Positions 1 through 64,000 of a stretch of DNA of 64,000 nt are shown one piece after another. Both the position numbers and the translations under genes were made by a program. Position 1 is the stretch's first letter; the number at the start of each line of letters is the position of its first letter. Source of the stretch: Chloroflexota bacterium (lineage in GTDB: Bacteria > Chloroflexota > Anaerolineae > Promineifilales > Promineifilaceae); the NCBI GenBank assembly GCA_013112725.1, contig JABFFZ010000004.1:24147-88146 (forward strand), written 5' to 3'. The notes under the pieces were generated by a model. The model was not told where the DNA came from and searched no databases. It saw nothing but the letters and a program-made list of their open reading frames with translations.

Positions 1-1111
1 CAGCGGCCGTTTTGCCTGCCAGCACGTCCAGAAAGGTGCTTTTGCCCGCGCCGTTGGGACCAATGACGCCGATGCGGTCGCCGGGATCGAGGTGGAAATC
101 GAGGTTCTGGAAGAGGGTCAGGTCGCTATAGCTTTTGCTCAGGCCGGTGGCTTCCAGCACCCGTTTTCCCAGGCGGCGCGAGGCCAGTGCCAGCGCCACC
201 CGCTCATCCCCCCGGTCATACTGTATTTCGCGCAGCTCTTCGATGCGTTGTTTGCGCGCTTTTTGTTTGGTGCTGCGGGCTTGTGCGCCACGCCGCAGCC
301 ATTCTAATTCACGGCGCAGAATGCCCTGGCGTTTGGTTTCGGCGGTGCTGAGTTGTTCATCGCGGCGGGTGCGTTGTTCCAGGTAACGGCCGTAATTGCC
401 CGGATACAGTACCAACTGCCGCCGGTCTAATTCCACAATCTTGTTCACCACTCGCTCCAAAAAATAGCGGTCATGCGTGACCATTAGCAATGCGCCGGGA
501 CGTTTGAGCAAATAATCCTCCAGCCAGGCAATGGTGTCGGCGTCAATGTGGTTGGTTGGTTCGTCCAGGACGAGCAGGTCGGCGGGGTACAGGAGGGCGT
601 GGGCCAGCGCCACCCGCTTGTACTGCCCGCCGCTGAGGGTGCTTACCGGCGCATCAAATTGGGTGATGCCCAGCCGCGTCAGAATTGTTTTGGCGTCGGC
701 CTCCGCCGCCCAACCGCCCGTGTGATCCATCTGGTGGCTGAGTTCGGCAAAGGCGGCCTGTAAAGCTGGATTGTGCGGGTCGTGGTGCAGCCGGTCGCTG
801 GCGCGGTTAAAGTCGCGCAGCAGGCGCATCTGCGGCGCGTCGCTCTGGAAAATGGCGTCGAGGACGGTTAGGTTGTCGTCCAGGTGTGGCTCCTGCGGCA
901 GATAGTGGACGCGAACATGGCCGGTGCGGCTGATACGGCCGTTGCGCGGCATTTCTAACCCGGCGATCAGACGCAGCAATGTGGTCTTGCCGCTGCCGTT
1001 GCGCCCAATCAGGCCGATGCGGTCGCCCTCGTTGATGAGCAGGTTTACCTTGTCCAGCAGCAGCCGTTCGCTGTAGTAGTGGGAGAGGTTTTCGAGGGTG
1101 AGGAGGTTCAT
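1..1111 (-). CDS. ABC-F family ATPase (two nucleotide-binding domains, no TM); N-terminal ~370 aa, 3' end runs off the left edge
   Basis: Absent from the ORF track because it is open at the window edge. Reverse translation from ATG (1111-1109) gives MNLLTLENLSHYYSERLLLDKVNLLINEGDRIGLIGRNGSGKTTLLRLIA (Walker A). It continues with STLSGGQYKRVALA (ABC signature), a charged linker, then a second Walker A, GVIGPNGAGKSTFLDVLAGK, near position 1. Confidence 0.85.
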   Translation of the reverse strand, partial: MNLLTLENLSHYYSERLLLDKVNLLINEGDRIGLIGRNGSGKTTLLRLIAGLEMPRNGRISRTGHVRVHYLPQEPHLDDNLTVLDAIFQSDAPQMRLLRDFNRASDRLHHDPHNPALQAAFAELSHQMDHTGGWAAEADAKTILTRLGITQFDAPVSTLSGGQYKRVALAHALLYPADLLVLDEPTNHIDADTIAWLEDYLLKRPGALLMVTHDRYFLERVVNKIVELDRRQLVLYPGNYGRYLEQRTRRDEQLSTAETKRQGILRRELEWLRRGAQARSTKQKARKQRIEELREIQYDRGDERVALALASRRLGKRVLEATGLSKSYSDLTLFQNLDFHLDPGDRIGVIGPNGAGKSTFLDVLAGKTAA

Positions 1112-1117
1112 GGGGGA

Positions 1118-1162
1118 GAATTATGAATTATGAATTATGAATTATGAAGGATGAATTATGAA
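1118..1162. repeat. Tandem heptamer array (GAATTAT x ~6, one GAAGGAT variant)
   Basis: Read directly: gaattat gaattat gaattat gaattat gaaggat gaattat gaaa. It lies between the ABC-F start and the MBL gene stop. The same unit recurs at 45997-46030 and, inverted, at 2061-2088. Confidence 0.9.
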
Positions 1163-1176
1163 AGGGTGGCGCCTTG

Positions 1177-1941
1177 TCACCCCTTCACCTGCTCACCCAA
1201 CTCCAGGCTGTTGCCCGGCGGCAGTACCTGCACCAGCACAGCGGGGGCCAGTTCGGCGGTGCGGTCGGCAAAGGTGATGGGGGGCAGGGTGAGGAAGACG
1301 GGGTTGAGCCAGCTGAAGCCGATGGGGTGGAAGGCGCCCCAATGGATGGGAATAGCGATTTTGGGCTGGATGAGGGCGCAGGCTTTGGCGGCCGTTTCCG
1401 GGTCCATGTGGCCGTCACCCAACGTTGGCCCCCAACCCCAAATGGGCAGCAGGGCGATGTCTGGGTGCAGCGCGGCCATTTCCGGGTAGAGGTCGGTATC
1501 GCCGGCGAAGTAGATGGAAGTGGCACGGCCGTACACCATAAAGCCCACACATGCTGTTCTGGCCCCCATGGGGGTGCGCTGGCTGATGTGGTCGGCAAAC
1601 ACCGCTTTGATGGTCAGGGGGCCAACGGCCGTTTGTTGGCCGACGCTGATCTCTTCGATTTGAGTAAAGCCGTACCTTTTGAGCATGTCGGCCGTGCCGA
1701 TTGGCCCAATGATGCGTGTGTCTCGCCCCAACCTTTTGAGTGAGGGGATGTCCAGGTGGTCGCGGTGGTGGTGGGAGAGCAGGATGGCGTCCAGGGGGGA
1801 CAGGTGGTTGAAGGGGGGGTACGGCCGTCGGCGGCGCAAATGGGCAATGCGATGGCGCAGCAGCGGGTCGGTCAGCAGCCGAACCCCATCCAGTTCAATC
1901 AACACCGTGGCATGGCCGAGGTAGGTAAGGCAGTCTATCAT
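1177..1941 (-). CDS. MBL-fold metallo-hydrolase
   Basis: 254-aa ORF with the HxHxDH zinc motif (LLSHHHRDHLD) and a typical beta-lactamase-fold N-terminus (YLGHATVLIELDGVRLLTDP). Confidence 0.85.
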   Translation of the reverse strand: MIDCLTYLGHATVLIELDGVRLLTDPLLRHRIAHLRRRRPYPPFNHLSPLDAILLSHHHRDHLDIPSLKRLGRDTRIIGPIGTADMLKRYGFTQIEEISVGQQTAVGPLTIKAVFADHISQRTPMGARTACVGFMVYGRATSIYFAGDTDLYPEMAALHPDIALLPIWGWGPTLGDGHMDPETAAKACALIQPKIAIPIHWGAFHPIGFSWLNPVFLTLPPITFADRTAELAPAVLVQVLPPGNSLELGEQVKG

Positions 1942-1959
1942 ATCGGGATTATACTGATG

Positions 1960-2013
1960 AACAGGTCAATGTCACCTGTTCACCCTTTCACCTGTTCACC
2001 CGATCACTTTTTC
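1960..2013. repeat. Short hairpin (AACAGGT..ACCTGTT) followed by a tandem TCACC-type 8-9-mer array
   Basis: aacaggtcaatgtcacctgttcaccctttcacctgttcacccgatcac. A related array (ttgtcaccccttcacctgctcaccc) sits at 1173-1199 on the other side of the MBL gene. Confidence 0.8.
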
Positions 2014-2060
2014 ACGGCCGTTACCCCCGTCCCCCACCATACGCTATAATCCCCGCCCAT

Positions 2061-2088
2061 TCCTAATTCATAATTCCTAATTCATAAT
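2061..2088. repeat. Tandem 14-mer x2 (TCCTAATTCATAAT), the reverse complement of the GAATTAT-type array
   Basis: tcctaattcataat tcctaattcataat, immediately upstream of the M16 peptidase start. Confidence 0.85.
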
Positions 2089-2095
2089 TTCTTCT

Positions 2096-3409
2096 ATGAC
2101 CACCAAAACCATCCTTCCTAACGGCCTCACTATTCTCCTTAAAGAAATGCACCATGCGCCCGTAATTTGTTTCATGGTCTGGTACCGCGTGGGCAGCCGC
2201 CACGAACGGCCGGGGCTGACCGGCGTTTCTCATTGGGTGGAGCATATGATGTTCAAGGGCACACCCACTTTTCCTGACGGTACGCTAGACAGGCTGGTCT
2301 CCCGCGAGGGTGGGCAGTGGAACGCTTTCACCTGGCTGGACTTCACCGCCTATTACGAAACGATGCCCGCCAATCGCATTGACCTGGCGCTGCGCCTGGA
2401 AGCGGACCGCATGGTGAACACCATCATGGACGCCGATGAGGTAGAATCGGAGCGGGCGGTGATTATTGCCGAGCGGCAGATGTATGAGAATGACCCGGAC
2501 TTTCTGCTGAATGAGGAACTCACGGCCGTCGCCTTCCGCGTCCACCCCTACCATCATGAAGTCATCGGCGACCTGGCCGATTTACAGACGATGACGCGGG
2601 ATGATTTGCTGGCCCATTACCGCCATTACTACGCGCCGCCCCAGGCGACACTGGTAGTGGTGGGGGATTTTGACACGGCCGTGATGCTCACCCGGCTGCA
2701 AGAACTGTATGGCGGCATCCCGGCGGGCGAAAACGGCGTACCTGTTGTCCGGCCAGAGCCGCCGCAAAATGGCGAACGGCGCGTGGTGGTGCATGGCCCT
2801 GGCGACACCGCCTATCTGACGGTGGCTTACCGCGCTCCGGCGGCCAGCCATCCCGACTTTTTCCCACTGGCGCTGCTGAATGCAGCCTGGGCCGGGGGCA
2901 GCAGCCTGGGCATGTTTGGCGGCAGCGGCAGCAATAAAAGCTCCCGGCTGTATAAGGCGTTGGTCAATACCGAACTGGCCGCTTCCGTTTCCGGCGGCCT
3001 GACACCGACCATTGACCCGTTTTTGTATACGATTCAGGCGGTGGTGCGGCACGGCCGTAGCCTGGACGAAGTGGAAGCGGCGCTGGACGCCGAACTGGCC
3101 CGCCTGCACACCGAACCCATCACCCAGGCGGAACTGGACAAGGCACTTAAACGGGCCAAAGCGGACTTTGTGCTGGCCGGGGAGAGCATCACCGGGCAGG
3201 CGCAGTTGTTGGGCATGGCCGAAGCCGTCGTCGGCGACTACCGCTGGTATGAGACGGTGTTGGATCAACTTCACGCTGTCACTCTGGCCGACATTGAGCG
3301 GGTGCGCGCCACGTATTTACGTAAAAGATACCGCGTTGTTGGCCGTTATGAACCGGATAGTGAGATGACCGGCGCTATGGCCGTGGATGAGGAGCAAACA
3401 AACGGATAA
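2096..3409 (+). CDS. M16 (pitrilysin/insulinase) family zinc peptidase, catalytic-type subunit
   Basis: 437 aa. The inverted zinc motif HxxEH is present (GVSHWVEHMMFKGT), and the protein has the two-domain M16 length. Confidence 0.9.
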   Translation: MTTKTILPNGLTILLKEMHHAPVICFMVWYRVGSRHERPGLTGVSHWVEHMMFKGTPTFPDGTLDRLVSREGGQWNAFTWLDFTAYYETMPANRIDLALRLEADRMVNTIMDADEVESERAVIIAERQMYENDPDFLLNEELTAVAFRVHPYHHEVIGDLADLQTMTRDDLLAHYRHYYAPPQATLVVVGDFDTAVMLTRLQELYGGIPAGENGVPVVRPEPPQNGERRVVVHGPGDTAYLTVAYRAPAASHPDFFPLALLNAAWAGGSSLGMFGGSGSNKSSRLYKALVNTELAASVSGGLTPTIDPFLYTIQAVVRHGRSLDEVEAALDAELARLHTEPITQAELDKALKRAKADFVLAGESITGQAQLLGMAEAVVGDYRWYETVLDQLHAVTLADIERVRATYLRKRYRVVGRYEPDSEMTGAMAVDEEQTNG

Positions 3410-3660
3410 GCGCCAGGCGAATAAATTCGCGGCTACACAAGGCGAAGACCGCCTGCGCGGTCTGGCAACAGTCAGCGAAGGGCGATTTTGCCCTCTGTAG
3501 CCGTGGTTCCAACAGTCGGGATCATATCCGATAAAAATTCGTCGGGGCGAAGGCTGTGCTACAATACCCCCATTGATCAAAAATGAGAGTAATGGTTGGT
3601 AACTGGCGTAGACAATCAGCCACCAACCACCAGCCACCATCAACTTTTCAGGAAAACACT

Positions 3661-4254
3661 ATGAGTACACCAACGGCCGTAGCCACCCCCACCAAACATC
3701 CACCTAAACTGTCGCCCAAACTCATTACCGGCGAAGAACTATACGCCATGGGCGACATTGGCCCATCTGAATTAGTCAAAGGGGAGATTAAATACCTCAT
3801 GCCCACCGGACACCCACACGGATATTTTGAAAGTCTCATTGCGTTTTTCTTGACCATGTTTGTGCGTGAACACAAACTGGGCCGGGTGCTTACCGGGGAG
3901 GTTGGCATCTATACCGGCCGTAAACCGGACACGGTACGCGCTGCTGACGTCATCTTCATTTCCGATGAACGTTTCCGCCAGGTACGTTCCGCTGGTTATC
4001 TGGATGTGGCCCCAGAGTTGGTAGTAGAGGTGATGTCGCCAGATAATACCTGGAGCGAAGTGCAGAAGAAACTGGCAGAGTATTTTGCTGTAAATGTATT
4101 GATGGTGTGGGTGGTTGACCCGCAGTTAGAGCAGGTGCATGTGTATCGTTCGCCGGAGCAAATGAAACTGCTGCGTAAAGAAGATAGGCTTACCGGTGAC
4201 GATGTACTGCCCGGTTTCCAGGTCGCTTTGGCCGAGATTTTTACGGCCGAGTAG
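3661..4254 (+). CDS. Uma2 family (DUF820) endonuclease
   Basis: The ORF track starts at 3583. ATG at 3661 (MSTPTAV) is the more likely start. The core LVVEVMSPDN..KLAEYFAVNVLMVWVVDP..VHVY is the PD-(D/E)xK-like Uma2 signature region. Confidence 0.8.
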   Translation: MSTPTAVATPTKHPPKLSPKLITGEELYAMGDIGPSELVKGEIKYLMPTGHPHGYFESLIAFFLTMFVREHKLGRVLTGEVGIYTGRKPDTVRAADVIFISDERFRQVRSAGYLDVAPELVVEVMSPDNTWSEVQKKLAEYFAVNVLMVWVVDPQLEQVHVYRSPEQMKLLRKEDRLTGDDVLPGFQVALAEIFTAE

Positions 4255-4268
4255 CCACTTTCATAACA

Positions 4269-6071
4269 TTGAAGCGATTGCCAGCCACCATCCTCCACGC
4301 CGTTCGCCGGTTGCCGGGCACATTTGATGATGAAGAACGCCGCCTGGTGGTGCAGTCGGTCATCATTGGTGTGGTTGTTTGGGCTATTGTTTATCCCCTG
4401 AAAATTGGCGTCCATTGGCTCTTTGACCTGACCTTGCATAGCCTGGAACAATTGGGGCACGGGCCGCAGCAGTTGTTGGTGTTGGCTCCGCTGCTGGTGG
4501 GGGCGCTTGTTGTGGCTGTCATTGCCCGCACCCATGCGGTGATGGTGCATTATCGAGACGATGACGGCGTCATCCACGAGCTAAATGATGTGGAAGGGGA
4601 TGGGTTGGAGCGAGCTATTGCCCTGTATTACAGCTCCGAACCGGCGTTTGAGCGGGTTTTGCAAGGGCAGGAAGGGCTGGATGTGCGTTGGCAGTTGCCT
4701 ACCTTCTCGCTAGCCTTCCGCAAGTTTGCAGCCACGCTGGTGACATTGGGCAGCGGCGGCAGCGGTGGCCTGGAAGCCAGCGTCACCCTCATTGGCGAAA
4801 GCAGTGCGGCCGGCCTGTTTAAGCCACGCCAACCTATTGCCAGGGTGAATGAAAAGATTGGCGTGGTTGGCCGTTTCTGGCGCTGGTGGCAGGCGGATGA
4901 CCCCGACGATTTGCAGACGGCGCAGCTGAGTGGCATTGCGGCGGCGGTGGCGGTGTTGTTAGGCGCGCCGCTGACGGCTGCCTTTTTTGCCATTGAAGTG
5001 ATGTATCGCCAGCGTCCACTCATCGAAAAGCTGGCATATACGCTGATTTCGGCGTTGGTAGCTTACTCGCTGACCGATCTGGTAACGGTGGGTCACCCGG
5101 TCATTTTTTCGGTAGAGCAGCACTTCGTGCCGCCGACGTCGCCGCGTTATTATGCGGTAGTGGTGTTGATGGCAACGGCCGTGTCCCTGGTCAGCATCTT
5201 CTTCAAACAATTCCGTGCATACACCGATCATCTTTTGCACCACCGTTTTACCGATTCGCGGCAGCGGCTATTGGTGGGGGCGACCATTACCGGCCTGATT
5301 GCCTTTACGGCAGCCATCATCACCTTTGAATTGGATTGGTGGGAAAATGGATTGGAACTGGTGTTAGGGCCAGGTGATAGCGTGATCAATGCAGCCCTGG
5401 CCGGAGAATTCACTCTGGCAGTAGCGCTAGTGGCATTGGCGGCTAAAATGCCTGCTACCCTGGCGACCATTGGTTCGGGTGGCTCGGCCGGATTGCTGGT
5501 GCCCTCTCTCTTTTTTGGGACGATGGTGGCCTCAGCGTTTGCTGTTCTTTTTGACTATGAACCAATGTTGTTGATTGTGCCCGGCATGACAGCCGCTCTG
5601 GTTTCCATCGTCAACGTGCCCCTGGCGGCCATCTTGTTCACCGTTGAATTGTTTGGTTCGGTATACATGCTACCGGCGCTGCTCACGCTGGTGATCACCT
5701 CCATTCTGGCTCACGACCGTACTATTTATCGCCCGCAGCGGGAAAAAGCAGCCAAACGCCAGATCATGCCCGGTGTGGGGTCGCGTCGCATTTTGCCGCC
5801 GCCCTCCTGGTGGGGCAAGACGCTGGTGGAACTGGATTTACGCCGCCGTTATAACGTGAATGTAGTCGGGCTGATGGAGTTTCAGGATGAGCATGGCAAC
5901 CCTCGTGTGCGGCTGGATACTTCTTCAACCGTACCGCTATCTGATGGTGATGTGCTGGTGGTCATCGGACGGGAAGAAAAGCTAGAAGCTCTGGAAACGG
6001 CCGTGCGCGCCGAACGTGCTACTGGCTGGCAAAATGCGGTGGATGATGCGCTGAAAACCGAGGAAACATGA
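4269..6071 (+). CDS. ClC-family voltage-gated chloride channel protein with C-terminal TrkA-C/RCK_C domain
   Basis: 600 aa with about 10 hydrophobic helices. ClC-like glycine-rich motifs are present (TLGSGGSGGLEAS; GSGGSAGLLVPSLFFG). The soluble C-terminus (NVNVVGLMEF...GDVLVVIGREEKLEALE) resembles TrkA-C. The start is TTG in the ORF track, so the exact start is uncertain. Confidence 0.75.
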   Translation: MKRLPATILHAVRRLPGTFDDEERRLVVQSVIIGVVVWAIVYPLKIGVHWLFDLTLHSLEQLGHGPQQLLVLAPLLVGALVVAVIARTHAVMVHYRDDDGVIHELNDVEGDGLERAIALYYSSEPAFERVLQGQEGLDVRWQLPTFSLAFRKFAATLVTLGSGGSGGLEASVTLIGESSAAGLFKPRQPIARVNEKIGVVGRFWRWWQADDPDDLQTAQLSGIAAAVAVLLGAPLTAAFFAIEVMYRQRPLIEKLAYTLISALVAYSLTDLVTVGHPVIFSVEQHFVPPTSPRYYAVVVLMATAVSLVSIFFKQFRAYTDHLLHHRFTDSRQRLLVGATITGLIAFTAAIITFELDWWENGLELVLGPGDSVINAALAGEFTLAVALVALAAKMPATLATIGSGGSAGLLVPSLFFGTMVASAFAVLFDYEPMLLIVPGMTAALVSIVNVPLAAILFTVELFGSVYMLPALLTLVITSILAHDRTIYRPQREKAAKRQIMPGVGSRRILPPPSWWGKTLVELDLRRRYNVNVVGLMEFQDEHGNPRVRLDTSSTVPLSDGDVLVVIGREEKLEALETAVRAERATGWQNAVDDALKTEET

Positions 6072-6751
6072 CCGATTTTAAAGAAATTTATGCCACTCAG
6101 GCGGAGCGGTATGAACGGCTGGTAATGCGGGAGGATGTGGATAGCAATCTCCTGAAGGCGTTGCAAACCATTCACCCGTTAGCGCAGGCAGATGTGGTGG
6201 AGTTTGGCGCGGGCACGGGGCGGCTGACCTGTCTGCTGGCCTCATTGGTCAAAAGCATCCATGCTTACGATGAATCGGCGGCGATGCTGGCGGTGGCGGA
6301 GCGTAAATTACAAGTAGGTGGCTGGCAAAATTGGCGCACGGCCGTCGCCGACCACCGCTCTATTCCCTTATCAGATCAATCTGCCGATATCGCTATTGAG
6401 GGATGGGCGTTTGGGCATTTTGTGGGCTGGCATCCGGCCAACTGGCGCGAAGAAGCGGGCCGGGCGCTGGCGGAAATGAAGCGGCTGCTCCGCCCCGGTG
6501 GGCTGATGATTTTGATAGAAACCTTGGGCACCGGTTTTGAAACGCCCACACCGCCGGAACAGCTACGGCCGTTTTACCACTGGCTGGAAACAGAACACCA
6601 CTTCCATCACACCTGGATACGCACTGACTACCACTTTGCCAGCCAGGAAGAAGCCACCGAACTCCTCGGTTTCTTCTTCGGCCCAGAAATGGCTACCGGC
6701 GCCCAAATCCGCTTCCCCGAATGTACCGGCCTCTGGTACAAAATCGTGTAG
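6068..6751 (+). CDS. Class I SAM-dependent methyltransferase
   Basis: Motif I VVEFGAGTGRLT and the post-I acidic residue (YDES). The start ATGA overlaps the ClC stop by 4 nt. Confidence 0.8.
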   Translation: MTDFKEIYATQAERYERLVMREDVDSNLLKALQTIHPLAQADVVEFGAGTGRLTCLLASLVKSIHAYDESAAMLAVAERKLQVGGWQNWRTAVADHRSIPLSDQSADIAIEGWAFGHFVGWHPANWREEAGRALAEMKRLLRPGGLMILIETLGTGFETPTPPEQLRPFYHWLETEHHFHHTWIRTDYHFASQEEATELLGFFFGPEMATGAQIRFPECTGLWYKIV

Positions 6752-6754
6752 ACT

Positions 6755-6814
6755 TGTACAATATATTGCACATAATCGGCTACCTGGCTATACTTTTGTC
6801 AGGCAGACCTGACA
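6755..6814 (+). promoter_or_regulatory. Candidate yefM-yoeB operator: two palindromes, TGTACAatatatTGCACA (6755-6772) and TGTCAGGcagaCCTGACA (6797-6814)
   Basis: Both inverted repeats were read directly, 45-105 nt upstream of the yefM ATG. The E. coli yefM-yoeB operator is known to consist of paired palindromes with TGTACA cores. Confidence 0.4.
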
Positions 6815-6859
6815 GATTTGAGAAAACCTATCAGGTCTATTAATCAGAATGAGGTTACC

Positions 6860-7114
6860 ATGCAAGTAGTCACCTTTACAGAAGCGAGAAATAATCTAAA
6901 AAGCATTTTGGACAGGGTGGTAACGGACGCCGATTACACGGTGATTACCCGACGTGATGCCGAGGACACGGTGGTTATGTCTCTGGAGTCGTTTAATAGT
7001 CTGCTGGAAACGGTCTACCTGCTCCGGTCACCGGCCAATGCCGCCCACCTGGCGCGTTCTATCGAACAGTTCCAAAATGGGCAGGTAACAGAAAGGGAAT
7101 TGCTGGATGAGTAG
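6860..7114 (+). CDS. yefM: Type II antitoxin, Phd/YefM family
   Basis: MQVVTFTEARNNLKSILDRVVTDADYTVITRRDAEDTVVMSLESFNSLLETVYLLRSPANAAHL is a canonical YefM sequence. A GAGG RBS precedes ATG 6860 (the ORF-track start at 6818 is probably an over-extension). The stop overlaps yoeB by 8 nt. Confidence 0.9.
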   Translation: MQVVTFTEARNNLKSILDRVVTDADYTVITRRDAEDTVVMSLESFNSLLETVYLLRSPANAAHLARSIEQFQNGQVTERELLDE

Positions 7115-7367
7115 AAAGCTGGCCTGGACAGAGGCAGCCTGGTCAGATTATCTCTATTGGCAGTCTCAAGACAAAAAAAACTTAAAGCGTATCAACCGCT
7201 TAATTGAGGAGACCCGGCGCGACCCTTTTGCCGGTATTGGCAAACCAGAACCTTTGCGCGAAAATTTGTCCGGCTTTTGGTCCCGCCGCATTGACGAGGC
7301 CAATCGCCTGGTCTACACGGTAGATGACGACTATCTCACCATTATCGCCTGCCGATACCACTACTAA
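7107..7367 (+). CDS. yoeB: Type II toxin, Txe/YoeB family mRNA interferase
   Basis: 86 aa. The sequence W..AWSDYLYWQSQDKKNLKRINRLIEETRRDPFAGIGKPEPLRENLSGFWSRRIDEANRLVY...IIACRYHY matches YoeB end to end. Confidence 0.9.
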   Translation: MSRKLAWTEAAWSDYLYWQSQDKKNLKRINRLIEETRRDPFAGIGKPEPLRENLSGFWSRRIDEANRLVYTVDDDYLTIIACRYHY

Positions 7368-7385
7368 GCCACCATGACACATAAG

Positions 7386-7423
7386 CACCTGACGCCTGAA
7401 CACCTGACACCTGAACACCTGAC
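7386..7423. repeat. Tandem 15-mer array (CACCTGAC[GA]CCTGAA x2.5)
   Basis: cacctgacgcctgaa cacctgacacctgaa cacctgac fills the whole yoeB-to-M16 spacer. Confidence 0.9.
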
Positions 7424-7426
7424 CCA

Positions 7427-8692
7427 ATGACCAACGGCCGTTACCCCAACTCCCAAACGATTACCCGCCATACCTTAGCCAATGGGTTGACTATCTTGGC
7501 CTATGAGAATTTTGCCTCGCCTTCGGTGGTAATGGAGGGATTGGTGCGGGTGGGGGCATTGGCCGAGAATCGGGAAACGGCGGGGCTGGCAAACTTCACG
7601 GCCGTGTCCCTCATGCGTGGCACCCAAAACCGAACGTTTGACCAGATTTATGAGGCGCTGGAATCGGCCGGGGCCGACCTTAGTTTTAGCGGCGCGTTTC
7701 ATACCAGCGGCTTTTCGGCGCAAGGGCTGGTGGAGGATTTTGGCCTGCTGCTGGATATGGCCGCGGACGTCTGGCGCACCCCCACTTTCCCGCCCGAAGA
7801 GATTGTAAAAGTACAGGGGCAGTTGCTCACCGGCCTGCACATGCGCACCAACGATACCGGGCGCATGGCCAACCTGGCTTTTCACGAACTGGTTTATGAG
7901 GGGCATCCCTACGGCCATTCTGCCAGCGGCTACCCGGAAACCGTCAGCCGGTTAACCCCGGCCGATCTGGCCGCTTTCCATGCCCAACATTATGGGCCGC
8001 AGGGGGCCATCATCGTCGTCGTGGGGGCAGTGAAGGCTGAAGAAGCGATTGCGCGCGTTACGGCCGTGTTGGGTGACTGGCGCAACGAACGGCAACAGGT
8101 AATCACGGGGATACCCGACATGCCTCGCCCAGACTTCCATCTGCGCATCCACGTCAACATGCCAGACAAACACCAGGCCGACATTCGCCTGGGACTGCCC
8201 GGTCCCCGCCGCGCCGCCCCCGACTACCTGGAAGCCAGCCTGATGAACACCATCCTGGGCGTATTTGGTATGATGGGGCGCATTGGCCTGCGCGTGCGCG
8301 AGGAAGAAGGGCTGGCCTATTACGCCTACAGCCAGTTGCAGGGCGGCCTGGGGCCATCCCCCTGGATTGCCGCCGCCGGTGTGGCCCCGGAAGCAGTGGA
8401 ACAGGCCATCGTCAGCATCCTGGAAGAAGTGGCCCGCATTCAAAACGAACCGGTCAGCGCCGAAGAACTGGCCGACAGCCAGGCATACCGCATTGGCTCT
8501 ATGCCCATGGCTTTAGAGACAAACAGCGGTCTGGCGGATATTATTGGCGACCTGGAATTGTATGAACTGGGGCTGGACTATCTGGCCGAATACCCGGCGC
8601 GCATTCAGGCCATTACCCTGGCTGACATTCAAGCCGCCGCCCAGAAATACCTGAGTACCGAGCAGTTGGGCACGGCTGTGGCCGGCCCGTAG
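7427..8692 (+). CDS. M16 family peptidase, non-catalytic-type subunit (no HxxEH)
   Basis: 421 aa with the M16 fold pattern (LANGLTILAYENFASPSVVMEG...). The position equivalent to HxxEH reads NFTAVSLMRGT. This is the typical partner of the upstream catalytic subunit. Confidence 0.85.
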   Translation: MTNGRYPNSQTITRHTLANGLTILAYENFASPSVVMEGLVRVGALAENRETAGLANFTAVSLMRGTQNRTFDQIYEALESAGADLSFSGAFHTSGFSAQGLVEDFGLLLDMAADVWRTPTFPPEEIVKVQGQLLTGLHMRTNDTGRMANLAFHELVYEGHPYGHSASGYPETVSRLTPADLAAFHAQHYGPQGAIIVVVGAVKAEEAIARVTAVLGDWRNERQQVITGIPDMPRPDFHLRIHVNMPDKHQADIRLGLPGPRRAAPDYLEASLMNTILGVFGMMGRIGLRVREEEGLAYYAYSQLQGGLGPSPWIAAAGVAPEAVEQAIVSILEEVARIQNEPVSAEELADSQAYRIGSMPMALETNSGLADIIGDLELYELGLDYLAEYPARIQAITLADIQAAAQKYLSTEQLGTAVAGP

Positions 8693-8696
8693 AAGA

Positions 8697-8760
8697 CGTA
8701 ATCCGCGATACGTAATCCGTGAACCGTCGTCGGATTACGGGTCACGGGTCACGGATTACG
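8697..8760. repeat. Imperfect hairpin built from 8-9-nt repeats (CGTAATCCG ... CGGATTACG arms)
   Basis: cgtaatccgcgatacgtaatccgtgaaccgtcgtcggattacgggtcacgggtcacggattacg. The outer 9-mers are perfect complements. Confidence 0.85.
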
Positions 8761-8763
8761 AAG

Positions 8764-9126
8764 ATGTTAGCAGCAGGCGTAGATATGATCGAAATTGCCC
8801 GGATTGAACAGGGCATTGCCCGATATGGCGAGCGGTTTTTGCAGCGTTTTTTTACAGAGCAAGAGCAGGCGTTTTGTAACGGCCGTGTCGCCAGCCTAGC
8901 CGCCCGTTTTGCTGCCAAAGAGGCGGTGGGTAAGGCGCTCGGTACCGGCATTGGTGATATTCGCTGGGTAGATGTGGAAGTGGTCTGTGATGCTGGTGGT
9001 AAACCGGAATTAGTGCTGCATGATGTCGCCCAAGAACTGGCCCAGGCGCGGGGCCTGACCCAATGGGCCATCAGCCTGTCGCACACAGAAACCCATGCCA
9101 TCGCCTTTGTGGTGGCGATGGGGTAA
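8764..9126 (+). CDS. acpS: Holo-[acyl-carrier-protein] synthase (4'-phosphopantetheinyl transferase)
   Basis: MLAAGVDMIEIARIE...RFFTEQE...LAARFAAKEAVGKALGTG...W..IS(L)SH is the AcpS pattern. The ORF-track start at 8719 lies inside the repeat hairpin, so ATG 8764 is preferred. Confidence 0.85.
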   Translation: MLAAGVDMIEIARIEQGIARYGERFLQRFFTEQEQAFCNGRVASLAARFAAKEAVGKALGTGIGDIRWVDVEVVCDAGGKPELVLHDVAQELAQARGLTQWAISLSHTETHAIAFVVAMG

Positions 9127-9162
9127 TTGGGTCATTGCGTAATTACCCAATTACCCAATTAC
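9123..9162. repeat. Octamer-repeat hairpin (GTAATTGG family)
   Basis: gtaattgggtcattgcgtaattacccaattacccaattac. The acpS stop codon TAA lies inside the first unit. Confidence 0.85.
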
Positions 9163-9181
9163 TATTAACAGGAGGCGCACA

Positions 9182-9934
9182 ATGGCAGAATGGAAAACAG
9201 ATGATGGCAGTTTGATTCATTATGAAGTGCATGGCAATAACGGCAAACCGGCGCTGCTGCTGCTGCCTGGGCTGCTGGGCACAATTGGCGTGCAGTGGCG
9301 GCCGTTCATCAAGCCACTGACGGCCGATTATCAGGTGGTGTTGATGGATTTAAGGGGACACGGCCGTTCCACCAACACCGCCAAAGAGCTGAACCCGGAA
9401 AAGATGATGTTTGACGTCAGCGGCTTGCTCGATATTCTGAATGTGCCGGTAGTGCATGTGGCCGGCTACAGCCTGGGCGGTTACCTGGGGCTGATGTTGG
9501 CCCTGAAAGAGCCGCGCCGGGTAGCTACCCTGCTTATGCACGCCACCAAATTTTTCTGGACGCAAGAAGCCGCCGCCAAAATGCACCAGCAGCTAGACCC
9601 GGACATCATGGCTAAAAAAGTCTCCACCTACGCCGAACAATTGGCGCATGAACATGGCGCCCGTCAGTGGCGTGTGCTGGTGCGGCAGGCCGCCGATATG
9701 ACCACTTATCTGGTGGATAATGGCATCACCGAGCGCATGGCCTCCCATACCCAATGCCCTGTTTTAGTCAGCGTGGGCGACCGGGACGAACTGGTACCGG
9801 TCAATGAAGCGCTGCGCCTGGCCCGTTTGTTTAACCAGGGTGAACTCATTGTGCTGCCTGGTGTGCGCCATCCTTTCCAAACCGTGCGCGCCATTCCCTT
9901 ACTGCCGATGATGCAGCATTTTCACCGGATGTGA
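9182..9934 (+). CDS. Alpha/beta-fold hydrolase
   Basis: 250 aa. Nucleophile elbow GYSLGG, HG-type oxyanion region (LLLPGLLG), and a C-terminal His region (GVRHPF). Confidence 0.8.
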   Translation: MAEWKTDDGSLIHYEVHGNNGKPALLLLPGLLGTIGVQWRPFIKPLTADYQVVLMDLRGHGRSTNTAKELNPEKMMFDVSGLLDILNVPVVHVAGYSLGGYLGLMLALKEPRRVATLLMHATKFFWTQEAAAKMHQQLDPDIMAKKVSTYAEQLAHEHGARQWRVLVRQAADMTTYLVDNGITERMASHTQCPVLVSVGDRDELVPVNEALRLARLFNQGELIVLPGVRHPFQTVRAIPLLPMMQHFHRM

Positions 9935-9940
9935 AACCAG

Positions 9941-10004
9941 GTAATTGGGTAATTGAGTAATTAGGTAATTACCCAGTTACTCAGTTACTCAATTACGCAA
10001 TTAC
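9941..10004. repeat. Octamer-repeat hairpin (4 x GTAATTRR, then 4 inverted units)
   Basis: gtaattgg gtaattga gtaattag gtaattac ccagttac tcagttac tcaattac gcaattac. The two arms are imperfect reverse complements. Confidence 0.9.
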
Positions 10005-10013
10005 ATTCCCAAG

Positions 10014-10859
10014 ATGACAAAACGTTTATTAGCCATTCTGGCCCACCCTGATGATGAATCCTTTGGCCCTGGCGGTACCTTTGCCCGCTATGCGGCTGAG
10101 GGGGTAGATGTGCATATTGCCATTGCCACCGATGGCGCGGCCGGTTCGGTGGTGGAAGAGTATAAGGACGCTCATGACCGGCTGGCGGCCGTGCGTGCCG
10201 AAGAATTGAAGCGGGCAATAGCCATTCTGGGTGCTACCCTACATACATTCGGGTATCGTGACTCCGGCTATATTGGCGACCCAGCCAATGAACATCCCGA
10301 TGCTTTTGTCAACGCCGATTTACAGGAGGCAACAGGCAAAGTGGTAAAGCTCATCCGGGAAATTCGGCCGCAAGTCATCATTACCCACGACGAGATGGGG
10401 GGCTACCTGCATCCCGATCACATTATGTGTTGGAAAATCACCACACCGGCTTTTACGGCCGCAGCTGACCCGGCGCAATACCCAGAATTTGGTCTGGAAC
10501 CGTACCGGCCGCAGCGTTTGTATTACACCGCTTTTTCCAACCGGTGGGTGAAGTTTGGCATTTTTATCTTGAAGTTGCGTCGTCAGGACCCAACCAAATT
10601 TGGGCGCAACGGGGATATTGATCTGACAAAAATTGGCGCGGACCCCAAACAAATCAACACGGTGATTGATTACCGGCCGTATTGGGATGTGAAAATGGCG
10701 GCCAGTGCGGCCCATGCCAGCCAGGGTGGGGGCACGGGCGGCATCCGCCGGGCGCCGGTGTGGCTCATGCGTCACTTCCTGGCCAAAGATACCTATATTC
10801 GCGCTTATCCGCCAGGGATAAACGGCCGTCGAGATACCGACCTGTTCGCTGACCTTTAA
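10014..10859 (+). CDS. PIG-L/LmbE family N-acetylglucosaminyl deacetylase
   Basis: N-terminal AHPDDESFGPGG motif and the downstream HPDH motif typical of LmbE-like zinc deacetylases. Confidence 0.85.
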   Translation: MTKRLLAILAHPDDESFGPGGTFARYAAEGVDVHIAIATDGAAGSVVEEYKDAHDRLAAVRAEELKRAIAILGATLHTFGYRDSGYIGDPANEHPDAFVNADLQEATGKVVKLIREIRPQVIITHDEMGGYLHPDHIMCWKITTPAFTAAADPAQYPEFGLEPYRPQRLYYTAFSNRWVKFGIFILKLRRQDPTKFGRNGDIDLTKIGADPKQINTVIDYRPYWDVKMAASAAHASQGGGTGGIRRAPVWLMRHFLAKDTYIRAYPPGINGRRDTDLFADL

Positions 10860-10869
10860 GGAGAAAACA

Positions 10870-11826
10870 ATGAATTTGTTTCGTCGTACACTGCGTTTAT
10901 TGTTTGTGTTGGCCGGTTTGTTGGTTGGCCTGGTGGCGGCGCTGGCGGCCTTTTTTGCCCGCCAGATCATCAATCCGCCCCGGTTGAGGCTTTGGGTGAC
11001 GCCAGGTGAGTTGGGTATGCCCTATGATCATGTGCAGTTCCCGGCGCTGGATGGTATCCGCCTGAGCGGCTGGTTCATCCCCGCCCTGGCCGATTCACGC
11101 CGCAAAGGGGCCACGATTATCCTGGTTCATGGCTGGCCCTGGAACCGGTTGGGGACAACGGCCGTAACTCTATTAGATAAACTTACCAACAGCCAACCAT
11201 TGGAATTGATGCGTCTGGCTCATGCTCTGCATCAAGATGGTTTTAATGTCTTGATGTTTGACCTGCGCAATCATGGTGAAAGCGCTGCCGCGCCACCCGT
11301 TACTTTTGGTATTGAAGAGTCAAAGGATTTATTGGGCGCGGTGGCGTTTGTGAAAACCAGATCGGAGGTAGATCCAGGGCGTATCGGTGTGATTGGTTTT
11401 TCGATGGGGGGAAATACAGTGCTGTACACGCTGGCGCAAACGCGGGAGATTCAGGCGGCGGTGGCTGTGCAGCCAACCTCAGTGGGTATTTTTGCAGAGC
11501 GTTACGGCCGTGACAATCTTGGCCCCCTTGCCATTCTTGTCCTGCCGCTGGCTGAAAGGCTGTATCGTATGCGGGGGGGGCGGCCGTTTGCCGATATTCG
11601 CCCGGTTGCCGCTGCCGCTCACGCCGGTAAAACGCCGGTGTTATACATTCAGGGTAGTGGCGATGCCTGGGGCAGCGCCGCCGATGTGGCCCAAATGGCC
11701 TCAGCCACCCCCAACCCCAGCGGCCCCCTCTACGTTGAATCCACTCACCGTTTTGACGGCTACCAATACCTGCTCAACAACCCCAAAATTGCCACAGCCT
11801 TCTTTGAGCAGCACTTACCGGAATAA
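10870..11826 (+). CDS. Membrane-anchored alpha/beta hydrolase
   Basis: N-terminal TM helix (LLFVLAGLLVGLVAALAAFF), an HGW oxyanion region and nucleophile elbow GFSMGG. Confidence 0.75.
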   Translation: MNLFRRTLRLLFVLAGLLVGLVAALAAFFARQIINPPRLRLWVTPGELGMPYDHVQFPALDGIRLSGWFIPALADSRRKGATIILVHGWPWNRLGTTAVTLLDKLTNSQPLELMRLAHALHQDGFNVLMFDLRNHGESAAAPPVTFGIEESKDLLGAVAFVKTRSEVDPGRIGVIGFSMGGNTVLYTLAQTREIQAAVAVQPTSVGIFAERYGRDNLGPLAILVLPLAERLYRMRGGRPFADIRPVAAAAHAGKTPVLYIQGSGDAWGSAADVAQMASATPNPSGPLYVESTHRFDGYQYLLNNPKIATAFFEQHLPE

Positions 11827-11917
11827 AGAAGTAGTTGAGTCATTCGGTTTAAGCGTCAGATGAATTGCGTGGGTGTGTGTTTGTAGGCAACGGTCGTGCC
11901 TGTTATAGTTCCCTACT

Positions 11918-13276
11918 ATGACAAAACGTACACTTGGCGTACTGGTTGTGTGTCTGTTATTGCTGGCGGGAGCCACCACCCAGACCACCAAAGCGCAATC
12001 GGCGGATGCCATTTTGCAGCAGGTGAACCAGTTTCGCCTGAATAACGGCCTGCCTGCCTTTACCTACAACGCGGCGTTAGCTTCAGCCGCGCAAAACCAG
12101 GCCAACTACATGGCCGAATTTGGCGTTTTCAGCAGCCATATGGGGTATGGCGGCTCCTGGCCACAAGACCGGGCCAATGCCGCTGGCTACAGCGGGCAGG
12201 TGACGGAAAATATCGTCGGCGGTACCAACCTGACCGCGCCGCGGGGCCTTACCTGGTGGGTGAACAGCCCCACCCACTACAACACCCTCATCACCACCCG
12301 CTATACCGAAGCTGGCACGGGTTATGCCAGAGCCGGTGATATTAACTACTTTGTGCTGGTGGTAGGGCAGCCGGGTAATGCCCCCATTCAACCGGCGGCC
12401 ATTGCCAACAACAATTACCCTGGCGCCCTGTTTATCACCCCCATTACCCTGGCCGAACCGGGTGAAGACGGCTCCATTGTCCATGTGGTGCAGGAAGGGC
12501 AGGCGCTTTGGTCGCTGGCGGCCCATTATGATGTGCCCCTGTCCGATTTGCTGCTGTACAATGGCTTGCAAGCCGATTCCTTTGTGCATACCGGCGACAA
12601 GATCATCATCCGGCTGGCGGAGGGCGCGCCCATTCCGCCCACGCCCACGCCGCCCACCACCCACAAGGTGCGCGACGGGGAATCACTGTGGACGATTGCC
12701 GCTTTGTATCAGGTGCGTATGGGGGATGTGATGTGGTACAACAATTTGTCGGAAGAGTCGGTGTTGCAACCGGGGCAAGAGGTGAAGATACGGCTGGCGG
12801 CGGGAGAATTGCCACCGCCCACGCCCACGCCCATTATCAACCACATTGTGCGCGCCGGGCAGACGCCTTGGGAAATTGCCTTGACCTACGGGCTGACGCT
12901 GGAACAACTGCTGGAATTTAACGATATGGAACCTAATGCCATCATCAAACCGGGTGATGAACTGCGCATTCGCCCGCTAGACACACCCACACCGACGCCG
13001 CTGCCCACGTCCACGGCCACCCCGCCCACACCAACGGCGACAATAACCCCTACGCCCACTTCTATCTCCTTTCCATTAACAGAAGGCACGGCCGTTGCCG
13101 CCAATATCCGCGCCGCCAACAGTATCACGGCCGCGCCCACCCCCCGCGCCGTGCAGGAACAATCCACTACCACACTGGCCCGACCCTGGTTATGGGGCAC
13201 GGCCGTGTTTGTGATCGGTCTGTTGGCCCTCGGCGGCGCGTTCCTGGTGGCGTTACGCAAAGAGAAGATTTCGTAA
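11918..13276 (+). CDS. Secreted CAP/SCP domain protein with three LysM repeats and a C-terminal TM anchor
   Basis: Signal peptide, then a CAP-like N-terminal domain (ILQQVNQFRLNNGLPAFTYNAALASAAQNQANYMA). Three LysM-like units (H.V..G..LW.IA..Y.....L...N.L) are separated by PPTPTP linkers. The C-terminus is hydrophobic (WLWGTAVFVIGLLALGGAFLV). Confidence 0.8.
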   Translation: MTKRTLGVLVVCLLLLAGATTQTTKAQSADAILQQVNQFRLNNGLPAFTYNAALASAAQNQANYMAEFGVFSSHMGYGGSWPQDRANAAGYSGQVTENIVGGTNLTAPRGLTWWVNSPTHYNTLITTRYTEAGTGYARAGDINYFVLVVGQPGNAPIQPAAIANNNYPGALFITPITLAEPGEDGSIVHVVQEGQALWSLAAHYDVPLSDLLLYNGLQADSFVHTGDKIIIRLAEGAPIPPTPTPPTTHKVRDGESLWTIAALYQVRMGDVMWYNNLSEESVLQPGQEVKIRLAAGELPPPTPTPIINHIVRAGQTPWEIALTYGLTLEQLLEFNDMEPNAIIKPGDELRIRPLDTPTPTPLPTSTATPPTPTATITPTPTSISFPLTEGTAVAANIRAANSITAAPTPRAVQEQSTTTLARPWLWGTAVFVIGLLALGGAFLVALRKEKIS

Positions 13277-13295
13277 GCAGAGGTTGGGCAACCGA

Positions 13296-13949
13296 TTACC
13301 GAATTACCGACTTTGCGTTGGCAATAAACGCCCGCACCAGCGCCGGGTCTTTGCGGCCCGGAGAAATTTCCACCCCACTGGCAACGTCAACGGCATACGG
13401 CCGTACCACCCGCACCGCTTCGGCTACATTCTCCGGCGTCAGGCCGCCGGCCAGCATCAAGCCGGGAATTTGCCGAGCCAGGTGGGCGCAGACTGACCAG
13501 TCGGCCGTCTGGCCGGTGCCGCCGCGCAGGGTGGGGTGGTAGGCGTCAATGAGGAGATTGGGAGATTGAGGTGAAACGTACCATTCGGCGTCGGTTTCGG
13601 CTTCAACAAGGGAGGTGGGACGCAGGGCTTTGAAGGCACGGCCGTAGAGCGGCGACCGTGTATCCCCCACCAACCAGGGTGGTTCATCCCCGTGCAACTG
13701 CGCCAGGTCTAGCTGACATTCAGCCATAATTTCGGCCATCCGTTCCGGCGTTTCATTCACAAACACCCCCACCAGCACCGGGCAGTTATCTAATTGCCGC
13801 AGCCGGATGGTAATGGCTTGGGCCACATCGAGGGTAATGCTCCGTTTGCCCGGTGGGTAAAAAATAAAACCAAGAAAATCCGCACCCGCCTCGGCCGCCA
13901 GCAGCGCATCTTCCAGATTAGTTGTGCCACAAATTTTGACTTTTACCAT
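13296..13949 (-). CDS. trpF: Phosphoribosylanthranilate isomerase
   Basis: MVKVKICGTTNLEDALLAAEAGADFLGFIFYPPGKR and the C-terminal GLTPENV..A......GVDVASGVE are the TrpF signature regions. No other trp genes are nearby. Confidence 0.85.
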   Translation of the reverse strand: MVKVKICGTTNLEDALLAAEAGADFLGFIFYPPGKRSITLDVAQAITIRLRQLDNCPVLVGVFVNETPERMAEIMAECQLDLAQLHGDEPPWLVGDTRSPLYGRAFKALRPTSLVEAETDAEWYVSPQSPNLLIDAYHPTLRGGTGQTADWSVCAHLARQIPGLMLAGGLTPENVAEAVRVVRPYAVDVASGVEISPGRKDPALVRAFIANAKSVIR

Positions 13950-14024
13950 AAAAATGATCTGTGACGCGATTTGGAAAATCGCGCTACGTGTAATACTTTT
14001 TTGCCTGCCCCGTATAATGCTTTG

Positions 14025-14555
14025 ATGATGGCTAAATCACTTTCCATTCCCTGGTTCAGGGCCGCCGCCACTGAAGCGGATTTTGCCGAACTATACCACG
14101 CCGAACTGCCGCGTGTGTATAACTTCTTCCGCTACCGGGTGGGCGACGGGCCGCTGGCCGAAGACCTGACAGCCGAAACGTTCGAGAAGGCGTGGCGCAA
14201 TCGTGACCGTTACCGGCGTGACCTGGCCGCCTTTTCCACCTGGCTGTTTACCATTGCCCGGCGCGTGGCCACAGACCACTACCGCAAAACGCGGCCAGAA
14301 ATCCCGCTGCATGAAGTGAGCCATCTCACACATGATGAAAATATGGAGGAGTGGGCGCAACAACAGGCCGACTTTACCCGTTTGTCCCTCCTCCTTTCCC
14401 GGCTTGCAGACCGTGACCGAGAGTTGGTGGCTCTCAAGTACGGCGCTGGTCTCACCAACCGCACCATCGCGGGCCTCACCGGGCTATCGGAATCCAATGT
14501 CGGCGTTATTCTCCATCGGACGCTGCAATCGTTACGCAGCGAATGGGAGGCTTAA
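14025..14555 (+). CDS. ECF-type RNA polymerase sigma-70 factor
   Basis: Region 2 (LYHAELPRVYNFFRYRVGD...AEDLTAETFEKAW) and region 4 (RELVALKYGAGLTNRTIAGLTGLSESNVGVILHRTLQSLR). ATG 14025 is preferred over the ORF-track TTG at 13971. Confidence 0.85.
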   Translation: MMAKSLSIPWFRAAATEADFAELYHAELPRVYNFFRYRVGDGPLAEDLTAETFEKAWRNRDRYRRDLAAFSTWLFTIARRVATDHYRKTRPEIPLHEVSHLTHDENMEEWAQQQADFTRLSLLLSRLADRDRELVALKYGAGLTNRTIAGLTGLSESNVGVILHRTLQSLRSEWEA

Positions 14556-14557
14556 CC

Positions 14558-15322
14558 ATGAACGATGATTTTTTAACCCGCTTTCGTAAGACGCCACGAG
14601 CGGAATTCGAGGCGGCCCTTTACCGGAGGATTTCTAAACCGATGACTGCTTCAACAACTCTGTATCCCCGCCGCCGGCTGGCGCTGGCTTTTGCCGCCGT
14701 GCTGCTGGTGTTGGCCCTGGCCCTGGCTGCTTCGCCGGGGGCGCGGGCCATGGCGGCGGGTTTTTTGCGCCAGATTGGCATCCTCACGCTCAGTGAGCGC
14801 CCGGCTGGCGAACCGGTGCTGATTGCCCCCGCATCGCCGGAACAGTTGGCGCTGGCCGAAGCGACGGCCACGCCCATTGTCCCCGCTTCCCTGTCCGGCG
14901 CGCCACTGGAAGTGGCTGTGGCCCAGGCCGGTTTCCCGCCCTATCTGCCGGGTTATCTGCCCGCCGGTTTTACCCAGGTGGAACTGGTAGCCGCCGAATA
15001 TGTGGACGACAGTGGCATTGGGCACGGCATGGGCATTTTTGCCACCTACCTTTCGCCAACGGATGGGTATCTGGCAATTCAGACCACCGGTTTTGATGAA
15101 CGCGCTCAGGATGTGCCCATGGGCGGCCGGACTATAACCGACGTGGTTGTGAATGGGCAGCCGGGTGTGTGGATCGAGGCGCTGCCGTTTGCATCGTCGC
15201 TGGTTTCCAGCCAGGCCATCAATATGCTGCTCTGGTCGGAGAATGGCTATGTGCTGGCGGTTCAGGCAGACCAGCTATCGCTGGCTGAAGTGCTAAAAAT
15301 CGCCGAATCGCTCAGCCAATAA
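14558..15322 (+). CDS. Putative anti-sigma factor (single-pass membrane protein with DUF4367-like outer domain)
   Basis: Immediately follows the sigma gene, with a GGGAGG RBS inside the sigma 3' end. It has one TM helix (LALAFAAVLLVLALALAA). The call rests on position and topology only. Confidence 0.5.
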   Translation: MNDDFLTRFRKTPRAEFEAALYRRISKPMTASTTLYPRRRLALAFAAVLLVLALALAASPGARAMAAGFLRQIGILTLSERPAGEPVLIAPASPEQLALAEATATPIVPASLSGAPLEVAVAQAGFPPYLPGYLPAGFTQVELVAAEYVDDSGIGHGMGIFATYLSPTDGYLAIQTTGFDERAQDVPMGGRTITDVVVNGQPGVWIEALPFASSLVSSQAINMLLWSENGYVLAVQADQLSLAEVLKIAESLSQ

Positions 15323-15326
15323 TACG

Positions 15327-15375
15327 TTTGTAGTAACCGCTTTAGCGGGAAAACCGCTGAAGCGGTTACTACGAA
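15327..15375. terminator. ~21-bp hairpin between convergent genes (possible bidirectional terminator); member of the GCTTTAGC hairpin family
   Basis: tttgtagtaaccgctttagcgg gaaaa ccgctgaagcggttactacgaa. The 3' arm overlaps the stop of the minus-strand esterase gene. There is no clear U-tract. Confidence 0.55.
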
Positions 15376-16454
15376 CAAGGGGGGTAAGCGATGCGGTCGG
15401 GGGGCCAAACGGCCGTATGCCAGTCTAGATATTCCACGATATGCGCTGCCCAATAATCCTCATTATGGCCGCCGGGGTTGATGGTGGTCTGGTGGGTGAT
15501 GCCCGCCTCGGTGAGCAGCCGGTCTAGCTCCTCTTGCCCCCGCCACAAAAAATCCTCTTCACCCCAATCCAGCCAGATGCGCAGCTGGCTCAGGTCAGCG
15601 TCGTTGTAGTTTGCCAACGGGTTGTAGGGGGCCGGGTCGGTTTTGAGGCGCAGGGAACTGCTGTGCCCGGCCACGGCCGTGAACAATGCGCTATGCCGGA
15701 ACGCCACCATCAACGCCCAATAGCCCCCCCGCGAAATCCCGCCAATGCTGCGCCCGGTCGCATCGCCCCAGGCGCAGTAGTTGGCTTCGACAAAGGGGAG
15801 CAGTTCTTCCACAATGACCGCTTCCAGACTGTATGGCCCGCCAGACAGGTTGTTGCCCAGCGGGTTGGCGGCGGGCATGATAGCAATGAACGGGGGGTAA
15901 CGGCCGTCCCCAATCCCCCCATCGGCATGCCAGGCCAGCCCCAGGTTGAGCCACTGGTCGTCCCCCTGAATGGAGCCGGGCAGCAGGTAGAGGACGGGGT
16001 AGGTACGGCCGTCGTGCCCATAACAGGGCGGTAGGTAGGCATGATAACTGCGCCAGGGGCCGGCGACCCGGCTGGGTAACTGGCTGCGGAAAAACAGCCC
16101 CTCGCCGTCACAAGGCACGGCAGCAGGCGGCGCGTCCAGATAAGGGGCCGTTACCGTCAGCGGGAAAGTGGGCTGAATACGCGGTGTGGGCGAGGGGGTG
16201 GGGGTGAAGGTGGGAGTAGCGGTGGGGATAATGGATGTCTGTGTACTGGTGGGGCGGGGCGTCAAGGTGGCCGGGGGCACGGCCGTGAACCGGGGTTTGT
16301 AGCTGGCAAAGGGCGTCATGGTTGGCAGGGAAATAGGGGCGGCGTCAACAGGTACGGCCGTGCCGCCGCCACACCCCACCAGCCACCAAAGCAGGCTTGC
16401 CCACACCACCATCCACTTAAGCAGAGAACCAGCATTAAGGGATGTAATAAACAT
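15369..16454 (-). CDS. Secreted lipoprotein esterase (putative esterase / esterase D-like alpha/beta hydrolase)
   Basis: Lipobox LVGCGG, a Pro/Thr-rich linker, and a catalytic region with IGGISRGGYWAL (GxSxG-like) and a C-terminal GGHN. The start overlaps the end of the upstream M23 gene by 20 nt. Confidence 0.7.
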   Translation of the reverse strand: MFITSLNAGSLLKWMVVWASLLWWLVGCGGGTAVPVDAAPISLPTMTPFASYKPRFTAVPPATLTPRPTSTQTSIIPTATPTFTPTPSPTPRIQPTFPLTVTAPYLDAPPAAVPCDGEGLFFRSQLPSRVAGPWRSYHAYLPPCYGHDGRTYPVLYLLPGSIQGDDQWLNLGLAWHADGGIGDGRYPPFIAIMPAANPLGNNLSGGPYSLEAVIVEELLPFVEANYCAWGDATGRSIGGISRGGYWALMVAFRHSALFTAVAGHSSSLRLKTDPAPYNPLANYNDADLSQLRIWLDWGEEDFLWRGQEELDRLLTEAGITHQTTINPGGHNEDYWAAHIVEYLDWHTAVWPPDRIAYPPCS

Positions 16455-18918
16455 TTACGGCCACCCAGTCTAGCGAAAAGTCCCGCATCGTTGAACTGGC
16501 AACGTTTACGATCCGGACGCGAAAATTCGCAGAAGAAAAGCTGCCGGGAATCCAGATGGTACCCCACTTATCGGTAGGCCCGCCCAAAATGTAGCTCTGT
16601 TCTGTGGTGACCAAAAAAATCGTTTCTTTAGGCGCTGTCCAGGTTGAGCCGCCATCCCGTGACAACAGGACGCACATATAAGGCGTGCCAGAAGTATTAT
16701 CTACTTTCGCGTCCAGCCTGACCTCAATACCAGTGATGGTGGCCCCGCTTGGAATAGAGAAGCCGCTAAAATTGTAATACCGGTGGCGATCTTTTGTCGT
16801 ATCTACACAGGAAGCGACTGTGGAGGTACCACTGTCATTATCAATGGCATATCCACCTATACCACCTCCATCGGCATAGGCCCCCGTAGGATTGACATCA
16901 AAGCCATTACCATCGCCGGTATTCTCAGCAAAATTGGCCGAGGGGCTTTTGAATCCGGTATTGGTCGGCGTGGTATACCAGATTTGCAGTTTGGCGGCCT
17001 TAACGATCCCTTCCCGCTCAATTGCAAACACCCGGCGATGGTTATTTGGTGGAATCCCTGGCTGCGGCTGAACAATAATTGTCAGCGCATTACCACTCTG
17101 CCAGGCCGACTGATTCACAATTTCCTGGATAATGTTTTTCAGATTAGGACTGTATCTTTTTTGATGCACAACCCAATTATCTGTGGCCGGGACATTCCAT
17201 AGCACGGTCGCTTGAGTCAAAGGGCGATTGTCTGGTCGGATGTTGTTATCAAAGGTACTGGTGTTAGCCGACAACTCCCCTCGAAACTGAATATTAACAG
17301 TTTGAGAATAGGGGCCATCTACGGTGAATTCAATTTGTGCTTTAGTGATGACTGCTCCAGGTGGAATTGCTACGTTTGTAAATCTGAAACCACTAACAAC
17401 ATTTGCTCCATCAGGGCAGTGACCCAGATACACTTCGTTCCATGCAGTGCCATAGCGGCTCTCTGTGGTGGAACAGGGAGTAGGATTAACACCAGGGTGA
17501 AGAGCAGCGTTATAGCCAGCATCATCGCTGTTTTGAGTGACGGGGATGGTCATTTGGGGCGTTGGGCTTGGCGTGACAGTGGCCGTGGAAGTTGGGGTAG
17601 GAGTGACGGCTGGGCCGCCAACACGCGCAAACTGGACGGCGTCGGCCGCAATCAAATGAGAGGAATCATCGGCAATGGTTATATTACGCATCAGGATATA
17701 TTCACTACCGGATCCACCCATATTAAAGAAATGCCGCCCAATATAGACCCAATGATCGGGATGATCACTGTTAGGATAAGCGGCCTGCACCACAATAGCG
17801 GTGTGGGTTTGTCCGTTGTGGTAAATTTGGTATTCTGCGCTCAGTGTACTCGGATAAAGAGTGCCCGGAATATGAACGTAAACATCATAATAACCGGGAG
17901 TTGTATAGCCATTTGGCGTAATTTGCCATTTTGCATAACACGCGCTGCCAAAACCACCACCAATAGTATCTGTCGTGATGGTGTAATCGAAACTGCCATT
18001 GATACCGCCGTCATTACTTTCCGCCATGCAGCCGCTGGGGAGGGTGCTGTATTCACTGTCGCTGTCATCAATGAGGCGTATAGCTACCGGTGCGGCCGGT
18101 TCAATGATGGTAGGGCCATCGGGATATTGGGCCGGGTTAGCCACCCTGGCGGGATACTGAAGCCAGAGATCGTAACTGGTTGCCCCCGCAGGCGTGGGTG
18201 TTCCAGGTGTTGGAGTAGGTGTACCAGGCATGGTAGTTACAGTCGGTTGCATGTAAACAGCCCATGGATCTGGAAAAGTGCCAATCCAGCCGTAAGGATT
18301 GACCGGTTTGCCGTTAATACGAACCTCAATATGCAAATGAGCGCCGCATAAAGGGTTTTCGTAAACCGGGGGACAATCTCCAAGAACACTGCCCGTATTG
18401 CCGCTTATGCCGATGATACCCTTACGTCTTGCCGGGTCTACGTCAACCGCATCGCCCGTTTTAACTGTTAAAACGCTCAGATGGCCATACCATACACGGT
18501 AATTGGAATTAGCATCATGAATGATCTGGGCATGTAGGCCATATAATTTGCGGTGGTCGCTTGGTACGGACCAACCTGCTAGAGCAGCTGTACCATTAGC
18601 AGCAGCTAATACGGGTTCGTATTTTAGGTTATAATCAACTCCCAAGTGTTGGTCATAGCCATAATATCCAGAATCATCATTGCTTTCAGAGCCATCGTAG
18701 TGTATGGTTGAGTCGAAAAAATCTTCGCCAAATAACGGATATCTGTGATCAAATACTTTCAATATTATTTTTTCACCATAATAAATCGGTCCTAGAAATG
18801 GCGCTGGTGGTTGGTATGCCTGGACACTGTTTTTATTTGTCACCAAAATTACGCTAACCATCACAATAATGCAGGCTAGACAGTTTGAGATGGTAATAAT
18901 CATTTGATTCTTGCTCAT
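16435..18918 (-). CDS. Secreted multidomain M23 (LytM-type) metallopeptidase with golvesin-like and two further beta-rich domains
   Basis: 827 aa with an N-terminal TM/signal. M23 motifs are HLGVDY and GNTG...HLHIEV. PT linkers follow. The next domain carries AKWQITP..GYYDVYVHIP...AEYQIYHNG...WVYIGRHFF...AADAVQFA, resembling the golvesin C-terminal-like carbohydrate-binding module. The two C-terminal domains have no assignable family. The gene is much lower in GC than its flanks. Confidence 0.8.
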   Translation of the reverse strand: MSKNQMIITISNCLACIIVMVSVILVTNKNSVQAYQPPAPFLGPIYYGEKIILKVFDHRYPLFGEDFFDSTIHYDGSESNDDSGYYGYDQHLGVDYNLKYEPVLAAANGTAALAGWSVPSDHRKLYGLHAQIIHDANSNYRVWYGHLSVLTVKTGDAVDVDPARRKGIIGISGNTGSVLGDCPPVYENPLCGAHLHIEVRINGKPVNPYGWIGTFPDPWAVYMQPTVTTMPGTPTPTPGTPTPAGATSYDLWLQYPARVANPAQYPDGPTIIEPAAPVAIRLIDDSDSEYSTLPSGCMAESNDGGINGSFDYTITTDTIGGGFGSACYAKWQITPNGYTTPGYYDVYVHIPGTLYPSTLSAEYQIYHNGQTHTAIVVQAAYPNSDHPDHWVYIGRHFFNMGGSGSEYILMRNITIADDSSHLIAADAVQFARVGGPAVTPTPTSTATVTPSPTPQMTIPVTQNSDDAGYNAALHPGVNPTPCSTTESRYGTAWNEVYLGHCPDGANVVSGFRFTNVAIPPGAVITKAQIEFTVDGPYSQTVNIQFRGELSANTSTFDNNIRPDNRPLTQATVLWNVPATDNWVVHQKRYSPNLKNIIQEIVNQSAWQSGNALTIIVQPQPGIPPNNHRRVFAIEREGIVKAAKLQIWYTTPTNTGFKSPSANFAENTGDGNGFDVNPTGAYADGGGIGGYAIDNDSGTSTVASCVDTTKDRHRYYNFSGFSIPSGATITGIEVRLDAKVDNTSGTPYMCVLLSRDGGSTWTAPKETIFLVTTEQSYILGGPTDKWGTIWIPGSFSSANFRVRIVNVASSTMRDFSLDWVAVNVYYIP

Positions 18919-18981
18919 ATATCACCTCCATATAATATAGATTAGGTAAGGCTGAAACTGTTATACCTTCCAGAAGGCTGA

Positions 18982-20433
18982 CTATTCAGATAACCAGGTA
19001 AAATATTCGAGCGACCCTGGTTTTTCACTTGTGTCTACAACTAGGTGAGGTAGGCCATCATTTCTGTTGATAATATAAAGCCCGGACTGATCAGTTTGCC
19101 CGGCATGAAAGAGAAGCCATTGCCCATCTGGCGACCAATGAACTTTAGCGGGTATCATTCCAAAAACTAATTCTTGACGGTTTCCAGTGACGGGATCAAG
19201 AATGAAGATTCCTTGCCTATCTTCTTCCACAAAGCCAGCAGCAATGTTAGCCCCATCTGGAGACCAGGCAGGCTCGCCCACATAATAAGCACTGGTTAAT
19301 TCCTGAGTTGTTTCTGTTTCACTATCCCATAAGGATAGCCTGGAGCTTTGAGTAAAGGCGAGCCAACGGCCGTCTGGCGACCAGGATGGATAATAAATCG
19401 AAGTGGGTTCGGTGGATAACTTAGAAACTTCAAGGTCGTTAACATTGACCGCAAAAAGACCGTGGCCAAAATCATGGGTAAAGGCTAACCATTCGCTATT
19501 GGGAGACCATTTGAGAGTTAGGAAGCTATCCCCAGGCACTTCAGTCACAGTGATTGTTTTGCCCTGAGTTATATCAAAGAAAGCGAGGTGTTTTTGCCCT
19601 GGCATCCACCTTGAATCGCCTAATCCCATCCCTGACGTTATTATCATCGCCAGTAACTGCCCGTTCGGCGATCCAATAGGTTGGCTAATCGTATTAAATG
19701 GAACGTTTTCTACAGGCTCAGTAGGATTACTTGTTAAGAAACCAACCTGTAAATCTGTCAGATTAGTTAAGGCTATGTTTGTGAATTGTGAATAGGTAAA
19801 TGATTCACTATCAGGCAACCAACTTAGGCCATAAGGGTTTTCCTGATTTTCTACTCTCTTCAAAGAACCATCAGCGAATGAATAAACGTGAAGCCGATAT
19901 ACGCCATTGACATGTTTTTCTGAATCTTCCAGAAGAAGAAGAACTATTTGAGTCTCGTCTGGAGAAGGATAAGCTGGTGGATAGGCTCGCAACTCTGTTA
20001 AGATCGGCATTATTTGCCATTCTTCGGGTGTGGAACCAGGTTGTGCTAACAGCAGGCTAACGGTTGGTTCTAATGTATAGGGGCCAGGAGCCTCCTCCGG
20101 TGGGGGCGGTGGGTTCTCATTCCAGAGAAAAAGAATGTTTCCCTGGGTAAATGGTTCAAAAGCAGTTTCTGGTATTTGCGTGGACGGTGGTTCAACATCA
20201 GGAACATCCGTAGTTAAAATTGGCGTCTGGCTGGGTTCCAGAGTAGCAGAAGCAGCGGTGAAGGTGGTTGGCAAAGGCATTTCCGTGGCTGGGGTTGGTG
20301 AGGGCGCAGGCGTTTCTGCCGGAGAGGTAGTTACGGCGCGAGTGGTCGTTACCGGCACGGCCGTTTGCGATGGTACGCAACCCAACAAGGTTATCATCAG
20401 CCCTATAATGAAAAAAAGAGGAATATATTTCAT
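18982..20433 (-). CDS. Lipoprotein with TolB-like (PD40/WD40-like) beta-propeller
   Basis: Lipobox LLGCVPSQ and a PT-rich linker. WSPDG/WSPNS blades recur (WSPNSEWLAF, WSPDGRWLAF, WSPDGANIAA, WSPDGQWLLF). Confidence 0.75.
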   Translation of the reverse strand: MKYIPLFFIIGLMITLLGCVPSQTAVPVTTTRAVTTSPAETPAPSPTPATEMPLPTTFTAASATLEPSQTPILTTDVPDVEPPSTQIPETAFEPFTQGNILFLWNENPPPPPEEAPGPYTLEPTVSLLLAQPGSTPEEWQIMPILTELRAYPPAYPSPDETQIVLLLLEDSEKHVNGVYRLHVYSFADGSLKRVENQENPYGLSWLPDSESFTYSQFTNIALTNLTDLQVGFLTSNPTEPVENVPFNTISQPIGSPNGQLLAMIITSGMGLGDSRWMPGQKHLAFFDITQGKTITVTEVPGDSFLTLKWSPNSEWLAFTHDFGHGLFAVNVNDLEVSKLSTEPTSIYYPSWSPDGRWLAFTQSSRLSLWDSETETTQELTSAYYVGEPAWSPDGANIAAGFVEEDRQGIFILDPVTGNRQELVFGMIPAKVHWSPDGQWLLFHAGQTDQSGLYIINRNDGLPHLVVDTSEKPGSLEYFTWLSE

Positions 20434-21884
20434 GGTTTATCTCCTATTTTCGGGCCTACGGCATTGGATAGCCAGGTAATATATTTAGGGATGTGCAATT
20501 TACCGCTCGTGTCCAGAATCAAATAAGGCATACCCTCCTCAATACTCATCACATATAAACCCGATTTATCACTTTGAACCAATGGAAATAAGAGCCATTG
20601 CCCATCAGGAGACCAGATGACCGAATTGGTGAATATCTCCAGGGGGAAATCTTGTCTTTGCCCGCTACCAGGATCAATGACCATGATCCCATTTTGTTCG
20701 CCTTGAATAAAACCGGCTGCAATGCGAGAGCCATCAGGCGACCAGGACGGTTCGCTCATATAGTCACTGTTAGTCAGTTCATTCGCTAGATGAGTTTCGC
20801 TATCCCAGAGAAAAAGGGTATTTTGCTGACTAAAAGCTAAATGTTTACTATCTGGCGCCCAGGCAGGAAAATAATAGTGTGGTGTTGATTCTGTGGCTAA
20901 ATCCGTGATTTGAAGTGTATGGGCATTTACCACGAAAAGCCCCTGGTTAAAGTCCGGCGTAAACGCCAGCCATTGGCTGTTGGGTGACCATTTGAGAGTC
21001 AGGTGGTCTCTGCCCAATCCATCTGTAACCTGAAAGGTTTCTCCACTGTCCATTTTAAAAATCGCCAGTCCGTCAGGGTAAACGTTTAATGCCTGGAAAC
21101 GGCCGTCTGGTGAACTTACCAGTTGCCCAATCTGCCCCTCAAACCAATCAGACGAGGAGTCGGAGTTATTTGTTATTAGCTGTGGAGATGTTTCATCCAG
21201 TCTGGCAACAAAAATGTCTTTTTCTTGAGGAAACACGATAGATTGGCTGTCTGGCAACCAGCTTAAAGTGTCCAGGTATTCGGCATTATCAACCTGTAAA
21301 AGTGATTTATCCAAAAGATTATAAACTTGAATTTTATAAAAATCGCATAAGCACCCGCGAGATGCTCCTGGTTCATAATTCAGGAAAGCCAGTTTTGTTT
21401 GATCAGGGGAAAGATAAGCCGGAGCAAGCGCCCGGAGATTTGTTAATAGAGGTTGTACTTCCCAATCCTCCGGCATAGACCCGGGTTGGGCCAGATAGAG
21501 GTTGACAGTAGGCTCAAATTCCATAGATCCACCCTCAGGCGCTTCATCCGGTGAAGGCGTCGGGGCTTCATTCCAAAGAATGAGAATACTTCCCGGAGTA
21601 AATGGTTCAAGAGTAGGGTCTGGTAATGGCGTAGAGGTTGGGTCAGCGGCAGATGTGGCCGTAGGGGACACTGGCGTTTGACTGGGTTTCAGGGTAACCG
21701 AAACAGCGGTGAAAGTAGGCGGTAGGGGTGTTTCCGTGGCCGGAGCAGGTGAGGGCGTGGATGTCTCTGCCGGAGAGGTAACAACGGCGCGAGTTGTCGT
21801 CACTTGAACAGCCGTTTGCTCTGGTGTGCAGCCCAACAAAGCCAAAATAAACCCCACAGCGAGACAGAGTAACATCGTCTTCAT
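20430..21884 (-). CDS. Lipoprotein with TolB-like beta-propeller (paralog of 18982-20433)
   Basis: Lipobox LLGCTPEQ. The linker is nearly colinear with the paralog (AVQVTTTRAVVTSPAETSTPSPAPATETPLPPTF versus AVPVTTTRAVTTSPAETPAPSPTPATEMPLPTTF) and the WSPDG blades match. There is a 4-nt ATGA overlap with the downstream gene. Confidence 0.75.
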   Translation of the reverse strand: MKTMLLCLAVGFILALLGCTPEQTAVQVTTTRAVVTSPAETSTPSPAPATETPLPPTFTAVSVTLKPSQTPVSPTATSAADPTSTPLPDPTLEPFTPGSILILWNEAPTPSPDEAPEGGSMEFEPTVNLYLAQPGSMPEDWEVQPLLTNLRALAPAYLSPDQTKLAFLNYEPGASRGCLCDFYKIQVYNLLDKSLLQVDNAEYLDTLSWLPDSQSIVFPQEKDIFVARLDETSPQLITNNSDSSSDWFEGQIGQLVSSPDGRFQALNVYPDGLAIFKMDSGETFQVTDGLGRDHLTLKWSPNSQWLAFTPDFNQGLFVVNAHTLQITDLATESTPHYYFPAWAPDSKHLAFSQQNTLFLWDSETHLANELTNSDYMSEPSWSPDGSRIAAGFIQGEQNGIMVIDPGSGQRQDFPLEIFTNSVIWSPDGQWLLFPLVQSDKSGLYVMSIEEGMPYLILDTSGKLHIPKYITWLSNAVGPKIGDKP

Positions 21885-21900
21885 TTGGGTTTCTCCTGAA

Positions 21901-22818
21901 TTAAGGGTTAGATTCGGGTAAGGTTATCCAGGCTGGATGGCGGGCGATGCCGGTTTCGGTCAGGCGAATGGGTGATTGTCCTGGCTCCACCAGCCAAATG
22001 GCGTCGCCGGCCGTAAAGGCCAGTTGGCTGCCGTCTGGCTGCCAGACTGGATCATAAACAAGGGTCTCAGTAAAAGTGGTGAGCGCGGCTATTTCATGGC
22101 TGGCGGCGTCAACCTGATAAAGATTGCTGTGCAGGGCGTTTGTCAGATAATCTGCCTGTAAAGAAAGTGGATTTTCCCGCTGCACATAGCCTATGCTTTT
22201 GCCATCCGGCGACCAGACAGGTGGATACCCACGTCCAGCATCCACTTCAGCCAGCAAAACATCTTTCTCGTCACTCCCGGCGTCTAGCCATAATTCGCCA
22301 ATGGTGTAGGGAATATTGTTGTCGGCCAGCAGTACATAAGCCAGTTGATCCCCATTTGGAGACCAACTCGGAAAGGCCACAACCTGGTCAGTGAATTGCT
22401 TTTGTACCATCAGGCTGTTCTCGGCCAGGTCTAAACTGCCCATTTCGCTGCCGAAGCCCAATCCTTGACTAGCAGCATAGATAATCTGTTTGCCATCCAG
22501 CGTAAAGGTAGCGTTGTAAGTGCCAAAAGGCAGCTTTTCCAGCACAACCTGGGTGGCGCCATCGGCGGTAATGAGGATGATCTGGTTGGTATCAATGTGG
22601 CGGAAGAGGAACCAGTTTCCATCCGGCGACCAGTTCAAAAAGTAGCCCCTATCCAGAGCCAGGATGGGCGCAGTCAGATTTCTGAGATCCCAAAGCAAGA
22701 TGAAGGCGTTGGCGTGGCAGTTAAATTCCAGAATGAGGTGGATGCTGTTGGGCGAGGGAAAGAGGTGGTCAATGTCACAATCGGACGAAACGGGGTAACT
22801 GAACAAGATAAAGCACAT
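21901..22818 (-). CDS. TolB-like beta-propeller protein lacking signal peptide and linker (shorter third paralog, possibly 5'-truncated)
   Basis: 305 aa with WSPDG/WSPNG blades (WSPDGNWFLF, WSPNGDQLAY, WSPDGKSIGY, WQPDGSQLAF). There is no lipobox or hydrophobic N-terminus, and no leader-encoding sequence upstream in any frame. Confidence 0.6.
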   Translation of the reverse strand: MCFILFSYPVSSDCDIDHLFPSPNSIHLILEFNCHANAFILLWDLRNLTAPILALDRGYFLNWSPDGNWFLFRHIDTNQIILITADGATQVVLEKLPFGTYNATFTLDGKQIIYAASQGLGFGSEMGSLDLAENSLMVQKQFTDQVVAFPSWSPNGDQLAYVLLADNNIPYTIGELWLDAGSDEKDVLLAEVDAGRGYPPVWSPDGKSIGYVQRENPLSLQADYLTNALHSNLYQVDAASHEIAALTTFTETLVYDPVWQPDGSQLAFTAGDAIWLVEPGQSPIRLTETGIARHPAWITLPESNP

Positions 22819-22936
22819 GAATAATTTTTTGGATAGGCAATGGCGTTTACTTCAAGAAAACCTGGCAAGATTATGGGTCAAACTTTCAAGAGTGTCAACC
22901 TGGGTTTTATGGGGAAAGCAGTGTGTCTTTTGCCGA

Positions 22937-24202
22937 TCATTTCCCTCTCAGCCGGGCCAGCCGGTGTTCCAATTCCGGGCGTACCAGGGCGGCCTGGGTC
23001 GGCGACCAGCTTTGCGCCAGCCGGATGGCCTGCTCTGTCCAGTAGATGGCCTGGGTGGGGTCTTTCTCATGCCATTCGTAATACTTCGCCAGTTCAATGT
23101 GCGCGGACACGTCGTCAAAGCTGGTGGCGGCGATTTGCTGCCAGAGGGGGACAGCTTCAGCCTGACGGCCGTGCCGCTTCAACAACCACCCCAACTCAAA
23201 CAGATTTTGGTGATACAGGTCGAGCGGCAACTCCCCCTGCGCCGCCCACCGCAGGCATTGTTCGGCCACGTCCGTTTGCCCCAGGCTGGCCTGCCAGCGC
23301 CCCAGGCTGAAGAGGTCTACGGCGTCATCATTGGCCTGCGGCTGGCTGAACTGCTGCGCCACCCGCGCCGCCAGCGTGACCATGGAGAGCAGGTCAATCT
23401 GGTTGTGGTAAAAGACGCGCACCAGTTCACGGCCGTCGCCGGTGCGCAAATAGTCGTGGTACAGGCCGGGGATGAGCCAGCCGGGTACATCGTCCTGAGT
23501 GCGGCGCACCCCCAGGAGGGGTGGCTCCAGCGCGCTCAACGCCACGGAGCCAAGCCGGGCGCGCCAGAGGCGGCGAGCCGGCGGCAGCAAATCCAGGTGG
23601 GGCATTTGTGGCAGGGGGCTGAGCTGCCGGTTCATCAGGTGGCGGGTGTCCAGCAGGGGGATATCAAAGGTACGGCCGTTGAAGGTGATCAGCCCCGCTT
23701 TGCCCACCAGCAGGTCATCGAGCAGGGTGAGCATGGCTGCTTCGTCGCCCAAGTCGGGCACGAAGTATTGGCGCGTCACCAGGGCGTCCCTTTCAAAGTA
23801 GGCCACGCCGACCATGAAGGCGATGGTAGAGGCCCCGGCCAATCCGGTGGTTTCGGTGTCCAGAAAGAGGAAGTCGCGGAAATCTAATTCCTGGAAACGG
23901 CCGTCGCGCGTGAGCGGCGTCAGGCTGGCGGGCTGATGGTGCAGCAGGTCGGCCAGGGCGTGACGGCCGTGCCGGTACGGCAGCGGGTACACTTTGTCTA
24001 CGATGAGGGTCTGGCCTACGGCCGTGTCCACCATTTCCGCGCCGGGCAGCAGGGTGATGAGGGGTTGGGCGGCGGTGTGGGGGGACGGCCGTAGCGATTC
24101 CCGCAGCGTCGGGTCAACGGGCGGCGCCGGTTTTAGCTGCCGCGCCCCTTTGACCACGCCCAACTGCCGCAGCCTGTTCTGGAACTCTTGTTCGTCTGCC
24201 AT
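22937..24202 (-). CDS. YprB-like RNase H-fold (predicted 3'-5' exonuclease) protein with C-terminal TPR-like helical domain
   Basis: FLFLDTETTGL (Exo I-like DxE), ITFNGRTFDIPLL and YHNQIDLLS are the three acidic motifs of the COG3359/YprB family. The C-terminal about 130 aa are helical-repeat-like. Confidence 0.7.
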   Translation of the reverse strand: MADEQEFQNRLRQLGVVKGARQLKPAPPVDPTLRESLRPSPHTAAQPLITLLPGAEMVDTAVGQTLIVDKVYPLPYRHGRHALADLLHHQPASLTPLTRDGRFQELDFRDFLFLDTETTGLAGASTIAFMVGVAYFERDALVTRQYFVPDLGDEAAMLTLLDDLLVGKAGLITFNGRTFDIPLLDTRHLMNRQLSPLPQMPHLDLLPPARRLWRARLGSVALSALEPPLLGVRRTQDDVPGWLIPGLYHDYLRTGDGRELVRVFYHNQIDLLSMVTLAARVAQQFSQPQANDDAVDLFSLGRWQASLGQTDVAEQCLRWAAQGELPLDLYHQNLFELGWLLKRHGRQAEAVPLWQQIAATSFDDVSAHIELAKYYEWHEKDPTQAIYWTEQAIRLAQSWSPTQAALVRPELEHRLARLRGK

Positions 24203-24252
24203 ACGCCGATTTTCCCAAAGAAATGGACTTTGGCAAAAACAGATGAGTCCGA

Positions 24253-24837
24253 TTACGGTTCACGGTCAGCCTGAGTCAATTCTTGTGGCGTGTTGATGTT
24301 GGCGAAGGAACGGCCGTGCCAGTCAAACCGTTCTATCTCCTCGCGCTCCACAAAACGGACGGCGACACGGCCGTAGAAGCTGGTGATTTTCAACTGCTGT
24401 GCTTGCAGCTTTTCGGCGATGGGGTCGAGGCAATTTTTGCTGTAAATGGCGTGCAGAGGTTCGGGGTATTTTTGCCAGCGGGGCACAATCACATCGGCCG
24501 TATGGCGCAGGGTGAGCATGTAGGCCAGCAAATCCCGGTTCAGCCAGGGCATATCACAGGCAACGATGAGGGTGTGGGGATGTTGGGCGTGATGGACGGC
24601 CGTGTAAATCCCCCCCAGCGGCCCATGGTCCGGGTACACGTCGCCAAACATCGGCAGCCCTAAATGGGCGTAGGCCTCCGGTTTGTTGGTAATCAATATC
24701 AGTTCCTCCCCCAGACCGGCAACGGCATCACGCACGATTTCAATCAAGGGACGGCCGTTAAACAGCACAAATGACTTATCTACCCCCATCCGGCTGCTCT
24801 TCCCCCCGGCTTGAATGGCTACGGTTATCTTGCTCAT
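24253..24837 (-). CDS. mobA: Molybdenum cofactor guanylyltransferase
   Basis: N-terminal AIQAGGKSSRMGVDKSFV motif and the ACDMP motif typical of MobA. Confidence 0.85.
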   Translation of the reverse strand: MSKITVAIQAGGKSSRMGVDKSFVLFNGRPLIEIVRDAVAGLGEELILITNKPEAYAHLGLPMFGDVYPDHGPLGGIYTAVHHAQHPHTLIVACDMPWLNRDLLAYMLTLRHTADVIVPRWQKYPEPLHAIYSKNCLDPIAEKLQAQQLKITSFYGRVAVRFVEREEIERFDWHGRSFANINTPQELTQADREP

Positions 24838-24851
24838 AATACTTAGGGGCT

Positions 24852-24897
24852 GGGGGGAGGCTTTAGCCGAAACCGTTTCGGCTAAAGCCTCCCCCCC
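24852..24897. repeat. Near-perfect ~21-bp hairpin (GGGGGGAGGCTTTAGCCGAAAC / GTTTCGGCTAAAGCCTCCCCCC)
   Basis: Read directly between the hemW stop and the mobA start. It shares the AGGCTTTAGCCGA core with the hairpin at 41956-42003. Confidence 0.85.
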
Positions 24898-24903
24898 GGC
24901 TTA

Positions 24904-26058
24904 TTACAAAAACCGGTAAAAGACCTGGTTGCTCAGGAACCAGCCTTTAGGCGTCAGGCGCAAACGGCCGTCGGCCAACGATAACAATTCCCACTCAACG
25001 AGTTGGTCAATGGGTTGGCCGTACACGTCCAGCAGCGATTGTCCAAATTTCTGGGCAAAGGCGGCCATATCTACTCCCTCGTCTAGCAGGCGCAGTTGGG
25101 TGATGAGGGTGTCGGTCATTTGTTCCTGACGGGTAAGGGTGTGGTGGGCGGCGACGGCCGTAGACAATGGATACCCCGGTGGCTCTGCCTGTTGCAGTCG
25201 CCGGATGTAGACACGCGGCTGCTTCACCACCTCATACCGGATACTTGCCGTGTGCCCGTGCGCTCCGGCGCCCAATCCCAGGTATTCGCCATTGCGCCAA
25301 TACGTCAGATTGTGTGCGCAGGCGTAACCGGGTAAGGCCCAGTTGGATATTTCGTAATGGTCGTAGCCATGCGCTGCCAGTTGTTCACAGGCCAGGGCGT
25401 ATTGGTCGGCGGCCAAATCGGGGTCGGGTGGGGAGATACGGCCGTTTTCCAGCCATCGTTTCATGGGTGTGCCCGGTTCAATGGTCAGGCAGTACAGGCT
25501 CAGATGGGCGGGCTGTAAAGCCAATACCGCCTGGACGCTTTCCGCCCATGAGGCCAGCGTTTGGCCGGGCACACCATAAATCAAGTCCACATTCAAGTTG
25601 GTGATGCCTGTCTGCCGCGCCAGTTGCACGGCCGTGACCACCGCCGCAAAATCATGTTCCCGTTCCAGCAGCGCCAGTTCACCAGGGTTGGCGCTCTGCG
25701 CGCCAAAGCTCATGCGGTTGACGCCCAGGTTGTGTATGGCCGTCAGGTAGGCTAAATCTACCGTGCCCGGATTGGCCTCCATCGTGATTTCGGCGGTTTC
25801 GGAGATGGTGAAATGGGTGTGGACGGCCGTTAAAATCACTTCTAACTCCCCCGGCGTCATCAGCGATGGCGTACCCCCGCCAAAAAACAGCGTGTGTGCC
25901 GGACGACGTTCTGCCCCCGCCACCTGCTGCACTTCCGCTGCCAATGCCGCTGCATAGTCTGGCTGTAAATCGGCCAGGCTGGTGTACGTATTGAAATCGC
26001 AATACGCACAGCGATGGCGGCAAAAAGGGATGTGGAGGTAGAGGCTGAGGGAATTCAT
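24904..26058 (-). CDS. hemW: Radical SAM heme chaperone HemW (HemN-like, oxygen-independent coproporphyrinogen oxidase family)
   Basis: LSLYLHIPFCRHRCAYCDFNT (CxxxCxxC radical-SAM cluster), then GGGTPS and the HemN C-terminal domain. ATG 26058 is preferred, because the ORF-track extension to 26160 runs through the intergenic repeat. Confidence 0.85.
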   Translation of the reverse strand: MNSLSLYLHIPFCRHRCAYCDFNTYTSLADLQPDYAAALAAEVQQVAGAERRPAHTLFFGGGTPSLMTPGELEVILTAVHTHFTISETAEITMEANPGTVDLAYLTAIHNLGVNRMSFGAQSANPGELALLEREHDFAAVVTAVQLARQTGITNLNVDLIYGVPGQTLASWAESVQAVLALQPAHLSLYCLTIEPGTPMKRWLENGRISPPDPDLAADQYALACEQLAAHGYDHYEISNWALPGYACAHNLTYWRNGEYLGLGAGAHGHTASIRYEVVKQPRVYIRRLQQAEPPGYPLSTAVAAHHTLTRQEQMTDTLITQLRLLDEGVDMAAFAQKFGQSLLDVYGQPIDQLVEWELLSLADGRLRLTPKGWFLSNQVFYRFL

Positions 26059-26122
26059 AAGTAGCAAGTGGCAGGTGGCAAGTAGCAGGTGGTGTATCAC
26101 CTGCAATCTGTTACCTGCAACC
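26059..26122. repeat. Repeat hairpin in a divergent spacer (GCAAGTRGCAGGTG units / CACCTGCAA units)
   Basis: aagtagcaagtggcaggtggcaagtagcaggtggtg tat cacctgcaatctgttacctgcaacc. Confidence 0.8.
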
Positions 26123-26217
26123 AAAATCAGGTTGTCTTCGCTGTCTGCATACCGTATCATACCAATACCAAAGTATTGTATCCACTCTGCCCACTAGCAG
26201 TATCAGAGGCAAAACCC

Positions 26218-27462
26218 ATGACAACAGGTTTCCTTCCCCAACTTGACAACCGGCGACTGGTGCGTATGGTCGAGATCAGCCGCATCCTCAATTCCGAAAC
26301 CCATCTGGATCAATTACTCTCCACTATTATCAAAGAGGCGGCCGAATTAACCGCAGCCGAAGCCGCTTCTATCTTCCTGCTTGATCCCCGCACCCGCCAA
26401 TTGTTATTTACAGCCTCATCCAACCCCATCCCGGCCAATATGGCCAACATCCCGGTCTCTCTGGATAACAGCATTGCCGGGGCCATTGTGAAGGCCAACC
26501 GGCCCATGTACATTCAGGACGTGTCTAACGATCCTCGTTGGAATAAAAACATTGATCAGGCCATTGATTTCCAGACCAAGTCCATTTTGGGTGTGCCCAT
26601 GCGGAATGGCAACAAGGAGCCGGTAGGGGTGTTGGAAGCGATCAATAAACAGGATGCCCCCCATTTTTCCCGCGAGGATTTTGAAACGTTGACGGTGCTG
26701 GCCGATATTGCCGGGGTGGCCGTGGAAAAGGCGCGTCTGATTGAAGAGTTGGAAAAAGCCAACAACGAACTGGCCGAATTGGATGAACTCAAAACAAATT
26801 TTATCGCCATTGCTTCCCACGAACTGCGCACGCCGCTGTCGGTTATTTTAGGCTATGTCTCGTTTTTGCGCGATGAGGCAGGGCCGGAAATGGCGGCGCA
26901 GATGGACAGTGTGTTGGGCGCAGCCGTGCATCTGCGCACCCTCATCCAGGATATGCTCAATTTGCGTTACGTGGATGCGGGGGAAGCGGCCGTGAACCGC
27001 GAACGAGTGGATTTTGTGGAAATCGTGCGGGAGATGAAGGCGCAGGTAGACGAAACGGCCGTAGCCAAGCAGCAAACTATCAACGTCAAATTGCCCAATA
27101 CTCCTGTCCCTGTGATGATAGATCGGGGCATGATTGAGGTGGTGCTGGGCAACCTGCTGGACAATGCCGTCAAATTTACGCCCCAGGGTGGCAGTATCCT
27201 CATCGCCGTACAGCCGCAAAGCTCAGAAGTGTGGTTCCGCATTCAGGATACGGGTGTAGGCATCCCCGAAAATCAGATCAACCGCATTTTCCGCCGCTTC
27301 TACCAGGTGGAATCGGCGCTGCGCCGTAGTTATGAAGGCATGGGGTTGGGACTGGCTATTGCCAAAGAATTGGTCGAGTTGAATGACGGCCGTATCTGGG
27401 CTGAAAGTGTAGAAGGGTTGGGTAGTGAATTTTTTGTGGCCCTACCCCGTGTAAATGTTTGA
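26218..27462 (+). CDS. GAF-domain sensor histidine kinase (no adjacent response regulator)
   Basis: N-terminal GAF domain (LLSTIIKEAAELTAAEAASIFLLD...). H-box SHELRTPLS, N-box LLDNAVKFT and G-boxes DTGVGIP / GMGLGLAIAKELV. ATG 26218 is preferred over the ORF-track start. Confidence 0.85.
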   Translation: MTTGFLPQLDNRRLVRMVEISRILNSETHLDQLLSTIIKEAAELTAAEAASIFLLDPRTRQLLFTASSNPIPANMANIPVSLDNSIAGAIVKANRPMYIQDVSNDPRWNKNIDQAIDFQTKSILGVPMRNGNKEPVGVLEAINKQDAPHFSREDFETLTVLADIAGVAVEKARLIEELEKANNELAELDELKTNFIAIASHELRTPLSVILGYVSFLRDEAGPEMAAQMDSVLGAAVHLRTLIQDMLNLRYVDAGEAAVNRERVDFVEIVREMKAQVDETAVAKQQTINVKLPNTPVPVMIDRGMIEVVLGNLLDNAVKFTPQGGSILIAVQPQSSEVWFRIQDTGVGIPENQINRIFRRFYQVESALRRSYEGMGLGLAIAKELVELNDGRIWAESVEGLGSEFFVALPRVNV

Positions 27463-27465
27463 GTT

Positions 27466-29454
27466 GTGATGTCATGCGATTTGCCCAATCGCGTTACCCA
27501 TGTGCCTATGAATTATCCTCCCCTATCTATAGAAAAATCAATCAAGCCTTTAGAACAAGGCCCGCTGCGGCAACTGGAGCCGCTAGAGCAGGAGATCTTT
27601 CAGTTGCGGCTGGAACAAGGATGGGAGGATGTGTTACGGCCGTTGCGCCTGCTCTATGGCGCGCGCCCCGATTTTGAGACCTGGCTCGGTCACTTTCTGG
27701 AAATCACGGCCAAAGCGTATGCGGCACGGCCGTCTGACCTGCGCCACCTCGATCTCCAGCGCGTCCATCAACCCGATTGGTTCCAACGCCCCGACATGAT
27801 CGGCTATGTGGCCTACACCGAACGTTTCGCCCAAAACTTGCCCGGCGTCCAAGATAAAATCCCCTATCTCAAAGAGTTAGGCGTCACCTACCTTCACCTC
27901 ATGCCGCTGCTTAAACCCCGCCCCGGCGCCAACGATGGCGGCTACGCCGTCATGGATTATCGCCAGGTGCGGCATGATCTGGGCACAATGAGCGATCTGG
28001 CCGAACTGGCGGCTCATTTGCGCCAAAACAGCATCAGTTTGTGCATAGACCTGGTGTGTAACCACACCGCCAAAGAACATGCCTGGGCGCAAGCCGCCTT
28101 ACAGGGCGACCCCGATTACCAGGCCTATTACCTCATGTTCCCCGACCGTACCCTGCCCGACGCCTACGAAAAAACTGTGCGCGAAATCTTCCCCGAATTC
28201 AAATCTGGCAGCTTTACCTATTACGAACAGATCAACCAATGGGTCTGGACGACTTTCAACGAATTCCAGTGGGATTTGAACTATGCTAACCCCGTCGTTT
28301 TTGCTGAAATGCTGGACATCATGCTCTTTCTGGCAAACCAGGGGGTGGAATTGTTGCGGCTGGATGCGGTGGCTTTTATGTGGAAGCGGTTGGGTACCGA
28401 TTGTGAAAACCAGCCAGAAGCCCATGCCATTTTGCAGGCGTTCCGCGCTCTCAGCCGCATAGCTGCGCCTGGTCTGCTGCTGAAAGCGGAAGCCATTGTG
28501 CCGCCGCCGCAGCTGGTGCCCTACCTGGGTGTGGGTGAAGCCACCGACAAAGAGTGTGAAATTGCCTATCACAGCGTCCTCATGGTCACATTGTGGAGCG
28601 CCCTGGCCGAACGGAAGGTGGTGTTGGCTACCCATGTACTGCAAAAAATGCCACGCATCCCGGCGCGCACCGCTTGGGTCACGTATGTCCGCTGCCATGA
28701 CGATATTGGCTGGGCCATCACCGAAGAAGATGCGGCCGGTGTGGGGCTGGACGGTTTTGCTCACCGCTCATTCTTGAGTGATTTTTACACCGGCCGATTT
28801 GCCGGTACCTTTGCGCGTGGCGCTACGTTCCAATTTAATCCGCAAACAAATGATCGGCGTGTCAACGGCTCCTGCGCTTCACTCGCCGGGTTGGAAATCG
28901 CCATCGAAAAAGAAAATTGGGGCGCGGCCGAACTGGCCATCCGCCGCATTTTGCTGCTGTACAGTGTCATTTTTGCCTTTGGCGGTATACCGCTGATTTA
29001 TATGGGAGATGAGATTGGTTTATTAAATGACCGGAGCTATGTGGATGACCCCGATCTGGCAGCGGACAGCCGCTGGATTCACCGGCCTTATATGGATTGG
29101 CAAAAAGCGGCCGAACGGCATAACTGGCAAACGATTACGGGGCGGCTGTTTCAGGGCATATGCCATCTGGTGGCGGCGCGTAAACGAACATTGGCCTTAC
29201 ATGCGCGCACGGCCGTGACCCCCGTCTGGACGCATAATGATCAGGTGTTGGGGCTGTTGCGCGAGAGTGCTTACGGCCGTCTCCTCATCCTGGCTAACTT
29301 TACCGAACAACACCAGGCCGTCAGCCGCAGCCGGCTGCAAGAATTAGGGTTTGGCGGTCTGCTCATCAATCGCCTGGATGAACAGTTCATTCCTCCCTGG
29401 CAAGACCTTCACCTGGAACCCTACCAGAGCCATTGGCTGTCGCCGGTTGTTTGA
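27466..29454 (+). CDS. Amylosucrase-like GH13 sucrose glucosyltransferase
   Basis: About 660 aa. GH13 regions are DLVCNHTAKEHAWA, GVELLRLDAVAFMWK, KAEAIV and YVRCHDDIGW. Amylosucrase-specific stretches are WVWTTFNEFQWDLNYANPVVF, FARGATFQFNPQTNDRRVNGS and ADSRWIHRP. These align by eye with Neisseria/Deinococcus amylosucrases. Confidence 0.8.
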   Translation: MMSCDLPNRVTHVPMNYPPLSIEKSIKPLEQGPLRQLEPLEQEIFQLRLEQGWEDVLRPLRLLYGARPDFETWLGHFLEITAKAYAARPSDLRHLDLQRVHQPDWFQRPDMIGYVAYTERFAQNLPGVQDKIPYLKELGVTYLHLMPLLKPRPGANDGGYAVMDYRQVRHDLGTMSDLAELAAHLRQNSISLCIDLVCNHTAKEHAWAQAALQGDPDYQAYYLMFPDRTLPDAYEKTVREIFPEFKSGSFTYYEQINQWVWTTFNEFQWDLNYANPVVFAEMLDIMLFLANQGVELLRLDAVAFMWKRLGTDCENQPEAHAILQAFRALSRIAAPGLLLKAEAIVPPPQLVPYLGVGEATDKECEIAYHSVLMVTLWSALAERKVVLATHVLQKMPRIPARTAWVTYVRCHDDIGWAITEEDAAGVGLDGFAHRSFLSDFYTGRFAGTFARGATFQFNPQTNDRRVNGSCASLAGLEIAIEKENWGAAELAIRRILLLYSVIFAFGGIPLIYMGDEIGLLNDRSYVDDPDLAADSRWIHRPYMDWQKAAERHNWQTITGRLFQGICHLVAARKRTLALHARTAVTPVWTHNDQVLGLLRESAYGRLLILANFTEQHQAVSRSRLQELGFGGLLINRLDEQFIPPWQDLHLEPYQSHWLSPVV

Positions 29455-29701
29455 TACTGGCGCATAAATCAAGTTGTTGTTACAATGCCGTTCCTGTGAT
29501 AACAACGCATCATAGCAGGCAGGTACTATTTTCCCACTTTAACATCCGCCAAGGATCGGTATCATTTCCTCAATCATGGGCCCTTGATCTCAGTCAAACT
29601 GCCCCAACCCCCACCAATGGAGGTGAAATTTATTGGTGTAATTCCCTTTTGTCATCCCACTTGTCTACAAAGTCTGTTTACCCGATTCAACAATAAATAG
29701 C

Positions 29702-32700
29702 ATGGAGAACAATATGAATACAATGAAAAAAAGCGGGTTATTGCTGGCAGCCATGCTGGTGGCTGTCCTGGCCATTACCGGTATAGTCATGGCGCGCGAA
29801 AGCGATAACGCCGCGCAACGGCCGTCCGGCAATACCGATGCCCTGGCGATTGCATTGACCTACCTGGATCAAAACAAAGCCGAACTGGGCTTAACCGCGG
29901 CCGACCTGGCCGAAGCCAGAGTTACCGACACAACTGTTAGCCGTCTTACCGGTGTCACCACCATTTATCTGCTGCAACAGTTGGGTGGCATTGAAGTTTT
30001 TAACGGTCTCATCAATATCAGCATTATGCCCAACGGTGACGTCCTGACGGTGGGCAACCGGTTCGTCTCTGACCTGGCCGGTTCCGTCTCTGAAAGAAAC
30101 GCCAGCGTCAGCGCCGAGCAGGCAGTTCAGGCAGCCGCCGCTCATCTGGATCTGTCCATACAAGGGTCACTGCAAATCATTGAGCAGGCCAGTAGCGCCT
30201 CTCAGGAAACGCTGTTTTCTGATGGCGGCATTTCCCAAAACCCCATCCCGGCTAAACTGGTTTACGACACGTCTGGCAAAACGCCCCGCCTGGCCTGGAA
30301 CGTCATTATTTACCAGCTAGACAGCCAGCATTGGTGGAATGTACGTGTAGACGCCAACACCCGTGAAGTTCTCTCCCAAAATGATTGGGTAGTAAACGAA
30401 AATTTTGATGCTCATGCAGGCGGCCACAGTGGGGTAGCAGCCGCGCCCTTGGCGCATACGGCCAATAGCGCCAGCGAGCAGTCCCAACAGGTACCTTATG
30501 GCCCGACGCCGGTGGCCGATGGCAGCAGCTATCGGGTGTATCACCTGCCGATAGAAAGCCCCAACCACTCATCACCGCCTTCTCCGGCGGACGGCCGTAC
30601 CCTGGTAAATACACCGGCCGATGCGGGTGGTGGTTCCCCCTTTGGCTGGCATGACACCAACGGAGCAGCCGGTGCTGAGTTCACCACTACGCAGGGCAAC
30701 AACGTCCACGCTTATACCGATCTTAACAACGACAATTCGCCCGATCCCGGTTCCAGCCCTGATGGCGGCGCCGGACTGGACTTTGACTTCCCCTTAGACC
30801 TTTCGCAGCCGCCCAGTGCATACCGCCCGGCAGCCGTGACTAACCTGTTTCACTGGAATAACCTGATGCATGATGTCAATTACCGCTACGGTTTTGACGA
30901 AGTAAATGGTAATTTCCAGGAGAACAACTATGGCAATGGCGGTTTGGGTAGCGACTATGTCAATGCTGAGGCACAAGATGGTGGTGGCACCAATAATGCT
31001 AATTTTGCCACACCTGCCGATGGCAGCAACCCCCGGATGCAAATGTACATCTGGACCGCCCCCACTCCGGACCGTGATGGTGATTTGGACAACGGCATCA
31101 TCGCCCACGAATACGGGCATGGCATTTCCAACCGCATGGTTGGCGGCCCCAGCAACGTGGGCTGCCTGGGCAATAGCGAACAAATGGGTGAAGGTTGGAG
31201 TGACTGGCAGTCTGTCATCATGACGATGCGCACAGGAGATACAGCTACGACCAATCGCGGCGTTGGCACCTATGCGTTGAACCAACCGATTAACGGTGTG
31301 GGTATCCGCCCGGCTCCATATAACACCGACATGTCGATCAACAACTACACCTATGCCAATCTGCCCAGTATGGCCGTTCCCCATGGCGTTGGTTTTGTGT
31401 GGAATACAATGTTGTGGGAGATGAACTGGGGCTTGATTGCTGAGCATGGATTTAACGAAGATCTATATCTGCCCAATACACCACCCACCACATGGTCTGG
31501 TAACCAACTGGCGCACGCCCTGGTGACACAGGCTTTTACTCTGACACCCTGTAATCCTGGTTTTGTTGACGGCCGTAATGCCATTCTGGCTGCCGACGTG
31601 GCCCTGACCGGTGGGCAAAATGCCTGCACCATTTGGGCGGCGTTTGCCAAACGGGGTTTGGGTTTCAGCGCCAGCCAGGGCAGCAGCAGCAGCATCAGCG
31701 ATGGTACCCCGGCGTTTGATATGCCGCAGTCCTGCCTTACATTGGGGGTCACGCCCACTTCACAGGATATTTGTCAGGGTGCTAATGCTGTCTACGTTGT
31801 AGACATAGGCACCGCCTTCACCCCGCCTGTGAACATGAGCGCCACCGGCAACCCTGCCCCCTCCACGGCTACCTTCAGCCCCAATCCGGTGCCGACTGTA
31901 CCGAATACGACAGATCTAACCATCGGTAATACCGGCAGTGTCCCTGCCGGCAGCTACACCATCAATATCGTTGCCACCGATGGCACTGTCACTGATAATG
32001 CCGATGTAGACCTTAATGTCTTTGCCGGCGCTCCTGGTGCTACCACGCTTGTCTCCCCGATCAACGGGGCAATTGGTGTGGCTACCTCGCCTACTTTTGA
32101 GTGGACGGCCGTTGCCAATGCCACCGATTACTTACTAGAAGTGGCCTCAGATGCCGGGTTTAGCAACATTGTATACAGCGCCAACACAGCAAGCACCACC
32201 CACACGGCTGGTTCAAACCTGAACCCGGATACCCTCTATTTCTGGCGTGTGACCAGCAATAACCCTTGTGGCACGGGTGCGGTTTCAACCACATTCACCT
32301 TCCGTACCGCGTCTATCCTTACCGTATGCCGCACGCCGGGTCTGGCCATCCCGGATAACAACCCGGCCGGTGTCAGCGACGTCATGAACATTGCCACCAG
32401 CGGCGCCATTTCGGATGTAGACATCTACGTCAATGCCACCCACACCTGGGTAGGCGACGTGCGTTTCGTTATCACCCACAATGCTACGGACGCTACCATC
32501 ATTGATCGGCCTGGCGTACCAACCAGCACCTTTGGCTGTTCCGGCAATGACTATGATGTCACCGTCAACGATGAAGGCCCGGATGGCAACATTGAGACCC
32601 AGTGCGCCAACGCTCCGGCCATTTTCGGCGACCGCGTCGGCGGCGACCCGCCCAGCGCCAGCCTGCTGGCTGCTTACGATGGCATGGATGTTAGCGGCGA

Positions 32701-34549
32701 TTGGACCATCACCGTTTCTGACCATGCCGGTGGTGATACCGGTACATTGGTTGAATGGTGTGTCATTGCCAGCCTGCCGCCATCCGGTGGCCCGGCCATT
32801 GACCTGGAAAAGACCGTCAGCACCGATGGCTCCTGCGGTAATGTAGACGCGCTCACCGTTGATTACGGCACAGACGTGACCTACTGTTACACCGTGACCA
32901 ACACCGGTACCGTCACCCTGACCAGCCACACGCTGGTAGATGACCAGTTAGGCGACATCTTGACCGACTTCCCCTATTCCCTGGCGCCAGGTGCATCTGT
33001 CTTTATCACCGAAACGGCCGTCTTGACCCAAACTACCACCAACACCGCTATCTGGACAGCCACCGACGGCGTCGACTCAGCCAGTGACGTGGACAGCGCC
33101 ACGGTGACAGTGGTTAGTACGCCGGTTATTGATGTGGCACCGGAATCACTCACGTCGGTTCAAGGCCCCGACACCACCACTACGGAACTGCTGACCATCA
33201 GCAACGTTGGTACGGGCATTCTGGACTGGACGATTGCCGAAGAGCCGCCGGCTGTGGTGATGACGGTGAGACCGGCTGCGCCGGCCAACCCCAGCCACAC
33301 AGACCGGAGCGAGGACACGGCCGTGGCGGTCCCGGCCGGCAGCGCTGTTCGTAGTGTGCTGCCCGCTGCCCAACCCGGCTTGATTCAGGGTGATTTCTCC
33401 GAAGGGTTCGAGGATATTACCACCTTGCCGGGCGCTGGTTGGGCGCAAATCAACAACAGTGCGCCGTTGGGTTCCACCAGTTGGTTCCAGGGGAACAGCG
33501 CGGTATTCCCCGCCCAGGCAGGTTCGCCCACCTCATACATTGGGGCTAACTTCAACAACACCAGTGGCGTTGGCACTATCAGCAACTGGCTGTTGACGCC
33601 AGAGATTAACCTGTCCGATGGCTCTACGTTGACGTTCTTCACGCGGACGCCTACGGGCAGCATTTGGCCGGATCGTCTGGAAGTGCGGATGAGCACAGCC
33701 GGCAGCAGTACCGACGTGGGCACAACAGCAACCAGTGTGGGTGATTTCACCAATTTGTTGTTGGAGATTAATCCTAACCTGACCCAGGGTGGTTACCCGG
33801 AAGATTGGACACAGTTTACCGTGAATCTCTCCGGTGTAGGCGCGCCTACTACCGGGCGGCTGGCCTTCCGTTACTTTGTGACAGATGGCGGCCCCAGCGG
33901 CAACAATTCCAATTACATTGGCATTGATACCGTGGCATACACCTTTGCTGCGCCGCAAGGACAGTGCAGCGCCCCCAGTGATGTGCCCTGGCTGAGCGTC
34001 TCCCCGGCAGCTGGTTCCACCGGCGGTGGGCAGTCCAGTGATGTGGTTGTCAGTTTTGACTCTACCGGTCTGACGGCCGGCAACACCTACACGGCGACGC
34101 TTTGTGTAGAAAGTAATGACTCCGTTACGCCGTTGGTAACGGTGCCGGTGACATTGACTGTTGTGGCGCCGGTGTACGGTGTGGCGCTTTCTGATGACCA
34201 GGCAGCGAGTGGCGAAGCTGGCACGATGGTCACTTACACATTGACGGTAACAAACCTGGGTAATGTGAATGACACCATCGCCCTGACTGCTGCCAGCGCC
34301 TCAGGCTGGACGGTTGAACTGTCTGATGCTACTGTTTCGCTGAATGCCGGCGCCAGCGCCGATGTGACGGTGACAGTTCACATTCCAGCCAACGCCAACG
34401 ATGGCGATATGGACGATGTGACCGTGACTGCTGCCTCGCAAGGGGAGCCGGCGGAGATGGATACGGCCGTGCTGACCACAACGGCCGTCGTGGAAACACC
34501 GCCACCGTCTGGTAACTTCATTTACCTGCCCATCATCTTGAAGCCGTAA
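29702..34549 (+). CDS. Giant secreted M36 (fungalysin-type) metalloprotease with P-domain, FN3-like, choice-of-anchor-J-like and multiple Ig/CARDB-like domains
   Basis: 1615 aa with an N-terminal signal/anchor. An FTP-like propeptide ([21 protein letters not shown]) precedes the M36 catalytic core, with HEYGH at nt 31106-31120 ([13 protein letters not shown]). A proprotein-convertase P-domain-like segment follows ([13 protein letters not shown]...[26 protein letters not shown]). A choice-of-anchor J-like segment is also present ([22 protein letters not shown]...[12 protein letters not shown]...LEVRMS). The protein ends in the hydrophobic tail [11 protein letters not shown]. Confidence 0.85.
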
Positions 34550-34585
34550 GCAATACGCGTCGTCAGAAAGCGTAGAAACGGGTAT

Positions 34586-34629
34586 AAAAATGGGGTGGTC
34601 TACAACAGACCACCCCATTTTTTCTTTTT
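34586..34629 (+). terminator. Rho-independent terminator of the M36 protease gene
   Basis: AAAAATGGGGTGGTC tacaaca GACCACCCCATTTTTTCTTTTT is a perfect 15-bp stem followed by a T-run, 37 nt after the stop codon. Confidence 0.9.
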
Positions 34630-34640
34630 GGAGGTCTTGG

Positions 34641-35549
34641 ATGATGGATACGGGGATTTTGTTTGGTGGCATTGAAGCGGGTGGCACCAAGTTTGTGTGT
34701 GCGGTGGGCACGGGACCGGGTGATATCCGCGCGGAAATACGGTTTCCCACCACGACGCCGGCAGAAAATTTGAGCCAGTGCCTTGCTTTTTTTCGGGAGC
34801 AGGGGGATCGATATGGGGAATTAACGGCCGTAGGCATTGCCTCGTTTGGCCCGGTAGACCCTGATCCCCGGTCCTCGACCTTTGGCTACATCACCACCAC
34901 ACCCAAGCCGGGTTGGGCCAATACTGATTTTGCCGGTGTTATTGGCCGGGCGCTAGGTGTGCCCGTTGGTTTTGATACCGATGTAAACGGGGCGGCCCTG
35001 GGTGAATGGCGATGGGGAGCGGCACAGGGGCTGGATACCTTCATCTACCTGACGATTGGCACAGGCATTGGTGGCGGCGTGATGGTGAACGGCCGTCTGC
35101 TGCACGGCCTCATTCACCCGGAAATGGGGCATATCCCTCTACCACACGATTGGGCCGCTGATCCCTTTCCAGGGCGCTGCCCATATCATGGCGACTGCCT
35201 GGAAGGTATGGCTTCCGGCCCGGCCATTGCCGACCGCTGGGGGCAGCCGGGTAGTGATCTACCCTCCGACCATCCCGCCTGGGAGCTAGAGGCGCATTAT
35301 CTGGCGCTGGCGTTGCACAGTTTTATCTGTACCCTGTCGCCACAGCGCATTATTATGGGTGGGGGGGTGATGGCTCAGCCCCAGATTTTCCCGCTGCTGC
35401 GGCAAAAGGTACAGGCCAGTTTGCGCGGTTATGTGCAGCATACGGCCGTGTTGGAAAATATAGACCGTTACATCGTTCCCCCCGCATTAGGGGGGCAGGC
35501 CGGTGTGGCTGGGGCTATCGCCCTGGCGGAACTGGCCAGTAAGCAGTAA
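34641..35549 (+). CDS. ROK-family fructokinase (Mak/GmuE type)
   Basis: GGAGG RBS and ATG at 34641. N-terminal [16 protein letters not shown] motif, DVNGAALGE, and the Zn motif GHIPLP...[17 protein letters not shown] typical of ROK fructokinases. The ORF-track start at 34590 lies inside the terminator. Confidence 0.8.
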
Positions 35550-35588
35550 CCATATACTGCTTACTGCTCACTGCTTACTGCTCACTAC
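35537..35588. repeat. Heptamer-repeat hairpin (CAGTAAGCAGTAA / ACTGCTT ACTGCTC x2)
   Basis: cagtaagcagtaa ccatat actgcttactgctcactgcttactgctcactac. The 5' arm encodes the last residues (SKQ) and the stop of the fructokinase gene. It lies between convergent genes. Confidence 0.85.
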
Positions 35589-35592
35589 TTTT

Positions 35593-36306
35593 CTAATCCC
35601 GCCTTCCCCCCGTCAAGAGCAGGACGTAGTACAGTAATTGGCCGATGGCGGCCACGGCGGCAGCTACATAGGTGAGGGCAGCCGCATCCAAGACCTTGTT
35701 GACGCCTTCGATCTCATCTTGAAAGAGAATACCCTGGCTAACCAGCAGCGATTTGGCCCGTTTGCTAGCGTCAAACTCCACCGGCAATGTTACCAGGGTA
35801 AAGAAGACGGCAATGGTAAATAAAGCCACGCCCACCCAGGCAATGGTCAGGCCTAACGAGGAGCCGCTAAAAACGTTCAGTAGGAAGCCGCCCATAAACA
35901 GCATCGGCGCTAACTGGCTGCCAAATTGGGTAGCGGGCACCAGGGCACTGCGCAAGCCCAATGGCGCGTAGTTGTTGGCGTGTTGCAGGGCGTGGCCCAT
36001 CTCATGGGCAGCCACACCGGCAGCGGCGACGCTGGGCGTATCGTACACATCGGGGCTGAGGCGCAAAACGCGGCTGCGAGGGTCATAGTGGTCGCTGAGA
36101 CGGCCGTCTACCCGTTCAATCTGCACATCATATAACCCTTGGGCATTGAGCAGTTCCCGCGCAACCTGTGCTCCGGTCATGCGCCGGGTAGTGGGTATTT
36201 TTGAATACTTATTGAACGCCCCTTTTACTTTGGCCTGGGCATATAAACCCAACAATAGGCCAGGGATGGCTAACATAATCCATAAGCCATAAGATGCAAA
36301 AAACAT
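35593..36306 (-). CDS. Membrane zinc metallopeptidase (Zn_peptidase_2 / YpfJ-like neutral metallopeptidase family)
   Basis: HEMGHALQH motif, an N-terminal TM helix and two C-terminal TM helices, in a 237-aa protein. Confidence 0.8.
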   Translation of the reverse strand: MFFASYGLWIMLAIPGLLLGLYAQAKVKGAFNKYSKIPTTRRMTGAQVARELLNAQGLYDVQIERVDGRLSDHYDPRSRVLRLSPDVYDTPSVAAAGVAAHEMGHALQHANNYAPLGLRSALVPATQFGSQLAPMLFMGGFLLNVFSGSSLGLTIAWVGVALFTIAVFFTLVTLPVEFDASKRAKSLLVSQGILFQDEIEGVNKVLDAAALTYVAAAVAAIGQLLYYVLLLTGGRRD

Positions 36307-36516
36307 TAGTTTTCTCCTTTTTACCGGTTTCTACCAGTTGTATTAATAATAGACCGGAAGGGCAGCAGCTTTGTCCGGTCTACGGATTTTTTAAGTTTTG
36401 ACGTTAGCTGTATACGATCTTAACATTAGCAGGACGTAGGAATCTGGCAACATTTAACCTGTTTTAATGGATGGTGGGCAAGTTAACAACCTTGCCTGCC
36501 ATAATGAGGAGTTGCA

Positions 36517-37869
36517 ATGAATGATAGCAGCTTTGGCTTGCCCCAAAATTTGGGTGATGGATTGGTGTTGCGTTGGGCCGAGCCGTCCGACGCTGAGGAA
36601 TTGGCTCAGTTCAACCTGCGTATTCACTCGGAAGATCCTGATGATCCGGAGATGTTTCTGGTTCATTGGACAAAAGAGTTGATGGCCGGCAATCACCCCA
36701 CCACAAAGGCCAACGATTTTACGGTGGTGGTGGATGAAAATGCCGGGGGCAAGATTGTCTCCAGTTTGAATCTGATTTCGCAAACATGGGCGTATGAGGG
36801 CATCCCTTTTGGCGTTGGCCGGCCGGAATTGGTGGGCACGGATGAGAAATACCGGCGGCGGGGCCTGGTGCGGGCGCAGTTTGAGGCTGTGCATGCCAAA
36901 AGCGCGGCGCGGGGTGAACTGGTGCAGGTGATCACCGGCATCCCCTGGTATTACCGCATGTATGAGTACGAGATGTGCGTAGACCTGGGCGGCAGCCGGG
37001 CGTATTACCTGCTGCCCTCGCGCCTGCACAAAACAATGGAAAAGCAGGAGGCCGAGAAATACCAGCTTCGCCCGGCCACAGCGGAGGATATACCGGCGCT
37101 GCGGGAACTGTATGCCCGGCATTGTGCGGGCAGTCTGCTTAGCCGGGTGCGCGATGAAGCCATCTGGCAGCACGAGCTTTTCCACGCCCACCGGGAGACG
37201 CACAATGCCCGGTTTATGTATCTGATCACGGCCGTAGCCGATAACACTCTCGCCGGTTATGTGGAAATTTCGCCCTGGCACGCCAACGGTATCTATTTTG
37301 TGCGAGAAATGGCAGCACAGCCTGGCCATTCCTTGCGGGCGCTGGCCCTTTTTGTCATTAACCATTTGGAAAAGAAAGCGGTGGAGTTTAACCAGACTGC
37401 CACAAAACCGATGGAGCGCATTTCTTTTGAATTGGGTACAGGGCATCCAGTTTACCAGGCATTGCCCCGGGAATTGGAAAAGCAGATACCACCATACAGT
37501 TATTATGTGCGTGTGCCTGATCTGGCGGCTTTTTTAACCCATATCACGCCTGTTTTAGAGCGGCGGCTGGCGGAAAGTGTGGTGGCCGGGCATACGGGCC
37601 AGCTGCGGTTGAATTTTTACCACAGCCAGTTAGCATTGGATTGGGAAAACGGCCGTCTCGCCAGCATCGCCCCCTACCAGCCCAAAGATTTCCACGATGG
37701 CCACGCCTTTTTCCCTGACCGGACGTTCCTGCAACTGCTTTTTGGGCATCGCAGTCTGGAGGAACTACGCTACAGCCGGGTGGATTGCAGCGCCCGGCAC
37801 GGGGACGCGGCTGTGTTGCTGGATGTGCTCTTCCCGCGACGGCCGTCGTGGGTCAGCCCGTTAGGGTAA
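36517..37869 (+). CDS. GNAT-family N-acetyltransferase with long C-terminal extension (Eis-like size)
   Basis: GAGGAG RBS. The acetyl-CoA motif A is YRRRGLVRAQFEAVH, within an N-terminal GNAT fold. The C-terminal about 250 aa are unassigned. Confidence 0.7.
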   Translation: MNDSSFGLPQNLGDGLVLRWAEPSDAEELAQFNLRIHSEDPDDPEMFLVHWTKELMAGNHPTTKANDFTVVVDENAGGKIVSSLNLISQTWAYEGIPFGVGRPELVGTDEKYRRRGLVRAQFEAVHAKSAARGELVQVITGIPWYYRMYEYEMCVDLGGSRAYYLLPSRLHKTMEKQEAEKYQLRPATAEDIPALRELYARHCAGSLLSRVRDEAIWQHELFHAHRETHNARFMYLITAVADNTLAGYVEISPWHANGIYFVREMAAQPGHSLRALALFVINHLEKKAVEFNQTATKPMERISFELGTGHPVYQALPRELEKQIPPYSYYVRVPDLAAFLTHITPVLERRLAESVVAGHTGQLRLNFYHSQLALDWENGRLASIAPYQPKDFHDGHAFFPDRTFLQLLFGHRSLEELRYSRVDCSARHGDAAVLLDVLFPRRPSWVSPLG

Positions 37870-37921
37870 TTGAGTAAATAAGTAATTGGGCAATTCCCCA
37901 CTTACCCACTTACCCAATTAC
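37866..37921. repeat. Octamer-repeat hairpin (GTAATTGR / CTTACCCA units)
   Basis: gtaattgagtaaataagtaattgggcaattccccacttacccacttacccaattac. The GNAT stop codon TAA lies inside the first unit. Confidence 0.85.
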
Positions 37922-37926
37922 AAAGC

Positions 37927-38883
37927 ATGGACATGATAAAACCATTCCTTGATCTTCAGGGATTGCTGGTGGTGGACGGTGGGTTGGCGACGGAGTTGGA
38001 ATGGCGCGGGTATGACTTGCATGATCCGCTCTGGTCGGCGCGGTTGCTGCTGGAAGAGCCGGCGGCCATCCAACAGGTACACACCGATTACCTGTGGGCA
38101 GGGGCAGACTGCATCATCGCCGCCAGCTACCAGGCAACGCTGCCGGGCTTGATGGCGCGGGGCCTGACGGAAGATGAAGCGGCTGATTTGCTACGGCTGG
38201 CGGTTAAACTGGCGTGTACGGCACGGGATATGTTTTGGGATGCGCATGAGCATCAGGACAGGCTACGGCCGTTGCAGAAACGGCTATGGCCGTTGGTGGC
38301 TGCCAGCATTGGCCCCTATGGCGCGTATCTGGCGAATGGGGCGGAATATACCGGCGATTATGACCTGGACACGTTCGGATTAGTGGCCTGGCACCGCTCA
38401 CGTTGGCATATTTTGGCAAACAGCGGCGCGGACTTGCTGGCTTGCGAAACGTGCCCTTCGCATAGCGAGTTGGAGGCGTATTGTGAATTGTTGTCGGAAA
38501 CGCCGCAGATGCCGGCCTGGGTGAGCTTTACGGCGCGGGACGGCCGTCACATCAGCGACGGTACGCCCATTGCCGATTGCGTCGCCCGGCTGCACGATAT
38601 TCCCAACGTGGTGGCGGTGGGGGTGAACTGCACGCCGCCCCGTCTGATGCCGGAATTGATTGCCGCCATTCAATCGGCGACCGATAAGTACATCATCGTG
38701 TATCCCAATTCGGGTGAACGGTATGATCCGGTGCAAAAGGTGTGGCGCGGTGAGTCTGACCCTTCCACCTACGGGGCAATGTGCCGTGAATGGCGCAAAT
38801 TGGGGGCGGTGTTGATTGGCGGCTGCTGCCGGACACGGCCGTCGCACATTCGCCAGATTCGGGATCGGGTGCGGGTAAACTAA
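37927..38883 (+). CDS. mmuM: Homocysteine S-methyltransferase
   Basis: VVDGGLATELE..G.DL.DPLWSA N-terminus and the zinc-ligand motifs (NC..P; IGGCCRTRPSHI). Confidence 0.85.
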   Translation: MDMIKPFLDLQGLLVVDGGLATELEWRGYDLHDPLWSARLLLEEPAAIQQVHTDYLWAGADCIIAASYQATLPGLMARGLTEDEAADLLRLAVKLACTARDMFWDAHEHQDRLRPLQKRLWPLVAASIGPYGAYLANGAEYTGDYDLDTFGLVAWHRSRWHILANSGADLLACETCPSHSELEAYCELLSETPQMPAWVSFTARDGRHISDGTPIADCVARLHDIPNVVAVGVNCTPPRLMPELIAAIQSATDKYIIVYPNSGERYDPVQKVWRGESDPSTYGAMCREWRKLGAVLIGGCCRTRPSHIRQIRDRVRVN

Positions 38884-38928
38884 GAAGAAATCAAGATATA
38901 GTTGAAATAAGTGCCGGATGAGAAATAC

Positions 38929-39264
38929 CTACATCGGAATCTCTACCAGATTTGCCAGACCATTGAGAGTGACAACAAAATGGTTGAGTAAATCTCGCCC
39001 CAGAATCATCTGGCGATTGTGTCTATCGGCAACAACTTCTACCCGCCCCATATGCTGACCGGCTATCTGCACAGCTACCTCAAAAACATCTACTTGCTGC
39101 CGGGCGCCATTAATGGCTACTATGTAAGTACGACCTATTTTTCGGGCGTGGATTTGCTTCAAGATAGATAACGGCGTCATTGTTCCATCTGAACCCGAAT
39201 CTATCAGGGCATTTAGCAATATCCCATCTTGGGTGTCACCAAAACGAGTAACCTTCACCTCCAT
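38929..39264 (-). CDS. Stand-alone retropepsin-like (clan AA) aspartic protease, single lobe
   Basis: 111 aa. The catalytic D-S-G is in ALIDSGSDGTM and the retropepsin ILGRDLL motif lies near the C-terminus. There is no signal peptide or TM helix. Local GC is lower than the flanks. Confidence 0.7.
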   Translation of the reverse strand: MEVKVTRFGDTQDGILLNALIDSGSDGTMTPLSILKQIHARKIGRTYIVAINGARQQVDVFEVAVQIAGQHMGRVEVVADRHNRQMILGRDLLNHFVVTLNGLANLVEIPM

Positions 39265-39323
39265 GACCGGAAAGGCGGTAGGTAACTACGATCATATTCG
39301 AAGGTGTACAGCAACTGGCTCAT

Positions 39324-39728
39324 CTATTTTTCCAGGCGAAAAGAAGGTATATTGAGTGTACGGAAAGGTTGTTCTTCTACCTTAGACATCCAGACGAATG
39401 TGTCAGGATACTTTTCATTGATACGATGGCTGAGGGCAATGTCAACCGGGTCGTGATCTATTAACTCGCCCTCATAAATTGCTACATAATGTCCTGGGTA
39501 TTTTTCCCATAGAGTCGGGTGCAGGGCCAGATAAGCCGACATCTCACGATCTACCACATCATTACCTGTCCCCTGGTTACCGTCTTCAGGCAAAGGTTTG
39601 TCTAAAACAGGTGACTCCTCTAACGCTTCCACCAGTAAAGTAGGGACATCTTGATGATTTATCTGGGCAATTCGGATAGCCCGACGATACAGTTCTTCTG
39701 GCAAGTTGAGGATGATTTGTGTACCCAT
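39324..39728 (-). CDS. RHH-like N-terminal domain + DUF5678-like C-terminal domain protein
   Basis: AAGGAG RBS and ATG at 39728 (MGTQIILNLPEELYRRAIRIAQINHQDVPTLLVEALEE, a strand-helix-helix pattern). An acidic, Gly-rich linker follows. The C-terminus LWEKYPGHYVAIYEGELIDHD...KYPDTFVWMSKV resembles DUF5678. The gene lies 59 nt upstream of the protease gene. Confidence 0.55.
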   Translation of the reverse strand: MGTQIILNLPEELYRRAIRIAQINHQDVPTLLVEALEESPVLDKPLPEDGNQGTGNDVVDREMSAYLALHPTLWEKYPGHYVAIYEGELIDHDPVDIALSHRINEKYPDTFVWMSKVEEQPFRTLNIPSFRLEK

Positions 39729-39919
39729 TTTCATCTCCTTCAATCGTATTGTACCATCAATCCTCCTTTTAAGCAGAGGGCCTGCATAGTGACATCCTGT
39801 CGCTGTTTTTGGATTAAGAATTGCCGATTACCAGACACGGCCGTTCGTTTTTTTACGCCCACCTTTGTACAATCGCCCCATGATGACCCGATGGAGATAA
39901 TGCGGAGGGAGAGTGTTTG

Positions 39920-41902
39920 ATGCGCCGAATTGTTGTGTTGTTTCTTTTATTTTGTGTTTTGCTGGCGGTGGTGAGTTATTCCATGGTGGATGCCCAGGAA
40001 CCGGTGACGACGCCATCACCCACTGAACTTTCACCAACGCCAGCACCTGGCCCTTTGCCCCAATCTATTTTCCTGGAACCGATTGATCCAGAAACAATTG
40101 ATACACCGTTGATTCCGGTAGGGGGAAACGCGGGCAGCGATTTATGCCAGTCGGCGACCGATGTCACCTTTCTCAATACGGCCGTTGGTGGGGTGACGCC
40201 CAACGTGCAGGCGTTTACCCACGATACTAATGACCCGGTTTTGAGCTGTATGTGGCCGGGGGCGACCCGACCCAATGGGTACCGGACGGTGTGGTATAAG
40301 TTCACGCCGGTGACCAATGCGGTTGTTACCATCAATAGTGATACCTCCAACTATGACACGGTGGTGGGTGTTTTCACTTCGACAGACGAGGCTAACCCCT
40401 GTCTGGCCTTGCAGCCGGTGGCCTGTAATGATGATTTCACCGGGTTTACGTCACAGGTGACGTTCACGGCCGTGCAGTACCAGACCTATTATGTGGTCAT
40501 TGCCGATTGGTCGGCCGCCAGTTCCGGCCAGTTGACGCTCAACATCTTCATGCAGCCGCAGCCGGGTGAGGAAAAGTGGGAACTGGTGGATAACAACCCC
40601 AACGGACAGGTGACGCACCACGATACGGTGGCTGCCGGTGAGCATATCTACGTGGTGGGTGGACAGGACAATGTTTCCAGCGCGCCCACGCGCAGCAACC
40701 GGCTGATGCGTTATTACCCGCCGACCAATAGTTGGGAAACGATGGCCCAAATACCAGGGTTGGGGCTGTCGGATTTAACGGCCGTACACGTCAACGGCGC
40801 CATTTATGTGCCCGGTGGTGATAACGGTGCGCCCGATGTTTTTAACGGCACGCATTACATGTATCATATCAATGGCAATTTTTGGTCTCTGCTGCCTTCA
40901 CCGCCGGCAGCAGTGGGGTGGGCGCAGGCCGTGGCCGCAGCCGATAGCTCCGGTTATTATCTTATCGGAGGCATCAGCCAAAAACCCGCTTTAGACCCCG
41001 GTGTTTACGGCCGTGCTGAAACCTACTTTTTTGACATTGCCAGCAATTCCTGGTTGCCACGGCCGGCTATGAACACTGGCCGGTACGGGCATATGGCCGC
41101 GCGTATCGGCAACCACATTTGTGTGGTGGGCGGCGTCAGTGGCAATGTGCTGCTGCGTGGGGGGGAGTGCCTGGCCCCCTTTGGCAACTGGCAGCCTACT
41201 GGCGATCTCAACATTCCCCGCTTCGGTGCGGGCAGCGCCATCGGCCCGGATGGGAACTGGTATGTTTTTGGTGGCATGACCGTGAATGCCAATGGGCAAT
41301 ATGTAGCCGTCTCTTCAACAGAAGTTTTTAACTCCTCTACCCGCAGTTGGTCAGTGTTGAATGTGCCCTATGACCTGCGTGATCCCAATACAGTTTTTGC
41401 CCGTGCTTATCCAGCTGGGGAATTTTGGGGCAACCATCTATATGCGTTTGGCGGCAATCATTATGTACCCAGTCTAAATGAATATCAGGTAGTCCCCCTG
41501 GTGCAGCGCCTCTACGTGCCCAGCGAAAGATTGTTTTTACCATTTATCAGACGCAGCGGCGCTTCTGATTTTGATGACAACATGGCGGCAGCTAAAGGAT
41601 TGCCGCCCAACTTCTGGTACGGCGGAAATTTCAACAGCACTTATGACTTTTATGACTTCTATTATTTTGACCTGAATGCGTTTAGCGGCGTTTCAGTACA
41701 GCTAACGGGCATCCCGGCCGGCAGCAACTATGACCTGTATGTGTTTAGCAACACCAAGCTGCTGTGGGGTTCCAGCGTAAATCCGGGCAATTTGAACGAG
41801 ACGGTAAACCTGAGCCTGGGAACGGGGCGGTATTATGTGCTGGTGCAGCGGCTCTATGGCCCCTCGGAAGCTTCAGGCTATCAGATAGCGGTGCTACGCT
41901 AA
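39920..41902 (+). CDS. Secreted Kelch-repeat beta-propeller protein with N- and C-terminal PPC-like (pre-peptidase C-terminal type) domains
   Basis: Signal peptide, then an N-terminal beta-sandwich with a CNDD motif. Kelch-like blades follow (HIYVVGG, AIYVPGG, GYYLIGG, HICVVGG, NWYVFGG, HLYAFGG). After an LFLPFIRR motif comes a C-terminal PPC-like domain (YDFYYFDL...YDLYVFS...GRYYVLV). Confidence 0.75.
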   Translation: MRRIVVLFLLFCVLLAVVSYSMVDAQEPVTTPSPTELSPTPAPGPLPQSIFLEPIDPETIDTPLIPVGGNAGSDLCQSATDVTFLNTAVGGVTPNVQAFTHDTNDPVLSCMWPGATRPNGYRTVWYKFTPVTNAVVTINSDTSNYDTVVGVFTSTDEANPCLALQPVACNDDFTGFTSQVTFTAVQYQTYYVVIADWSAASSGQLTLNIFMQPQPGEEKWELVDNNPNGQVTHHDTVAAGEHIYVVGGQDNVSSAPTRSNRLMRYYPPTNSWETMAQIPGLGLSDLTAVHVNGAIYVPGGDNGAPDVFNGTHYMYHINGNFWSLLPSPPAAVGWAQAVAAADSSGYYLIGGISQKPALDPGVYGRAETYFFDIASNSWLPRPAMNTGRYGHMAARIGNHICVVGGVSGNVLLRGGECLAPFGNWQPTGDLNIPRFGAGSAIGPDGNWYVFGGMTVNANGQYVAVSSTEVFNSSTRSWSVLNVPYDLRDPNTVFARAYPAGEFWGNHLYAFGGNHYVPSLNEYQVVPLVQRLYVPSERLFLPFIRRSGASDFDDNMAAAKGLPPNFWYGGNFNSTYDFYDFYYFDLNAFSGVSVQLTGIPAGSNYDLYVFSNTKLLWGSSVNPGNLNETVNLSLGTGRYYVLVQRLYGPSEASGYQIAVLR

Positions 41903-41955
41903 CGGACTATTTTATTCCCAAACTTCACCAAGAGTTAAACGGAACAACTCATTAT

Positions 41956-42003
41956 GGAGGAGAGGCTTTAGCCGATGCGCGGTTCGCCTGAAGGCTCTCC
42001 TCC
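41956..42003. terminator. Hairpin between convergent Kelch and treS genes (GGAGGAGAGGCTT ... AAGGCTCTCCTCC)
   Basis: 13-bp arms with one mismatch and a 22-nt loop. It shares the GAGGCTTTAGCCGA core with 24852-24897. There is no clear U-tract. Confidence 0.5.
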
Positions 42004-42047
42004 GACTGCCTACATGTCAGATTGGGGGCGCTATAGGCGGTCACATT

Positions 42048-43652
42048 CTATGTCTTTACCAGCCACCAGGCAGCATGAGGCGGAAGATTGAACGTATTGT
42101 CTGCTACAGGTTCGCTGTCTGGATGGAGAAGGTCGTGATACGGACCCTCTCCCTTTAACTCCACTCGCTGTGCCGCATCCGACAAATTGAACACACACAG
42201 CACCGACCGATCACCGTTTACCGATAACCGATCACCATTCCGGCGAAAAGCTAATACCCCCACATTCCCCGTCTCCACAAATTCAAAATCTCCCCGCTGC
42301 AAAGCGGGCTGGCTCTGCCGCGTTTGCAGCAGAAAACGCAGCCGGTTCAGGTAAGAACCGGGATCATCTTCCTGCGCGGCCACATTCCGTTGGCGATAAT
42401 CATCATTCACCGGCAGATATGTCTCGTTGGCATCGGAGAAGCCCGCGTTTTTGGAATCATCCCACTGCATCGGCGTGCGGCAGCCATGCCGGTCTGGCAG
42501 CCAGATATTATCTCCCATCCCAATCTCATCCCCATAATATACAATCGGCGTCCCCGGCAATGACAAAAACAGCGCATGGAGCAAAAACCACCTCTCTTTA
42601 TCAAAATCCAACAGCGGCGCCAGCCGCCGCCGGATGCCCAGATTCAGGCGCATACGCGGCTCCGGTGCATACTGTTCCCACATCCATTGCCGCACAGCCG
42701 GCGTTACCATCTCCAGCGTCAGTTCGTCGTGATTGCGCAAAAAAGTCATCCACTGCGTGCCTGGTGGAATCGGCGGCGTCCGCGCCCAGATGTCCACAAT
42801 CGGCGTCTTGTCCTGCGCCTTCAACGCCTGGTACAGCCGGGGCATGATAGGAAAGTGAAAACAAACCTGGAATTCAGGATTTTCCGGCGTACCAAAATAA
42901 GGCAGCAAATCTTCCGGCCATTGGTTCGCCTCCGCGATCAGCAGCGTACCGGGGTATTCGCTGTCCACCATCCGCCGCACCTTTTGTAAAAACTGATGCG
43001 TTTCCGGTAGATTTTCACAGTTCGTCCCCTCCCGTTCATACAGATAGGGAATGGCGTCCACGCGGAAACCATCAATGCCCATATCCAGCCAGAAGCGCAT
43101 GATGTCAAACATCTCCTCATGCACTTTGGGGTTGTCGTAGTTCAAATCGGGCTGGCTGCTGTAAAAACGGTGCCAGAAATACTGCCCGGCGACTTCATCA
43201 TACGTCCAGTTAGACTTTTCCACGTCCAGAAAGATGATGCGTGTCTCGGCATACTCGGCGCCCGTGTCGCTCCACACGTAATAATTGCGGTAGGGAGAGT
43301 TTTTGTCTTGCCGCGCTGCCTGGAACCAGGGATGCTGGTCGGAAGTATGGTTCATCACCATGTCCGTAATCACCCGCAGCCCGCGCTCGTGGGCCGCATC
43401 CAGAAACGCCTTAAAATCAGCCAGTGTGCCAAAGTCAGGATGCACGTCCCGGTAATCAGAAATATCGTATCCCCCATCCAGCAGCGGCGAGGCGTAATGG
43501 GGCATAATCCAGATGCAATTAACGCCTAACGACTTGATGTGATCCAGCCGGGCAATCGCCCCCCGGAAATCTCCCTGCCCATCCCCATTACTATCCTGAT
43601 ACGCCCGAATATAAAGCTCGTAAAAAACGGCGTCGTGGTACCAATCTTCCAT
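42048..43652 (-). CDS. treS: Trehalose synthase / maltose alpha-D-glucosyltransferase (GH13)
   Basis: [102 protein letters not shown] and [21 protein letters not shown] form the characteristic TreS block pattern. Confidence 0.85.
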
Positions 43653-43657
43653 TATGT

Positions 43658-43708
43658 GTAATTGGGTAATTGAGTAATTGAGTAATTGCCATAATTACTC
43701 AATTACTC
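43658..43708. repeat. Octamer-repeat hairpin (GTAATTGR x4 / AATTACTC x2) between a permease gene and treS
   Basis: gtaattgggtaattgagtaattgagtaattgcc ataattactcaattactc. Confidence 0.85.
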
Positions 43709-43712
43709 CCTC

Positions 43713-44816
43713 CTATCCTTTGACCGAACCGGCCATCATGCCGCGCACAAAGTAGCGCTGCAAGCCAAAAAATACGGCCAACGGCAGCACCATGGAGACA
43801 AAAGCCCCGGCCGTCAGCAGATGCCATTCACTGCCGCGTGAGCCGACAATGGCCGCCATACGCTGCGTTACCAGTTCAAATTCCGGGTTGCCGCCCAGGA
43901 AAATCAAGGCCACCAGGTAATCATTCCACACCCACAGGAATTGGAAGATGGCAAAGGAGGCCAGCGCCGGTACCGACAGGGGCAAAACCAGCCGGGTAAA
44001 CACTGTGAAGTGCGAAGCGCCATCAATAAAGGCCGACTCCAACGTTTCGCGGGGTAGGGTGCTGATGTAGTTGAAGAGCAGATACGTGGCTAAGGCCAAC
44101 CCAAAGCCGGTGTGCGCCAGCCAGATTGCCAGGAAGGTGCCGTTGATCTGCAAGGCCCGGTAGTCACGCAAAAGTGGCACCAGGGCGATTTGCAGCGGCA
44201 CCACCAGCATAGCCACCACCAGAATAAACATCCATTTTCGGCCGGGAAAGCTCATCCAGGCAAAGGCATAGGCCGCAAAAGCGGCGATCAGAATAGGGAT
44301 CACCGTCGAGGGGATAGTTACCGCCAGACTATTGAGGAAGGCCCTGGTCATGTTATCGCCAGGTACTACTTCCACGGTGCCATCGGGCCGTGTGAACTCA
44401 AAACTCTGGCCACCTAAAACCTGCCGGTAATTGTCCAGGGTGAAGTTCCAACTGACTGTCCACACCTGTTCCTGAACTTCCACCATGCCAATGCGGCGGT
44501 TGCCAATCCAGGTGATGCGCTTTCCATCAGGCGAAGTAACGCCGTTGCGAAACTCTTCAAACGTGCCCGTAACCCCAGCAATGACCATCACTTCCGTAGG
44601 GTCAAGCCCTTCAGCGCGGGGGTCAATCGTTTCGGTGGCCTGCCATTCCCGATGCGGTAAGATGCTCCACCAGCCGGATGTGGTAATGTCATTGCGGACT
44701 CGGAAGGAGGAGATAAAAATACCCAGTGTGGGAATGGTCCAGATCAGGATGATGATCAGGAGGGCGCCATTGACAAACAGGCTACCCAGCCGTTTTCTTC
44801 TTTTTGCGCTGCTCAT
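43713..44816 (-). CDS. Carbohydrate ABC transporter permease (MalG-like) with large extracytoplasmic loop
   Basis: Six TM helices and the EAA loop motif ESAFIDGASHFTVFTRLVLP. Confidence 0.85.
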   Translation of the reverse strand: MSSAKRRKRLGSLFVNGALLIIILIWTIPTLGIFISSFRVRNDITTSGWWSILPHREWQATETIDPRAEGLDPTEVMVIAGVTGTFEEFRNGVTSPDGKRITWIGNRRIGMVEVQEQVWTVSWNFTLDNYRQVLGGQSFEFTRPDGTVEVVPGDNMTRAFLNSLAVTIPSTVIPILIAAFAAYAFAWMSFPGRKWMFILVVAMLVVPLQIALVPLLRDYRALQINGTFLAIWLAHTGFGLALATYLLFNYISTLPRETLESAFIDGASHFTVFTRLVLPLSVPALASFAIFQFLWVWNDYLVALIFLGGNPEFELVTQRMAAIVGSRGSEWHLLTAGAFVSMVLPLAVFFGLQRYFVRGMMAGSVKG

Positions 44817-44817
44817 C

Positions 44818-45981
44818 TTAAAATGCCTCCTGTTCTCTGAACTGCTTCAGGTTGTAGATCATCACCGGAATGACGGCGATGAGGAGTACAATGGCGATGG
44901 CCGAACCAAAACCGGAATTGCGATTGGTAAAGGACTGCCTGTAAAACTGAGTGGCAATCACGTGTGTGCCAAATTGACCACCGGTCATCACCCAAACCAC
45001 GTCAAAAATCTTGAGGGTAAAGATAACGATGGTTGTCCAAACAGTGATCAGCGTGCCGCGAATATAGGGGAGCATGATGCCAAAAAAGATGCGAAACTCG
45101 CTGGCGCCGTCCATACGGCCGGCCTCAAGTAGTTCTTCAGGGATACCTTTGAGTGCGGCCGAGAAGAGTACCATTGAAAAACCGGTTTGCAGCCAGATGA
45201 CGATCACAATGAGAAAGAGGTTGTTCCAGGGAGCAATATCTACCCACTGCGTCCAGGCTCTGGGCACGCCGCCAGCACTAACAAGGATGGCGTTCAGCAG
45301 GCCAATTTGGGGCTGGCCCGGCGGCCGAAATTCATAAATAAATTTCCAGATGATGCTGGCGCCAACAAAGGAGATGGCCATGGGCAGGAAAATAAGCGAT
45401 TTGGCCAGTTTTTCGTAGGCGCTGCGGTCAGCCAGGACGGCAATGATCAGGCCAAATGCGACCGAGAAGGTGCTGCCAAAGACGATCCACATGATGTTGT
45501 TGCGAAACGCTTCTACCATTACTCTTTCGGTAAAAACAGCTGCATAATTACTCAGTCCCACAAACGAATCACTGGCCAACAGTTCTGGTATCGTTAGTCC
45601 GGCAGGAGGGCCATCCCGATTGAACAGACTGATCCAAAAGGTGCGTAAGGTGGGGATGGCCAGGTACCAGGCCAGGATGGCCATAGCCGGCCCGACAAAA
45701 ACGAATGGTTGCAGACGGGTCGTCCACTGGTCTGGCATGCGTTCGACGATGCCGTTGAATATCCAATACAAAAGGGCGACGCCGCCCACACCCCAGACGA
45801 TGGCGACCAGGGTAATGACTATCCGGGGCGCATCGCTGTCACGCAGAAAGAGAAACCCCAGGTAAAGTATGTAAAAGGCGATGGCTGGAATGGCGATGGC
45901 CAATGCCACACGACCAATGAGAGCCAGTATACGCACCCCCAACGATGGTTGTTTAACTTCTTTTCCGCTCACGTAGTTCAT
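44818..45981 (-). CDS. Carbohydrate ABC transporter permease (MalF-like)
   Basis: Multiple TM helices and the EAA motif EAGRMDGASEFRIFFGIMLP. The gene is immediately upstream (1-nt gap) of the MalG-like gene. Confidence 0.85.
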   Translation of the reverse strand: MNYVSGKEVKQPSLGVRILALIGRVALAIAIPAIAFYILYLGFLFLRDSDAPRIVITLVAIVWGVGGVALLYWIFNGIVERMPDQWTTRLQPFVFVGPAMAILAWYLAIPTLRTFWISLFNRDGPPAGLTIPELLASDSFVGLSNYAAVFTERVMVEAFRNNIMWIVFGSTFSVAFGLIIAVLADRSAYEKLAKSLIFLPMAISFVGASIIWKFIYEFRPPGQPQIGLLNAILVSAGGVPRAWTQWVDIAPWNNLFLIVIVIWLQTGFSMVLFSAALKGIPEELLEAGRMDGASEFRIFFGIMLPYIRGTLITVWTTIVIFTLKIFDVVWVMTGGQFGTHVIATQFYRQSFTNRNSGFGSAIAIVLLIAVIPVMIYNLKQFREQEAF

Positions 45982-45996
45982 GTGCCTTCTCCTCCG

Positions 45997-46030
45997 GAAA
46001 TTATGAATTATGAAGGATGAATTATGAAGG
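45997..46030. repeat. Tandem GAATTAT-type heptamer array (second copy of the 1118-1162 family)
   Basis: gaaattat gaattat gaaggat gaattat gaagg. Confidence 0.85.
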
Positions 46031-46113
46031 TTGTAGCAGGCGTTTTAACGCGGGGCGATAAATTGCCTGCTACAAACTTAGAAGTTCAACTTCTTGGAGA
46101 AGTTGAACTTCTA
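46031..46113. repeat. Two consecutive hairpins in the SBP-permease spacer: TTGTAGCAGGC..GCCTGCTACAA (46031-46075) and TAGAAGTTCAACTTCT tgg AGAAGTTGAACTTCTA (46079-46113)
   Basis: Both inverted repeats have perfect arms. The position after the binding-protein gene is typical of mRNA-stabilising or attenuating structures in sugar ABC operons. Confidence 0.8.
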
Positions 46114-46132
46114 CTCCTAAGATCACAAATGG

Positions 46133-47566
46133 CTATCTGGGCCAGGAAGCATCAATGGCTTTCATGGCCGTATCCAGGTCAATGGAACCGGCCACGTAGC
46201 TAGAGATTTGTTCCCAGAAGGAGCCAGCGCCCACTTCGCCGGGCATCAGGTCAGAGCCGTCGAAACGGAAACTGGTAGCCTGATTGACCAGTTCGGAGAC
46301 GCCCCAATCCAGGTCAGAACCGTACATCTCGCGGGTGGCCGTCTTGTGAGCAGCGATAGCGCCACCACCTTCCATCCAACCGCTGACGGATTGTGGGGTG
46401 GTGAAGTATTCCATGAGCGCCCGGACTTCGGGACGGTCATTGAACATAGCCATCAGGTCACCGGCGACGAGGAAGGGACGGCCGTAAGCGGCATCCACTG
46501 GCGGCAGATAGAAGAAGTCATAATCCACGCCGTATTCCGTGCCCTGCGGGAAGAAGCTGGTGATGAAGTTGGCCTGTTTGTGCAGCCAGCACTGGGGCGG
46601 GTCGGCAAACATGGGGCCGGGGGCATCGCCAAAGAAGGTGGAAACGATAGAGGAACGGCCGCCGAGGACGTAATCGTCATTGAACCACAATTCGCTCCAG
46701 GTCTCGATGGCATTCTTGACTTCAGGGGAATCGAAGGGTAGTTCACCGGCCACCCAGGCATCGTAGTTCTCCAGGGAGGTGGTGCGTAGCATCATCTCTT
46801 CTGTCCAGTCGGTGGCTACCCAGCCGGTAGCTGCGCCAGACTCAATGCCGATGCACCAGGCGGTATCGCCATCGGCAGCAATCTCTTCGGTGAGAGCCAT
46901 CAATTCTTCCCAGGTTTCGGGGATTTCATAACCGGCAGCGTCCCAGGCGGCTTTGGGGTACCAGACCAGGCTCTTGCCGGAGAAGCGGTGCATGACGCCC
47001 ATTTCCTGGCCATCTACGGTGTTAAACTCACGCCAGCCATCATTGTACTGCTGCGAGAGCCATTCATCGGAGATGAATGTAGTCACCGGGATCACATCGC
47101 CGCTGCGGACGAAGTTGGCAAAGAGGCCGGGTTGGGGGAAGTCTACGATGTCGGGAGCATCACCCGCGCCGACGCGGATGGCGATGGAGCCTTCAAACTC
47201 TTTGTTGCCGATGTAGTTGACAGTGATGCCGGTGGCTTCTTCAAACGCTTTCACGGATTCGGAGAATTTCACGCCGTCTACGTCATTGCCTTCAAAAGCG
47301 CCATCAACGGTCACGGTTGTGCCCGCAAATTCACCTTTGATAGCCCGTTCCAGATAACCCCCGGCGGGGTAGTCAAAAGGAACTTCAGGCATTTCCTCAG
47401 CTTGTTCTTCGGCTGTTTCTTGGCCTGTTTGTGGCGCCGTTGTCGCTGCTGCTGGCGGAGCTGTTGCCGGGACGGGGGTGGCTTCTTGTTGCCCACCACA
47501 GGCTACGATAATAAGGGTGAGTATCAGCAAAACGCTCAATACTCTCATGATATGTTGTATTTTCAT
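46133..47566 (-). CDS. Extracellular solute-binding lipoprotein (family 1, sugar ABC transporter)
   Basis: Signal and lipobox (LIIVACGG), a low-complexity linker, then an SBP_bac_1-like body. It is first in the transporter gene row. Confidence 0.85.
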   Translation of the reverse strand: MKIQHIMRVLSVLLILTLIIVACGGQQEATPVPATAPPAAATTAPQTGQETAEEQAEEMPEVPFDYPAGGYLERAIKGEFAGTTVTVDGAFEGNDVDGVKFSESVKAFEEATGITVNYIGNKEFEGSIAIRVGAGDAPDIVDFPQPGLFANFVRSGDVIPVTTFISDEWLSQQYNDGWREFNTVDGQEMGVMHRFSGKSLVWYPKAAWDAAGYEIPETWEELMALTEEIAADGDTAWCIGIESGAATGWVATDWTEEMMLRTTSLENYDAWVAGELPFDSPEVKNAIETWSELWFNDDYVLGGRSSIVSTFFGDAPGPMFADPPQCWLHKQANFITSFFPQGTEYGVDYDFFYLPPVDAAYGRPFLVAGDLMAMFNDRPEVRALMEYFTTPQSVSGWMEGGGAIAAHKTATREMYGSDLDWGVSELVNQATSFRFDGSDLMPGEVGAGSFWEQISSYVAGSIDLDTAMKAIDASWPR

Positions 47567-47699
47567 TTTTTTCTTTTCCTCCTACGGAAAGTTGATAAGA
47601 ATTTTGAATGTGGTTTGTGTTTGTCAATTTTTTTTCTTGTCTAATGGGTACCTCCTTTTGCGGTTCAGTATCTGGATGGAAATGTTACCTTATGTCATC

Positions 47700-48716
47700 T
47701 CAACATAACAGTGGTGGAGCGGTTGTGTCTCGTTCTACCAACGTTGTGGGAAGCACGATTTCTTGTGGCCGCGATAGGGGATTGGAAATTTCGCCAAGTA
47801 GTAACTCTGCTCCCCGCACGCCGGATTCGTATAAGTGTTGGCGAATGGTGGTCAGGTGCAAAAATTCAGCAATCTCAATATCGTCATAACCGATGACCGA
47901 TAGTTGCTCCGGCACTTTTAGCCCCAGGTCTTGGGCGGCGCGCAGTACGCCAAAGGCCTGTGTGTCGCTGTAGGCGAATATGGCAGTGGGTGGGTCTGGC
48001 AGCGTCAGCAACTCATGAGCCAGGCGGCGCGCTTCGCGGCGACTGAGTTCCCCCTGGCGATGGTATTCCGGGTAGAATTCAATGCCGGCGTGGGCTAACG
48101 CCTGAAGATAGCCTTCATACCGGTTGGCTACAGGGCGGAAACCAAATGGGCTTTCTTGCAATAAATCGCTAATGTAACCGATTTTGCGATGTCCCAAGTC
48201 AATGAGATGTTGGGTTGCCTGGTAGCCGCCGGCCACATCATCAATCATGACGTGGCTCAGGTGACGGTGGCTGCTGTCAATGAGTACGGTGGGCATACCA
48301 GATTGCACGAAGTAGTCCGCTTCTTCATCTGTGGGGGTCAGCGTCATGATGAGCAGTCCATCCACCCGTTCCTGGCGGGGGACATCGTGGAAACAGTCGT
48401 TGCGCCGGGCTACAGTTTCGACATTATAGATGATGAAATCGTACTCGCTGTTTGAAAGTGCAGCTTCTACACCACGCAGTCGTTCGACGTAAGATGGCCG
48501 TATAAAAAACGGCGCAATCACACCAATGGTCATGGTACGGCCGAGCGACAGGCGGCGGGCGATGGGGCTGGGGGAGTAGTTCAGTTCGGCGATGGCGGTC
48601 TGGACTTTTTGGCGGGTGGCTGAGGACACGGCCGTGCTGTCATTCAGCACGCGCGAGACGGTTCCTACACCGACGCCAGCGCGTTTAGCGACGTCTCGAA
48701 TGGTTGCGTTGGCCAT
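47700..48716 (-). CDS. LacI-family transcriptional regulator
   Basis: N-terminal HTH ATIRDVAKRAGVGVGTVSRVLN and a periplasmic-binding-protein-like effector domain. ATG 48716 is preferred over the ORF-track start at 48779. Confidence 0.9.
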   Translation of the reverse strand: MANATIRDVAKRAGVGVGTVSRVLNDSTAVSSATRQKVQTAIAELNYSPSPIARRLSLGRTMTIGVIAPFFIRPSYVERLRGVEAALSNSEYDFIIYNVETVARRNDCFHDVPRQERVDGLLIMTLTPTDEEADYFVQSGMPTVLIDSSHRHLSHVMIDDVAGGYQATQHLIDLGHRKIGYISDLLQESPFGFRPVANRYEGYLQALAHAGIEFYPEYHRQGELSRREARRLAHELLTLPDPPTAIFAYSDTQAFGVLRAAQDLGLKVPEQLSVIGYDDIEIAEFLHLTTIRQHLYESGVRGAELLLGEISNPLSRPQEIVLPTTLVERDTTAPPLLC

Positions 48717-48817
48717 GCCGTCTCCTCTTTCTGCAAGCAGCCAAACTGCCCAGGCGGACAACCAGGAAAGGTAAAACAACGATGATGGGGTTCGACGTTT
48801 AGGAGATTAGAACCGAA

Positions 48818-48831
48818 TGGAACCGGTTCCA
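48818..48831. promoter_or_regulatory. Candidate LacI-family operator, perfect 14-bp palindrome TGGAACCGGTTCCA
   Basis: Read directly. It fits the general LacI/GalR operator pattern TGnAAnCGnTTnCA. It sits in the divergent spacer about 100 nt from both the lacI-like start and the acyl-CoA synthetase start. Confidence 0.5.
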
Positions 48832-48924
48832 ATTAGAGCATACTATACAATAGCTCAAAAATGTTGTCAAGAAATTGGTGGGCAACCTGATGCCGAAACC
48901 CGCAGAATTTGATACTCTTGGGCT

Positions 48925-51030
48925 ATGACCACCATTGACCCCACACTCCATCCGTTTTTTCAGCCGCAAGGTATTGTGTTGGTGGGCGCTTCGGCCGACC
49001 CAACCAAGTTGGGTTTTGGCGTCGCCCGCAACCTGCTGCAAAGCGATTACAAAGGGGCCATCCACTTTGTCAATCCGAAAGGTGGGATGCTGCTGTCACG
49101 GCCGTTGTACCCCCACATTGCCGACGTGCCTTCACCGGTTGACCTGGCCTTTTTGCTCATCCCAGCCCCTTTTGTGCCCCAGGCTTTGCAGGAGTGTGGG
49201 CAAAAAGGGATCCGGGCGGCCATCATCGCGGCCGGCGGTTTCCGCGAAACGGGCGAAACCGGCCAATCCCTGGAAGATGACTGTTTGCGCATTGCCCACC
49301 AATACAACATGCGGCTGATGGGGCCAAATTGCATTGGCCTGCTGGATACCCATTGGCCGTTTGACGCCACCTTTTTGCCGCCGCCCGGCCCCACGCCGGG
49401 TGCGGTCGCCTTTATCTCTCACTCTGGCGCGATTTGTGCGGCGGTGGTGGATTGGGCGCGCGGGCAGGGCTTTGGTCTGTCCCGGCTGGTCAGCCTGGGC
49501 AATCAACTTGATGTTTGCGAGACGGACGTGCTGCCGGCCATTGCCGCCGACCCGTATACGCGGGTGGTGACAATGTATCTGGAGGGGGTGACGGACGGCC
49601 GTCGCTTTATGCAAGTAGCTCAGGCCGTAACCCGTCACAAACCGGTATTGGCCTTAAAAGTGGGGCGCTTTGTCAGCGGGCGGCAGGCGGTGGCTTCCCA
49701 CACCGGCGCATTGGCCGGGGCGGATGCCGCCTTTGACGCCGCGTTTCGCCGCGCCGGGATCATTCGCGCTCACACCAATGAAGAGCTATTTGATTGGGCG
49801 CGGGCGTTGGCCTGGTCACCGCTGCCGCGTGGCCCACGTGTGGCGGTGTTGACCAATGCGGGTGGGCCAGGGGTCACGGCCGTAGACGCCATCGAATCGT
49901 CCGGCTTACAACTGGCGGTTTTGCAGCCAGAGACAGAAACGCAACTGCGGGCCGTGCTGCCGCCCGCTGCCAGTATTCACAACCCGGTGGACATGTTGGC
50001 GGGGGCGTCGCCGGAGCAGTATGCCGACAGCTTGCGCTTGCTGTTGGCCGATGAAGGGGTGGACAGCGTGTTGCTCATCTTGCCGCCGCCGCCCATGTAT
50101 TCGGCTGGAGGTGTGGCCAAAGCCATTATCCCCACCATTTACGCGGCGCAAAAGCCGGTGCTGGTGACGCTGATGGGCGAGCGGCTGATTCAGGAGGCGA
50201 TGGAGCATTTCCGGGCGGCGCGGGTGCCGGAATATCGTTTCCCGGAGCGGACGGTGGCGGCGCTGGCCGTGTTGACCCGGTATGCCGCTTATGTGCAGCA
50301 GCCGGCCGTGCCTGTGGCGCTGCCGGATGTACAGCCGGAATTGGCGCAGCATACCCTGGCACAGGTGGATGAGGCGGGGTTTTTATTGCCAACGGCCGTG
50401 AGCCAACTTCTCACCGCCTATGGAATCCCCTGCCCCGCCAGCCATCTGGCGCAACATGTAGATGAGGCGGTGGCGCTGGCCCGGCAAATTGGCTTCCCAG
50501 TAGCTCTGAAGCTGGTAGCCGAAGGGATTACCCATAAATCGGATGTGGGTGGGGTGCGCCTGGGGTTGGCGGAGGAGACGGCCGTGCAAACCGCCTATGC
50601 TGATATGCTGGCAAAAGTGCAGCAGGTAGAGCCAGATGCCGTTATCAAGGGTGTTCTGGTGCAGCAAATGATCCCGGTGGGGCAGGAAGTAATTGTGGGC
50701 GTCACCCGCGATCCCCAATTTGGGCCGCTGCTGATGTTCGGTTCGGGTGGGGTGGAAGTGGAGGGGTTGGGTGATGTGGCCTTTGCTCTGGCTCCACTGA
50801 CGGAGGCGGATGTGGAGCATCTGCTAACGCACACCTGGGCGGGGCGGAAACTGGCCGGTTTTCGCCATTTGCCGCCGGCTGACCGTACGGCCGTGCGCCA
50901 GACCTTGCTGCGTCTGGGCCAACTGGCGGCTGATTTCCCACAGTTGGCGGAGATTGAGATCAATCCGCTGCTGGTTTTGCCAGAGGGTCTGGGGGTGTGG
51001 GCGGTGGATGCACGAGCGCGAAGGGGGTGA
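48925..51030 (+). CDS. ADP-forming acetyl-CoA synthetase family protein (fused alpha/beta: CoA-binding + ligase-CoA + ATP-grasp)
   Basis: 701 aa. The N-terminus PQGIVLVGASADPTKLGFGV is a CoA-binding Rossmann motif. A succinyl-CoA-ligase-like middle follows (SHSGAICAAV, SHTGALAG). The C-terminal ATP-grasp carries VALKLV..GITHKSDVGGV. Confidence 0.8.
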   Translation: MTTIDPTLHPFFQPQGIVLVGASADPTKLGFGVARNLLQSDYKGAIHFVNPKGGMLLSRPLYPHIADVPSPVDLAFLLIPAPFVPQALQECGQKGIRAAIIAAGGFRETGETGQSLEDDCLRIAHQYNMRLMGPNCIGLLDTHWPFDATFLPPPGPTPGAVAFISHSGAICAAVVDWARGQGFGLSRLVSLGNQLDVCETDVLPAIAADPYTRVVTMYLEGVTDGRRFMQVAQAVTRHKPVLALKVGRFVSGRQAVASHTGALAGADAAFDAAFRRAGIIRAHTNEELFDWARALAWSPLPRGPRVAVLTNAGGPGVTAVDAIESSGLQLAVLQPETETQLRAVLPPAASIHNPVDMLAGASPEQYADSLRLLLADEGVDSVLLILPPPPMYSAGGVAKAIIPTIYAAQKPVLVTLMGERLIQEAMEHFRAARVPEYRFPERTVAALAVLTRYAAYVQQPAVPVALPDVQPELAQHTLAQVDEAGFLLPTAVSQLLTAYGIPCPASHLAQHVDEAVALARQIGFPVALKLVAEGITHKSDVGGVRLGLAEETAVQTAYADMLAKVQQVEPDAVIKGVLVQQMIPVGQEVIVGVTRDPQFGPLLMFGSGGVEVEGLGDVAFALAPLTEADVEHLLTHTWAGRKLAGFRHLPPADRTAVRQTLLRLGQLAADFPQLAEIEINPLLVLPEGLGVWAVDARARRG

Positions 51031-51062
51031 TCCGCGAAGGGCGCAAAGGGGCGCGAAGATTT

Positions 51063-51983
51063 TTAGGACGGGGAGGCGGCGATGAGGGCAACCCAGTCAG
51101 TGATTTGCAGGGTTTTGTGGATGTGGCCGCCGGATGTGGTCACGGCCGTGACTACATCCTCCATTTGCTCTTCAATAATGCCGCTCAAGATGAGATGGCC
51201 GCCCGGTTTGACATAGCTGAGCAAGTTGTCATTTTCCAGCAAACCGACAATGACGGGCGCCAGAATGTTGACGACCACGATGTCCCACCCCTTTTCGGTG
51301 ATGGTATCTAACGTGCCTTTTTGGAAGGTGAGATTGTCCAGGTGATTGAGGGCAGTGTTGCTCACGGCCGTTTGTACTGCCACTTCGTCTACATCCACTC
51401 CCAGCACCCGCGCTGCACCCAGTTTGGCAGCAGCAATCGCCAGAATGCCGGAGCCTGTGCCTAAATCAAAAATAGCATCTCCGGGCTGTACCAGTTCTTC
51501 CAGGGCTTGCAGGCACATTTGCGTGGTAGGGTGCAGGCCTGTGCCAAAGGCCATACCGGGGTCGAGCGTCAGCACCACATCATCCGCTTTTATCTGCGCC
51601 GCAGCATCCGGCGATTCTGCTTCAATCCAACTGGGCTGAACCCAGATGCGCTGCCCAATGCGGAAAGGGTGGTAGTGCGCTTTCCAGGCGTTGGCCCAAT
51701 CTTCTTCGGCCAGCAGGCGAAAGGTAGGGGGGGGAATGGGGTAGAGGCGACCCAAAAAGTAGATGATTTCTTCAATGCGGCGGCGCAAACGGGGGGTATC
51801 TTGGTATTCGGGGATGTAAATTTTCACGGTCACGGCCGTTTCCAGCGCATCCGGGTCCGGCGAAGACATATCCCCCAATTGTTCCAGCACCACGCCGTCC
51901 TGGTAGGCGAACGGCCGTAGCTTTTCCGCCACTGCCTCGGCGCCTTCCCCATCGGTTATCACACTGACTTCGAGCCAATTCAT
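51063..51983 (-). CDS. prmA: Ribosomal protein L11 methyltransferase
   Basis: MNWLEVSV start and the SAM motif DLGTGSGILAIAAAKLGA. It sits directly downstream of dnaJ, as in Firmicutes. The start could also be 51998. The ORF-track start at 52058 would overlap dnaJ. Confidence 0.85.
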   Translation of the reverse strand: MNWLEVSVITDGEGAEAVAEKLRPFAYQDGVVLEQLGDMSSPDPDALETAVTVKIYIPEYQDTPRLRRRIEEIIYFLGRLYPIPPPTFRLLAEEDWANAWKAHYHPFRIGQRIWVQPSWIEAESPDAAAQIKADDVVLTLDPGMAFGTGLHPTTQMCLQALEELVQPGDAIFDLGTGSGILAIAAAKLGAARVLGVDVDEVAVQTAVSNTALNHLDNLTFQKGTLDTITEKGWDIVVVNILAPVIVGLLENDNLLSYVKPGGHLILSGIIEEQMEDVVTAVTTSGGHIHKTLQITDWVALIAASPS

Positions 51984-52035
51984 GCGGTTACCAGACATCC
52001 GAATTTCTTTGAGAAATGGGATGTCTTTTCTGGCG

Positions 52036-53196
52036 TTATACGCCAAAAATATCCCCAAAGGCCTCTTTGAGATTATCCAGGAACCCCTTTTCCGTTTTAG
52101 GGATGACCTCTTTACCCAGCGATTTGGATAGCTCTTTGAACAGCCGTTGCTGTTCTTTGTTCAACTTCTTGGGGATAACCACCTGCACAATCACGTGCAT
52201 GTCGCCGCGACCCATGGCCCGGTTACGGCCGCTGCGATCCAGCCGGGGTACACCCTTGCCGCGCAGCTTAAATACCTTGCCTGGCTGTGTGCCCGCCGGA
52301 ATTTCCAGCATATCTTCCCCGTCCAGCGTGGGTACCATAACTTCATCGCCTAAGGCTGCCTGTGCCACATTGATGTGCAAATCCATGAAAACATCATCGC
52401 CACGCCGCTGGAAATACTCATGCGGTTCCACATGGATAACCACATACAGATTGCCTGGCGGCCCACCGGCTACACCCGGCCCGCCTTCATTGCTCAGCCT
52501 GATTTGGGTATCGTTGTCTACCCCGGCGGGCACCTTGACCTTGAGGGTGCGGGTTTGTATCACCTGTTTCTGCCCACGACACATGCTGCACGGGGTGGGA
52601 ATCAGTTCGCCCGTACCCTGGCAGGTGGGACAGGTCGTGACATTGACAAACTGCCCCAAGATAGATTGCTGTACCCGCCGCACTTCACCGCTGCCGTTAC
52701 AGGTGGTGCAGGCAATGGGGCTGGTGCCTGGCTCTGCACCGCCGCCATGACACTGGGGGCAAATTTCTGGGCGGCGTACTTCAATATCTTTTTCCGCGCC
52801 AAATACAGCCTCTTCAAACGAGATGCGCAGGTCATAGCGTAAATCCGCGCCCCGCCCTGGCCCCCGGCGTCGCCGTCGTCCACCGCCCACATTCGTGCCA
52901 AACAACTCCTCAAAAATATCGGCAAAACCGGTGAAGCCCTCAAAACCGGAGAAACCTGGCCCGGCACCGTTATCTACACCGGCATGACCATACCGATCAT
53001 AAGCTGCCCGCATCTGCTCATCCGACAGCACTTCATAGGCCCGCTGCACTTCTTTGAACCGTTCTTCGGCGTCCGGCTCTTTATTGACATCGGGATGATA
53101 TTGGCGGGCTTTGCTGCGGTACGCCTTTTTGATCTCGTCTTTATTGGCGGCGCGTTCTACGCCCAAAACGTCGTAAAAGTCTCGTTGAGTGGCCAT
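52036..53196 (-). CDS. dnaJ: Molecular chaperone DnaJ
   Basis: J-domain ([31 protein letters not shown]), a G/F region, and four CxxCxGxG zinc-finger repeats. Confidence 0.95.
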
Positions 53197-53207
53197 GCTG
53201 TCTTAAT

Positions 53208-53254
53208 GGAGAGTGGGAGATTGGAGATTGCCCAGCCTCTAATTTCCCACTCTC
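53208..53254. repeat. Hairpin in the dnaK-dnaJ spacer (GGAGAGTGGGAGATT ... AATTTCCCACTCTC) with internal GGAGATT duplication
   Basis: Read directly. The GGAGATT unit is the complement-family of the TCTAATC array at the end of hrcA. Confidence 0.8.
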
Positions 53255-53261
53255 ATGCCTC

Positions 53262-55160
53262 TTAAGAATCGCTAAATTCACCTTCAATCACGTCTTCATC
53301 CCGGCCAGCAGCGCCGTCCGGGCCTGGCTCCGGGCCGCTGTTGGCCGGGCCGCCGGCCTGCTGGTACATGGCGGCGCCGGCTTCATTCATGACGGCCAGG
53401 AGTTGGTCGGCCGTTTCATTCATGGCGGCGGCATCATTACCTGCCAGCGCTGAACGGACGGCATTAATACGATCTTGAATGGCGGCTTTGTTAGCTTCCG
53501 GTATCTTGTCGCCGTTTTCGCTCAGGAATTTTTCGGCGCTGTAAGCGGTGGAATCGGCCTTGTTGTGTGCTTCCACCATTTCTTTACGGCGGGCATCTTC
53601 GGAGGCGTGTTGCTCGGCGTCTTTCACCATGCGTTCAATTTCGGCGTCATTCAGGCCGCTAGAGGGGATGATTTGCATGGCCTGTTTGCGCCCGGTGGCC
53701 TTGTCGGCGGCGCTGACGTTGAGGATGCCATCGGCATTGATGTCAAATGTGACCTCAATTTGGGGCACACCACGCGGTGCGGGTGGCAGCCCATCCAGAA
53801 TGAAGCGGCCCAGGCTCTTGTTGTCGGCGGACATCGGCCGTTCGCCCTGGGTGACGTGAATTTCTACCTGTGTCTGCCCGTCGGCGGCGGTGGAGAAAAT
53901 CTGGCTTTTCTTAGTGGGGATGGTGGTATTCCGCTCGATCAACGGCGTCGCAACGCCGCCTAAAGTTTCGATGCTCAGGGTGAGCGGCGTCACATCTAGC
54001 AGCAGCACGTCCTTGACCTCGCCGCCCAAAACGCCAGCTTGAATGGCGGCGCCAATACCCACGACTTCATCCGGGTTGACCCCTTTGTGCGGCTCACGGC
54101 CGAAATAATTTTTCACCGCTTCTTGAATGGCGGGCATACGGGTCATGCCGCCTACCAATACCACTTGCGTAATCTCGTTGAGAGAAAGGCCGGCGTCTTT
54201 GAGGGCCTGGCGGCACGGTTCAATGGAGCGTTTGATCAAGTCTTCGGAAAGCTGCTCAAATTTGGCGCGGGTGAGGGTGAGGTTGAGGTGTTTGGGGCCA
54301 TTGGCGTCGGCGGTGATGTAGGGCAGGTTGAGTTCTGTCTGCATGGTGGTGGACAGTTCGATTTTGGCTTTTTCGGCCGCTTCGCGCAGTCGTTGTAAGG
54401 ATTGCCGGTCATTGCGCAGGTCAATACCCTCTTCCATTTTGAATTGCTCGGCGGCCCAGTCTATGATTTTCTGGTCAAAGTCGTCGCCACCGAGGAAGGT
54501 GTCGCCGTTGGTAGATTTGACCTCAAAGACGCCGTTGTCCATTTCCAGAATGGAGATGTCGAAGGTACCGCCGCCCAGGTCGTAGACGGCGATGATCTCT
54601 TCTTTGTCGCTGCCCAGGCCGTAGGCCAATGAGGAGGCGGTGGGTTCGTTGACAATGCGCAGCACTTCCAGCCCGGCGATTTTGCCGGCGTCTTTGGTGG
54701 CCTGGCGCTGGCTGTCGTTGAAGTAGGCGGGCACGGTGATGACGGCCTGAGTGACGGGCTGGCCCAGGTAGGCTTCGGCGTCGGTTTTGATCTTTTGCAG
54801 GATCATGGCAGAGATTTCAGGGGGGGAGTATTCGCGTTCGCTCATGACCACGCGGACATCGCCGTTGGGGGCTTTGCGGACTTCGTAAGGCACATATTTG
54901 CGCGCTTTTTCCACGGCGGGGTCGTCATATTTGCGGCCCATGAAGCGTTTGACGGAGAAGATGGTGTTGTGGGGGTTGATGACGGCCTGCCGTTTAGCTA
55001 CCTGGCCGACGAGCCGTTCGCCGGTTTTGGGGTTGATGGCGACGATGGAGGGGAAGAGCCGCCCGCCTTCGGCGCTGGGGATGACGGTGGCTTCACCGCC
55101 TTCCATGACGGCGGCGACGGAGTTTGTGGTACCAAGATCAATTCCTATTATTTTTGCCAT
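53262..55160 (-). CDS. dnaK: Molecular chaperone DnaK (Hsp70)
   Basis: [29 protein letters not shown] and a full-length Hsp70 architecture (632 aa). Confidence 0.97.
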
Positions 55161-55173
55161 GATTTCCTCACTA

Positions 55174-55219
55174 TATTGAGATATTGGGGTATTGGGATAT
55201 TATGTCTAATATCTCAATA
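55174..55219. repeat. Hairpin in the grpE-dnaK spacer (TATTGAGATATT ... AATATCTCAATA) with GTATTGGG repeats in the loop
   Basis: Perfect 12-bp arms read directly. Confidence 0.8.
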
Positions 55220-55236
55220 TCCGGGTATCTTGAATT

Positions 55237-55809
55237 TTATTCAGCAACGGCTACCAGCGACGGCCGTATCACCCGGTCGCCTATTTTGTAACCCTTTTGC
55301 AGTTCACGGCAGATGTCGCCGCTTTTGTATTCGTCTGCCGGTTCCTGGGTAATGGCCTCATGCCAATTGGGGTCAAATGGTTGGCCGACGGCCTCAATGG
55401 GGGTGACATTGAAGTTTTCCAGGATGGTAAACAGTTTGCGCTGCACCAGGTCTATGCCTTCTAGCCAGGCGTTGTCGCGGATGCTGTCTGGCACGGTATT
55501 GAGGGCGCGTTCAAAATCGTCCAGCACCGGCAGTAATTTTTTGATCACATCGGCCGTAGCCATGCTGTATAGTTCGATGCGCTCTTTTTCCATGCGCTTG
55601 CGGGCATTGGCAAATTCGGCCTGGCTACGCAGCCAGCGATCTTTGTAATCGGCGGCTTCGGCCTGGGCGGTGGCCAGTTGCTCTTCGAGGGTGGGGGCGG
55701 CTTCGGCCGTTCCCTCCTCATCGGTTAATTCCTGATTTTCGGCAACGGCCGTGCCGTTCAAGACGGCTTCAGGTGCTTCGTCGGCGATGATCTCATTCCC
55801 TGCCTGCAT
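55237..55809 (-). CDS. grpE: Nucleotide exchange factor GrpE
   Basis: Coiled-coil N-terminus, then RLRAEFENYRKR-like (LRSQAEFANARKRMEKE), and a C-terminal beta-domain (GYKIGDRVIRPSLV). Confidence 0.9.
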   Translation of the reverse strand: MQAGNEIIADEAPEAVLNGTAVAENQELTDEEGTAEAAPTLEEQLATAQAEAADYKDRWLRSQAEFANARKRMEKERIELYSMATADVIKKLLPVLDDFERALNTVPDSIRDNAWLEGIDLVQRKLFTILENFNVTPIEAVGQPFDPNWHEAITQEPADEYKSGDICRELQKGYKIGDRVIRPSLVAVAE

Positions 55810-55843
55810 AAAATCTGTTACCTCGTTCTCTGATATGTGTGGG

Positions 55844-55915
55844 GGATTAGAGATGGGCGCTTTTTAATCTCCAATCTCCAATCTCTAATCTCTAATCTCT
55901 AATCTCTGATCTCTG
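55844..55915. repeat. Heptamer array TCTAATC/TCCAATC x7 with a short inverted 5' arm (GGATTAGAGAT)
   Basis: ggattagagat gggcgcttttt aatctccaatctccaatctctaatctctaatctctaatctctgatctctg. The right end encodes the last residues (EIRD) and the stop of hrcA. Confidence 0.9.
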
Positions 55916-56969
55916 CCAAATTTTCTGCCGTTTCTGAGGTGATAGGTTCTGGGCTGTCTTCTATATAGTATTCGTAAACAAACCCGCTCATCAAATTGGC
56001 TATATAACGGACGGCGGCGACGTTACGGCCGTAAGGCATTCGTGTGGGGCCAATGACCGCCACCGTGCCGCTGAAAGCATCGGCGACGCCGTAGCGGGAG
56101 AGGATGATGGAGCAGTCTTTCAACTCTTCCCAACGCCCCTCGCCGCCTATGACTACCTGCACGCCCGGCTCTTCCGTTTGTGTTTCGGAGAGCATCGAAG
56201 CCAGTAAGGTGCGTTCTTCTAAAAAGCGAACCGCTTGCCGGGTGCGGGCATCTTCAACAATGTTAATCAGTCCATCCCGGTAAATATCGCTAATGGGGCG
56301 GCTGTCGGTACGCTCTAGAATTTCCAGGATCAGAACGGTGATGTCGTGTTCTAGTGAGTCCAGATGGCTCATTCGGCTGCGCACGTCTTCATAGGTGGCA
56401 TTTGTCAGAAGCGTGTTCAGGCGGTCAGCCGTGGCGCTCAACTGTGCCTGCGTGAGCGGTTCGGCTAACGTCAGCATTTGCTGTTTCACTTCGCCGCCAT
56501 ATAAAACCACGATCATGAGTACCAACCGGCCTTGGGTGGAAATGAGCTGGATGTGTTTGAAGCGGTTGATAGACGGCCGTGGCGCGGTGACAAAGCTGGC
56601 GCCCAATGATGTCCGTGCCAGAATGGCTGCTGCCAGCCGCATCCACTGGTCCAGGTCTAGCCGCGCTTGATGAAACTGGTGGCGGATCATTTGTTGTTCA
56701 TCTACCGGCAGATGAAAATCCCCTAACAGCTTTTGCACAAAGTAGCGGAAACCTTGCTCGGTGGGTACACGCCCGGCGGAGGTGTGCCACTGCATGAGGT
56801 AGCCCAATTCTGTCAGGGCCGCAAAATCATTGCGCACGGTGGCAGAACTGACGTTTAGATCAAATTGCTCAACCAAAGTTTTAGAACCGGTGGGTAAGCC
56901 GGTTTCGATGTAGTGGCGAACTACCAGTTCTAATAACTTTTCCTGTCGTTCTGTCAGGTCGTATACCAT
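55899..56969 (-). CDS. hrcA: Heat-inducible transcription repressor HrcA
   Basis: LTERQEKLLELVVRHYIETGLPTGSKTLVEQFDLNVSSATVRNDFAALTELGYL...HTSAGRVPT is the canonical HrcA winged-helix N-terminus. It is the first gene of the hrcA-grpE-dnaK-dnaJ row. Confidence 0.9.
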   Translation of the reverse strand: MVYDLTERQEKLLELVVRHYIETGLPTGSKTLVEQFDLNVSSATVRNDFAALTELGYLMQWHTSAGRVPTEQGFRYFVQKLLGDFHLPVDEQQMIRHQFHQARLDLDQWMRLAAAILARTSLGASFVTAPRPSINRFKHIQLISTQGRLVLMIVVLYGGEVKQQMLTLAEPLTQAQLSATADRLNTLLTNATYEDVRSRMSHLDSLEHDITVLILEILERTDSRPISDIYRDGLINIVEDARTRQAVRFLEERTLLASMLSETQTEEPGVQVVIGGEGRWEELKDCSIILSRYGVADAFSGTVAVIGPTRMPYGRNVAAVRYIANLMSGFVYEYYIEDSPEPITSETAENLAEIRD

Positions 56970-56977
56970 GGGTTTTT

Positions 56978-57012
56978 CAAAAGTTCAGCTTTTCTGAAAA
57001 GTTGAACTTTTG
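56978..57012. repeat. 16-bp hairpin in the hrcA leader (CAAAAGTTCAGCTTTT ctg AAAAGTTGAACTTTTG), same family as 46079-46113
   Basis: Read directly. It lies between CIRCE and the hrcA start codon. Confidence 0.8.
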
Positions 57013-57020
57013 TCATGAAA

Positions 57021-57047
57021 TTAGCACTCGTGATATGCGAGTGCTAA
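57021..57047 (-). promoter_or_regulatory. CIRCE operator (HrcA binding site)
   Basis: TTAGCACTC-gtgatatgc-GAGTGCTAA is a perfect match to the consensus TTAGCACTC-N9-GAGTGCTAA, 52 nt upstream of the hrcA ATG. Confidence 0.92.
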
Positions 57048-57062
57048 TGCGGCCTATCCGTT

Positions 57063-57091
57063 ATCATAACATGGCAAAAATTGAGCGTCAA
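57063..57091 (-). promoter_or_regulatory. Sigma-70-type promoter of the hrcA operon
   Basis: On the minus strand: TTGACG (57091-57086), a 17-nt spacer, then TATGAT (57068-57063). CIRCE starts 15 nt downstream of the -10 element. Confidence 0.55.
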
Positions 57092-57150
57092 ATAAGAACA
57101 GTGTAAGATGGAAGAATGATGCGTGAGCGTCAACCCCTGACGCCTCGCGC

Positions 57151-58662
57151 CTATTTGGGTTTGGTGATCGGAGCGGGCACGGCCGTTGCCGGTTCTTTTT
57201 CGCCATTGGGGGAAAGGAGGGTTTCCGACGGCCGTACCGGGGTAGCATACTGATGGGTGTTTTTTCTCTCCAAAATTTGCCATACGGTGCGTAGCAGGAT
57301 TTTGATGTCTAGCAAAATTGACCAGTTGGCCGAATACCACAGATCATATTTGGTGCGTTCTTCAATGGACGTATCGCCGCGTAACCCATTGACCTGCGCC
57401 CAACCGGTCATACCCCCCTTTTCTTGATGACGTTCCATATAGCGCGGCACGGTGCGCCGGAAATGTTCCACATAGTGTGCCTGCTCCGGGCGCGGCCCTA
57501 CCAGGCTCATTTCTCCCATAAATACATTGATCAATTGCGGTAGTTCATCCACATCCACCTGGCGCAAAAAGCGACCCAGACGGGTTTGCCGGGGATCATT
57601 GTTCAGCGTCCAGCCAGGCCCATGTTTTTCCGCGTCGGAGCGCATGGAGCGGAACTTCAACATGCGAAACGGTTTGCCATCCAACCCCATGCGCTCCTGT
57701 ACAAAGAAGACAGGCCCAGGTGATTCCAGTTTTATGGCGATGGCGATCAGCAGCATGAGCGGGGAAAAAAAGATAAGTCCGACGGTGGCGCCTATCAAAT
57801 CCATCATGCGTTTGAAAATGAGCATGTAGCCGCGCAGGGCATAGTCACGCACGGACAGCAGTGGCAACCCTCCCAGGGCGTCAATGCTGGCCTCTGAGGT
57901 CATAAACTGGAAGACATCGGGGAAAATTTTGACCGAAATACGCCCCCGTTCACAATAAGAGAGGACGTGAACGGTTTCCCGGTGCCCCTTTTCCGGCATG
58001 GCAATGATCACCTCATTGATGTCGTACTGATCAATCAATGCAGGTAAATCTTCAGGGCGACCTAACACGGGGATGCCCTGGATTTTGGTGAGCGGTTCGG
58101 AACCGTTGACTACCCCGACCAGTTCATACCCCAGGTAGGGCGACCATTGGATACGCTGAATAATGATTTGGGCCATTTCGCCAGAGCCGACAATGAGCAG
58201 CCGGTCTCGTCCCAGGCCATGCTCGCGTAGTTTGTTGCGCACCATCTGGTGCGCCAGACGGCCGATTAGGAGCAGAACGATGGCCAGGAACCAGGTATAC
58301 ACGATCATCGCGCGGGGATAATCGCTGATGATTACGTTGCCCTTGAAAATGAAGGTGGAGATGGCTACGGCAATAAGGGTGCCAATGGTCACGGCCGTGA
58401 CCGTTGAATACACCTGATCTATCCTGGAAATGGCGCGGGGAATGTAGTATTGCTTGTACAGGAATAAGGCAATGACAACGGCGCTTACTTCGAGCAGCAG
58501 CAGCCCGGCATAACTGGGAAGAGGATAGACATGCGTCAGCGTATCTGGCCAGGCATAAGAAACGCGCAGCTGATAAGCTAACACAAAAGCGGCTGTGACC
58601 ATCAATATGTCCAGCAAAAAAAGTGATATGGAGTAGATGTTTCTGAGTTTTTGTGTGGTCAT
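57151..58662 (-). CDS. Polyprenyl-phosphate glycosyl-1-phosphate transferase (exopolysaccharide initiating sugar transferase, WbaP-like)
   Basis: N-terminal TM helices and a central Rossmann-like domain. The C-terminal bacterial sugar transferase domain carries PGPVFFVQERMGLDGKPFRMLKFRSM and DELPQLINVFMGEMSLVGPRP. Confidence 0.85.
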   Translation of the reverse strand: MTTQKLRNIYSISLFLLDILMVTAAFVLAYQLRVSYAWPDTLTHVYPLPSYAGLLLLEVSAVVIALFLYKQYYIPRAISRIDQVYSTVTAVTIGTLIAVAISTFIFKGNVIISDYPRAMIVYTWFLAIVLLLIGRLAHQMVRNKLREHGLGRDRLLIVGSGEMAQIIIQRIQWSPYLGYELVGVVNGSEPLTKIQGIPVLGRPEDLPALIDQYDINEVIIAMPEKGHRETVHVLSYCERGRISVKIFPDVFQFMTSEASIDALGGLPLLSVRDYALRGYMLIFKRMMDLIGATVGLIFFSPLMLLIAIAIKLESPGPVFFVQERMGLDGKPFRMLKFRSMRSDAEKHGPGWTLNNDPRQTRLGRFLRQVDVDELPQLINVFMGEMSLVGPRPEQAHYVEHFRRTVPRYMERHQEKGGMTGWAQVNGLRGDTSIEERTKYDLWYSANWSILLDIKILLRTVWQILERKNTHQYATPVRPSETLLSPNGEKEPATAVPAPITKPK

Positions 58663-58869
58663 TGCCTTCTTTTACATGCCAGTTTCCATTGACGATTTTA
58701 ACAAACCCCTCATCAGGTTCAAAAAAAGATGTTCGCTGCTTTCACGCCTTTTAGCCACTTCTTACCCTACGTCAACCACAAACTCATTAACTGGCATATA
58801 ATCAGGCCCGTGAATCATCCTATTTATTCCTATTTATTTATTAGGAAAATCAAGAATAAAAGGCAGTAC

Positions 58870-60087
58870 ATGAACGAATCACGCAGGCGCATTTTTTTTA
58901 CAGTTTTTATTTTTACCTGTTTGGGTTTTATGGCGGGGTACGTGTTGGCGCAATCACCCATAGCGCCTTATCGTATGGCCGGGCCGCCACTTTCTGGTGA
59001 AGCGCAGGTTGTTTTTGAGCCGTTCTGGGAAGTGTGGGAACTGGTGCAAACCCGCTATTATGAACAGCCGGTAGACAACCAGGCCCTGGTGGAAGGAGCT
59101 ATTGTGGGTATGCTGGCGGCTTTGGAAGATGATCACACTCGTTATTTGTCGCCGGCCGATCAGGAGGCGGCGGAACGCACTTTTTCCGGCGAGTATCAGG
59201 GTATTGGGGCAGAGGTAGAGGCGCGTGACGGCCGTATCACCATTGTCTCGCCCATTGATGGTTCTCCAGCCCAGGCGGCCGGTTTGCGGCCCGGCGATAT
59301 TATTGTAGCGGCTGATGGCGTCATTTTGGATGGGATGGATGTGAGTGAGGCCGCGTCATTGGTGCGGGGGCCGGCGGGCACGGCCGTATTGCTGCAAATT
59401 GAGCGTGATGGCGAAACATTTGACATTGAAATCGTCCGCGACACAGTAAAACTGGTCAGCGCCACCGGGCGCATGTTGCCGGAAAACATCGCCTATGTGC
59501 GCCTGAGCCGTTTTGGTGATACGACCGGCGACGAATTGAATGCGCTTTTACCTGGTCTGATAACCCAAAACCCCGCCGGCCTGATTCTGGATTTGCGGCG
59601 CAATCCAGGTGGGGCGCTGGATACCACCGTTAAAATTGCCGACGAATTTTTGGCTGAGGGTACGGTATTGGTGGAGCGGTTTGGCGACGGCCGTGAACGT
59701 GTCTTTTCCGCAAAAGATGGCAATCTGGCGGAAACAATTCCCCTGGTAGTGTTGATTGATGAAGGCAGCGCCAGCGCCTCAGAAGTATTGGCCGGGGCTA
59801 TTCAGGATACCGGGCGTGGTATCCTCATTGGCCAGACCTCCTTTGGTAAAGGCACGGTGCAAACCTGGCACACCCTGTCTAACAAGGGCGGCGTGCGCAT
59901 CACCATTGCCCAATGGCTCACCCCTGGCGAAACATCCATTCACAAACTGGGCTTAACCCCTGACTACTTTATTCCGATGCCGGAAGATGCCATCCTGACT
60001 GATGATGGCGACACGCAGTTGCAAGCGGCCATTGATTTCCTCACCGGCCAAACGATTATCAGCATTCCCCCGGACAATGGGGGGTAG
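58870..60087 (+). CDS. S41 family C-terminal processing peptidase with PDZ domain
   Basis: ATG 58870 (MNESRRRIFFTVFIF signal/anchor). PDZ domain (GLRPGDIIVAADGV). The catalytic Ser is in GSASASEVLAGA and the catalytic Lys in TSFGKGTVQ. Confidence 0.85.
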   Translation: MNESRRRIFFTVFIFTCLGFMAGYVLAQSPIAPYRMAGPPLSGEAQVVFEPFWEVWELVQTRYYEQPVDNQALVEGAIVGMLAALEDDHTRYLSPADQEAAERTFSGEYQGIGAEVEARDGRITIVSPIDGSPAQAAGLRPGDIIVAADGVILDGMDVSEAASLVRGPAGTAVLLQIERDGETFDIEIVRDTVKLVSATGRMLPENIAYVRLSRFGDTTGDELNALLPGLITQNPAGLILDLRRNPGGALDTTVKIADEFLAEGTVLVERFGDGRERVFSAKDGNLAETIPLVVLIDEGSASASEVLAGAIQDTGRGILIGQTSFGKGTVQTWHTLSNKGGVRITIAQWLTPGETSIHKLGLTPDYFIPMPEDAILTDDGDTQLQAAIDFLTGQTIISIPPDNGG

Positions 60088-60307
60088 GGGCCGGTAATCG
60101 GTAAACGGAAAAGGGTTGGCCCGGATGAGATTGCGCTCATCCGGGCTTTTTTTATCCAGTAATTCTCATTTTGCCCGGCGGCGGCAGATAAATATGCATC
60201 TACGGAGAGCAGAGCCTGCCCTGAACCTGTTGAAGGGTGGGCTCTGCTCTCCGTAGGTGCGGTTTTAATCGCTGGCTCTTGGTAAATTGAGAATTGCTGT
60301 TTTTATC

Positions 60308-61105
60308 ATGGCGAATTCGTCCCCTGATGACAATTCGGATATAGTTCCAGATTGTGGCTTGGAACTTATGGAACCGACTGAATACCAAACCATGTATCAG
60401 GTGGAAGACCACCACTGGTGGTACGTGGGAATGCAGCGAATCACTACCACCCAGATTACCGTTCTTTTTCCGGGCCGGAGTGATTTGTCTATTCTGGACG
60501 CCGGTTGTGGCACGGGGGCGGTGATGAAGTACCTGGCGCCGTTTGGTAATGTAACCGGTTTTGATTTGATGCCCCACGCTCTGAACTTTTGCCAGGAACG
60601 GGGGCTGGCACGGCTGGTGCAGGCCAGCGTCACCCGTGTGCCCTTTGCCCCTGACCATTTTGATTTGGCGACATCCTTTGACGTGTTATGCCATCGTTCC
60701 ATTGGTGATTACCGGGAGGCGTTGCGCGAGTTTAACCGGGTGCTAAAACCGGGTGGCTATCTGTTTTTGCGCCTGCCCGCTTACAACTGGCTACGGGGGC
60801 ATCATGACCAGGTAGTACACACGGTGCATCGTTTTAGCCGGGCAGAAATTAAGGCAGCACTGGTTGAGACAGGGTTCACGGCCGTGAAACTCTCCTATGC
60901 CAATATGCTGCTCTTCCCCCTGGCGCTGGGCAAACGCATGGCCGAACGGTTCGTCCCCGAAAATGACGGCGCCTCCGACGTGCGCCCCAATCCCCCCTGG
61001 CAAGACAATCTCTTTGCCCGCTTTCTATATGCGGAAGCCGGTTGGCTGCGACATAGCGCGCTCCCCTTTGGCTTAACCCTCATGGCAATTGGAAGAAAAG
61101 TATGA
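60308..61105 (+). CDS. Class I SAM-dependent methyltransferase
   Basis: Motif I ILDAGCGTGAV and motif II-like LKPGGYLFL. A 4-nt overlap links it to the downstream GT2 gene. The start is ATG 60308 or the ORF-track TTG at 60287. Confidence 0.75.
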   Translation: MANSSPDDNSDIVPDCGLELMEPTEYQTMYQVEDHHWWYVGMQRITTTQITVLFPGRSDLSILDAGCGTGAVMKYLAPFGNVTGFDLMPHALNFCQERGLARLVQASVTRVPFAPDHFDLATSFDVLCHRSIGDYREALREFNRVLKPGGYLFLRLPAYNWLRGHHDQVVHTVHRFSRAEIKAALVETGFTAVKLSYANMLLFPLALGKRMAERFVPENDGASDVRPNPPWQDNLFARFLYAEAGWLRHSALPFGLTLMAIGRKV

Positions 61106-61875
61106 GTAACACCAGACCGGGCATTACCGCCTTTTTTCCGGCTTACAACGATGCCGGCACCATTCCCAGTATGGTTATCACGGTGCTGCTAACCCTGCGG
61201 GAACTGACCGATGATTACGAAGTAGTGGTCATCAACGATGGCAGTAAAGACCACACGGCGCAAGTGTTGGATGAACTGGCCCGCATTTACCCGGATGAGG
61301 TGCGCATTGTGCATCATGTGAAAAACCGGGGGTATGGCGGGGCGCTGCGTTCCGGTTTTGCCAATGCTACCAAAGAGTGGATTTTTTACACGGACGGCGA
61401 TGCCCAATATGATCCTCGTGAACTGAAATTGCTGGCAAACCTGGTCAGCGATGAGGTGGATTTGATCAACGGCTGGAAGATTGAGCGAAATGATCCGCTG
61501 CACCGCATTATCATTGGTCGTATTTACCAGCATATGGTGAAGGCGGCCTTTGGGCTAAAGCTGAAAGATGTGGACTGTGATTTCCGGCTCATGCGCCGGG
61601 CTATTTTTGATAAGGTAGAACTGACTCAAGACAGCGGCGTGATTTGCGTGGAGATGATGAAAAAGATTCAAGACGCCGGGTTCCGGCTGACGGAAACGCC
61701 GGTACATCATTTTCACCGGGCGTATGGCAAGAGCCAGTTCTTTAACTATCGCCGTTTGGCGCGGGTAGCCCGCGACCTGGCAAAACTGTGGCTGTGGCTG
61801 GTCTGGCGCAAGGAGCATTTGCAGAACACGGCCGTGCCCGTCAGTGAGCAGTTGCCAGCAAGCAGTAAGCAGTAA
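61102..61875 (+). CDS. Family 2 glycosyltransferase (polyprenyl-phosphate sugar synthase-like)
   Basis: ITAFFPAYNDAGTI, NDGSKD and YTDGDAQYD (DxD) are typical of DPM1/ArnC-like GT2 enzymes. Confidence 0.85.
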   Translation: MSNTRPGITAFFPAYNDAGTIPSMVITVLLTLRELTDDYEVVVINDGSKDHTAQVLDELARIYPDEVRIVHHVKNRGYGGALRSGFANATKEWIFYTDGDAQYDPRELKLLANLVSDEVDLINGWKIERNDPLHRIIIGRIYQHMVKAAFGLKLKDVDCDFRLMRRAIFDKVELTQDSGVICVEMMKKIQDAGFRLTETPVHHFHRAYGKSQFFNYRRLARVARDLAKLWLWLVWRKEHLQNTAVPVSEQLPASSKQ

Positions 61876-61921
61876 ACCGCTCACCGCTCACCGTTCACTG
61901 CTTACCGCTCACCGCTCACTG
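61858..61921. repeat. Heptamer arrays (AGCAGTA x2, then ACCGCTC/ACTGCTT x6)
   Basis: agcagtaagcagtaa accgctcaccgctcaccgttcactgcttaccgctcaccgctcactg. The first part encodes SSKQ and the stop of the GT2 gene, sharing the AGTAAGCAGTAA ending with the fructokinase gene. Confidence 0.9.
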
Positions 61922-61923
61922 AA

Positions 61924-62928
61924 ATGCCCACCATCACCCCCCCCCTCGAACAATTTGCCGGGAAACACGTGCTGATCACCGGTGGATTGGGCTTTATCGG
62001 CTCTAACCTGGCGCGGCGGTTGGTGGAATTGGGCGCAGATGTGCTGCTGCTCGATTCACTCGTCCCTGAATATGGCGGCAACCTGTTCAACATCGCCACC
62101 ATTCAAGACCGGGTGCGGGTCAATATCGCCGACATGCGCGACGAATACGGGCTGCGCTATTTGGTGCAGGGGCAGGATTACATCTTCAATTTGGCCGGGC
62201 AGGTGAGCCATACAGATAGTATGGATAACCCGTATACCGACCTGGAAATCAATGCCCGCAGCCAGCTTTCGCTACTGGAAGCGTGCCGGCATGGCAACCC
62301 CCACGTACAGGTTATTTTTGCCAGCACGCGCCAGTTTTACGGCCGTGCCCAATACCTGCCCGTAGACGAGCGCCACCCCATCCAGCCCGTAGACGTTAAC
62401 GGCATCAACAAACTGGCCGGTGAGTGGTACCACATCGTCTATCACCAGGCGTATGGTCTGAAAACCACCTCCCTCCGCCTGACCAACACCTATGGCCCCC
62501 ACATGCGCATCAAGGACGCCCGCCAGACCTTCCTCGGCTGGTGGTTGCGCCTGCTGGTAGAGGGCAAACCACTGACGATTTACGGCGATGGTTTACAGGT
62601 GCGTGACTTCAATTTCGTGGAAGACGTCACAGACGCTTTGCTCCTGGTTGCCCTCAGCGAGGCCGCTATTGGGCAAATTTACAACCTGGGCAGCGACGAC
62701 CCCATCAACCTGCTCAACCTGGCGCGGCTGATGATTGAGATTAACGGGGCGGGCAACTACGAACTGCTGCCCTTCCCCCAAGAGCGGAAGCGTATTGACA
62801 TTGGTGACTTTTACGGTGATTACCGCAAAATTCGGAGCAAACTTGGCTGGCGTCCTAAAACCAGCCTGCGCGACGGACTCACCCGCACCATCACCTTTTA
62901 CCGGGAGCATTTGCACCACTATTTGTAA
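61924..62928 (+). CDS. NAD-dependent sugar-nucleotide epimerase/dehydratase (SDR family)
   Basis: Rossmann motif VLITGGLGFIGSNLARRL and extended-SDR length (334 aa). Substrate specificity cannot be judged by eye. Confidence 0.85.
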   Translation: MPTITPPLEQFAGKHVLITGGLGFIGSNLARRLVELGADVLLLDSLVPEYGGNLFNIATIQDRVRVNIADMRDEYGLRYLVQGQDYIFNLAGQVSHTDSMDNPYTDLEINARSQLSLLEACRHGNPHVQVIFASTRQFYGRAQYLPVDERHPIQPVDVNGINKLAGEWYHIVYHQAYGLKTTSLRLTNTYGPHMRIKDARQTFLGWWLRLLVEGKPLTIYGDGLQVRDFNFVEDVTDALLLVALSEAAIGQIYNLGSDDPINLLNLARLMIEINGAGNYELLPFPQERKRIDIGDFYGDYRKIRSKLGWRPKTSLRDGLTRTITFYREHLHHYL

Positions 62929-62972
62929 TTTTGTAAGTGGGCATTGGCCCAGTTGCCCCATTACCCAATTAC
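62925..62972. repeat. Degenerate GTAATT/CCAATTAC-type repeat hairpin
   Basis: gtaattttgtaagtgggcattggcccagttgccccattacccaattacc. The epimerase stop TAA lies within the first unit. Confidence 0.7.
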
Positions 62973-62997
62973 CATCCTGCAAGCTATCAGCCGCGCT

Positions 62998-63429
62998 ATG
63001 ACCCCACTGAACGAGACGCTCAATGAGCAGACGCGGCTGGCCGGCGTCCGGCTGCTGGTCAACGGCGCGCCGGTAACGGCGGAATGGCTGCCCCTTCATC
63101 CCGGTGATGAGCTGATTGTCACCCTGCAATGGGAGGCTTTGGTGGGAATCCCCCGCGACTATACCATGTTTGTCCATTTGCTAGCGGGCGATGGCGCGCT
63201 GCTGGCGCAGCACGACAGCGCGCCGCTGTGGGGAACCCGCCCCACTACCACCTGGCAGCCGGGGGAAATGCTGCTCGACCGGCATGTGCTTACCCTGCCA
63301 ACGGATGCGCCGCCGATGGCCGTGCGCCTGCTGGCGGGGCTGTATGATTCCCAGACCATTGAACGGCAGCTTTTTGCCAATGGGCAGGATGCGGTTTTGC
63401 TGGCGGTGGGGGCGTTGGACGGCCGTTGA
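62998..63429 (+). CDS. Hypothetical protein resembling the C-terminal outer domain of GT39/ArnT-like glycosyltransferases (stand-alone, no TM)
   Basis: 143 aa from ATG 62998. The pattern PGDELIVTLQWEAL...DYTMFVHLL..DG.L.AQHD..P..G..PTT.W.PGE...D...L..P......Y.L..GLYD recalls, from memory, the C-terminal domain of large membrane glycosyltransferases. No homology search was possible. Confidence 0.35.
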   Translation: MTPLNETLNEQTRLAGVRLLVNGAPVTAEWLPLHPGDELIVTLQWEALVGIPRDYTMFVHLLAGDGALLAQHDSAPLWGTRPTTTWQPGEMLLDRHVLTLPTDAPPMAVRLLAGLYDSQTIERQLFANGQDAVLLAVGALDGR

Positions 63430-63497
63430 CGTAGTGCCAGACCAGAAATGACGTGATATAGTAAGCACATCGAATCGCAATCCACATCTGGGCTGAC

Positions 63498-64000
63498 ATG
63501 ATGAAACGATTACCCCAACCTATTCCCTATCAGGGCAGCAAACGTGGTATAGCCCGGCAAATTTTGGCCCTCTTCCCTGAGCCGGTTGATACGCTGGTTG
63601 AACCCTTTGCCGGTTCGGCAGCCTTGTCTGTGGCCGCCGCCTATCACAAAAAGGCGACCCGATTTTTCCTCAATGATTTAAACAAACCGTTAACCGACCT
63701 GTTGGCGCGCATCATCAACCAGCCACAGCAAATTGCCGATGAGTATGAACGTTTATGGCGGGCACAATTGGGTCAGGAACGGGCGTATTATGATTATGTC
63801 CGGGATGAATTCAACAGAACGCATCGGCCTGATTATTTACTTTACTTACTGGCGCGCTGTGTCAAAGCCTCTGTTCGTTACAATGCTGATGGCGCCTTTA
63901 ATCAAAGCCCCGATAACCGGCGCAAAGGGCGTTTGCCGGAGAGTATGCGCCAGGAAATTTTTAATTTTTCCAGATTGTTGGCCGGACGAACCATCGTTAA
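63498..64000 (+). CDS. D12-class N6-adenine DNA methyltransferase (Dam family), N-terminal ~167 aa; runs off the right edge
   Basis: Absent from the ORF track because it is open-ended. Translation gives MMKRLPQPIPYQGSKRGIARQILALFPEPVDTLVEPFAGSAALSVAAAY...FLNDLN, showing the Y.G.K motif and the SAM-binding motif I (EPFAGSAA). The DPPY motif would lie beyond the window. Confidence 0.75.
   Translation, partial: MMKRLPQPIPYQGSKRGIARQILALFPEPVDTLVEPFAGSAALSVAAAYHKKATRFFLNDLNKPLTDLLARIINQPQQIADEYERLWRAQLGQERAYYDYVRDEFNRTHRPDYLLYLLARCVKASVRYNADGAFNQSPDNRRKGRLPESMRQEIFNFSRLLAGRTIV

Follow-up and report, generated by a model that had tools for sequence, protein, structure and literature searches.

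Why does a single palindrome of eight bases recur roughly 100 times more often than expected in the DNA of one bacterial family? The 64-kb stretch of Promineifilaceae DNA analyzed here (the window) is filled with exact copies of ACGGCCGT, which raises the questions of whether this abundance is real, how the copies arise, and what maintains them. A preliminary description had likened the octamer to HIP1 (GCGATCGC), the highly iterated palindrome of cyanobacteria.

Abundance, coding context, and distribution of the octamer

The window (1..64000; no strand assigned) holds 106 exact copies of ACGGCCGT, corresponding to 1.66 per kb, or about one every 600 bases. Dinucleotide-preserving shuffles yield a mean of 1.18 copies with a maximum of 5, and Markov models of orders 0, 1, 2, 3, and 4 predict 1.4, 1.4, 2.6, 4.0, and 10.3 copies, respectively. 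For called coding sequences (CDS), in which 102 copies are observed, shuffling of synonymous codons within genes gives 11.5 ± 3.1 copies (maximum 23) and codon permutation 2.1 ± 1.5. ACGGCCGT is by far the commonest octamer of the window; the runner-up among palindromic octamers reaches only six copies. The hyper-abundance is confirmed as real and is that of a HIP-type element (106 vs 1.2–10 expected). The preliminary description had estimated about 105 copies, and the nine example coordinates it gave are all correct; its GC content of 58% has to be lowered to the measured 55.4%. The one-off variants that it called frequent are indeed present, mostly altered at the two outer positions, but with 4–7 copies each they are only modestly frequent.

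ACGGCCGT is also the sole over-represented palindrome. In the genome, 6-bp palindromes are otherwise avoided, and CGATCG has no copy in the window against 8–19 expected. Over-representation amid such general avoidance argues that ACGGCCGT is not a restriction target.

Genes of both strands carry the octamer, and all three codon phases are used, as had been proposed with phase examples that are correct. In called CDS, 49 copies lie in phase 0 (encoding TAV), 38 in phase 1 ([DNHY]GR), and 15 in phase 2 (xRPx). Two more, at 386 and 935, occupy phase 1 of an ORF running off the window start, bringing the totals to 49/40/15, such that the excess does not come from one phase alone. Whereas 104 of the 106 copies are coding, the two spacer copies noted earlier (2014..2021 and 39837..39844, each single and without assigned strand) are genuine, and in relatives the density is 1.53 copies per kb for non-coding DNA, whose GC content is 9 points lower, vs 2.08 per kb for coding DNA. 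The expected footprint of TAV, NGR, DGR, and RP-type peptides is likewise evident. The TAV tripeptide occurs 52 times vs 9.4 expected (5.5-fold over-represented), and ACGGCCGT encodes 49 of these 52, all 38 [DNHY]GR, and 15 of the 22 feasible xRPx peptides. The phases, strands, non-coding copies, codon-shuffle controls, and peptide footprint together support a constraint that acts at the level of DNA rather than protein and yields a HIP1-like highly iterated palindrome.

The densest stretch has 16 copies in 3.2 kb (22937..26160) and spans three minus-strand genes for an RNase_H_2-like protein, a MobA-like NTP transferase, and a HemN-like radical SAM protein. The closest pair, 18 bp apart, lies on the plus strand in an M36 peptidase gene (34463..34488), with both copies in phase 0 (TAV). 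The longest motif-free stretch (41015..46477, minus strand, 5.5 kb) covers an alpha-amylase and two ABC permeases and contains no compatible peptide. A dnaJ–dnaK stretch of 3.3 kb without the motif (51919..55259, minus strand) similarly lacks TAV, [DNHY]GR, and RP[FLSYCW] peptides, and both genes are motif-poor throughout the clade delimited below. A minus-strand block with three copies in 6.4 kb (16435..22806) encodes an M23 peptidase and three beta-propeller proteins at a GC3 of 0.40–0.45; this motif-poor, low-GC3 block is probably a recent acquisition.

Beyond the window, ACGGCCGT is specific to one family-level clade of Chloroflexota, consisting of Promineifilaceae and MAGs labelled Ardenticatenaceae. 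It is enriched about 200-fold in more than 40 such MAGs, and the matches of a genome scan are nearly all Promineifilaceae, Ardenticatenaceae, or Anaerolineae MAGs. Sister lineages with equal GC content have a pooled density of 9.9 per Mb, whereas the clade reaches 2009 per Mb. The boundary is sharp, at about 80–83% DnaK identity: loci with at least 83% identity carry 0.6–1.7 copies per kb, and approximately 70 loci of equal GC content at 66–80% identity carry about 0 per kb. By extrapolation, a genome holds about 7,600 copies. Genera differ by symmetric flank dialects with one- or two-base extensions (AACGGCCGTT and CACGGCCGTG); some MAGs have A at position −1 in up to 97% of copies, others have C in 94%, and still others have no preferred base there. 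The Promineifilaceae carriers are filamentous wastewater bacteria.

Origin and persistence of the sites

In orthologue alignments, the sites lie in frame and without indels relative to outgroups, in which the same peptide is encoded by other codons or a different peptide is found. In prmA (51063..51983, minus strand, four copies), the LRPF site reflects a synonymous change from the outgroup sequence GCGGCCTT, and the TAV sites reflect amino-acid changes from outgroup PGV, ATL, or AAL. In the region of grpE and hrcA (55237..56969, minus strand), the IRPS site contains ATA, a rare codon, in place of the ATC or ATT of outgroups, and a YGR site is kept clade-wide. These alignments point to propagation of ACGGCCGT via point substitution, both synonymous and amino-acid-changing, and not via transposition.

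The preliminary description had proposed a comparison of orthologous sites in relatives. In four such comparisons, 24/26, 11/14, 8/14, and 5/14 copies (92%, 79%, 57%, and 36%) are kept at orthologous positions, far above the background of identical 8-mers (30%, 12%, 8%, and 9%, respectively); the values for 8-mers identical given the same amino acids are 38%, 19%, 16%, and 20%.

The surroundings of the copies bear no mark of a structured repeat. Complementarity of the flanks is not above the prediction from composition, and the palindrome does not extend; the MFE of −15.8 compares with −15.9 when the core is placed between random flanks, and 8 of 106 copies form the tip of a hairpin vs 37 of 600 controls. 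A dispersed repeat of the REP, BIME, or MITE type, which would be an extragenic, imperfect palindrome of 20–40 bp or more with hairpin potential and mutually similar copies, was rejected because 98% of the copies are intragenic and show no mutual similarity beyond the octamer. There is next to no chance that ACGGCCGT represents a compositional, codon, or amino-acid artefact or a REP/MITE-type mobile repeat, a reading already refuted by the Markov, codon-shuffle, sister-lineage, flank, and orthologue tests. An artefact would have the high GC content of the motif in its favor and nothing further, with Markov and codon-shuffle counts far below those observed, all phases and both strands in use, and sister lineages of equal GC content devoid of the motif. 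As for a mobile repeat, the copies are alike in the octamer only, have no excess folding energy, and reside in frame in conserved genes.

The C-to-T products ATGGCCGT, ACAGCCGT, and ACGACCGT occur at 1.4–1.7 times the outgroup level, similar to some transversions, and variant levels in the clade and the outgroup give no clear m5C-deamination signature at the three cytosines. Depletion of one-off variants is not seen either; thus, a strong “conversion” ratchet is not visible. The over-representation of CCWGG that Dcm/Vsr drives in enterobacteria offers a likeness in that a methyltransferase and short-patch repair shape oligonucleotide frequencies, and very-short-patch synthesis spans tens of nucleotides, resembling the length of the skew footprint described below. 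However, its effect is small, and its deamination products are depleted in E. coli, whereas transition products are not depleted here and the skew at ACGGCCGT is a G/C exchange rather than a C-to-T signature. A Dcm/Vsr-like repair footprint was rejected on the basis of the undepleted products.

Flank skew, spacing, and mobile elements

Each chromosomal ACGGCCGT lies at the center of a symmetric switch in GC skew that reaches about 30 bp in either direction, with an excess of G over C on its 5′ flank and of C over G on its 3′ flank. The skew is restricted to intact octamers in clade chromosomes; outgroup orthologous positions are at +0.02, indicating that it is derived and not ancestral. The 5′ flank is G- and GT-rich on both strands (GGTGG, 2.9-fold). 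A unit of about 60 bp at 24060..24117 provides an example, in which the octamer (24085–24092) is preceded by a G-rich 5′ flank (aggggttgggcggcggtgtgggggg) and followed by a C-richer 3′ flank. Neighboring sites exhibit short-range repulsion, with short gaps such as 18 bp being rarer than expected, and the copies in the window are spaced more evenly than at random.

On phage contigs that encode terminase, portal, and capsid proteins, ACGGCCGT reaches 2.5–2.8 copies per kb, and on conjugative-element-like contigs (FtsK/ParA/hydrolase elements) 3.4–4.0 per kb. Both have the hexamer-avoidance profile common to the clade, and the flank skew is almost absent from their copies.

A two-fold symmetric, chromosome-specific unit of about 60 bp whose neighbors avoid each other would suit an abundant nucleoid-associated or DNA-processing protein, such as a chromosome organizer, a type II topoisomerase, or a translocase that stops or loads at the site. 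Under this unlikely alternative, selection would act on the distribution of chromosomal sites, and neither modification nor biased fixation would take part. Symmetry is also a property of gyrase sites, whose central region measures about 35 bp with a stagger of 4 bp, and a G-rich strand leads toward the site from both sides at the replication terminus/dif as it does here. For HIP1, selection has been argued to act on the distribution of sites, which shows kilobase-scale periodicity (Xu et al. 2018). However, the exact 8-bp specificity is unlike that of gyrase or typical nucleoid-associated proteins, and in seven relatives the dnaK regions do not show the regular spacing of the window. Phages and conjugative-type elements, denser in the core yet devoid of the flanks, are also hard to explain by chromosome architecture.

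The G-rich flank could instead belong to a palindromic Chi-like signal, at which a helicase–nuclease of the AddAB/RecBCD type would stop and load RecA; site-rich DNA would be spared and recombine, while site-less DNA would be destroyed. As with Chi, an octamer-scale signal marks resident DNA and has G-/GT-rich neighboring sequence, which on both strands would form the 3′ tail, and the enrichment on mobile elements is what a protective self-mark would predict. However, the Chi sites known so far have an asymmetric sequence that is co-oriented with replication, are only a few-fold enriched, and do not reshape proteins. In contrast, ACGGCCGT is about 100-fold enriched, alters protein sequences, and, being palindromic, cannot carry orientation, and the G-rich flank is missing from its mobile-element copies. 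A Chi site in the sense of an oriented sequence was rejected, and the palindromic variant is very unlikely, even though HIP1 reportedly behaves “in a manner reminiscent of a Chi site” (Kamoku & Nielsen, preprint).

A DNA-uptake or transfer signal would rely on a surface or translocation protein that binds unmodified ACGGCCGT. Preferential uptake followed by homologous recombination would result in molecular drive, and the dialects would confine exchange to genera. The likeness to the USS of Pasteurellaceae and the DUS of Neisseriaceae is extensive, comprising a hyper-abundant short motif of similar fold-enrichment and density, genus-level dialects, weaker extended flank preferences, a peptide footprint on the proteome, and fairly even spacing; genes that were probably acquired recently are, in addition, depleted of ACGGCCGT. 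However, USS and DUS are asymmetric and often paired in terminators, whereas ACGGCCGT is a perfect palindrome without terminator-like pairs in spacers, and an asymmetric motif of this kind was rejected. To our knowledge, no competence system or uptake receptor has been described for the clade, nor has competence been shown there. Drive is not expected on virulent phage genomes, and phage genomes do carry the octamer, although this counts weakly since the phage contigs were not sorted into virulent and temperate. The mobile-element copies also lack the skew, though the full signal would be needed if the flanks belong to it. An uptake function is now also proposed for HIP1 (Kamoku & Nielsen, preprint; Rodriguez-Cruz et al., preprint); for ACGGCCGT, we regard such a role as improbable.

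Likeness to HIP1 and a putative self mark

ACGGCCGT is a HIP-type element outside cyanobacteria and a second, independent case of the HIP1 phenomenon. Both are exact palindromic octamers found about once per 0.5–1 kb, roughly 100-fold over expectation, with coding copies in all frames as well as non-coding copies. Both spread by nucleotide substitution and are clade-wide, with lineage-specific extensions and variants. At orthologous sites, both are kept more often than the conservation of codons would explain, and genes that are highly conserved or highly expressed are poor in both. Each has a classic type II recognition hexamer as its core (CGGCCG in ACGGCCGT, CGATCG in HIP1), and the one-off forms differ mainly at outer positions, as described for HIP1 (Elhai 2015). 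The analogy made at the outset holds and extends to dialects, substitution origin, orthologous conservation, and outer-position variants. Literature searches found no prior description of ACGGCCGT as a HIP-type element, in agreement with the preliminary description.

HIP1 proper was rejected: the octamer differs, the host belongs to another phylum, and CGATCG is missing from the window. Further differences concern the core, which in HIP1 is a substrate of resident (orphan) DNA methyltransferases, whereas none is linked yet to ACGGCCGT, and the symmetric skew switch, which amounts to +0.32 at chromosomal ACGGCCGT vs +0.04 ± 0.08 at 32 HIP1 sites, a small sample. For ACGGCCGT, the analysis also documents enrichment on contigs of phage and conjugative type.

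An “epiphenomenon” option was formulated for HIP1, in which a methyltransferase and mismatch repair act as a ratchet (Elhai). Such a ratchet would make ACGGCCGT sites with no benefit to the cell; it predicts the observed concentration of one-off variants at outer positions, and the density saturates at about one site per 0.5–1 kb. However, many sites tolerate a rare codon or an amino-acid replacement, conservation stays strong even between nucleotide sequences that have diverged by 30%, the density on mobile elements is above that on chromosomes, and the ratchet does not predict the flank skew. A functionless by-product is quite unlikely.

The best explanation as a whole, with about an even chance of being correct, is a HIP-type palindrome with a putative modification-linked “self” watermark. 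Such a watermark is the most likely mechanism that we infer. A resident, two-fold symmetric, sequence-specific DNA protein would recognize the duplex octamer; by analogy with HIP1, it would most likely be a DNA methyltransferase whose target lies in or around the CGGCCG core. A second actor, part of a pathway of repair, recombination, or DNA entry, would read the mark; HIP1 provides a precedent for a role in DNA entry or recombination that depends on methylation (Kamoku & Nielsen, preprint; Rodriguez-Cruz et al., preprint). Marked DNA would be favored, with new sites preferentially fixed and old ones kept in every replicon persisting in these cells. The substitutions that wrote ACGGCCGT into pre-existing genes and spacers are synonymous where possible, even at the cost of rare codons, and change amino acids where tolerated; nearly every compatible peptide now carries the octamer. 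On chromosomes, a transaction at the site would leave or require the strand-symmetric skew, and the skewed flanks would create a unit of about 60 bp that separates neighboring sites by more than about 50 bp.

The 64-kb window contains no gene for a DNA methyltransferase, a Vsr-like protein, or another candidate reader, and none turned up in a crude motif scan that covered about 1.2 Mb of DNA from the clade. Recognition of 8 bases with dialects of 10–12 bases is long for a typical methyltransferase, and the G/C-exchange skew is predicted by no known methylation-coupled repair pathway; both observations speak against the methyltransferase model. Given that the skew is unpredicted, missing in the small HIP1 sample, and near-absent on mobile elements, at least part of the biology differs from the HIP1 model.

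More tentatively, and with chances well short of even, the octamer and its derived skewed flanks may form a chromosomal element of about 60 bp that marks thousands of sites per genome for a recurrent two-fold symmetric DNA transaction. Candidate transactions include nick-initiated short-patch synthesis and convergent arrest or loading of a motor protein. If so, the element would constitute a previously unrecognized genome-maintenance or self-recognition system, which phages and conjugative elements would mimic by copying the 8-bp core only, and its comparison with HIP1 could reveal the purpose of highly iterated palindromes.

An exact octamer constrained at the DNA level

ACGGCCGT is an exact eight-base palindrome, constrained at the level of DNA and specific to one family-level clade of Chloroflexota. 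The 64,000-base window holds 106 copies; the preliminary description had estimated about 105 copies, and every coordinate it quoted is right, while its GC content of 58% is corrected to a measured 55.4%. Dinucleotide-preserving shuffles yield a mean of 1.18 copies (maximum 5), and Markov models of order 0, 1, 2, 3, and 4 predict 1.4, 1.4, 2.6, 4.0, and 10.3 copies, respectively. ACGGCCGT is by far the commonest octamer in the window, and the runner-up palindromic octamer is present 6 times. The window contains 168 CGGCCG hexamers, 106 of which have A…T flanks; every other flank pair accounts for at most 7. In the window genome, the bases next to the octamer are almost uniformly distributed; therefore, the sequence unit is exactly eight bases. 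Low-order composition as the cause is ruled out by the Markov models of orders 0–4 and by sister lineages of equal GC. Extrapolation from the window would place approximately 7,600 octamers in the genome.

A gene list that combines recorded gene calls with Pfam hits and ORFs assigns 102 octamers to called genes. A further pair, at 386 and 935, is in phase 1 of an ORF of at least 373 codons truncated by the window start (2–1120, minus strand), and only those at 2014 and 39837 are intergenic. All three codon phases are used, namely ACG GCC GTn (TAV, 49 octamers), nAC GGC CGT ([DNHY]GR, 38+2), and nnA CGG CCG Tnn (xRPx, 15), in genes of both strands, such that the occupancy of phases, strands, and spacers is as originally read. 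After a within-gene shuffle of synonymous codons, 11.5 ± 3.1 octamers remain (maximum 23), and after codon permutation 2.1 ± 1.5, versus 102 observed in the called CDS. Neither a count near the Markov or codon-shuffled expectation nor a single-phase excess, the two outcomes that the preliminary description had set against its own reading, is found.

The octamer encodes 49 of the 52 TAV tripeptides, all 38 [DNHY]GR tripeptides, and 15 of the 22 feasible xRPx peptides, for which codon usage predicts 7.4, 1.8, and 0.2, respectively. The proposed TAV/DGR-type peptide footprint is evident in the window proteins, with 52 TAV against 9.4 expected by composition and 16 DGR against 4.6; the remaining five orders of T, A, and V occur 7–11 times each. 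Octamer-free genes (dnaK, dnaJ, amylase, and ABC permeases) encode zero compatible peptides. A codon or amino-acid artefact is ruled out by the synonymous shuffle, the codon permutation, and the peptide-opportunity tests. In relatives, the octamer density is 1.53/kb in non-coding versus 2.08/kb in coding DNA, with the non-coding GC content being 9 points lower, and other GC-rich palindromes are two- to three-fold fewer in non-coding DNA. The intergenic depletion seen in the window is gone in the pooled relatives after allowing for GC. Codon shuffles, peptide saturation, and non-coding copies all agree with the earlier claim that the constraint is on DNA and not on protein.

Distribution and history of the sites

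The window corresponds, reversed, to bases 656,937–720,936 of JABTTU010000001.1, a 4.57-Mb contig of MAG GCA_015075765.1; the same genes are found in the near-identical MAG GCA_016860925.1 and in several read-archive assemblies. A scan of 185,579 species-representative genomes with a query of three octamers spaced 180–210 bp matches at least 118 loci, with more than 40 MAGs among them. Among the matches listed, nearly all come from Chloroflexota MAGs that carry the label Ardenticatenaceae, Ca. Promineifilaceae, Ca. Leptofilum, Ca. Leptovillus, Anaerolineae, or Chloroflexota, and the lineage of the motif-bearing MAGs is Promineifilales/Promineifilaceae. The exceptions among the matches listed are high-GC chance matches, tandem repeats, and very short contigs binned elsewhere. 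Two contigs binned as “uncultured Gammaproteobacteria” (L009, 2.8 kb, and L092, 1.5 kb) have an octamer density of 3.9 per kb and are probably mis-binned Promineifilaceae DNA. In unrelated loci, other short words reach high copy numbers, as in a Pirellulales contig (L099:1-8000, 35 copies of CGTCGTGC), a Thiohalobacter contig (L030:1-8000, 21 copies of AGGAGCGG), and a cyanobacterial contig lacking HIP1, the highly iterated palindrome of cyanobacteria (L234:1-21422, 30 copies of AATCCCCC).

The boundary of the clade was located with metagenome loci anchored on DnaK, with identity measured against the window DnaK. At 83% identity or above, five of six loci harbor 0.6–1.7 octamers per kb, a range that also holds for one further locus at 80%; the short locus L130 (4.2 kb, DnaK 83%) has zero. 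At 66–80% identity, the octamer is close to absent (~0) across about 70 loci. The pooled density is 2009 per Mb in the clade sample, a value inflated by locus selection, versus 9.9 per Mb in the outgroup of sister lineages at matched GC, and loci free of selection bias carry 0.7–1.7 octamers per kb. The flanks exhibit symmetric dialects that differ by genus, the group of the window having no preference. The A…T dialect accounts for up to 92–97% of copies (AACGGCCGTT, partly AAACGGCCGTTT) and the C…G dialect for 94% (CACGGCCGTG). A high-GC sister lineage (DnaK 79–80%; loci L132, L134, L136, L137, L140, L141, and L143) has GCCGCGGC 6–9 times per 9–19 kb, and the more distant loci L164, L166, and L174 have an excess of CGGCCGGC and GGCCGGCC. 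These excesses might reflect weaker biases toward palindromes of another kind, or else codon repeats.

The octamer is made by substitution and kept over long divergence. The gene order S41 peptidase, sugar transferase, hrcA, grpE, dnaK, dnaJ, prmA is retained in relatives with DnaK 97%, 90%, and 87% identical. In codon alignments of orthologues, window sites are shared at 24 of 26 positions with a relative at 84% nucleotide identity (identical 8-mers, 30% overall and 38% where the amino acids match), 11 of 14 at 75% identity (12% and 19%), 8 of 14 at 70% (8% and 16%), and 5 of 14 at 69% (9% and 20%). Conservation at orthologous sites, a check proposed at the outset, is thus observed against a background of 8–30%. 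Each relative also has private octamers, indicative of site turnover. Ancestral states are read from motif-free outgroups, in which the same LRPF peptide is encoded by GCGGCCTT, YGR by ACGGCCGC or ATGGACGC, and the isoleucine of IRPS by ATC or ATT where the clade employs the rare codon ATA. Positions that are TAV in the clade are PGV, AAL, ATL, or AAV in outgroups. No indels relative to outgroup orthologues are present at octamer sites in the codon alignments.

One-off variants are commonest at the outer positions, where they reach 3.5 times the outgroup level, and no variant is depleted in the clade relative to the outgroup. The three C-to-T products of the octamer are at 1.4–1.7 times the outgroup level. 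Neither a conversion ratchet, with its depletion of one-off forms, nor an m5C hotspot signature is visible.

Individual genes differ in octamer content. Clade-wide, dnaK (0.35 per kb) and dnaJ (0.27 per kb) are motif-poor, and prmA has 4.3 per kb. A window block on the minus strand (16435–22806), comprising genes for an M23 peptidase and three PD40/WD40-type beta-propeller proteins, has a GC3 of 0.40–0.45 versus about 0.65 elsewhere and no more than 3 octamers over its 6.4 kb; the block was probably acquired recently. A YefM/YoeB-type antitoxin-toxin pair (6860–7367), which adjoins a Uma2-family endonuclease gene (3661–4254), is octamer-free.

Flanking skew, spacing, and mobile elements

The octamer is found on all replicon kinds in the clade, and on chromosomes it is set in a derived, symmetric GC skew, a feature absent from the preliminary description that makes the chromosomal unit approximately 60 bp long. 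At each chromosomal site, the sequence 5′ of the octamer is rich in G and that 3′ of it rich in C, on either strand. The symmetrised skew is +0.32 at 4–9 bp from the octamer, +0.23 at 10–18 bp, +0.13 at 19–30 bp, about +0.06 at 31–60 bp, and about 0 beyond ~150 bp. It is present in all three phases and in genes of either strand, and is borne mostly by third codon positions: upstream, G3 is 0.39–0.44 versus a background of 0.30 and C3 about 0.19 versus 0.35, and downstream the pattern is inverted. The skew is specific to the intact octamer in the clade, where other CGGCCG sites have +0.04, 7/8-base matches +0.07, and other palindromes about 0; in the outgroup, CGGCCG or GGCC sites have about 0.

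Several origins of the skew can be set aside. Outgroup positions orthologous to window sites have only +0.02 ± 0.03, which excludes a pre-existing context; therefore, the clade skew is derived. A sense-strand or transcription effect is incompatible with its presence on both gene strands, in all phases, and mainly at third codon positions. G rises and T does not, i.e., G and C are exchanged, which excludes deamination of cytosines in exposed single-stranded DNA. Shared and private sites have similar skew, with no growth with site age in these small numbers. For the octamer itself, too, a mobile repeat or hairpin is rejected, as neither palindrome extension nor complementarity beyond composition is seen. 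Pairing of the −k/+k flank positions equals the product of the marginal frequencies, the folding energy is the same as that of random flanks around the identical core, and 8 of 106 copies, versus 37 of 600 controls, have the octamer at the tip of a hairpin. G runs and G/T words are enriched in the flanks (GGGG 2.7-fold, GGTGG 2.9-fold), and no discrete second motif emerged there.

Octamers tend to keep apart from their neighbors, and spacing in the window departs from expectation, with 13 gaps below 150 bp versus 26 ± 3.4 expected and 41 gaps of 180–360 bp versus 21 ± 4. The regular 180–360 bp spacing, although significant in the window, is not repeated at the dnaK loci of seven relatives. What persists in pooled data is a shortage of gaps below 50 bp alone (64 versus 104 ± 9 expected in 736 kb of relatives).

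Searching IMG/VR with the same three-octamer pattern (180–210 bp spacing) matched 22 contigs, 6 of which are tandem repeats. Two are phages with terminase, portal, major head protein, and protease genes and 2.5–2.8 octamers per kb. Each encodes one DNA methylase (L221:9824-11098 and L223:2887-3822), one being a fusion that joins a ParB-like N-terminal region to an N6_N4_Mtase domain, the other a Dam-like enzyme; a search for relatives of the two in the PDB returned none. Three contigs filed as viral (L210, L225, and L230) encode FtsK/SpoIIIE, ParA, RadC, a P22-type antirepressor, SLT or GH25 hydrolases, and an SNF2 helicase, and by gene content look like conjugative or plasmid-type elements. 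Their 3.4–4.0 octamers per kb are the highest densities seen and exceed that of the chromosome. The octamers of mobile elements are nearly devoid of flank skew (+0.05 to +0.09 at 4–9 bp). Mobile copies keep the octamer but almost lose the skew; therefore, the 8-bp core and the skew are separable.

In the window, avoidance is strong for many 6-bp palindromes, including CTGCAG (0 versus ~18 expected), GGGCCC (1 versus 25–40), CCCGGG (2 versus 23–31), and CCGCGG (3 versus 25–44); CGATCG, GTGCAC, TCGCGA, and GAGCTC are each absent. Clade relatives likewise avoid CTGCAG, GGGCCC, CCCGGG, and similar hexamers, as do the phage and ICE-like contigs; the outgroup does not. This common profile supports residence of the phage and conjugative-type contigs in clade hosts, and the avoidance suggests a rich, clade-specific restriction-modification history. 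ACGGCCGT is not a restriction target because it is the sole over-represented palindrome where many 6-bp palindromes are avoided, and because phages accumulate it.

Relation to HIP1 and possible function

HIP1, known for about 30 years, still has a debated function, with proposals including methylation-directed repair, chromosome architecture, and a DNA uptake or recombination signal. Every sequence-level property of HIP1 testable here is also true of ACGGCCGT, and the likeness first suggested extends to abundance, phases, dialects, substitution origin, and orthologous conservation. According to Xu et al. 2018, HIP1 is over-represented 15- to 300-fold, is conserved more strongly than codon conservation explains, and shows a negative correlation with expression. 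It is linked to CGATCG and GATC methyltransferases, and some genomes have extensions and variant HIPs, with one-off forms differing at outer positions (Elhai 2015). A GGCC-core variant, CAGGCCTG, occurs in one Synechococcus (Rodriguez-Cruz et al. preprint). The two differ in their flanks: in a small sample of 32 sites from two HIP1-bearing cyanobacterial contigs reached through RbcL, HIP1 lacks the extended skew (+0.04 ± 0.08 at 4–9 bp; +0.06 ± 0.06 at 10–18 bp) that ACGGCCGT has on chromosomes.

A sequence-specific protein with two-fold symmetry would recognize the octamer as a duplex. On the HIP1 analogy, the most plausible recognizer would be a DNA-modifying enzyme together with a reader in repair, recombination, or DNA-entry pathways; mark-bearing DNA would then be favored, and the octamer would serve as a “self” watermark. 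We give this reading as a whole about an even chance. The window contains no DNA methyltransferase or Vsr-like gene, and a crude regex scan for methyltransferases in ~1.2 Mb of clade DNA returned false positives only. HIP1 correlates phylogenetically with pilus and competence genes and has been proposed as an uptake signal (Rodriguez-Cruz et al. preprint); for ACGGCCGT, the corresponding rival is an unmodified uptake signal spread by molecular drive. Methylated HIP1 enhances natural transformation in a manner “reminiscent of Chi” (Kamoku & Nielsen preprint), and a palindromic Chi-like signal is a second rival. In a third, the octamer would be where a nucleoid, topoisomerase, or translocase protein acts; the gyrase-site lead was dropped, as the published motif is symmetric yet degenerate and no true match to the exact octamer. 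A fourth is a functionless methylation-repair ratchet. All four are less likely than the watermark reading, and there is specific evidence against each.

As the preliminary description had supposed, full-text literature searches found no description of the octamer as a HIP-type element. ACGGCCGT as a genomic repeat is not found among the best matches, its combination with Chloroflexota has no match, and as a palindrome it returns unrelated operator or primer sequences only; no iterated palindromes in Chloroflexota, Anaerolineae, or Ardenticatenia are among the top-ranked matches. To our knowledge, within the literature searched, ACGGCCGT is an undescribed HIP-type element and the first outside cyanobacteria at such intensity. 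The flank-skew footprint and the mobile-element behavior are new observations that may or may not carry over to other HIPs.

With a second, independent HIP, differing in phylum, sequence, and core, what was one isolated case can be approached by comparison. Any gene families common to HIP-bearing Promineifilaceae and HIP1 cyanobacteria and missing in HIP-free relatives would be direct candidates for the machinery, and the sharp phylogenetic boundary, the dialects, the phage and conjugative enrichment, and the separable skew each give a concrete test. Promineifilaceae are abundant in wastewater plants, where they are bulking filaments. As a strong compositional marker, the octamer can help to bin their DNA, and it can be used to flag mis-binned contigs, to assign phages and mobile elements to these hosts, and to spot recently acquired genes.

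Follow-up and report, generated by a model that had tools for sequence, protein, structure and literature searches.

Intergenic arrays of 7- and 8-nt tandem repeats in an Ardenticatenaceae-like Chloroflexota clade

Heptamers dominate the long simple-sequence repeats (SSRs) of many genomes (PMC4679880). In Xanthomonas, GGGAATC heptamers lie in tandem, ~90% of them intergenic and close to a neighbouring ORF; they often form two convergent, stem-loop-capable arrays, and most are transcribed. Across Xanthomonas species, arrays keep their position and their type (single or pair) but differ in length and sequence, and 186 arrays occur per roughly 5 Mb (Rehm et al. 2015, PMC4692102). The heptamers of Calothrix, Nostoc and Anabaena include GGGGAYT, TTTTGAA and GACYAAT (PMC4692102; bioRxiv 10.1101/2022.06.06.494920). 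In Beggiatoaceae, the single unit TAACTGA forms direct repeats; among 169 sets there is one indirect repeat, and a connection with an alternate RNA polymerase beta' subunit has been proposed (MacGregor 2015, PMC4679880). REP/BIME elements and GTAG/CGTC-tagged palindromes, which are also found in Chloroflexi, are dispersed and unit-length, the GTAG class being associated with a RAYT transposase (Di Nocera et al. 2013, PMC3733652).

Here we analyzed a 64,000-nt stretch of Chloroflexota DNA (the window), which carries arrays of related design (Table 1). The arrays are real and strongly intergenic. TRF found 26 arrays of period 7 or 8; rows with this period and at least 2.8 copies numbered 23, against 0–1 in 20 dinucleotide shuffles. 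Intergenic DNA makes up 5.4% of the window and holds 600 of the 819 array bases (73%), and arrays of period 3, 6, 9 and 12 are all coding. Density is ~4 per 10 kb. Arrays occupy 15 of the 36 spacers of at least 25 nt (about 40%) and ~17% of intergenic DNA, so the first-pass annotation, which saw them in nearly every spacer, described a real feature and overstated its share. The unit families that it listed are all present, as are their positions.

Table 1. Arrays in the window, with unit families, sequences and gene context
Position	Strand	Type	Family	Units	Context
1118..1162	-	single-arm	GAATTAT	sense strand (CATAATT)x6.4	between MBL-fold gene (1177-1941) and next gene (start at 1120); final CATAAT 8 nt 5' of ATG
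1159..1198		short hairpin	TCACC-type	TGAAAGGGTGGCG / TGTCACCCCTTCA, running on into TCACC-type 8-mers (sense strand GGTGA)	overlaps stop codon of gene 1177-1941
1972..2015		8-mer array	TCACC-type	TCACCTGT/TCACCCNN x4.5	between divergent genes
2059..2089	+	single-arm	GAATTAT	(ATTCMTA)x4.4	final CATAAT 7 nt 5' of ATG 2096; leaderless-promoter-like geometry
7370..7423	+	single-arm, G-poor	CACCTGA (at 7386)	CACCTGA(A) x5	ends 3 nt 5' of ATG 7427 (M16 peptidase)
8697..8760		hairpin	CGTAATCCG	CGTAATCCG units then CGGATTACG/GGTCACG units	M16|ACPS spacer
9121..9162		hairpin	GTAATTGG/CCAATTAC	(GGGTAATT)x3 then (AATTACCC)x2.8	first unit holds ACPS stop codon TAA
9940..10004		hairpin	GTAATTGG/CCAATTAC	(GGTAATTG)x3.9 then (CAATTACY)x4.8	
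26059..26118		7-mer array	GCAGGTG	GCAAGTA/GCAGGTG, partial inverted partner (TCACCTGC...)	between divergent HemN-like and histidine-kinase genes; gene starts uncertain
35537..35588		hairpin	AGCAGTA/ACTGCTT/ACCGCTC	CAGTAAGCAGTAA then (TACTGCT)x5	between convergent genes; first arm holds ROK gene stop codon
37865..37921		hairpin	GTAATTGG/CCAATTAC	GGTAATTG-type units then CCCACTTA/CCCAATTAC units	first unit holds stop codon of upstream gene
43658..43708		hairpin	GTAATTGG/CCAATTAC	(GTAATTGR)x3.9 then (AATTACTC)x2; perfect stem of 16 bp	between ABC permease and amylase-family genes, both -
45999..46030	-	single-arm	GAATTAT	sense strand CATAATT/CATCCTT x4.3	SBP|permease spacer, 18 nt upstream of permease ATG, GGAGGAG Shine-Dalgarno in between; preceded by two ordinary hairpins (46030-46075, 46080-46112)
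53208..53254		hairpin	GGAGATT/TCTAATC	GGAGAGTGGGAGATTGGAGATTG then CTCTAATTTCCCACTCTC	between dnaK and dnaJ
55173..55229		hairpin		ATATTGRG 8-mers and their complement	between grpE and dnaK
55842..55913		asymmetric hairpin	GGAGATT/TCTAATC	+ strand: GGGGATTAGAGATGGG then (TAATCTC)x7; sense (-) strand: (GAGATTA)x7	hrcA|grpE spacer; overlaps hrcA stop codon
61856..61919		array, arms pair only in part	AGCAGTA/ACTGCTT/ACCGCTC	AGCAGTAAGCAGTAA then (ACCGCTC/ACTGCTT)x6.3	AGCAGTAAGCAGTAA holds stop codon; ends 4 nt 5' of ATG 61924
62925..62972		weak hairpin	GTAATTGG/CCAATTAC	GTAATTTTGTAAGTGGGCA then TGCCCCATTACCCAATTAC	stop codon inside first unit

These arrays belong with cyanobacterial STRR and the inverted heptamer pairs of Xanthomonas as one kind of element. 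Heptamer-repeat elements being already known from both groups, what is new is the host and the unusual density rather than the type of element. With Xanthomonas they share tandem intergenic heptamers near an ORF, convergent stem-loop pairs, G-rich-then-C-rich polarity, and sites that are preserved while length and sequence vary. They differ in host phylum, in a density about ten times higher, in the replacement of unit families at orthologous sites, and in having many families of 7- and 8-mers with GG at most, whereas in Xanthomonas a single unit predominates, which contains GGG tracts and has G-quadruplex potential. Cyanobacterial STRR likewise comprise several intergenic heptamer families per genome, often near start codons or promoters, and are found in genomes that also carry a highly iterated palindromic octamer. 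However, no STRR1–3 sequences occur here, a different octamer is present, inverted pairing is common here and rare in Anabaena, and the host is a member of the Chloroflexota, the first-pass annotation having rightly supposed a non-cyanobacterial lineage. Its STRR-like description fits the intergenic 7-/8-mers in few families, but the heptameric long-SSR class, especially the Xanthomonas pairs, is the closer precedent. The CATAATT and CACCTGA single-arm arrays resemble TAACTGA of Beggiatoaceae as intergenic heptamers containing stop trinucleotides directly 5' of start codons; TAACTGA differs in that it is the only unit there and is hardly ever inverted. REP/BIME elements are similar as intergenic imperfect palindromes, mostly 3' of coding regions, within operons and plausibly transcribed; the present arrays differ in consisting of tandem sub-units, in lacking a tag, and in arms and loops that change from locus to locus.

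Units group into few families, within which they are connected through single-base changes; as had been proposed, the families reappear at non-orthologous loci. Unit sequence also follows the local stop codon: GGGTAA is accompanied by GGGTAATT units and GGGATGA by GGTGA units (GGTGAnnn). The palindromic octamer ACGGCCGT occurs 106 times in the window and HIP1 (GCGATCGC) 0 times; an iterated HIP-like octamer is thus present, though not HIP1 itself. Hairpin arrays of GGTAATTG are also found in metagenome contigs of 33–71% GC, many of them without ACGGCCGT enrichment, indicating that the array trait is separable from the octamer trait.

We then compared relatives, in a clade sample of ~180 kb, less than a whole genome. 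Relatives L001–L007 have 2.1–6.7 arrays per 10 kb and L008–L017 mostly <1; close relatives share both the arrays and the ACGGCCGT palindrome, and distant Chloroflexota mostly lack them. The arrays are specific to an Ardenticatenaceae-like Chloroflexota clade, whose very short intergenic spacers they populate, and are not confined to the window, since L001–L007 have them at the same spacers. Copy number is the same in 9+9 independent contigs, the 55173..55229 array is identical in 9 independent contigs, and L022 and L023 (98.7–98.8% gene identity) differ by only 1–2 substitutions; no copy-number variation was found among near-identical strains. Over longer divergence, a spacer goes on carrying an array, but the number and family of its units turn over. 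In relatives at ~85% DNA identity, an array is still found in the orthologous spacer, though the unit family has been exchanged: spacer 9935–10013 has GGTAATTG in the window and L001 and GGAGATT(/AATCTCC) in L002–L004 and L006, and spacer 8693 (M16|ACPS) has CGTAATCC, GTGAGCA or CGGTAAT units in different relatives. Composite intermediates occur in L002–L005, an orthologous hairpin of L002 and L004 shows a length difference of one 7-nt unit, and spacer 10860 holds a whole hairpin in L002–L004 that is absent from the window.

On balance, we lean towards reading the arrays as long SSRs of 7-/8-nt units that DNA-level processes generated where they now stand. They would often be seeded by sequence around the stop codon and grow through slipped-strand duplication in 7–8-nt registers; intrastrand template switching or inverted copying of DNA, rather than selection on RNA base pairs, may create a second arm and maintain its match to the first. 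Translation-level selection would admit no period divisible by three and may add to the G-then-C orientation. Local seeding leaves unaccounted for the recurrence of the same few unit families at unrelated loci and the GGTAATTG arrays in contigs of very different GC. Two-armed arrays make up about half (about 10–12 of about 20), fewer than the "usually" of the first-pass annotation; those at 1118, 1972, 2059, 7386 and 45999 are single-armed. Hairpin arms are ~90% complementary, and L002 15276–15339 is a perfect 26-bp palindrome with an odd AGCGATT unit mirrored in both arms. A stem census gave 563 Watson-Crick pairs, 20 G:T, 23 A:C and 20 other mismatches. Under unbiased scoring across stems, G:T mismatches do not outnumber A:C, leaving selection on RNA-level pairing unsupported.

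A selected RNA structure is nonetheless the most serious alternative, which we consider unlikely: REP/BIME-like intercistronic or 3' stem-loops would set differential mRNA stability or termination, tandem units being merely an easy route to long stems. Hairpins begin within ~15 nt of the upstream stop codon or include it, occupy classic positions (SBP|permease, hrcA|grpE|dnaK|dnaJ) and have strong stems (about 28–30 bp and -41 kcal/mol with flanks at 9940..10004). They are kept at orthologous spacers in 6–7 relatives, and persistence despite full unit turnover is equally expected from selection on structure. Besides the mismatch census, this reading is opposed by the single-armed arrays, nearly half of the total, by several wholly non-complementary G-rich/C-rich pairs (e.g. 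L101, L065), and by the sense strand not being consistently the more stable of the two; at 7370..7423 sense RNA is nearly unstructured (-3.4 kcal/mol vs -20.4 for antisense). The lack of U-tracts at arrays also counts against it. In two 20-kb regions scanned (1–20000, 42001–62000), no array was among the hairpin-plus-T-run sites; a canonical terminator lies at 60118–60153. Since arrays occur in every gene-orientation context and without U-tracts, they are not canonical terminators, in agreement with the first-pass annotation.

Polarity bears on a further alternative, that the arrays are repair scars left by an activity adding G-rich 7–8-nt repeats 5'-to-3' at free 3' ends, whether by telomerase-like or reiterative synthesis at both break ends or by fold-back priming. 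Such a process would yield convergent G-rich arrays automatically. Read on either strand, paired arrays from the clade of the window and from unrelated metagenome contigs run G-rich then C-rich in 58 cases, C-then-G in 0, and are neutral in 26; GGTAATTG with a partner gives 36:0. The order is kept even where the two arrays are non-complementary (again L101 and L065), Xanthomonas pairs are "always" convergent (PMC4692102), and generic hairpins of viral contigs have no preferred order (34:47). Even so, we hold this very improbable: no candidate enzyme was identified, units follow the local stop codon rather than a fixed template, one genome holds many unit families, and a translational filter fits the polarity too. 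On either strand, the first array of a pair is G-rich and stop-rich and the second C-rich and start-poor, with 561 stop trinucleotides in entering arms vs 147 in leaving arms and 467 start trinucleotides vs 98. Because such a filter should be leaky, yet polarity is 58:0 and viral-contig hairpins are unpolarised, a mechanistic cause may also contribute.

We give little credence to MITE- or REPIN-like miniature mobile elements spread by a transposase such as RAYT. The same families do appear at distant loci and in other genomes, the hairpin at spacer 10860 is missing from the window, L103 has two near-identical hairpin copies, loop included, and GTAG-footed REP-like hairpins are also present in the window. 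But loops and arm lengths differ at every window locus of a family, copy number and unit mixtures vary continuously, the arrays lack a GTAG tag, terminal inverted repeats and target duplications, and a Pfam scan of ~40 window ORFs revealed no transposase. The same features leave the dedicated propagation mechanism of the first-pass annotation unsupported. Phase-variable contingency loci or assembly artefacts are barely credible: tandem repeats adjoin start codons and promoters, and short-read contigs break inside arrays (55842..55913 is one such break point), but copy number is constant across independent assemblies, many sequencing runs and two MAGs ~1.2% divergent, imperfect units damp slippage, and different assemblers and studies recover the same arrays.

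On the preferred DNA-level reading, the position of two-armed arrays within operons (hrcA|grpE|dnaK|dnaJ and a sugar ABC operon) suggests that they are transcribed, and their geometry that they most likely serve as REP-like intercistronic stem-loops. A promoter role is probable for the (TTCATAA)n family. By construction these (TTCATAA)n arrays have an inherent −35/−10-like geometry, TTCATA-N17-CATAAT, and their final CATAAT lies 6–8 nt 5' of ATG at three independent loci.

Tandem Repeats Finder (TRF) returned 55 rows in the window, reducing to 26 arrays (about 4 per 10 kb) once period-7, period-8 and doubled (14–16) rows are merged. For period 7–8 with at least 2.8 copies, 23 rows were observed against 0–1 in 20 dinucleotide-preserving shuffles. 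Intergenic DNA, 5.4% of the window on the corrected gene map, holds 600 of 819 array bases, and arrays make up about 17% of it; arrays of period 3, 6, 9 and 12 all lie within genes. About half of the arrays are octamers. The first-pass annotation had described inverted tandem arrays in nearly every intergenic spacer. TRF and direct reading found the arrays in the places it named; their claimed extent did not hold up, since arrays are present in only 15 of the 36 spacers that reach 25 nt (6/13 between minus-strand pairs, 6/12 between plus-strand pairs, 2/6 divergent and 1/5 convergent). Many of the other spacers hold ordinary hairpins, and the inverted arrangement taken to be usual applies to only about half of the arrays. 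Tandem 7–8-nt units occur beyond chance, with units that are not multiples of three concentrated in intergenic DNA, as expected of long SSRs, a class with 5–11-nt units. The arrays are heptamer and octamer long SSRs, often in convergent inverted pairs: a known kind of repeat in a very dense case and a new host.

Heptameric repeats have been on record since 1990 in cyanobacteria and since 2015 in Xanthomonas. STRRs, as Mazel et al. are said to have reported in 1990, are tandem heptanucleotides in the non-coding DNA of (heterocystous) cyanobacteria, with units CCCCAGT (STRR1), TTGGTCA (STRR2) and CAACAGT (STRR3). The present arrays share this non-coding context and an intergenic, start-proximal location, but no unit family in the window or in seven close array-bearing relatives (L001–L007) matches STRR1–3, and the host belongs to Chloroflexota. 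In the summary of Mrazek et al. 2007 given in PMC4679880, heptamers dominate the long SSRs of many bacterial genomes, and polymerase slippage has been proposed as their cause (PMC4679880; PMC4692102). The functions of cyanobacterial STRRs, other heptamers and the TAACTGA repeats of Beggiatoaceae, the last likewise intergenic and start-proximal, have only been speculated upon (PMC4679880). The closest precedent is the GGGAATC array of Xanthomonas, with 183–186 arrays, ~90% of them intergenic, and 70–75 cases of two arrays in an orientation that is "always" convergent (PMC4692102). Paired arrays on opposite strands are equally convergent here (10–12 two-armed arrays in the window). Between Xanthomonas species the array type is preserved and length varies (PMC4692102), as in the orthologous spacers here, where position and type are conserved while length and sequence vary. 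The Xanthomonas unit contains a G-tract able to form G-quadruplexes (PMC4692102), whereas GGTAATTG, GGAGATT, CAGTAAG and other units here lack GGG. Literature searches for such arrays in Chloroflexota, for STRR with Chloroflexi and for the array strings themselves returned nothing relevant.

One window protein has its nearest relatives in uncultured Chloroflexota/Ardenticatenaceae MAGs, many from anammox reactors (amino-acid identity 90–93%; 73% for one Ardenticatenaceae bin), which, with a HIP1 count of zero, bears out the earlier suspicion of a non-cyanobacterial host. Syntenic DNA identity to the relatives is 72–91%, and the gene content is ordinary housekeeping, including the hrcA-grpE-dnaK-dnaJ-prmA operon and a sugar ABC operon. 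The reported HIP-like octamer is not HIP1 (GCGATCGC, 0 copies) but a different palindrome, ACGGCCGT, present in 106 copies in the 64 kb, where a zero-order model would expect 1.4; ORFs contain 104 of the 106, with every frame represented (49/40/15). The octamer reads as a HIP1-like iterated palindrome of another sequence, with core CGGCCG/GGCC, and a literature search found no relevant paper on it. Both repeats are clade-specific: L001–L007 carry 2.1–6.7 arrays and 14–20 copies of ACGGCCGT per 10 kb, and ten more distant Chloroflexota or other loci (L008–L017) mostly fewer than 1 array and about 0 copies of the octamer.

The observations support in-place, DNA-level birth and maintenance of the arrays with slow turnover, and argue against strongly RNA-selected stems, canonical terminators, contingency loci and mobile elements. 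Selection at the RNA level would predict an excess of G:T over A:C mismatches. Such an excess (52:20) appeared under G:T-favouring scoring and fell to 20:23 once scoring was unbiased, and the claim was dropped; the stems of 32 hairpin arrays from the window and its relatives L001–L007 then comprise 563 Watson–Crick pairs, 20 G:T, 23 A:C and 20 other mismatches. Folding energies give the sense strand no consistent advantage over the antisense. In L002, a perfect palindrome of 26 bp (15276–15339) carries the odd unit AGCGATT in mirrored form on both arms. Given the mismatch spectrum, the folding energies and this mirrored unit, the arms appear to be kept matched as DNA, with no evidence of selection on wobble-tolerant RNA pairing. 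No array is among the hairpin-plus-T-run sites of two scanned 20-kb regions (1–20000 and 42001–62000), so the stem and U-tract of an intrinsic (Rho-independent) terminator are not a property of the arrays there, and Rfam 15 gives 0 matches in the window at the gathering threshold.

Phase-variable contingency SSRs should be hypervariable, and these arrays show no unit-number polymorphism. The four arrays flanking gene 9182–9934 and grpE do not differ in copy number among 9 + 9 independent contigs from many sequencing runs, and two MAGs at 98.7–98.8% gene identity differ there by only 1–2 substitutions with copy number unchanged. A mobile-element reading was rejected, as the hairpins have no shared loops, tags or duplications; they resemble REP elements in position and palindromy, but differ in their tandem sub-unit structure and in lacking the GTAG/CGTC end tag of REP/REPIN, the palindromes mobilised by RAYT. 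No RAYT (IS200/IS605-family) transposase was found among ~40 window ORFs scanned against Pfam.

In-place turnover is visible between relatives. At ~85% DNA identity, orthologous spacers keep arrays and the units differ (table). Comparing unit numbers across orthologous spacers, as the first-pass annotation had proposed, revealed one hairpin that differs between L002 and L004 by exactly one 7-nt unit, together with replacement of whole unit families. The few families differ from one another stepwise by single bases and turn up again at non-orthologous loci. Unit sequence also tracks the local stop codon, with GGGTAA next to GGGTAATT units and GGGATGA next to GGTGA units, and the ORF of an M16 peptidase in three relatives runs into the array up to an array-borne TAA. 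Every short-read Logan contig with grpE (L031–L038) starts inside the (GAGATTA)n array (55842–55913) upstream of that gene; in public metagenomes, assemblies of this organism break at the arrays.

Features of the window and of related contigs; positions refer to the window unless a contig is named
Feature	Position	Detail
(GAATTAT)x6.4	1118	direct sequence reading and TRF
(GGTAATTG)x3.9 then (CAATTACY)x4.8	9940-10004	direct sequence reading and TRF
(TAATCTC)x7	55865	direct sequence reading and TRF
(ACCGCTC)x6.3	61876	direct sequence reading and TRF
(ACCGATC)x4.4, rare coding heptamer array	42206-42236	inside alpha-amylase-family gene 42048-43652 (-), ~50 codons from its end
Orthologous spacer	9935-10013	GGTAATTG/CAATTAC in window and L001; GGAGATT/AATCTCC in L002-L004 and L006
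Orthologous spacer	8693	CGTAATCC, GTGAGCA or CGGTAAT, depending on relative
Orthologous spacer	9127-9181	L002, L003 composite: GGTGAnnn, then AATCTCC, then leftover CCAATTAC; L004, L005: GGTGAnnn and AATCTCC arrays without CCAATTAC
Orthologous spacer	10860	118-nt hairpin array in L002-L004; none in window
Last CATAAT 6-8 nt before ATG	1118	also in L003 orthologue
Last CATAAT 6-8 nt before ATG	2059	also in L002 orthologue
Last CATAAT 6-8 nt before ATG		in L007
CATAAT boxes		7-8 nt before ATG 2096 and ATG 1120; region 2043-2049 (+)
TATAAT box	1942-1953 (-)	6 nt upstream of ATG of gene 1177-1941
ACGGCCGT, example copy	2013-2020	
Textbook terminator	60118-60153	
Perfect CIRCE operator, TTAGCACTC-N9-GAGTGCTAA	57021-57047	upstream of hrcA-grpE-dnaK-dnaJ-prmA cluster 51063-56969 (-)
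GTAG...CTAC-footed REP-like palindromes	15330-15372, 46030-46075	non-array hairpins
Long G-run hairpins	24846-24902, 41956-42003	common GGCTTTAGCC core
Hairpin pair	46080-46112, 56978-57012	common AAGTTSAACTT
Uma2-family endonuclease gene	3583-4254	at this position only in window and L001
PhdYeFM/YoeB toxin-antitoxin pair	6818-7367	conserved ACTTGTACAATATATTGCACA element upstream
Low-GC island	16435-22818	GC 0.45-0.49; GC3 0.40-0.45 vs ~0.65 elsewhere
GGTAATTG hairpin arrays	L103 406-506, 603-639; L106 7194-7294	long loops with a small hairpin inside (GAAAAGCGCTAGGCGC...); the entire arm-plus-loop unit occurs twice in L103, ~200 nt apart

From their sequence and placement, the arrays may act as intercistronic stem-loops or as promoter arrays. 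Hairpin arrays occupy all three junctions of hrcA|grpE|dnaK|dnaJ. Arrays of the CATAATT family are sense-strand in every case and sit shortly upstream of a start codon, and a promoter scan flags CATAATT/(TTCATAA)n arrays. Because 23 mod 7 = 2, (TTCATAA)n contains TTCATA-N17-CATAAT by construction. Five cases at three independent loci place the last CATAAT 6–8 nt before ATG, a spacing that would suit leaderless or short-leader promoters; at two further loci it lies 18–22 nt before the start, with a Shine–Dalgarno sequence between. We infer a promoter role for (TTCATAA)n arrays from this geometry. This organism may commonly use leaderless mRNAs. Three nucleotides separate the end of a CACCTGA(A) array from ATG 7427, where folding leaves the G-poor leader almost unstructured.

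The most intriguing loose end is the order of paired arrays, which is G-rich then C-rich in 58 of 58 cases and, by symmetry, on both strands: 17:0 in the window and L001–L007, 9:0 in ACGGCCGT-rich metagenome contigs and 32:0 in other metagenome contigs, with 26 more pairs compositionally neutral. The same order is seen in non-complementary array pairs, and the contigs that follow it span 33–71% GC. Among generic hairpins whose stems reach 11 bp or more, G-rich against C-rich 5′ arms number 8:0 in the window, 25:2 in L001–L007 and 10:3 in L008–L017; the bias is not universal to hairpins, because viral contigs give 34:47. Stop trinucleotides number 561 in the arm first met by an incoming ribosome versus 147 in the other arm, and ATG/GTG/TTG 98 in the arm preceding downstream sequence versus 467 in the other. 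A translational filter explains the direction of the polarity; we do not think that it suffices for a rule without exceptions. A conserved molecular process rather than selection, for example an end-extension or fold-back synthesis activity of break or fork repair that extends 3′ ends by G-rich 7–8-nt repeats, might impose the order, an idea we regard as a very long shot. If true, a single undiscovered, telomerase-like repair pathway of bacteria would have left its scars as the heptamer/octamer arrays of Chloroflexota, cyanobacteria, Xanthomonas and others.

A metagenome scan for GGTAATTGGGTAATTG returned at least 120 stretches, 80 of which were analysed. Among the matches listed, 49/80 carry at least three copies, 27/80 have a partner array of CAATTACC, without exception on the downstream side (36:0), about 8/80 are enriched in ACGGCCGT, and GC ranges from 33 to 71%. 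Contigs outside the clade show the same array architecture, with other units too. For two of them taxonomic evidence is weak: the RpoB of L103 is closest to proteobacterial-type chains in a PDB comparison that contains no Chloroflexota RNA polymerase, and the TolC-family protein of L106 scores below the curated cutoff. In viral contigs the GGTAATTG dimer and two composition-matched control dimers occur in 78, 35 and 6 stretches, respectively. We do not claim GGTAATTG as a special unit, because it is only 2–13x as frequent as the controls there, with few true arrays among the matches; its metagenome match count is no evidence either.

The many unit families of this dense case, together with sequenced relatives at graded divergence, make birth, arm-matching, turnover and polarity traceable spacer by spacer, and the polarity rule, stems without wobble asymmetry and the promoter geometry inherent in (TTCATAA)n render the origin and function of heptameric repeats more testable. 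In practice, the arrays break up short-read assemblies of abundant wastewater and anammox-reactor Chloroflexota, and start and stop codons inside them mislead ORF callers at gene ends, as with the M16 ORF.

Non-array hairpins with common cores or GTAG...CTAC feet suggest a second, REP-like repeat population alongside the arrays. The low-GC island encodes an M23 peptidase/Golvesin-domain protein and three PD40/beta-propeller proteins, was probably acquired horizontally and has two spacers without 7–8-nt arrays. The Uma2 gene and the PhdYeFM/YoeB pair are strain-level accessory content amid otherwise syntenic DNA.
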